A stretch of 27,934 nucleotides of DNA from contig CAWKAR010000037.1 of the NCBI GenBank assembly GCA_963847625.1, positions 1 to 27,934 on the forward strand. The letters are read 5' to 3'. Below the pieces are notes generated by a model, which had not been told where the DNA came from, did no database searches, and saw only the letters and a program-made list of their open reading frames with translations. Of this stretch, positions 1 through 27,934 are shown one piece after another (within the stretch, counting starts at the first letter, position 1; every line of letters starts with the position of its first letter). The position numbers and the translations under genes are program-made. Source of the stretch: a candidate division FCPU426 bacterium. GTDB taxonomy: Bacteria > Oederibacteriota > Muellerivitia > Muellerivitales > Muellerivitaceae.

Positions 1-2
1 CC

Positions 3-117
3 ACCCAGTTCATGGGAGGATAACCCAGTTCAAAGTGGCCGGTCACCCAGTTCAAGGGGTGGATAACCCAGTTCACGATGGCAGGTAACCCAGTTCAAGA
101 GGAGATAACCCAGTTCA
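3..117 (+). repeat. Array of six ACCCAGTTCA direct repeats with variable 10-12 nt spacers (iteron/centromere-like); may continue beyond the window start
   Basis: Exact 10-mer at 3, 23, 45, 66, 88 and 108 (periods 20, 22, 21, 22, 20); no reading frame on either strand stays open across the whole array. Confidence 0.9.
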
Positions 118-143
118 AAAGCCAGTAATTCAAGGAGGATGCC

Positions 144-1682
144 TTGGCCGATGAAAAGCTCGAATCTATAGCATGGTTGGATAATCTGTCTATTCTGTCA
201 GCCGAACTGAAGAAAAAAACACCTCCCGATGAAGAAAAATTGGCTGAAACCTTAAAAATCGGCCAACGGATGTTGGCATTCTACATAGCTATTTATCATT
301 GTTTCGATCCAGCAGCCATTGTTAAGGTTCGCAAGGCTGCGAAAGCTAATCCGCCTTATGAACTTTCTTTAAATAGTGCCCGGGTGCTAGCCCGGCGGGA
401 TGGCAAGGTTAACGACCTTCCGGGAAAGTTCCATGAAGCCTTAGATGTGGTTATTACGCACCGCCTGATTCCCCTGAAAATCAAAGGTCTGGTGGACCAC
501 ATTTTAAGCGGCAAACCGGCCAAGGAATTCGACCCAACCCGAGTCAAAAAAAAGACGCGTTCCGATAAAAAACCGGGGATTAAAGAAAAGACCGAAGCGG
601 CCCAAACGGTTCTTGACCAACGGCTGGAAGAAGCTACCCAGGCCGGGGAAGATACCGATGTTCAAACGCCAAAGGCGGCCATTGACCAGGGCAAGGCCAA
701 ATTTGGTTGGTTGGATTTTGTGAAGGGGATTTGGAGCATCGCGATTTTGGCGTTCATCGTATTTTTTTTAAAATGCGCCTGGCATGACTTTAAAACCGGG
801 GAGTCCAAGCGGTATTTATCCGACGCCAAGGCCACGCCGGCAGTTGCCAATAATCCAAGCGGTTCAAATGAGGCTACGAATGCAGAACCCACCTCAATTC
901 ATAATTCATCATTCAAAATTCAAAATTCGGATGCGATAGCATCCGTCGCGCCCGTTGCTTGGAATGCTTCCATCGAATCTTTTACCCAATTAAGTAACGA
1001 ATTTTTACCCATCCCCAATTATTGCCTGGTCAAGGCCATCCTCCCCCCGCCGATGGCAAGAATGGACGAGGCCATGGCCGTGAACTTACTATCCCGTCTC
1101 GGGGATTCCAGCAAATATTCCGTCTGGTATGGGAATGACAGCGTGACCGTCGAATCGGCTGTCGCGAATCCCGAATCCCTGACCCTGGCTTTCGGGGGGA
1201 AAGATTCGGTGGTCTTGGATTGGAATGGCCTAAAGGCTCTTCATTGCGATGAATTGCAGGTCGTCGCGAATCACAACCTACAGATCATTTATCAATGCGG
1301 ATTGGTGTCATCCCAATTGGAAAAAGCCATCGAGGTCGAATGCCCTTCGCAGGATGATTTCAACAACCTGGTATCAGCCCTGCTTTATTGGGGCAAGACC
1401 GTGGCGCCTTCGGGCCTGCCTTACCTTCACCAGGGCATGGTGATCGAAAATTCAGGGCTGGTTGCGGTGATTTGGGCCGGAAGCCCGGCGGATCAGGCGG
1501 GTATGAAGATCGACGACGCGGTTTGGGGGGTGGGCCAAAACGGTGCCCGCAAACCAAAACCCATCGAAGTGGTGAACCAATTGGACGCCCTGAGCCCGGG
1601 CAAGCACGAACTTTACGTGATACGCGACGCGAAGGTGTCCCCCAAAACGCCCAGGATGAGGCTGGAAATAAACGTACCATAA
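144..1682 (+). CDS. Membrane protein with N-terminal ParB/Spo0J-like HTH region, single TM helix and C-terminal PDZ domain
   Basis: AAGGAGG RBS at 132-138 before TTG; EEKLAETLKIGQRMLAFYIAI...LSLNSARVLAR resembles the ParB HTH plus the LSxGHARAL helix; TM at GIWSIAILAFIVFFL; VIWAGSPADQAGMKIDDAV matches the bacterial PDZ GSPAxxAGLxxGDxI motif. Confidence 0.7.
   Translation: MADEKLESIAWLDNLSILSAELKKKTPPDEEKLAETLKIGQRMLAFYIAIYHCFDPAAIVKVRKAAKANPPYELSLNSARVLARRDGKVNDLPGKFHEALDVVITHRLIPLKIKGLVDHILSGKPAKEFDPTRVKKKTRSDKKPGIKEKTEAAQTVLDQRLEEATQAGEDTDVQTPKAAIDQGKAKFGWLDFVKGIWSIAILAFIVFFLKCAWHDFKTGESKRYLSDAKATPAVANNPSGSNEATNAEPTSIHNSSFKIQNSDAIASVAPVAWNASIESFTQLSNEFLPIPNYCLVKAILPPPMARMDEAMAVNLLSRLGDSSKYSVWYGNDSVTVESAVANPESLTLAFGGKDSVVLDWNGLKALHCDELQVVANHNLQIIYQCGLVSSQLEKAIEVECPSQDDFNNLVSALLYWGKTVAPSGLPYLHQGMVIENSGLVAVIWAGSPADQAGMKIDDAVWGVGQNGARKPKPIEVVNQLDALSPGKHELYVIRDAKVSPKTPRMRLEINVP
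896..930 (+). repeat. Heptamer tandem repeat (AATTCAW-like x5) inside the CDS
   Basis: aattcat-aattcat-cattcaa-aattcaa-aattcgg. Confidence 0.7.
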
Positions 1683-1686
1683 CGGC

Positions 1687-1714
1687 AATTTTGAATTCTG
1701 AATTTTGAATTATG
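1687..1714 (-). repeat. Heptamer tandem repeat x4, inverted relative to 896-930
   Basis: aattttg-aattctg-aattttg-aattatg; the reverse complement is cataattcaaaattcagaattcaaaatt. Confidence 0.7.
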
Positions 1715-1949
1715 TGCAAATTCACATTTTTTATACCCGGCCTATGGCCGGTTAATTGAATTAAATTTGTACTATACCAGCCCCAATATTAGCTTTATGG
1801 AAGGCTGGCATGAATTTAGGAAGATTTTCTTTTAGAAAATCCTCAATAAGAACTTATCGGCGTCCATCGGATTTGATCGGCGGTTCCATGGCTTTTTGCT
1901 TTTACTTGTTGTTAAGGGATACTTACCAAAATCAATTAGGAGCATATCC

Positions 1950-2657
1950 ATGAAAAAGTTTATATGTTTTTTCGCCGCGCTGGCCATCCTATCCTCGGTC
2001 TCGTTCAGTGCTATAACGAACCCCACAAGCAATTCCGGTACAAACTCCCCCAAGGCCGTTAAGCCCAAAAAAAAGAAACCAGTGGCGGTTAAAACCGTGG
2101 AAAAGAAACCCACCCCTCCTCCACAAGGGCATGGGTATATCCAATTGCAAGGCGGGGAGATTTTCCCCGCCAGCAGCGACGCGGTTTCGCATTTAAACGC
2201 GGGCTCTTGCGGCGAGATCCAGGCGGGTTACTCTTTCCCCGGGAACTTTTCCCTGGGCTTGGAGTACGGCATTGGGAATTTCTCCTTTAAAAACATGTCT
2301 TCGGGTTATTCCGCGACCCTGTCCCACAGTCCCTTGGAGATCGTGGCCCAAACCAATTTCCCGATTGGGGCCGGTTTTTACCCCTTTGTCCTGCTTGGCG
2401 CCGGCATTGCGATGGATTCATTAAGTATGACCCCCGCGCCCCCGGCAAGCGCGGTTACAGGCTGGACCAATATGGAGTTGGACCCCGGCATCGGGTTGGG
2501 ATTCGAATTGGCGGGGGGCATGGATTTATTCCTGCAAATGAAAATGGCGATGGATTTCGAGACGACGGCCGAAAGCAACGCGTCAAAAGGCAAGCTTTAT
2601 TCCGACAACCCCATCATCTTATTCCCCGTCCAGGGGGGCGTGAATTTTAAACTGTAA
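1950..2657 (+). CDS. Outer-membrane beta-barrel protein (OmpA/OmpW-like small barrel) with Lys/Pro-rich N-terminal linker
   Basis: AGGAG RBS at 1938-1942, ATG 1950; signal peptide MKKFICFFAALAILSSVSFSA; amphipathic strands (IQAGYSF, FSLGLEYG, FYPFVLLGAGI, PGIGLGFEL); terminal strand FPVQGGVNFKL. Confidence 0.8.
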   Translation: MKKFICFFAALAILSSVSFSAITNPTSNSGTNSPKAVKPKKKKPVAVKTVEKKPTPPPQGHGYIQLQGGEIFPASSDAVSHLNAGSCGEIQAGYSFPGNFSLGLEYGIGNFSFKNMSSGYSATLSHSPLEIVAQTNFPIGAGFYPFVLLGAGIAMDSLSMTPAPPASAVTGWTNMELDPGIGLGFELAGGMDLFLQMKMAMDFETTAESNASKGKLYSDNPIILFPVQGGVNFKL

Positions 2658-2748
2658 AATAAGACAGAATCGGCGGATGGGAAGAGTTGGGTGAAGAAGT
2701 TGATTCTTTTTGTACCATAAATTTTAGGGACTTATTTACTTAACTCCC

Positions 2749-3381
2749 TTATTTTTGCCCCTCTTGTTTATCAATAATTTCAAAAGTCCCATTAACTATA
2801 AAAGATGTGGGTTGCTGCAATTGAGGTGGGATATATGAATAAACAGTTTTTCCATCTTCATCAAAAAAAGTTTTTGTTCCAGACTGACCCCCTCCTGGAG
2901 CTAAATATGGTTTAAAAATTTGTTTTCCATTTTTTAAAAAAACTAAACTACCTCCCCACGGGCCGTCATTAACTACCTGGACAGTTAAATTTGTCTTTTT
3001 CCCCGGGATGGGGGTATTAATGGGAATCGCTCTTGGATGGGCGTTTGGTAAAACCTCTTTCACAAAATCAATATTGATTTTTTTCACTTCTTTTTTAGAA
3101 GTGGGAATTAAAAAAGCCTGGCAAATCATTACACAACACAATAAAAATACAATTCCCGTTAAAATCCGTTTTAAAAGCAAGTTCCAACTAAAACTGATTG
3201 GCGAATAATAAATTAATATTCTTATCAATATTCCAATTCCAAACCAACATAATGAAGCCAAATATGGATTTACTGTTATCCCCATGTTTCGCTCCCCCAA
3301 ATCAAGGAGGACACACACCAAAGCACATATAGCAATAACAACTTCTTTAGTGTGTTTTTCGTCGGCAATAGGAGGAGACAT
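2749..3381 (-). CDS. Hypothetical membrane protein (about 3 N-terminal TM helices plus soluble C-terminal domain)
   Basis: 210-aa ORF in AT-rich DNA; hydrophobic segments VVIAICALVCVLL, YLASLCWFGIGILI, ILTGIVFLLCCVMICQAFLI. Confidence 0.7.
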   Translation of the reverse strand: MSPPIADEKHTKEVVIAICALVCVLLDLGERNMGITVNPYLASLCWFGIGILIRILIYYSPISFSWNLLLKRILTGIVFLLCCVMICQAFLIPTSKKEVKKINIDFVKEVLPNAHPRAIPINTPIPGKKTNLTVQVVNDGPWGGSLVFLKNGKQIFKPYLAPGGGQSGTKTFFDEDGKTVYSYIPPQLQQPTSFIVNGTFEIIDKQEGQK

Positions 3382-3517
3382 ACCAAAATTCTCTCAAATA
3401 TGTCCTTAAAATAGGAAAATAATTCAGGCCCTTTTTTGTGGGATTTTTGGGGGTTATTCATGGACATCCCCCAGTTAAAAAAGAGTTATATAATAAGCTA
3501 AAAAGGAACCATAAAAA

Positions 3518-4306
3518 TTGAGCCCCACAAAGTCCAGCTATAACAAAAGTAATAAACGGTACCCAAAAAGCATCAAGTCTAGAATTTTCGGTTATATAAA
3601 TCTAAAAAAATCCAAACCAAAAAGTAAGAATAAGAAAGAAAAACATCAAGAAGAGCCTGAAATAATTACAGCGAAATGGACGAAAAGATTGGCCATTTTC
3701 ACTATAGGATTGTTCGTAGTTGGAATTTTCACGGCTGGAATTTTCTATCTCCAATTGTGGGAAATGCAAAAAGATCATCGGGAAGATCAAAGGGCTTGGA
3801 TGTCCATAAATAATATTAAGCCAGTATTGAAAAATCATGATCCTGTTTTTTTTCAGGTCGATATTGAAAACACCGGGAAAACCCCGGCCTTGCAAATAAC
3901 AGGATGGATTGGAATTTCCGAATCTTTGGTATTGGCTGAGAATTCTTTCGATAATCCTACTGCACCAACTACGCCAATTAACTACCTTAGACATAACAGC
4001 CTGGATTATGGTTTGCAGGCACCAGGAGATGCTTGTTGTATAGTTACACCCGGAATAATAACGAAAGAAGCAATAAAAAGGATGCGAAGCGGTGGAAGCT
4101 TCTACATTTACGGGATGATAGTCTATAGGGATATATATGGAGTACATCATTGGACAGAATTTTGCCAAGGTTTGGAGCCCACTTCCAACTTCAACAACTT
4201 TGGGGCGGTAGGAAAACATAATCAAACAGATGATGTGAAAAACGAAAACAAGAGTAATTATCTTGATTTTATTCATACTTTATTCCCATTTTTGAATAGG
4301 GCGTAA
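3518..4306 (+). CDS. Hypothetical single-pass membrane protein with beta-rich extracytoplasmic domain
   Basis: 262-aa ORF; basic N-terminus, TM LAIFTIGLFVVGIFTAGIFYL, then QRAW...ENTGKTPA...YIYGMIVYRDIYG, a pattern recalled from uncharacterised accessory proteins; start codon uncertain. Confidence 0.75.
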   Translation: MSPTKSSYNKSNKRYPKSIKSRIFGYINLKKSKPKSKNKKEKHQEEPEIITAKWTKRLAIFTIGLFVVGIFTAGIFYLQLWEMQKDHREDQRAWMSINNIKPVLKNHDPVFFQVDIENTGKTPALQITGWIGISESLVLAENSFDNPTAPTTPINYLRHNSLDYGLQAPGDACCIVTPGIITKEAIKRMRSGGSFYIYGMIVYRDIYGVHHWTEFCQGLEPTSNFNNFGAVGKHNQTDDVKNENKSNYLDFIHTLFPFLNRA

Positions 4307-4415
4307 AGTAAATAAGTCCCTAAATAAAATTCAGACCGCTCGCGTTGGCTTAACAAAACACGCATAGGGAATCGCAATTTCGACGCTTTCCAGGAAGCCC
4401 CTGTTGTTTTCCCGA

Positions 4416-4676
4416 TAAGTCAAAAATCATTCTCTGCAGATAAAAAACTGACATTTTTTCCAATTTTTTCAAGTTACAGAAAAATTTCAGAAACAAACAA
4501 TTCGTTTGGGTGCCAAATATTAGGTATTTTCTTGTGCAATTTTCCCAATAAATACGGGATAAAAAATTCTTTACTACTCGGTTTTAACGTTAATGAAGTT
4601 CAGATGACCTCTCTTTGTTTCATTCTTTGGGACTTTGCCATTCAAACACCGAAAACTTGGAATGGTTTTTGCGAGT
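4416..4676 (+). promoter_or_regulatory. Sigma-54 promoter with upstream tandem enhancer-like boxes (copy 1)
   Basis: GTCAAAAATCATTC 4419-4432 and GATAAAAAACTGAC 4439-4452; TTTAACGTTAATG 4583-4595; TTGGAATGGTTTTTGC with GG 4659-60 and GC 4671-72 (GG-N10-GC); same layout at 10546 and 22958. Confidence 0.75.
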
Positions 4677-4767
4677 AGTAAATAAGTCCTATAAAAAAGC
4701 GTTTTTATGCAAGTTTAAATGTGAATTGATTTAAAGACAAATGGGTTAAAGCGGGGAAAGGTTTGTA

Positions 4768-5151
4768 ATGGAAGACATGTCTTTTGCGGCGCGGGAGATG
4801 GTTACCGGACACGAGGCGGTCACCCTGGAGGTGGATGGATCGCTGGATGTCAACACGGCCGGGATTTTGGAATCCACGCTCCAGGATCTCGTGATGAAAA
4901 GGAATAAGTACCGGATCATCCTCAACCTGGAAAACCTTTCCTATATCTCAAGCGCCGGCATCGGGGTTTTAATGCGTTTCACCCAACTCACCCGGAAAAA
5001 CCACGGGGATATCCTGCTCACCCATGTGAACCACGAGATTTACAATGTTTTCGAGATGTTGGACCTGACCAAGATATTTCAAATCCTGAAAACCCAGCAG
5101 GACGCGTTAGGCGCGTTCGGGGAGAACCGTTTTTTCCAATCCCAAAGATGA
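4768..5151 (+). CDS. STAS-domain anti-sigma-factor antagonist (SpoIIAA/RsbV family)
   Basis: VTLEVDGSLDVNTA...IILNLENLSYISSAGIGVL...IYNVFEMLDLTKIF; conserved phospho-acceptor Ser in ISSAG. Confidence 0.92.
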   Translation: MEDMSFAAREMVTGHEAVTLEVDGSLDVNTAGILESTLQDLVMKRNKYRIILNLENLSYISSAGIGVLMRFTQLTRKNHGDILLTHVNHEIYNVFEMLDLTKIFQILKTQQDALGAFGENRFFQSQR

Positions 5152-5178
5152 AACGAAGATGCTTTGAGGAGAGTACCG

Positions 5179-5550
5179 ATGTTTGAAGCCAAGCTATTCG
5201 TCGAGAACCGGGTTTACCGGAGAATGCTGTTGAAGATCAACGTCGGATACCGGTTGATATTGGAGCAGCAGGAAATCGAGCTGGTCCTCCTCCGCCGGAA
5301 AAACGACCAGAACGCCCGGACCAAGGACATCAGCTTGGGCGGCATGTACATCCTGGCGGATCATGTCTTGAAAGTGGGTTACCTCCTGCGCCTCTATATT
5401 TCGCTTCAAGAAGGCGGGAAAATCCTGGCGCCCCTCGCCGAGGTGGTGTGGACCAATGGAAAGGGAAGCGGCCTGCGGTTTTTATCCATGCGCCACGAGG
5501 AAAAAGAACAATTGAGGGCTTACTTGGAAAAGGTTTCTTTTTCCAATTAG
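5179..5550 (+). CDS. Stand-alone PilZ-domain protein (putative c-di-GMP receptor)
   Basis: GAGGAG RBS at 5166-5171, ATG 5179; RxxxR (RVYRR) and DxSxxG (DISLGG) motifs, AEVVW...GLRF...EQLRAYL. Confidence 0.9.
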   Translation: MFEAKLFVENRVYRRMLLKINVGYRLILEQQEIELVLLRRKNDQNARTKDISLGGMYILADHVLKVGYLLRLYISLQEGGKILAPLAEVVWTNGKGSGLRFLSMRHEEKEQLRAYLEKVSFSN

Positions 5551-5671
5551 ACGTCGTAAAATAACCCTGCTGAAAAAAACTTAAACGCGCACATGAACGT
5601 TGCGTGAACATTTACCCGCTGTGTGAAATCATCCCCTGACAGGCCCATTCTCAGCCCCGGAGTCATCGAAA

Positions 5672-6292
5672 ATGTATTTTATTCCGAAGATTTTTTCCTC
5701 TTTACTCAAGCAATCCAAAGATACCGATTATCCTTCCCAATACAAACAGTTAAAGAAAGCCATAAAAGCCAACGAGGATGATGACAACTTGAAGGCCCGG
5801 TTTATCAAGTTATGCCTGGTGACCCACATGGCGGGTACGGAAATCCCCGAAAGCCACCTGGCGGAGGTTTTGGATCTGTTTGAGAAAGTCATCCGCGCGG
5901 AGAACTTCGACCTGGAAATCCATTACCTGGTCGGCCGGCATTACCAGGGGAAGGCGGATTCACGGGCCCGCCGGGTGTACCTGGACGGCCTTGCCCAGTT
6001 CAACCAGAACATCCAAAAGTCCCCCTTCCTCAAATCCGACCATATGGACCTGGCGTACGCCATCGCCCTGAACCTCCTTCCGCTTCAAGAGGGCGGTGTC
6101 GACCCGGAACTTGAAAAGTTCTTCCAAATCGTGCGCAAGTCCTACCCGATTCACGCCAAGTGGTCCGAGATCGAGAAGGAGTTGGGGCAGCACAAGGCCG
6201 ACAAAGCACGCCTCCAAAAGCTGACCGAGGAACTCCGACAGCTCAAGTTGCAAAAAGACCTGGACCGGACCAAACACGTCAGGAAAAACTGA
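5672..6292 (+). CDS. Hypothetical all-helical protein (TPR-like) with C-terminal coiled coil
   Basis: 206-aa ORF with host-like codon usage, GGAG upstream; LFEKVIRAENFDLEIHYLVGRHY...ARRVYLDGL is TPR-like. Confidence 0.7.
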   Translation: MYFIPKIFSSLLKQSKDTDYPSQYKQLKKAIKANEDDDNLKARFIKLCLVTHMAGTEIPESHLAEVLDLFEKVIRAENFDLEIHYLVGRHYQGKADSRARRVYLDGLAQFNQNIQKSPFLKSDHMDLAYAIALNLLPLQEGGVDPELEKFFQIVRKSYPIHAKWSEIEKELGQHKADKARLQKLTEELRQLKLQKDLDRTKHVRKN

Positions 6293-6430
6293 CAATCCAT
6301 TCGGATTCCAATAGGTTTTAACAAGAAATTTCCAAGCCCTCGCCCGTCGAGGAAGACTTTCCCCTAAGGTTTTCCATCCTTGAAAATCCGCGCCAAAAAC
6401 TCCTCAATTTTCATGGTTTTTTTACTATTT

Positions 6431-6470
6431 TTAAAAAGTTCGGATTAAATCGGCTATTTGCCGTCTAGAG
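6431..6470 (+). promoter_or_regulatory. Conserved upstream motif AAAAAGTTYGGATTAAATC-N5-TTTGCCGTCTA (candidate alternative/ECF sigma promoter)
   Basis: Near-identical copy at 7897-7931 upstream of the paralogous lipoprotein; degenerate copy at 8912-8930. Confidence 0.55.
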
Positions 6471-6512
6471 ATTAGGAAATGGGATCAACCTCATTTATCC
6501 CCGGAGTCAAGT

Positions 6513-7802
6513 ATGAATCGGGATCTTCTTCTTCACACCACGGCCCTTTTGGTTTTGGGGGTATTCGCCCTAATAGCTGGATGCTCCAAAGAATTTAGAA
6601 CGCCTTCCATGCCAATGCTGCCCGCAACCAACACCCCGATTTTAACCGCTACCACTACACCCCTCATTCCGACGAACACACCAACGGATTCGATGACGCC
6701 TATGGCGTCCCTCACCGCTACGCCAACGGCTTCGCCCACGTTGACGCCCACGTCCACGATGACTTCGACCGATACGCCGACGGATACCAGCATCCCAACT
6801 GATACACCTACACCCATCTTTACCGTTACTCCTACCTCGACCTTTACCCCCATAGTCCCTACGGTTACTTCCACAGATACGATGACGGATACATACACCC
6901 CAACTGATACGCGTACACCCATTCCACCTGTACCCACGATGACACCCACGCCCACATTCACAATGGTTCCGTACATTACAGCAACGTTCACCCCAACGAT
7001 AACTCCCACGCCCACCCTGACCTACACCCCTTTTCCCACTTATACGCCCACTGATACCTCCACCCCCTGCATGGTGAACGGCAACACCTGCACACCCTCG
7101 GAGACTTTCACCCCAACGAATACATCCACTCCGACCAACACCTCCAACATTACCAGTACCCCAACCCGCACGCCGACTTCGACACCCACATCAACCCCGA
7201 CATCCACACCTACAACGACCCCCACAACTACACCATCCTCAACCCCTACCACAGATTGTAGATTAGTTAATTTTTATGTTACAAACGGGGCCAATACTGT
7301 TTCGTGCGGGACAACGGCAACGTTTAGTTGCGCTCTTGGGGCTGCTAATCCCAGTTGCGGATACAACACCAATTATACATTGTGTGGAATCGGCTTCAGC
7401 GTTTCCCTTACTGGCAACCTTTCGAGCCAAATTCTGGAAGTGCAAGGACCCACAACCACCACAACTTTGGCAGATAGCACGTTTTATTATGAAAGTCCGT
7501 ACCTTGGCAATCCGGTTTACCTTAGTTTTGTGCTTTCCCCGACGGCTTCAGGGCTGATTTATGTGACCTTCAGCAGCGCATGGGGTAAGACGTCCGCGGC
7601 TCCCGTGGTGGGCGGGGGTTTCATCATTTCAAACGTGTCTAACCCCGGCGGACCGATAACTGTCATATGTAATAATCCCACTTCGACCCCTACAACCTCC
7701 CCCACACCCACGCCAACCAACACGCCCACGTCTACGCAAACGAATACAATGACACCCACAGCTACCTTAACATCCACACCTACATCCACCCCCACGCCCT
7801 AA
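6513..7802 (+). CDS. Thr/Pro-rich lipoprotein with a Cys-bracketed beta-rich domain
   Basis: Lipobox-like LIAG-C after an h-region; about 210 aa of TPT repeats; domain C-RLVNF...[13 protein letters not shown]...[11 protein letters not shown]...NPGGPITVIC; TP tail. Confidence 0.85.
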   Translation: MNRDLLLHTTALLVLGVFALIAGCSKEFRTPSMPMLPATNTPILTATTTPLIPTNTPTDSMTPMASLTATPTASPTLTPTSTMTSTDTPTDTSIPTDTPTPIFTVTPTSTFTPIVPTVTSTDTMTDTYTPTDTRTPIPPVPTMTPTPTFTMVPYITATFTPTITPTPTLTYTPFPTYTPTDTSTPCMVNGNTCTPSETFTPTNTSTPTNTSNITSTPTRTPTSTPTSTPTSTPTTTPTTTPSSTPTTDCRLVNFYVTNGANTVSCGTTATFSCALGAANPSCGYNTNYTLCGIGFSVSLTGNLSSQILEVQGPTTTTTLADSTFYYESPYLGNPVYLSFVLSPTASGLIYVTFSSAWGKTSAAPVVGGGFIISNVSNPGGPITVICNNPTSTPTTSPTPTPTNTPTSTQTNTMTPTATLTSTPTSTPTP

Positions 7803-7896
7803 ATGATTGGGGGGGAGCTTTTGAGCCAGCTGGCTTTTTTTGCCCATAAAATCAACCAAAATCCCCTGAAAAATAAGGGTTTTTTAATTATTTTGA

Positions 7897-7935
7897 AAAA
7901 AGTTTGGATTAAATCCGCCGTTTGCCGTCTATAGG
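7897..7935 (+). promoter_or_regulatory. Second copy of the GGATTAAAT...TTTGCCGTCTA upstream motif
   Basis: GGATTAAAT 7906-7914 and GCCGTCTA 7924-7931, same spacing as 6442/6460. Confidence 0.55.
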
Positions 7936-8007
7936 TAAGAAATTGTGAAATGCCCCATTTAGCCCTATTTCACCATTTCGGATTCCAATTTATTTCCGGA
8001 GGTAAGT

Positions 8008-8847
8008 ATGGATCGAAAGTTTATTTTTCAAGGCACAATTTTTTTGGCGGCGTTGATCATCGGAATCGTGTCGGGTTGCACAAAAAACTCCAATATCCCT
8101 TCCTCGCCGGTACTTTCGGATCTCAACGCGCCGGCATCCGCCAACCAGCGTGATCCCCGTTTTGGGTTCCCGCGAAAATCACCGACGCCCACCCCGACCA
8201 AGAAACCCTCCCGCACGGCCACCCCCACGAGAACGCCCCTCCCCACCAACACCCCGGTCAACATTAATACTCCCACGAACACACCCACGCCCACCCCGAC
8301 CTTCACCTCAACCAACACTTCGACCATTACCGGCACGTCAACTCCTACATCAACTTCGACATCCACTTTGGTACCAACCTTAACCCCCACCCCAAATTGC
8401 AGTTTGGTCAATTTTTCCATTTCAAATGCGGCCAACACGGCTTCGTGCGGGACTACGGCAATAGTAAATTGTTTTTTTCAGACGGCTACATACAGTTGCA
8501 TTAACCTTAATGATTACGTGCTGACTGGAATCTCCTTCAGCGTTTCCCTCACGGGCAACCTTTCGAGTCAAATTCAGAAAGTGCAATTATGGAGCAACGC
8601 AGGCGGTACTGGCTCTTTGGTGGCCACCGTGTCAGGGAGCACGGCCACTTTTTCCGGATTGTATCTTCCCACTGGCTATATATCGATTGGTTACGTGCTT
8701 TCCCCAACAGCTTCAGGACAGATTTACACGGCCCTTAACTATGCATACGGAACTGGGACTGTAGGTTTCACCGAGTCATTGGTGACTAACCCCAGCGGAC
8801 CGATAACTGTCGAATGTAGTACGCCCACGCCCACCTCCACGCCATAA
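8008..8847 (+). CDS. Thr/Pro-rich lipoprotein, paralogue of 6513-7802
   Basis: GGAGGT RBS; lipobox-like IVSG-C; shared blocks [37 protein letters not shown]. Confidence 0.85.
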
Positions 8848-9002
8848 GAGATTATTTGGAACACTCGGGAGATCGTTACCAACGCGTTGGAGCCTGGGCG
8901 CGGGAAAGAGGGCCGTTTGCCGTGGATAGGGAAGAAATCGTGAAAAGTAGGTTTTAAGCCCATTAAACATTTTCGGGTTGTCGTCCGGATCTGGAGGCAA
9001 GT

Positions 9003-9242
9003 ATGTATCGAAAGCCGGTTCTTCAGGAAACAACCCTTTTGGGTAGGTTGGTTCTCGTCATCGAAGCCGGATGCCCTCAAAACGTTAATCTTTCTTTCGC
9101 GCCCATGAAACACGTTAATTCCCAAGCCTTCACGGCCAAGAATAACTCCCGCAATTCGTTTGCGCCGAACCCTTCAAAACCGTCAATCCTTAAAGCTTTT
9201 CTCCTTTTTTTGGCTGGGAACTGCGACCGCCGGATTGATTGA
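9003..9242 (+). pseudogene. Degenerate remnant of a third lipoprotein paralogue (leader and signal peptide only)
   Basis: MYRKPVLQETTLLGRLVLVIEAGC aligns without gaps to [24 protein letters not shown]; upstream GCCGTTTGCCGT..ATAGG.AAGAAAT.GTGAAA and GGAGGCAAGTATG match the 8008 leader with the same 84-nt GCCGT-to-ATG distance; no TP stalk or domain follows. Confidence 0.65.
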
Positions 9243-9281
9243 AGGGTTATCGGAGAAATTTAGGGAAGGTGCCCTACTCGG

Positions 9282-9746
9282 TCAGGATTTGATTTGAGGC
9301 GGGGCGGGGAACTTCAAATCCCTTTTTTCCTTGTCCAGCAGCATGCGCTCGAACAACCGCAGGTATTCCTTTTTGAGTTGGGAGACCGATAAGCCGCGGT
9401 GTTGGTTCGCGTCGAATTTTTCACCGAGATATTCCTGGCCCTGGCGGATGAATGACAGCAAAGCCCCCACTTCCTCTTGGTTGGAGGAGTCGGAGCCCGG
9501 TTCGATGACGAATCGCATGCGGATCCCCTCGCGGTAGCGGCCAAATTGGTCTTCGCTGGGATTGACGATGCCGGAAATTTTACCGGTATATTTCTCCAGG
9601 AAGAAAAGAAGATCCACTTCCCGGCCATAAAGTTCCGAGGCTTGAGTTGTTGGTTCTCCTCCGACCTCGGACGGCAATGAGGCCCCGCATTTCCCGCAAT
9701 ACATGTTTTTGTGTTCGTTGATCGTGCCGCAATGGACGCATTTCAT
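9282..9746 (-). CDS. Zinc-ribbon-domain protein (N-terminal CxxC-x10-CxxC)
   Basis: Likely start is M60 of the listed ORF (ATG 9746, GGAG RBS at 9756-9759); MKCVHCGTINEHKNMYCGKCGASL. Confidence 0.8.
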   Translation of the reverse strand: MKCVHCGTINEHKNMYCGKCGASLPSEVGGEPTTQASELYGREVDLLFFLEKYTGKISGIVNPSEDQFGRYREGIRMRFVIEPGSDSSNQEEVGALLSFIRQGQEYLGEKFDANQHRGLSVSQLKKEYLRLFERMLLDKEKRDLKFPAPPQIKS

Positions 9747-10083
9747 TGAATGGTTCTCCCAAAATGACAAGATGAGGGCCCCGGGAATTTCCCCGGCATT
9801 TTCCTCTTTTTTTGATAATGTTACTAACGGTTTCTCTTGGAATAACTTGAGCTCGAACCGGGAATGCCCGGCACCCCGGGAGAGCCCAACCGGGGTTTCC
9901 CGAAAGGCCTTGCCCGCAACCATGTCAGGTCCTATATGGTTGTTTATGAGGAAAAATGTCCTGAATTTGCTGTTAAAAACGAACGGCGGATTTTGTTTAG
10001 TAACTTATCGGAACGCGCCTTCGTCCAACAATTGGGTTGCACATATAACCCAAAATTCCGCTGAAAAGCAATGGAGGACTTAC

Positions 10084-10329
10084 ATGAGGAAATTATTCGC
10101 CGTGTTGATGACGGTCGCTTTCCTGGGGTCGACTGGCTTGGTTTTCGCCCAAGCCCCAGGCGCCGCCGGCCAAGCCACCCCGGTTGTTAAATCGGGAAAA
10201 GTTTGCGACAAGAGCAAGAAAGAATGCAAAGGCAAGAAAGGGCTCAAGGGCAAGAAAGAGTGCAAAGGCAAGAAAGTGTGCAGTAAGGACAAAAAGGGAG
10301 TCGCCACTCCCACCGCCGCGGGTAAATAA
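10084..10329 (+). CDS. Small secreted Lys/Cys-rich protein (81 aa)
   Basis: GGAGG RBS at 10073-10077; signal peptide MRKLFAVLMTVAFLGSTGLVFA; KKECKGKK twice; followed by a terminator. Confidence 0.8.
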   Translation: MRKLFAVLMTVAFLGSTGLVFAQAPGAAGQATPVVKSGKVCDKSKKECKGKKGLKGKKECKGKKVCSKDKKGVATPTAAGK

Positions 10330-10363
10330 AAAGCGTCCTTCTTTAAATTATTGTCGGTTGCTC

Positions 10364-10399
10364 AACCCCCGGTTCCCGCGAACCGGGGGTTTTTTATTT
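10364..10399 (+). terminator. Rho-independent terminator
   Basis: 12-bp perfect stem AACCCCCGGTTC / GAACCGGGGGTT, 4-nt loop, T-rich tail. Confidence 0.9.
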
Positions 10400-10545
10400 G
10401 GGGCCCCTCAAACGGCGGATCTCTTTTTCGCAGGCAAGCTTAAAGGTCAGTGCGGGTTACGCTGTTTTCCCCCGAACGAAATCTTTACCCCCTTTTGGAT
10501 ATTTCCTTTCCATTCTAAAAACTTACCTTTTTTAGACCTTATCGG

Positions 10546-10797
10546 TAAGTCAAAAAACATCCTTTTCCCGCTAAAAAACTGACATTTTGGGCCCATTTCC
10601 CCGGTCGGAGAATAATGGAAGGGACTAAAAACCCGTTTGATACCCCGATTTTTGGGCTGGATTCCCAAAAAACACCCGGAATAAAAATTGTTTTTCGGCT
10701 TATTTTAGCGTTTACCGTGGTGAGAGGACCGTTACCAGGTTGGTTTTTTATGATTTTTCAATGAAAACCCCGGGTTTTGGAATAGTTTATGCGAATA
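10546..10797 (+). promoter_or_regulatory. Sigma-54 promoter with upstream tandem enhancer-like boxes (copy 2)
   Basis: GTCAAAAAACATCC 10549-10562 and GCTAAAAAACTGAC 10570-10583; TTGGAATAGTTTATGC with GG 10779-80 and GC 10791-92. Confidence 0.8.
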
Positions 10798-10802
10798 ACC
10801 CT

Positions 10803-10838
10803 AGAGATGAGTCTTTTAGAAGAGATGAGTCTTTTAGA
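10803..10838 (+). repeat. Perfect 18-bp tandem duplication at the predicted transcription start
   Basis: AGAGATGAGTCTTTTAGA x2. Confidence 0.9.
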
Positions 10839-10863
10839 TATGAAGGTTTACGTAAGGTAAAAT

Positions 10864-13800
10864 ATGTTGCTATTTCAAATCCAGGCGATGACGACGGCTA
10901 AACGAATGGCAAAAAAAGAATCCTTTTCATTTTCACGGACCTCTTCCCGGGCGTTCAAGATTTCCTTGGCGCTGCTGGGCCTATTGCTGTTATGGGAATC
11001 CCCCTCGCGGTCTTGGGCCCAAACATGCACGCCGACCTCCGCCCAAATTTGCGTGGCCAGCGACGACTGGTCACAGGTCTACGTTGGCGGAGTTTACCTG
11101 GGCCAAATCGCCTACTGTAACTGGGACGGCACTGGCGTCTGTCCCCCGGGCTGTATCTCCGTCCCCACTTCCCTGATCTCGGGAAGCCAGGTTTATGTTT
11201 CCATCTATACCCAAAACACCGCCTGCAACAACGTGTACAGCTCCTGGGACCTGGACATCACCTGTTCCGGCGGAAACCATTCCCAGATCACCACCACAAG
11301 CGGCGGCATCAAGTTGGACTATATCAGCACGGGGAACCCCACCACTCCCCCGGCGAGCAACTGGTATGCGACCAACTACACCGGCATCACCGGTACTCCG
11401 GTGCAGGTCAGTACTTCCTCGGGTAATTGCTGTTGGAGCCAATCCCTCTACAATCCCTCGACCGGCGCCCAGATCCCCTATTTATCCGGCACCAGCGACG
11501 GGGATTACAGCACGAGTAATTGCAACGGCGCCCTTTTCTTCTCCCAGTCCACCACGATTCCTCCTCCTGTCCCTCCCCCTCCCGCGACGAACATCACCCT
11601 CACTAAAAGTTTCGTGGGCTGGTCGAGCAACGGGAGCGGGAACGCGAACGCCGTGACTTTTACGGGATACCAGCAAAACGACAGCCCCGCGGACAGGGAT
11701 GTCACCATCGCCTTGAAGGCCTGCAATTCGGGCCATTGGGTTTCGGGCGCGGTCACCTTCACCGATACCGGGATCTCCGGTGGCTCGACATTCTTCTGGA
11801 GCGAGGGCTTCCGGAGCTCCGTTTTGGGCATCACGAACAAGGGATTCGGGCCTCCCCCCGACTCCAACGGTTTTTACTACGACTGGGACGCCACGGTGAC
11901 CATGATCGGATCGAAAGGTTTCCCCGGGGCTTCCTATAACGGAAGCGGCTGGGTGCCCTATTGCTGGACAGTCACCATTACAGGAACGGACAACACGAGT
12001 AACGCCGTTTACGACTGCCTGACGCGGACAAACAGTTTCTCGATGCTCAACCCCGCCGTCACGTCTAATTCCATCACCTACGTCATGAACTGCTCCACCA
12101 ATACCTTTACGCCGACTTATACCTATACCCATACCAACACCCCGACCCCCGCTGTCACTCCCACCTTCACACATACCAACACTTATACCTATACCTATAC
12201 CTACACGCCGACGCGAACCCCCACTCCCACCCCGACCCCGACGATCACCCCCACGCCCACTCCGACCAATACGCCCACGAACACGCCGACCCGAACGAAC
12301 ACCCCCACGCCGACCAATACCCCCACGAACACCCCAACCCGAACCCCGACCCCGACCCCGACGGTCACCCCCACGCCCACTCCGACCAATACCCCTACTA
12401 ACACCCCGACCCCGACGGTCACCCCCACGCCCACTCCGACCAATACCCCCACGCCCACGCCGACCCGGACCCCCACTCCCACGCCCACAGTATCCCCCAC
12501 TCCCACGCCGACAAACACCCCCACGAACACGCCGACCCGCACGCCCACTCCCACACCCACAGTATCCCCTACCCCGACGCCGACCAATACGCCCACGAAC
12601 ACCCCGACCCGTACGCCTACCCCCACGCCGACGACAAGCCCCACGCCCACTCCGACCAATACGCCCACGAACACCCCGACCCGGACGCCTACTCCCACCC
12701 CGACGACAAGCCCCACCCCGACGCCGACCAATACGCCCACGAACACGCCGACTAGGACCCCCACTCCTACGCCCACAGTATCCCCCACCCCGACGCCGAC
12801 CAATACGCCCACGAACACCCCGACCCGTACGCCTACCCCCACGCCCACAACCACGCCCACCCCCACCCCGACGAACACACCCACGAACACTCCCACGAAC
12901 ACACCCACCCCCACCCCGACGACAAGCCCCACTCCCACGCCGACCAACACACCCACGAACACGCCGACCCGGACCCCCACGCCGACCCCGACAACGACCC
13001 CCACGCCCACGCCGACCAATACGCCAACTAATACGCCCACGCGCACACCCACGCCCACCCCGACGACCACCCCCACATTCACCCCGACCAATACACCCAC
13101 GAGGACGCCCACCCCGACGCCGACCCCTACGCCCACCATCACCCCGACGCCCACCCCCACATTCACCCCGACCAACACACCCACGGCGACCCTCAGCCCG
13201 ACAGGGACGGCCCAGCCTACGTGGACCCCGACCAACACACCCACGCCCACGCGCACGTCCACGCCCACTCCCACGCCCACCATTACCCCCACGCCCACGC
13301 CCACGAACACGCCCACTTCAACCCCGACCCGGACGCCCACCCCGACCCCGACGACGACACCCTCGCCCACGCCGACCAATACCCCGACGAACACTCCGAC
13401 GAACACTCCGACCCCCACCCCGACGACAACTCCCTCACCCACGCCCACGAACACCCCGACGAACACGCCCACGCGCACACCCACGCCCACCCCGACGACC
13501 ACCCCCACATTCACCCCGACCAATACACCCACGAGGACGCCCACGCCCACGCCGACCCCCACGCCCACCATCACCCCGTCGCCCACCCCCACGAACACCC
13601 CCACGAACACGCCCACGGCGACCCTCAGCCCGACGGGGACGGCCCAGCCCACGTGGACCCCGACCAACACACCCACGCCCACGCGCACGTCCACGCCCAC
13701 TTCCACGCCCACCATCACACCCTCGCCCACGCCGACGAATACCCCGACGAACACCCCCACAAACACTCCGACCCCGACCCCGACGACAACACCCTCGCTC

Positions 13801-15915
13801 ACCCCGACGAATACCCCGACTCGCACACCCACAGCCACACCGACCCCCACGCCCACCATCACCCCGTCGCCCACCCCCACGAACACGCCGACGAACACGC
13901 CTACGGCGACCCTCAGCCCGACGGGGACGGCCCAGCCCACGTGGACCCCGACCAATACGCCGACTTCCACAACGACTCCCACGTCGACTCCCACGCCAAC
14001 AGTCACGCCTTCGCCCACTCCCACCAACACCCTCACCTCGACTCCGACCCCCACGCCCACTTCAACCCCGACGACGACCCCCACGCCGACTTTGACGGGC
14101 ACCCCCAGCGACACCCCGACCTCGACCGAAACCCCCGTCTTCACGTATACGCCCACCCCCACGCCGACAGAAACCGACACACCCACGAATTCCAGCACCC
14201 CCACGGACACATCGACACCGACGCCTAGCAACACCCCGACTTCCACGCCCACGGTGACCAACACCAGGACCGACACGCCCACGCCGACTGAAACGGACAC
14301 TCCCACCAATACCAACACTTCTTCCGAAACGCCGACGGTCACCCCGACGTCCACAACGACGGACACGCCCACCGCGACCTTGTCACCGACGCCGAGCAAC
14401 ACCCCGACGAATACCTCCACAGTCACCAACACGAGTACGGACACGAATACGCCGACGCAAACTTCCACGCCCACGGATACCAACACCCCGACGCCGACCT
14501 TCACCTTGACGAACACCCCCACGGCGACCAACACGAGAACGAGCACCAACACCTTGACGCAGACTTCCACGCCGACCTCTACTTTCACTCCCACGCCGAC
14601 GGCCACGGCGACATTCACGCTGATTTCTACGCCCACCTTCACGCTCACCCCCGCGGCGGTGGTGACGCTGCAAAAGCAGGAATCGGAGTCGGCTGGCACG
14701 TCAGGGGACCAGGTGACCTACACCTTGGCGTTGAAGGTGACCAATAACAGCGCAGTCTCCCTGGTGGTGCAGGATGCCCTCCCTGGCAACTGCAGTTTCG
14801 TGACGTTCGGGGCCTCCCCGGCCAACACGTCGACCTCGCTGAACGTGACGGGAGGCGTGACGGTGATGAACTGGGCTTTGCCCACCCTGGCACCGGGGAA
14901 CTACCTTCTGACCTACATAGTTTCGATCAACAACTTCACGCAGGCGGGGCCGATCACGAACTGCGCGGTCATGACCTATCCGGGGGCCGCGCCCCAGACG
15001 GCTTGCGCGACACTGCAGGTGACGGGTAGTTACACGGTGAAGGTGGGGGTGTACAACGAGGCGGGGGAACTGGTGAAGGAACTGCTGGTGACGCAGTATT
15101 CCCAGCCTTTGGTGAACCTGCTATTGCAGAACGGGAACCTGATCAGCGGGCTGAACGACCCGGTGTCGATCTACGACCTGAACCATGAGATCGGGGCCTG
15201 GGACGGGACGGACCAGAACGGGAACCCGGTGCCCAACGGGGATTACTACGTGAAGGTGGACAATATTGACTCGTTCGGGGCGGACAAGAGCGTGGTGTTG
15301 AACGTGGTGGTGAGCCGTTCGCTGGAGAAAGTGACGATCGACATCTACAACGAGGCAGGGGAGATCGTGCAGACGCTGTACAGCGTGGTGGAGGACCCGC
15401 AGGGGACGGTGATCACGGGGGTGAAGCTGTCAAGCACGGTGTTGGAGCCCGGGTCGCCGACGGACGGGACGCTGGTGATCGCGACGAACAACGGGGTGAC
15501 GACGGTATGGGACGGGCACGGGTCGGGGGGGACGGTGGTGCCCAACGGGAAATACTTCATCGAGTTGCACTCGACGGACGGGAAGGGCGGGGAGACGGTG
15601 ATCATTACGTCGGTGGTGGTGGTGAACGGGGTGAAACAGGCGGCGCCGAGGGTGTGGGCATATCCGAACCCGGTGACGGGCGGAACGAGGCTGGTGACAT
15701 TCCAGGGATCGTCGGCAGGGGTGAAGCTGACGGTAAAGATCTACGACGTGGCGGGCGAGCTGGTGACGGAACTGCAAGGGGCGGGCGGGGCGAGCCAGGT
15801 GACATGGAACGCGGCGGGGATCGCCAGCGGCTTATACATCGCCAAGACCGAGCAGAGGGACGCCAACGGGTACGTGGTCGCCAGGCAGACCCTCAAGATC
15901 CTGGTGGAACAGTGA
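10864..15915 (+). CDS. Giant secreted surface protein 1: Cys-rich jelly-roll/lectin-like tip, DUF11-like domain, Thr-Pro stalk, DUF11, two FlgD-Ig-like modules, T9SS type-A-like C-terminal sorting domain
   Basis: Signal peptide ending [20 protein letters not shown]; about 850 aa of TxTx repeats; LQKQES...GDQVTYTL...[13 protein letters not shown] (DUF11); [12 protein letters not shown]...[18 protein letters not shown] (FlgD-Ig); YPNP...IYDVAGELV...ASGLYI...KILV tail. Alternative start ATG 10906. Confidence 0.88.
12097..14652 (+). repeat. Thr-Pro low-complexity coding repeat (about 24-aa basic unit with higher-order blocks)
   Basis: [21 protein letters not shown](T/V)SP units; landmark [13 protein letters not shown] occurs three times. 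Confidence 0.95.
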
Positions 15916-16005
15916 AAATGGACAGGCTCGCTCAGTGCGGTTTTGCCCATTTTGTAGTACCGTTTAAACGAGTAAAAATTGAAAATGTTTATGGAGGCTT
16001 ATATC

Positions 16006-17301
16006 ATGAATAAAAAGGACCGGTTTTACGGAATCCTGGCCCTGGGGGTATCCACCCTTCTTCTTTACGGCGGCTGCAGCCGGAACCTACCCACGGCAGG
16101 CCCAACCCCCACCCCCTTGATTACCAGCAAGGCCACCACCTGCACGGCCTCCCAGGCGAACAACTGCCTGTCCTCCAACCTTTACAATTTTTACCAGTCC
16201 CAGTCCGGCAACGTTTTTTTCTCGCCCTTCAGCATCATCACGGCCATGGCCATGGCCCAGGAAGGGGCGGTAGGCAACACCGCCACCCAGATGCAGAACG
16301 TGTTGAACTTAAGCAGCAACGCCGCCGTCCGGCAACAGGGTTTCCAGCAGTTGATCAGCGAGATCAACGCCCCGGGCAAGCATTACACCCTCGACACGGC
16401 CGATAACCTCTGGATCCAGCAGGGATTTCCCATCCTGGCTTCCTATATCAACACCTGCCAAACCTATTACGACGCGGGGGTCACGGACGTGGACTTTGTG
16501 AATAACCCCTCGGGGGCCTTGCAGTTGATCAACAGCACCGTTTCGCAGGAAACCAAAGGGTACATCCCCAAACTTTTGGATCAAAGCGCCATTACTTCGC
16601 AGACAAGGCTTATCCTGACCAACGCGATTTATTTCAAGGGCACCTGGCAAAGCCAGTTCGTCACTACGGGCACCGTTCCGCAAACTTTCTTTCTTGACCC
16701 GGCGACGACTGAGTCCGTCAGCATGATGCACCAGACCCTAAATGCCGTGGTGGGAAATTATAACGGGGCGGCCAGCGTGCTCGCGATCCCCTACCAGAAC
16801 AGCGAAGCTTCCATGTACATTTTCCTTCCGCCGGAAGGGGGGATGGCGGCCCTGGAGGGCGTTATGAGCGGAGACAATCTCAACTCCTGGCTGGCGTCCA
16901 ACGCGGCGACCATGACCAGCACCAGTTCCTGGAATCCACAAGTGGCCTTGGCCCTGCCGAAATTTACTTTCAGCACCAGTTATAATTTGAGCGGCACCTT
17001 GTCGCAAATGGGAATGCCCTTGGCTTTTACCCCGAAAGCGGCTGATTTTTCAGGAATCGATGGAATGAGGGATTTATTCATTTCATTCGTGATTCATAAG
17101 GCCTATGTCGATGTGGATGAAACCGGCACGGTCGCCGTCGCGGCGACCGGTGTGGGAATATCGACGACTATGATTGTGGCGTATCAACCGCCGCCAATAC
17201 CCTTCATTGTCGACCATCCCTTCATTTTCATGATCATCGAGAACGCCACCAACACGATCCTGTTCATGGGCAGGGTGAACGATCCGCTTTCCACGAGTTA
17301 A
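16006..17301 (+). CDS. Serpin family protease inhibitor, lipoprotein
   Basis: GGAGG RBS at 15993-15997, ATG 16006; lipobox-like YGG-C; NVFFSPFSI, LTNAIYFKGTW, LPKF, ADFSGI, HKAYVDVDETGTVAVAAT hinge, FIVDHPFIFMI, ILFMGRVNDP. Confidence 0.95.
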   Translation: MNKKDRFYGILALGVSTLLLYGGCSRNLPTAGPTPTPLITSKATTCTASQANNCLSSNLYNFYQSQSGNVFFSPFSIITAMAMAQEGAVGNTATQMQNVLNLSSNAAVRQQGFQQLISEINAPGKHYTLDTADNLWIQQGFPILASYINTCQTYYDAGVTDVDFVNNPSGALQLINSTVSQETKGYIPKLLDQSAITSQTRLILTNAIYFKGTWQSQFVTTGTVPQTFFLDPATTESVSMMHQTLNAVVGNYNGAASVLAIPYQNSEASMYIFLPPEGGMAALEGVMSGDNLNSWLASNAATMTSTSSWNPQVALALPKFTFSTSYNLSGTLSQMGMPLAFTPKAADFSGIDGMRDLFISFVIHKAYVDVDETGTVAVAATGVGISTTMIVAYQPPPIPFIVDHPFIFMIIENATNTILFMGRVNDPLSTS

Positions 17302-17333
17302 GACAAGGATTCTTAACGGCAGGTAAAAACTAA

Positions 17334-20300
17334 ATGAAAAGATTGGAATTTAAGGAAAATATGCCAAAAAAAGATGGTTCTTTTTTTCATCGATACGTAA
17401 GTTTTTTACTCGTCTCGGCCCTGGCCGCCTGCTCGGTCCTGCCCGCGAACGCGGCGTTGGTCACCAAAACCTCGAACAGCCCGTCCTATATGCCGTGCGA
17501 CTCCGTCACTTACACCCTTGTGGTGCAACCGGGTGACACGTCATCGGAACTGCTGGATTCCTACCCGATGACCAGCATGCCCTCGGGTTGGACCAATGCG
17601 GGGACGTCCAGTAGCGGCGCGACTTTTGGCTGGGCCGGGGCTTCCTGGGGAGTCCGTGCGGAGCAGGGAGGGTGTTCGGGGTTGAATTACGGCCCTTACG
17701 CTTCCTCGGCGGTAAGCCAGTATCCGCAAATCATTTCCAACGTCTCAGTCGGGCCGGATGTTGAGTTCTACTACGAGGCCTGTCTTCCCCTCTCGGCTTA
17801 TTCGGGGGACGACGACGAAGTTTTTATCGCCCGCTATTCAAGCTGCCAGCAATACTTTATGATCCGGGGCGACCAATGGCAACTCAGCGACACCTGCAAC
17901 GGCACCAGCAGGCTTTTCTACGATACGGTGACGCCCAACGGGTCCTGCAGCCAAACCACCTGGACGGACGGGAATAACAGCACTACAACCCAGGCCAGCG
18001 TCCCCTGCATCTCGCGTAACAACTGGTTTTCCTACCGGGTGCGCATCTGCGCCAACCAGATCATGGCGAAAATATGGCAAACCGGCACGGCGGAACCCGG
18101 CTGGCAGTTGACCGTCACGGACGCTAACCTGAACACCTATTCCACTGGCGACTTCGGTTTCCAGGCCAACCAGGGTGATATCACTTTCCGGAACCTCAGC
18201 GTTTACAATATTGCCGCGGAAACCGGCGTCACCGTCACGGACCCCCTGCCCAGTTGTTTCACCTATACCAGCAGCACCTGCGGGACTGTCTCGGGCGGCA
18301 CCCTCACCTGGAGCGTCGGCAGCCTGGCCGCCTGCGCGACCCCCGTCACCTGCACCGTGATTGAGAAAGTCGGGACGGCTTGCAGCGGCAACTATACGAA
18401 CACGGCGTCCGTCACCAGCAGCGCGGGAACGGGCGTGGCGGGCGCGGTGACAGTCGGCGTAAACCCAGTTGCGATATCGAAAACCAACACCGCGGTTCCG
18501 GCCAGCATTGTGGGGGGAAGCGCCATCACGGGCCGCATTTCCGCCTGTAATAACGGGACCGTCACGCAACAAGCGTTGACATTGACCGATGTTGTCACGA
18601 ATTACCCCCGGTTTGTCGGTTTCAGCGGCGAAGTCAACGGCGGCAATATGAACGACGCCAACACGCATGTGACGGGCGCGGGAGTGTCCTATTACGCGCC
18701 TACCGGAAACACTTCTCCCTCGACCATTGTTTATCTCGGCTTACCGCCGGGCAAATGCGTCACCTTTGAGGTTCGTTATCAGTGGGACAATCCTCCCGCG
18801 GCCTGCCAGGTAATTACGGATTATGGGGAGTTAGTGACTGGCTGTTCCGTGACCACGGCTTCCATTTCCGTCACCCAACAGTGCATCACGCCGACCTTCA
18901 CCAATACCTATACCCTGACTTATACCTATACCCCGACCCGGAGCCCGACTCCCACCCCGACGAATACCCCCACCCCCACTCCCACCCGGAGTCCGACCCC
19001 GACACCCTCGCCGACACCCTCGCCGACTCCCTCGCCCACGCCTACCAACACCCCGACCCGAACCAACACGCCCACTCCCACAGTATCCCCCACCCCGACC
19101 CCGACCAACACGCCCACGCGCACGCCCACTCCCACGCCGACCCCGACCACAAGCCCCACTCCCACGCCGACCAATACCCCTACTAACACCCCGACCCGCA
19201 CGCCCACTCCGACACCCACAACCACGCCCACCCCCACCCCGACCAATACGCCCACGAACACGCCGACCCGGACCCCCACTCCCACGCCCACAGTATCCCC
19301 CACCCCGACGCCGACCAATACGCCCACGAACACCCCGACCCGCACGCCCACTCCCACGCCCACAGTATCCCCCACCCCCACCCCGACCAATACGCCCACG
19401 AATACGCCGACCCGCACGCCCACTCCGACACCCACAACCACGCCCACCCCTACCCCGACCAATACGCCCACGAACACCCCGACCCACACACCCACCCCCA
19501 CGCCCACAGTATCCCCCACCCCGACGCCGACCAATACGCCCACGAATACGCCGACCCGCACGCCCACTCCGACACCCACAACCACGCCTACACCCACCCC
19601 GACCAATACGCCTACGAACACGCCGACCCGCACGCCCACTCCGACACCCACAACCACGCCCACCCCCACCCCGACGAACACACCCACGAATACTCCCACG
19701 AACACACCCACCCCCACCCCGACGACGACCCCTACGCCCACGCCGACGAATACCCCGACGAATACGCCGACCCGCACGCCCACTCCGACCCCGACGACGA
19801 CCCCCACGCCCACGCCGACCAATACGCCCACGAACACGCCCACGCGCACACCCACTCCGACCCCAACAACCACCCCCACTCCCACGCCGACGAATACCCC
19901 GACGAACACGCCGACTCGGACCCCTACTCCCACTCCGACGATCACGCCCACGCCGACGCCTACCAACACACCCACGAACACGCTTTCGCCGACCCCCAGC
20001 CCGACCGGGACCACCTCACCCACGAACACCCCAACCAACACACCCACGCCCACGCGCACGTCCACGCCCACTCCCACGCCCACCATTACCCCCACGAACA
20101 CGCCCACGAATACCCCGACCCGGACGCCCACCCCGACCCCGACGACGACACCCTCGCCCACGCCGACCAATACCCCGACGAACACTCCGACGAACACTCC
20201 GACTCCGACACCGACGACGACCCCCACGCCCACCCCGACTAATACACCCACGAACACGCCCACGCGCACACCCACGCCCACCCCGACGACCACCCCCACA

Positions 20301-22922
20301 TTTACCCCGACCAATACGCCCACGAGGACGCCCACGCCCACGCCGACCCCCACGCCCACCATCACCCCGTCGCCCACCCCCACGAACACCCCCACGAACA
20401 CGCCCACGGCGACCCTCAGCCCGACGGGGACGGCCCAGCCCACCTGGACCCCGACCAACACGCCCACGCCCACGCGCACGTCCACGCCCACTTCCACGCC
20501 CACCATCACACCCTCGCCCACGCCGACGAATACCCCGACGAACACCCCCACAAATACTCCGACCCCGACCCCGACGACAACACCCTCACCCACGCCCACG
20601 AATACCCCGACTCGCACACCCACAGCCACACCGACCCCCACGCCCACCATCACCCCGTCGCCCACCCCCACGAACACCCCCACGAACACGCCCACGGCGA
20701 CCCTCAGCCCGACGGGGACGGCCCAGCCCACCTGGACCCCGACCAACACGCCCACACCCACGCGCACCTCCACGCCCACTCCCACGCCAACCATCACACC
20801 CTCGCCCACGCCGACGAATACCCCGACGAACACCCCCACGAACACGCCGACCCCCACGCCCACCATCACCCCGTCGCCCACCCCCACGAACACGCCGACG
20901 AACACGCCTACGGCGACCCTCAGCCCGACAGGGACGGCCCAGCCCACGTGGACCCCGACCAATACGCCGACTTCCACAACGACTCCCACGTCGACTCCCA
21001 CGCCAACAGTCACGCCTTCGCCCACTCCCACCAACACCCTCACCTCGACTCCGACCCCCACGCCCACTTCAACCCCGACGACGACCCCCACGCCGACTTT
21101 GACGGGCACCCCCAGCGACACCCCGACCTCGACCGAAACCCCCGTCTTCACGTATACGCCCACCCCCACGCCGACTGAAACCGACACACCCACGAATTCC
21201 AGCACCCCCACGGACACATCGACACCGACGCCTAGCAACACCCCGACTTCCACGCCCACGGTGACCAACACCAGGACCGACACGCCCACGCCGACTGAAA
21301 CGAACACTCCCACCAATACCAACACTTCTTCCGAAACGCCGACGGTCACCCCGACATCCACAACGACGGACACGCCCACGCCAACCTTGTCACCGACGCC
21401 GAGCAACACCCCGACGAATACCTCCACGGTCACCAATACGAGGACGGACACGAATACGCCGACGCAAACTTCCACGCCCACGGATACCAACACCCCGACG
21501 CCGACCTTCACCTTGACGAACACCCCCACGGCGACCAACACGAGAACGAGCACCAACACCTTGACGCAGACTTCCACGCCGACCTCTACTTTCACTCCCA
21601 CGCCGACGGCCACGGCGACATTCACGCTGATTTCTACGCCCACTTTCACGCCGACCCCCGCGGCGGTGGTGACGCTGCAAAAGCAAGAATCGGAGTCGGC
21701 TGGCACGTCAGGGGACCAAGTGACCTACACGCTGATGCTAAACGTGAGTAATAACACTGCGACTGGGCTGGTGGTGCAGGATGCCCTCCCTGCCAACTGC
21801 AGTTTCGTGACGTTCGGGACCTCCCCGGCCAACACGTCAGCCTCGCTGAATGTGACAGGAGGCGTGACAGTGATGAACTGGGCTCTGCCCACCCTGGCAC
21901 CAGGGAACTACCTTCTGACCTACATAGTTTCGATCAACAACTTCACGCAGGCGGGGCCGATCACGAACTGCGCGGTCATGACCTATCCGGGGACCGCACC
22001 CCAGACGGCCTGCGCGATACTGCAGGTGACGGGGAACTACACGGTGAAAGTGGGGGTGTACAACGAGGCGGGGGAACTGGTGAAGGAACTGCTGGTGACG
22101 CAGTATTCCCAGCCTTTGGTGGACCTGCTATTGCAGAACGGGAACCTGATCAGCGGGTTGAACGACCCGGTATCGATCTACGACCTGAACCATGAGATCG
22201 GGGCCTGGAACGGGACGGACCAGAACGGGAACCCGGTGCCCAACGGGGATTACTACGTGAAAGTGGACAATATCGACTCGTTCGGGGTGGACAAGAGCGT
22301 GGTGTTGAACGTGGTGGTGAGCCGTTCGCTGGAGAAAGTGACGATCGACATCTACAACGAGGCAGGGGAGATCGTGCAGACGCTGTACAGCGTGGTGGAG
22401 GACCCGCAGGGGACGGTGATCACGGGGGTGAAGCTGTCAAGTACGGTATTGGAGCCCGGGTCGCCGACGGACGGGACGCTGGTGATCGCGACGAACAACG
22501 GGGTGACGACGGTATGGGACGGGCACGGGTCGGGGGGGACGGTGGTGCCCAACGGGAAATACTTCATCGAGGTGCACTCCACGGACGGGAAGGGCGGGGA
22601 GACGGTGATCATTACGTCGGTGGTGGTGGTGAACGGGGTGAAACAGGCGGCGCCGAGGGTGTGGGCATATCCGAACCCGGTGACGGGCGGAACGAGGCTG
22701 GTGACATTCCAGGGATCGTCGGCAGGGGTGAAGCTGACGGTAAAGATCTACGACGTGGCGGGCGAGCTGGTGACTGAACTCAATGGAGCGGGCGGGACGA
22801 GCCAGGCGACCTGGAACGCGGCTGGGATCGCCAGTGGCTTATACATCGCCAAGACCGAGCAGAGGGACGCCAACGGCTACCTGGTCGCCAGGCAGACCCT
22901 GAAGATCCTGGTAGAGCAGTAA
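17334..22922 (+). CDS. Giant secreted surface protein 2: DUF11-type Ig domains with an inserted ConA/DUF1080-like beta-sandwich, Thr-Pro stalk, and a C-terminal module near-identical to protein 1
   Basis: Signal peptide ending ANA-A (likely start ATG 17361, AAGGA RBS); VTKTS...VTYTL [insert [20 protein letters not shown]...[22 protein letters not shown]] [14 protein letters not shown]; same DUF11/FlgD/YPNP tail. Confidence 0.88.
18888..21659 (+). repeat. Thr-Pro low-complexity coding repeat
   Basis: Same units as 12097-14652; [13 protein letters not shown] x3 and [12 protein letters not shown] x1. Confidence 0.95.
20948..22922 (+). repeat. ~2-kb near-identical, gap-free duplicate of 13941-15915
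   Basis: Both segments are 1975 nt from the last ...[14 protein letters not shown] to the stop; about two dozen amino-acid differences by eye, clustered in DUF11. Confidence 0.92.
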
Positions 22923-22957
22923 GACCAGACGGATTGACTAACCTCCGCTTCGCCGGA

Positions 22958-23225
22958 TAAGTCAAAAAACATCCTTTTTCCGCTAAAAAACTGACATTTT
23001 GGGCTCATTTTTTCAGCCGGGGAGTCATTTTCAGAAAGTAACAACGTGTTTGACTGCCTCTTTTTAGGAAATTTTTTCTATGAATTTCCCAATAAAACCC
23101 CGGGGATAAAATTGCTTTACTGCCTTGATTTAACGTTAATGGTGTTTAAAAGGCCTATTTCCCTTTGATGTTTCGGTGATTTTTTGTTCTAAAACCTTAA
23201 ATTTTGGAATAGTTTATGCGAATAA
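22958..23225 (+). promoter_or_regulatory. Sigma-54 promoter with upstream tandem enhancer-like boxes (copy 3)
   Basis: GTCAAAAAACATCC 22961-22974, GCTAAAAAACTGAC 22982-22995, TTTAACGTTAATG 23129-23141, TTGGAATAGTTTATGC with GG 23206-07 and GC 23218-19. Confidence 0.8.
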
Positions 23226-23301
23226 TCTTTTAAGCAAAGCGGTTTCATATAAGGTTGAGTATGATTTTTATTAAACCAAAACCCTAACGGCGGTTAAAAG
23301 A

Positions 23302-26300
23302 GTGGGAAAAAAAGAATTATTCTCAAGGACCTTTTCCCGGGCGTTCAAGATTTCCTTGGCGCTTCTGGGACTCATGCTGTTATGGGAGTCCCCCTCGCGG
23401 ACTTGGGCCCAAACATGCACGCCGACCTCCGCGCAGATCTGTACGGCCAGCGACGACTGGTCCCAGGTCTATGTCGGGGGCGTTTACCTGGGCCAAATCG
23501 CCTACTGCAACTGGGACGGTTCCGGGAGCTGCCCCCCGGGTTGCATCAGCGTTCCCACGTCCCTTTTAACCGGCGGCACAGTTTATGTCGGCATTTACGC
23601 CCAAAACACCGCCTGCAACAACCTTTACGCGTCCTGGGACTTGGACATCACCTGTTCAGGCGGAACGCATTCCGAAATCACCAGCGGGGACGGCACCGTC
23701 AAAATGGATTACGTGAGCGCCGGAAACCCGTCCACTGCCCCCGCCAGCAACTGGTACGCCACCAACTACAGCACCAGCGGCTGGGGCTCCGGGTCGCAGG
23801 TCAGCATCACCTCCGGTTATTGCTGTTGGGGCCAGCAAATTTTCAATCCCGTGACCGGCGCGCAAGTTCCCCTCCTGTCCTCGGACACCAACGGCGCCTA
23901 TAGCACCAGCAACTGCGGCGGCGCGCTATTCTTTTCCCAGGCTGCCACCATCCCGAACGGCACCACGCTGATTGGGCCGCCTAAATTCACCGTCACCAAA
24001 TCCCTGGTTGGTTCGGCCATCAGCGGCGATGACGCGTTCGCCACTTTCTCGGTCGTGGCTTGTAACACCGGAGGTGCCGTAACACAGCCCGGCGGCGTAA
24101 CGGTCACGGATAACCTGGGCGGTACTGTGTATTCTTTTGCTTGCTGGGGATTCGGACCCAGCATGGCCACAAGCTGTTACTACTATGGAGGCGCCCAGCC
24201 GAATGTTAGCGGGCAGAATATCTATTGGTCTTCCTTCGGCGGGGCCGGCCGTTGCGTGACCATGTATGTGTTTACCGAGGATTATTATTGGGAAGGGAAC
24301 CAATGCGCAACCTTCATCGACAACGCCAGCGTGGCTTGGACCAGCGGAAGCAGTTCCGGAACCGCCAGTTCCAACTCCGTTTCAGTGAGCCGGCCCTGCT
24401 TTACCAACACTTTCACACCCACCCATACCTTTACCTATACCCCAACTCCGGCCATCACTAATACCCCCACCCATACTTATACCTACACTTATACCTTTAC
24501 CAATACTCCCACCCCGACGAACACCCCGACCCGGACGCCCACCCCGACCCCGACCGTTTCGCCAACCCCCACTAACACCCCGACCCGGACGAATACGCCC
24601 ACACCGACTCCCAGCCCGACACCCACAAACACAGTATCGCCGACCCCAACAAACACACCGACCCGGACGAATACGCCCACGCCAACGAATACCCCCACCA
24701 ATACCCCAACCCGGACGAATACGCCCACCCCGACCCCGACCGTCTCGCCCACTCCCACGCCGACCAATACCCCCACAAACACCCCGACCCGGACCCCGAC
24801 CCCTACCCCGACCGTCTCACCCACCCCCACACCGACGAATACCCCCACGAACACCCCGACTCGGACGAATACGCCCACCCCGACGAACACCCCAACTCCG
24901 ACCCCGACCGTCTCGCCCACCCCCACACCGACCAATACCCCTACGAATACCCCGACCCGGACGCCAACCCCTACTCCGACCATCTCGCCCACCCCCACGC
25001 CGACCAATACCCCCACGAATACCCCGACCCGGACGCCGACTCCAACCCCGACGAACACCCCAACTCCGACCCCGACCGTCTCGCCCACTCCCACGCCGAC
25101 CAATACCCCCACGAATACCCCGACCCGGACACCAACACCCACCCCGACTAATACCCCAACTCCGACCCCGACCGTCTCGCCCACTCCCACGCCAACCAAT
25201 ACCCCCACAAACACCCCGACCCGGACACCAACACCCACCCCCACAACAAGCCCCACGCCTACACCCACAAACACCCCCACGAACACACCCACGAATACTC
25301 CTACACCCACTCCGACCCGTACGCCCACCCCTACGCCTACGAATACCCCTACCCTGACTCCCACGAACACGCCAACACCGACTCCGACGACGACCCCAAC
25401 CCCGACCCCTACTAACACGCCCACGAGAACCCCTACTCCCACCCCGACCCCAACTCCTACCACAAGCCCCACTCCTACCCCGACGAATACTCCCACGAAC
25501 ACACCGACTCGGACACCGACTCCTACTCCCACCACGACCCCGACTCCCACCCCGACCAATACCCCTACGAACACACCTACGAACACCCCCACGCCGACCC
25601 CAACGACCACACCCACACCCACCCCGACGAACACGCCTACGAATACACCGACAAGGACACCCACGCCGACCCCGACGACCACACCCACTCCTACCCCGAC
25701 CAATACGCCGACGAACACACCCACGCGCACGCCGACTCCCACGCCTACCATCACCCCCACGCCCACCCCGACCAACACGCCCACGAATACACCTTCGCCG
25801 ACCCCCAGCCCGACCGGCACCACATCGCCCACGAACACCCCGACCAACACGCCGACTCGCACGAATACACCTACCCCGACTCCCACACCCACCATTACCC
25901 CCACACCCACCCCGACCAATACCCCGACTAATACGCCCACACGTACCCCGACACCCACCCCGACAACGACGCCCTCTCCCACGCCGACGAATACCCCAAC
26001 CAACACACCCACGAACACACCCACTCCGACCCCAACGACCACACCCACACCCACCCCAACGAACACGCCCACGAGAACACCCACATCCACACCTACTCCC
26101 ACCCTCACGACGACACCCACACCCACGCCAACCAATACCTCGATCAACACCCCGACGCGCACACCTACTCCCACTCCCACGACGACACCCACGCCCACCC
26201 CGACGAATACCCCGACCAACACGCCCACGCGCACCCCGACACCCACCCCCACGACGACACCCTCGCCCACGCCAACCAACACCCCAACCAACACACCCAC

Positions 26301-27934
26301 GAATACGCCGACACCCACCCCCACGACCACACCCACCCCGACCCCGACGAATACCCCGACGAACACGCCCACTCGCACGCCGACCCCCACGCCTACCATC
26401 ACCCCCACCCCAACACCCACGAACACGCCGACGAATACGCTCTCGCCGACCCCCAGCCCAACCGGGACCACCTCACCCACGAATACCCCGACCAATACGC
26501 CCACGAGAACGTCCACCCCCACGTCGACTTCCACACCCACGATCACACCCACGCCTACGCCAACCAATACCCCGACTAATACGCCCACACGTACCCCGAC
26601 ACCCACCCCGACAACAACGCCCTCTCCCACGCCAACCAATACCCCAACCAACACACCCACCAACACTCCCACCCCGACTCCGACGACCACACCCACTCCT
26701 ACCCCGACCAATACGCCCACGAATACACCGACGAGGACCCCAACCCCTACGCCCACAGTCACACCCTCGCCCACGCCGACGAATACCCCGACCAACACAC
26801 CCACAAACACTCCCACGCCGACTCCGACAACCACACCCTCACCCACTCCGACCAACACGCCTACGAACACGTCGACCCGGACACCCACTCCCACCCCGAC
26901 GATCACGCCCACGCCCACACCAACCAACACGCCTACGATCACACTCACTCCGACCCCCAGCCCGACCGGGACCACCTCACCCACGAACACTCCGACCAAT
27001 ACACCCACGAGAACGTCCACACCTACTTCGACTTCCACACCCACGATCACACCCTCTCCCACGCCGACGAATACCCCGACCAACACCCCCACGAACACTC
27101 CCACGCCGACCCCGACGACGACACCCACCTTCACCCCGACCAACACGCCGACTCGTACGCCCACATCCACCCCGACACCCACCCCGACGACCACATCCTC
27201 GCCCACGCCCACGAATACCCCAACCAACACGCCCACAAACACGCCCACCCCGACTCCGACGACGACACCCACGCCGACCCCGACCAACACCCCCACGAAC
27301 ACGCCGACTTCCACGCCTACCCCTACACCCACCATCACGTCTTCTCCGACCCCCAGCCCGACCGGGACGACATCACCCACGAATACGCCCACGATTACGC
27401 CAACGACTACGCCCACTCCCACGTCCACGAACACCCCGACGAAAACACCGACCTCAACGCCCACCCCCACGCCGACCTTGACACCGACTGCGACTCCGAC
27501 CACCACGTCCACTTCGACACCTACCCCGACTCTGACCAACACACCGACGAACACCCCGACGAATACGCCGATTTCAACGTCGACTAGCACGTCGACTTCG
27601 ACCCCTACCCCGACTCCGACCAACACGCCCATCTTCACGCTAACATTCACCAATACGCCGACGAACACCCCCACATCCACGAACACCCCGACCAACACTC
27701 CTACCCCGACGCCGACGAACACACCCACGAACACATCAACGCCAACCCCGACTCCAACCAGCACTTCCACCGCCACACCCACTTCGACCAACACCCCTCC
27801 CTTCACGTATACGTTCACCCCAACCCCGACGAACACCTCCTCGCCCACGAACACGCCGACTGAAACGAACACTCCCACCAATACCTACACATCGACCCCA
27901 ACCGCCACGTTCACCGACACCTCTACACCGACGA
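23302..27934 (+). CDS. Giant secreted surface protein 3 (partial, runs off the window; >1540 aa), N-terminal domain paralogous to protein 1
   Basis: Manual translation from GTG 23302: [73 protein letters not shown]...; no stop seen, and the TP repeats remain in frame to the last line. Confidence 0.9.
24406..27934 (+). repeat. Thr-Pro low-complexity coding repeat (>3.5 kb)
   Basis: [19 protein letters not shown] units; landmark [13 protein letters not shown] occurs four times. Confidence 0.95.

Follow-up and report, generated by a model that had tools for sequence, protein, structure and literature searches.

A sigma-54 enhancer-promoter cassette predicted to link an RpoS-like sigma factor gene with giant surface proteins in Muellerivitaceae

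The window analyzed here is a 27,934-nucleotide stretch from a candidate division FCPU426 bacterium of the Muellerivitaceae, and it raises the question of why the same sequence blocks recur upstream of unrelated genes. The first-pass annotation had described three regions with the same blocks in the same order, and we recovered all of them: TAAGTCAAAAA at 4416, 10546 and 22958; AAAAAACTGACATTTT at 4442, 10573 and 22985; a mid-block, TTTA(A/G)CGTT, at 4583, 10704 and 23129; and the predicted promoter, TTGGAAT(A/G)GTTT(A/T)TGCGA, at 4657, 10777 and 23204. Mean column identity across the three aligned regions is 72%. The half-boxes start 20–21 bp apart, and the promoter follows the box by 195–210 bp, in agreement with the earlier value of about 200 bp. 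The distance from mid-block to TTGG is 73–75 bp, which is 1–2 bp less than the 75–77 bp given before. Profile matches (PF01740, PF07238 and PF00079) also confirmed the STAS, PilZ and serpin genes and the FlgD-Ig/T9SS-like tails that had been recognized in the window.

Table 1. Coordinates of predicted regulatory elements and genes in the window
Feature	Position	Strand	Remarks
Tandem activator box, copy 1 (predicted)	4418..4453	+	GTCA and TGACA half-sites; pair of imperfect 14-bp sites at a distance of 20 bp; score 43.3
Palindrome TTAACGTTAA, copy 1 mid-block	4584..4593	.	restricted to one descent group of promoters
Predicted sigma-54 -24/-12 promoter, copy 1	4657..4673	+	GG 4659-60, GC 4671-72; expected start ~4684
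STAS anti-sigma-factor antagonist, 127 aa	4768..5151	+	SSAG motif; PF01740 1.4e-13; TIGR00377 above cut-off
Stand-alone PilZ protein	5164..5550	+	likely start ATG 5179 (start context); PF07238 1.4e-12; RxxxR and DxSxxG
206-aa protein, possible third operon gene	5672..6292	+	TPR-like by language-model features (lead only); no Pfam match
Tandem activator box, copy 2 (predicted)	10548..10584	+	score 43.3
Degenerate mid-block, copy 2	10704..10714	.	sequence
Predicted sigma-54 promoter, copy 2	10777..10793	+	expected start ~10804
Giant secreted protein 1, 1683 aa	10864..15915	+	signal peptide, predicted lectin/CBM67-like tip, Thr/Pro stalk, FlgD-Ig domains, T9SS-like C-terminal domain
Serpin with lipobox	15979..17301	+	likely start ATG 16006; PF00079 7.4e-109
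Giant secreted protein 2, 1862 aa	17334..22922	+	different N-terminus, DUF11 domain, C-terminus as protein 1
Tandem activator box, copy 3 (predicted)	22960..22996	+	score 43.3
Palindrome TTAACGTTAA, copy 3	23130..23139	.	sequence
Predicted sigma-54 promoter, copy 3	23204..23220	+	expected start ~23231
Giant secreted protein 3	23302..27934	+	protein 1 paralogue (74% in tip); cut by contig end

Genomic copies of the cassette and their descent

Scanning the source genome with a box matrix, whose seeds were picked from earlier pattern matches, identified 11 copies of the tandem box (GTCA...TGAC, 33–35 bp). These sites score 37.8–45.1 (34.4–45.6 with leave-one-out matrices), and a clear gap separates them from the next non-overlapping site at 18.6; the peak score of 10 column-shuffled matrices was 21.4. 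Every box (11/11) is accompanied by a -24/-12 sigma-54 element (GG-N10-GC) 115–251 bp away. A comparable -24/-12 pattern, fitted after the sites had been seen, occurs near only 77 of 14103 intergenic anchor positions (0.55%). The pairing of box and promoter is not due to chance. Transcription from the predicted promoters is very probable. When the sigma-factor loci described below are included, the distance between box and promoter spans 115–264 bp.

The 11 modules precede genes for seven giant Thr/Pro proteins, two serpins, the STAS-PilZ operon and a group-2 (RpoS-like) sigma-70 factor. A predicted sigma-54 module common to giants, serpin and STAS-PilZ therefore stands as first proposed. The module is not a general adhesin regulon, since of 46 giant Thr/Pro genes just seven have it directly upstream and 39 do not.

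Box and promoter are separated by a spacer that is homologous in the three window copies and in a fourth copy at C50:98576 (z 10–15), so the common order and spacing of the window copies reflect descent. This qualifies the earlier view that the arrangement is not simply gene duplication. The STAS and PilZ genes are indeed unrelated to the giant genes, but their cassette is a duplicate of the giants' cassette; with the window copies derived from one ancestor, the STAS-PilZ operon acquired a duplicated cassette. Across the genome the 11 boxes fall into about six spacer lineages, between which only box and promoter are conserved. The palindrome TTAACGTTAA is more restricted, with three of its five genomic occurrences in one promoter descent group; it is also retained in two copies from G001, the second genome with a STAS-PilZ module. 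We considered the mid-block as an IHF site and found this unconvincing, with a one-mismatch match in only two of the four mid-block-bearing copies.

Homologous spacers (z 10–13 in the window) could also mean that only the copy at the sigma locus functions and that the window copies are passenger upstream DNA carried along by duplication or recombination of giant genes. The two G001 copies in which a transposase-like ORF lies between module and giant gene fit such a history. However, in seven aligned copies from two species the boxes, the mid-block (6/7) and the -24/-12 site are kept while the remainder has diverged. Both elements are also retained in the two inverted boxes among the 11 and in copies with a spacing of 115–127 bp, and at least nine module copies persist in G001. 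We regard the passenger reading as extremely unlikely and treat the window copies as predicted functional cassettes.

The sigma-factor locus

The targets listed by the first-pass annotation omitted the RpoS-like sigma gene, which lies outside the window and, at family level, is the module's conserved target. Both elements were found upstream of this gene in 24 of 31 family genomes, with the -24/-12 element present in 24/24. Among 22 genomes representing 11 further genera, the sigma gene is the sole site of the module, so that each of these genera has one target and the twelfth has 9–11. In a first set of genomes, both elements occurred at the acyP-sigma locus in 14 of the 17 family genomes with an orthologue; the other three and the order outgroup had neither. 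The 14 genomes in the tree that carry the module are probably one clade, so the co-occurrence of box and promoter would represent one gain. A whole-genome pattern search of 18 genomes found a single match in each of 12, always at the acyP-sigma locus, and none with a reversed-pattern control. A relaxed box search of five module-negative genomes returned 30 loci without a convincing box-promoter pair. Outside the family the pattern matched in 10 of 68 genomes; of eight that were examined, only three had a sigma-54 site, and these belong to family f21 and carry a different box, GTCA-N5-TGAC.

At this locus the box lies upstream of the acylphosphatase gene (acyP) and the predicted promoter sits inside the acyP coding sequence, about 110–130 bp before the sigma start codon where mapped. 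The acyP codons are frozen there because the promoter lies within the gene: GAA is used in 24/24 sequences at the promoter, and both of the single-codon columns among 33 conserved acyP columns fall in the promoter (control sigma gene, 2/128). The sigma protein contains regions 1.2, 2, 3 and 4 with no match to region 1.1, its orthologues form a clade separate from RpoD, and a separate 636-aa RpoD is encoded in the genome. By sequence it is a group-2, RpoS-like factor that falls below the RpoS equivalog cut-offs (TIGR02394, 293.7 vs 378.7; PRK05657, 284.9 vs 394). The gene order ihfA-merR-tRNAPro...sigma-apt presumably resembles deltaproteobacterial rpoS synteny.

This distribution makes an ancestral role of the module at the sigma gene highly probable. 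Expansion from the sigma locus to the giants is likely, a direction that rests on distribution; no clear acyP relic was seen in the spacers. When window spacers were scored as decayed acyP sequence, the window group gave z 0.9–2.0, against controls up to 2.8, and we rejected such an origin for them. Together, these observations make it probable that the window blocks are duplicated predicted sigma-54 enhancer-promoter cassettes, with the RpoS-like sigma gene as ancestral target and a genus-level spread to giants, serpins and STAS-PilZ.

Candidate activators

Control by sigma-54 as first proposed depends on an rpoN gene. The source genome carries one, together with five bEBPs that have a GAFTGA-like loop, G(A/S)(F/Y)T(G/D)A, and an rpoN profile matched all 19 genomes searched, 18 of them above the cut-off. 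Phylogenetic profiling did not discriminate among candidates: the L003 orthologue occurs in 18 of 19 genomes, L004 in 15 and L006-like proteins in 16.

The first-pass annotation had pointed to an activator of the FleQ type that senses c-di-GMP directly and co-induces adhesins, serpin, STAS and PilZ. The boxes do resemble the FleQ consensus, GTCAaAAAAtTGAC, as given in PMC6120874, but the likeness stops short of identity, with a single perfect half-site per box: site 2 has the consensus TTCA-AAAAAC-TGAC and site 1 retains GTCA only. The genome also has 20 GGDEF and 23 PilZ matches, and an intact PilZ protein is among the targets. Against these points, the FleQ N-terminal domain (PF06490) had no match in the source genome (94% complete), and the R144/R185/E330/R334 set for c-di-GMP was found in none of seven bEBP-like proteins. 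In L004 these positions read K, H and H, with only R334 retained. The REC-type bEBPs L004–L006 keep the phosphoacceptor Asp, which FleQ lacks according to the same paper. The PilZ target, moreover, is confined to two genomes of one genus. A c-di-GMP-sensing FleQ-like activator is therefore very improbable.

Elimination instead points to a phosphorylated response regulator as the likely activator. L003 has its own conserved tandem site, GTGTAA..TTACAC, in 17 of 18 loci (read by eye); L002, L005 and L006 adjoin sigma-54 promoters with other upstream motifs. Elimination of these four on account of their motifs leaves L004, a REC-AAA+-HTH protein; at 15 of its 16 loci no sigma-54 promoter adjoins it. 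It is 81–93% conserved, its recognition helix begins R-T as in FleQ, and its candidate partner is a membrane histidine kinase with HAMP-PAS domains (G000:C60). No L004 was detected in G005 or G009, which carry the module (80% and 65% complete). With the same recognition helix it is present in G012, G017 and G019, which lack the module; as no convincing boxes were found elsewhere in these three genomes, it would have no known target there. On balance we lean slightly towards L004 as the activator.

The same regulon might instead be read by L002, a NifA-like GAF bEBP encoded next to glnA, or by another DNA-binding protein, and would then respond to nitrogen or a metabolite. L002 scores above the cut-off of the NifA equivalog model (587 vs 529), is found in most genomes of the family and has no clearly conserved upstream motif of its own. 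NifA sites have the form TGT-N10-ACA, and the right half-site of the box likewise ends in ACA. The left half-site, however, is AGTCA rather than TGTCA in 19 of 24 cases, the glnA promoter beside L002 lacks such a box, and the recognition helix of L002 is of the NifA type (TPRQ) and not like that of FleQ (RTT). This reading is possible but unlikely, and the kinase-L004 pair remains our preferred candidate.

Surface proteins and the predicted circuit

The gene for giant protein 2 has no module of its own, whereas a 94% paralogue on C56 has one; the window gene is likely co-transcribed from the copy 2 promoter. The module was absent at 28 loci of giant-protein homologues in other genera (1.5-kb flanks; some matches may be internal domains). 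An alignment-based fold of the giants' 188-residue tip reached pLDDT 86.9 (39 from single sequence). The model matched Pleurotus ostreatus lectin (POL, PDB 6kbj; Z 10.1, rmsd 2.9, 124 residues) and the non-catalytic domain of a GH78 rhamnosidase (PDB 3w5n; Z 9.3, rmsd 3.4, 127 residues), which we take to be a CBM67. Five chains scored Z 8.2–10.1 and the next 5.1, with a Foldseek E of 0.008. The likeness is a predicted beta-sandwich at 13–19% identity, and the tip has no Pfam match and an Asp-Asp pair invariant across its family. Unlike the POL and GH78 domains, it is carried by a Thr/Pro stalk some 850–1000 residues long. The match (about 125 residues, Z 8–10) is evidence for fold, not function; a role of the giants as lectins or adhesins is somewhat favored.

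Receptors for c-di-GMP in the PilZ family carry the motifs RxxxR and (D/N)xSxxG. The window PilZ protein has both in sequence, as RVYRR and DISLGG, and both are retained in G001. Among 19 genomes, G001 alone has an orthologue of the STAS protein (70%) with the same module. It is likely that c-di-GMP enters the circuit solely as the PilZ output.

In the predicted circuit, the HAMP-PAS histidine kinase would phosphorylate the L004 activator, whose dimers would occupy two half-sites two helical turns apart. The DNA would loop to sigma-54 polymerase 115–264 bp away, which the activator would then open. Because the promoter lies inside the acyP reading frame, the induced transcript would carry the sigma gene without an intact acyP. 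Surface proteins and protease inhibitors would form a first tier induced directly, with a second tier under the alternative sigma factor. By way of the STAS and PilZ outputs, the cell could then come to respond to partner switching and c-di-GMP.

Known systems resemble parts of this arrangement. In the PEP-CTERM PrsK/PrsR system, as PMC1569441 and PMC9850573 describe it, a repeated enhancer and sigma-54 site precede many Ser/Thr-rich exported proteins, and a histidine kinase/NtrC-family pair tied to aggregation reads them, as proposed here. The box there is TTTACA with a spacing of about 63 bp, the proteins carry a sorting signal, and the sites reported in that study never lie in coding regions. 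Here, in contrast, the box differs, the spacing is 115–264 bp, a T9SS-like tail replaces the signal (no PEP-CTERM match), one promoter is inside acyP, and L004 is under the PrsR cut-off (TIGR02915, 417 vs 502.6). The FleQ regulon likewise has tandem GTCA-N6-TGAC-like boxes before adhesin genes, and the start of the L004 recognition helix (RT) is similar; its biofilm boxes may lie across the start site and act in repression (PMC10723142 and PMC6120874), whereas all boxes here have distal predicted sigma-54 promoters and neither a FleQ domain nor a c-di-GMP pocket was found. Conserved intragenic sigma-54 promoters drive neighboring genes at E. coli nagB and yqeC (PMC4591121); in the present case the gene to be driven encodes a sigma factor, and a conserved enhancer-like box precedes acyP, which hosts the promoter.

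Since sigma-54 surface regulons, intragenic promoters and sigma cascades each have precedent, the surprise is limited. The literature searched yielded no paper on gene regulation in this lineage, for which a predicted circuit is offered here. The best-studied sigma54-sigmaS cascade is Rrp2-RpoN-RpoS of Borrelia burgdorferi (see also PMC4014564), where, according to PMC1976401, activation is enhancer-independent, no enhancer was found and Rrp2 binding was undetected. In both systems a group-2 sigma gene is preceded at short range by a sigma-54 promoter, the activator is (likely, in our case) a REC-type bEBP from a two-component pair, and surface proteins are among the downstream outputs. Unlike in Borrelia, 24 genomes here share a tandem, enhancer-like box, the acyP reading frame contains the promoter, the cassette also stands directly before surface-protein genes, and the sigma factor scores under the RpoS family cut-off. 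As the lineages are unrelated, the likeness would be convergent. We are inclined, by a narrow balance, to see an independent cascade from sigma-54 to an RpoS-like sigma factor in an uncultured family, through a promoter in acylphosphatase codons, grown in one genus to an 11-promoter feed-forward surface program by cassette copying. Such a program would comprise stalk adhesins with lectin tips, serpins of the lipoprotein type, an anti-anti-sigma factor and a reader of c-di-GMP. This would be a second, enhancer-dependent sigma54-sigmaS switch outside the spirochaetes, one that seems convergent and comes with a predicted enhancer defined to 35 bp and a named candidate kinase-regulator pair. It would also give an unannotated family of giant surface proteins a predicted lectin fold and, with its visibly duplicated cassette, provide a natural record of regulon growth.

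Predicted sigma-54 modules in the window and across the genome

The first-pass annotation described three regions in which a tandem GTCA...TGAC activator box precedes a predicted sigma-54 -24/-12 promoter (GG-N10-GC). These regions are present as described and show a mean column identity of 72% on alignment. The genes downstream code for one STAS and one PilZ protein, a serpin, and giant Thr/Pro proteins that bear FlgD-Ig and T9SS-like C-terminal domains. A pattern search of the whole genome (G000; 4.43 Mb, 94% complete), in which the window is contig C37, recovered 11 similar tandem boxes. Using a box matrix built from these same 11 boxes, the sites scored 37.8-45.1 (leave-one-out, 34.4-45.6); the next non-overlapping site scored 18.6, and ten column-shuffled control matrices reached a maximum of 21.4. 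A GG-N10-GC site is directed toward a gene at all 11 boxes, lying 115-251 bp downstream at nine copies and ~154 bp away at C27 and C46, where the boxes are inverted. The background of this pattern was 77/14103 intergenic positions, with the pattern fitted after the sites were seen and the true sites counted in.

Of the 11 targets, seven are giant proteins and two are serpins; STAS-PilZ and one sigma-70 gene on C45 make up the rest. Every one of the four G000 serpin genes is preceded by a module: two follow it immediately, and the other two are separated from it by a giant gene. Only 7 of the 46 giant Thr/Pro genes have a module directly upstream, a count for which 30 upstream regions were inspected and in which some other giants sit in operons behind a module. 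We regard the module and its targets as a real, well-supported predicted regulon, and the original proposal that a sigma-54 module is common to these genes was correct.

Module copies in G000 are not independent. The spacer is homologous among the three window copies and C50:98576 (z 10-15), C34 and C56 share a spacer, and the others each stand alone, in a comparison of the copies other than C27 and C46. Because the window copies and C50:98576 have a common spacer, we conclude that STAS-PilZ captured a duplicated cassette. The sister species G001 has the same arrangement and at least nine copies, in which conservation is confined to the boxes, the TTAACGTTAA block and the promoter, and the remaining sequence diverges.

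Positions of individual features in the window, in G000 and in G001
Feature	Position	Observation
Short direct duplication	window 10800-10830	Immediately after copy-2 promoter, at predicted start site
Third giant gene	window 23302 (start)	Truncated by contig end
Two Thr/Pro-rich predicted lipoproteins	window 6513-7802, 8008-8847	Common Cys-containing C-terminal domain; no Pfam match for this domain
Degenerate LacI/cre-like palindromes	window ~4693 (copy 1), ~23233 (copy 3); C50:98815	Just past predicted start
Palindromes	G000 C40:90852(-), C36:21171(+), C1:11243(-), C19:52200(-)	Upstream of close giant paralogues lacking the module
Four sigma-54 promoters with a common motif	G000:C20:22787-32418 (L048)	Before FlgE/FlgD/FlgK-like hook-type genes (by eye), around L005 two-component pair
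Sigma-54 site	G000:C5:5508(-)	Before another STAS-like gene; none of the assigned motifs
Sigma-54 site	G000:C27:108824(+)	Before secreted protein; none of the assigned motifs
Second sigma-70 paralogue (550-aa frame)	G000:C57:47374(-)	Upstream sigma-54 site, partial L006-type motif; another sigma cascade may exist here
Transposase-like ORF (about 305 aa, by eye)	G001 L351:~10800-12100; L043	Between module promoter and giant gene

Candidate activators of the module

The genome contains rpoN and encodes five bEBPs with a sigma-54-contacting loop (L002-L006), together with two degenerate ones. A FleQ-like, c-di-GMP-responsive activator had been proposed, but this idea is unsupported: none of the G000 bEBPs has a FleQ domain, and none carries the c-di-GMP residues of FleQ described in PMC10723142. 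L003, a TPR-AAA+-HTH bEBP of 626 aa (orthologues L191-L208), has a conserved tandem site of its own, GTGTAA..TTACAC (read by eye), which in 17/18 loci lies with a sigma-54 promoter immediately after the bEBP gene and ahead of the adjacent one; by eye, the G000 target resembles an MraY/WecA-type glycosyltransferase. L005 lies amid flagellar genes whose four promoters have another motif in common (by eye), and has orthologues in only 5/19 other genomes. L006 goes with a third, distinct motif (by eye), and the NifA-like L002 precedes glnA. Because these four are associated with other sites, motifs or glnA, L004 is left as a candidate. This REC-type regulator adjoins a HAMP-PAS histidine kinase, is 81-93% identical across 15/19 genomes and has a recognition helix that begins R-T, as in FleQ. 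No sigma-54 promoter adjoins its locus. Counting against it, three module-negative genomes also encode L004, and no target for it was found in them. On balance, we lean slightly toward L004 as the activator reading the box.

L007 and L008 are paralogous REC-AAA+-HTH proteins in which Walker A is degenerate and the GAFTGA loop absent. Each adjoins a transposase-like ORF, and they could be sigma-54-independent regulators. Elsewhere, family f21 (G083-G085; L348, L349, L350) has tandem GTCA-N5-TGAC boxes 84-95 bp ahead of a sigma-54 site. The next gene in G085 is Cas3, suggesting possible sigma-54-controlled CRISPR-Cas in this family.

Surface proteins and c-di-GMP

For giants 1 and 3, a 30-sequence alignment gave a confident model of the tip (pLDDT 86.9). 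The predicted fold matches a Pleurotus lectin and, in GH78 rhamnosidases, the non-catalytic domain (Z 8.2-10.1; next match, 5.1), and the tip has an invariant Asp-Asp. These features support a tip that binds sugar, carried on a long stalk, and a role as adhesin or glycan-capture protein is plausible. The palindromes upstream of module-less paralogues are of a class that we take to be LacI/cre-like; with those at module starts, they hint at a second, sugar-responsive regulatory layer. Proteins of c-di-GMP signaling are abundant in G000 (20 GGDEF and 23 PilZ matches). The PilZ target of the module retains its motifs, yet it is one of 23 such matches, and only in one genus is it linked to the module.

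A conserved acyP-sigma locus

Outside the genus of G000, genomes carry essentially one copy of the module: a single match was found in each of 12/18 genomes, and a reversed-pattern control gave none. A phylum-wide search placed the module in 24/31 family genomes from 12 genera, and all 24 have it at one locus, where the box is followed by acyP and a sigma-70 gene (~320-330 aa). The order in G000 is ihfA, merR, two tRNA-Pro genes, box, acyP, sigma, apt. A second match occurs in two of the genomes: in one it lies within this locus, and in the other it has no promoter. Among five of the seven match-negative genomes examined, three have neither box nor promoter at the sigma orthologue, and the orthologue was not found in two (85% and 63% complete). 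The order outgroup has the orthologue with neither box nor promoter.

The -24/-12 site of this locus falls within the acyP reading frame; of the 17 positions it spans, 12 never vary among the 24 genomes. Its Glu codon is GAA in all 24, and only 2/33 conserved acyP amino-acid columns are encoded by one codon throughout, both of them inside the promoter site; the neighboring sigma gene has 2/128 such columns (14 genomes). Module-negative genomes use different codons at this position. This codon freeze reflects selection on DNA rather than protein. Because the genomes with the module are probably a single clade (weak support), box-promoter co-occurrence counts as one event; the codon freeze is stronger evidence. 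E. coli is known to have sigma-54 promoters within genes (PMC4591121).

The locus sigma factor contains regions 1.2-4 with no match to region 1.1, and a separate RpoD of 636 aa is also encoded. It scores under RpoS cut-offs and can be called RpoS-like in architecture only. Sigma-54 promoters ahead of sigma-70-family genes are described as a general trend, Geobacter fliA being one example (PMC12316311, PMC2725144). In its working, the predicted circuit resembles the enhancer-independent Borrelia Rrp2-RpoN-RpoS cascade (PMC1976401) and the PEP-CTERM PrsK/PrsR regulon (PMC1569441, PMC9850573). By the features tested, the module system belongs to neither. Our literature search, mostly outside subscription journals, turned up no paper describing the module or gene regulation in this lineage; supplements such as the predicted-promoter tables of PMC12316311 may list these promoters. 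What matters most is found beyond the window: a predicted family-wide link from sigma-54 to an alternative sigma factor, expanded in one genus.
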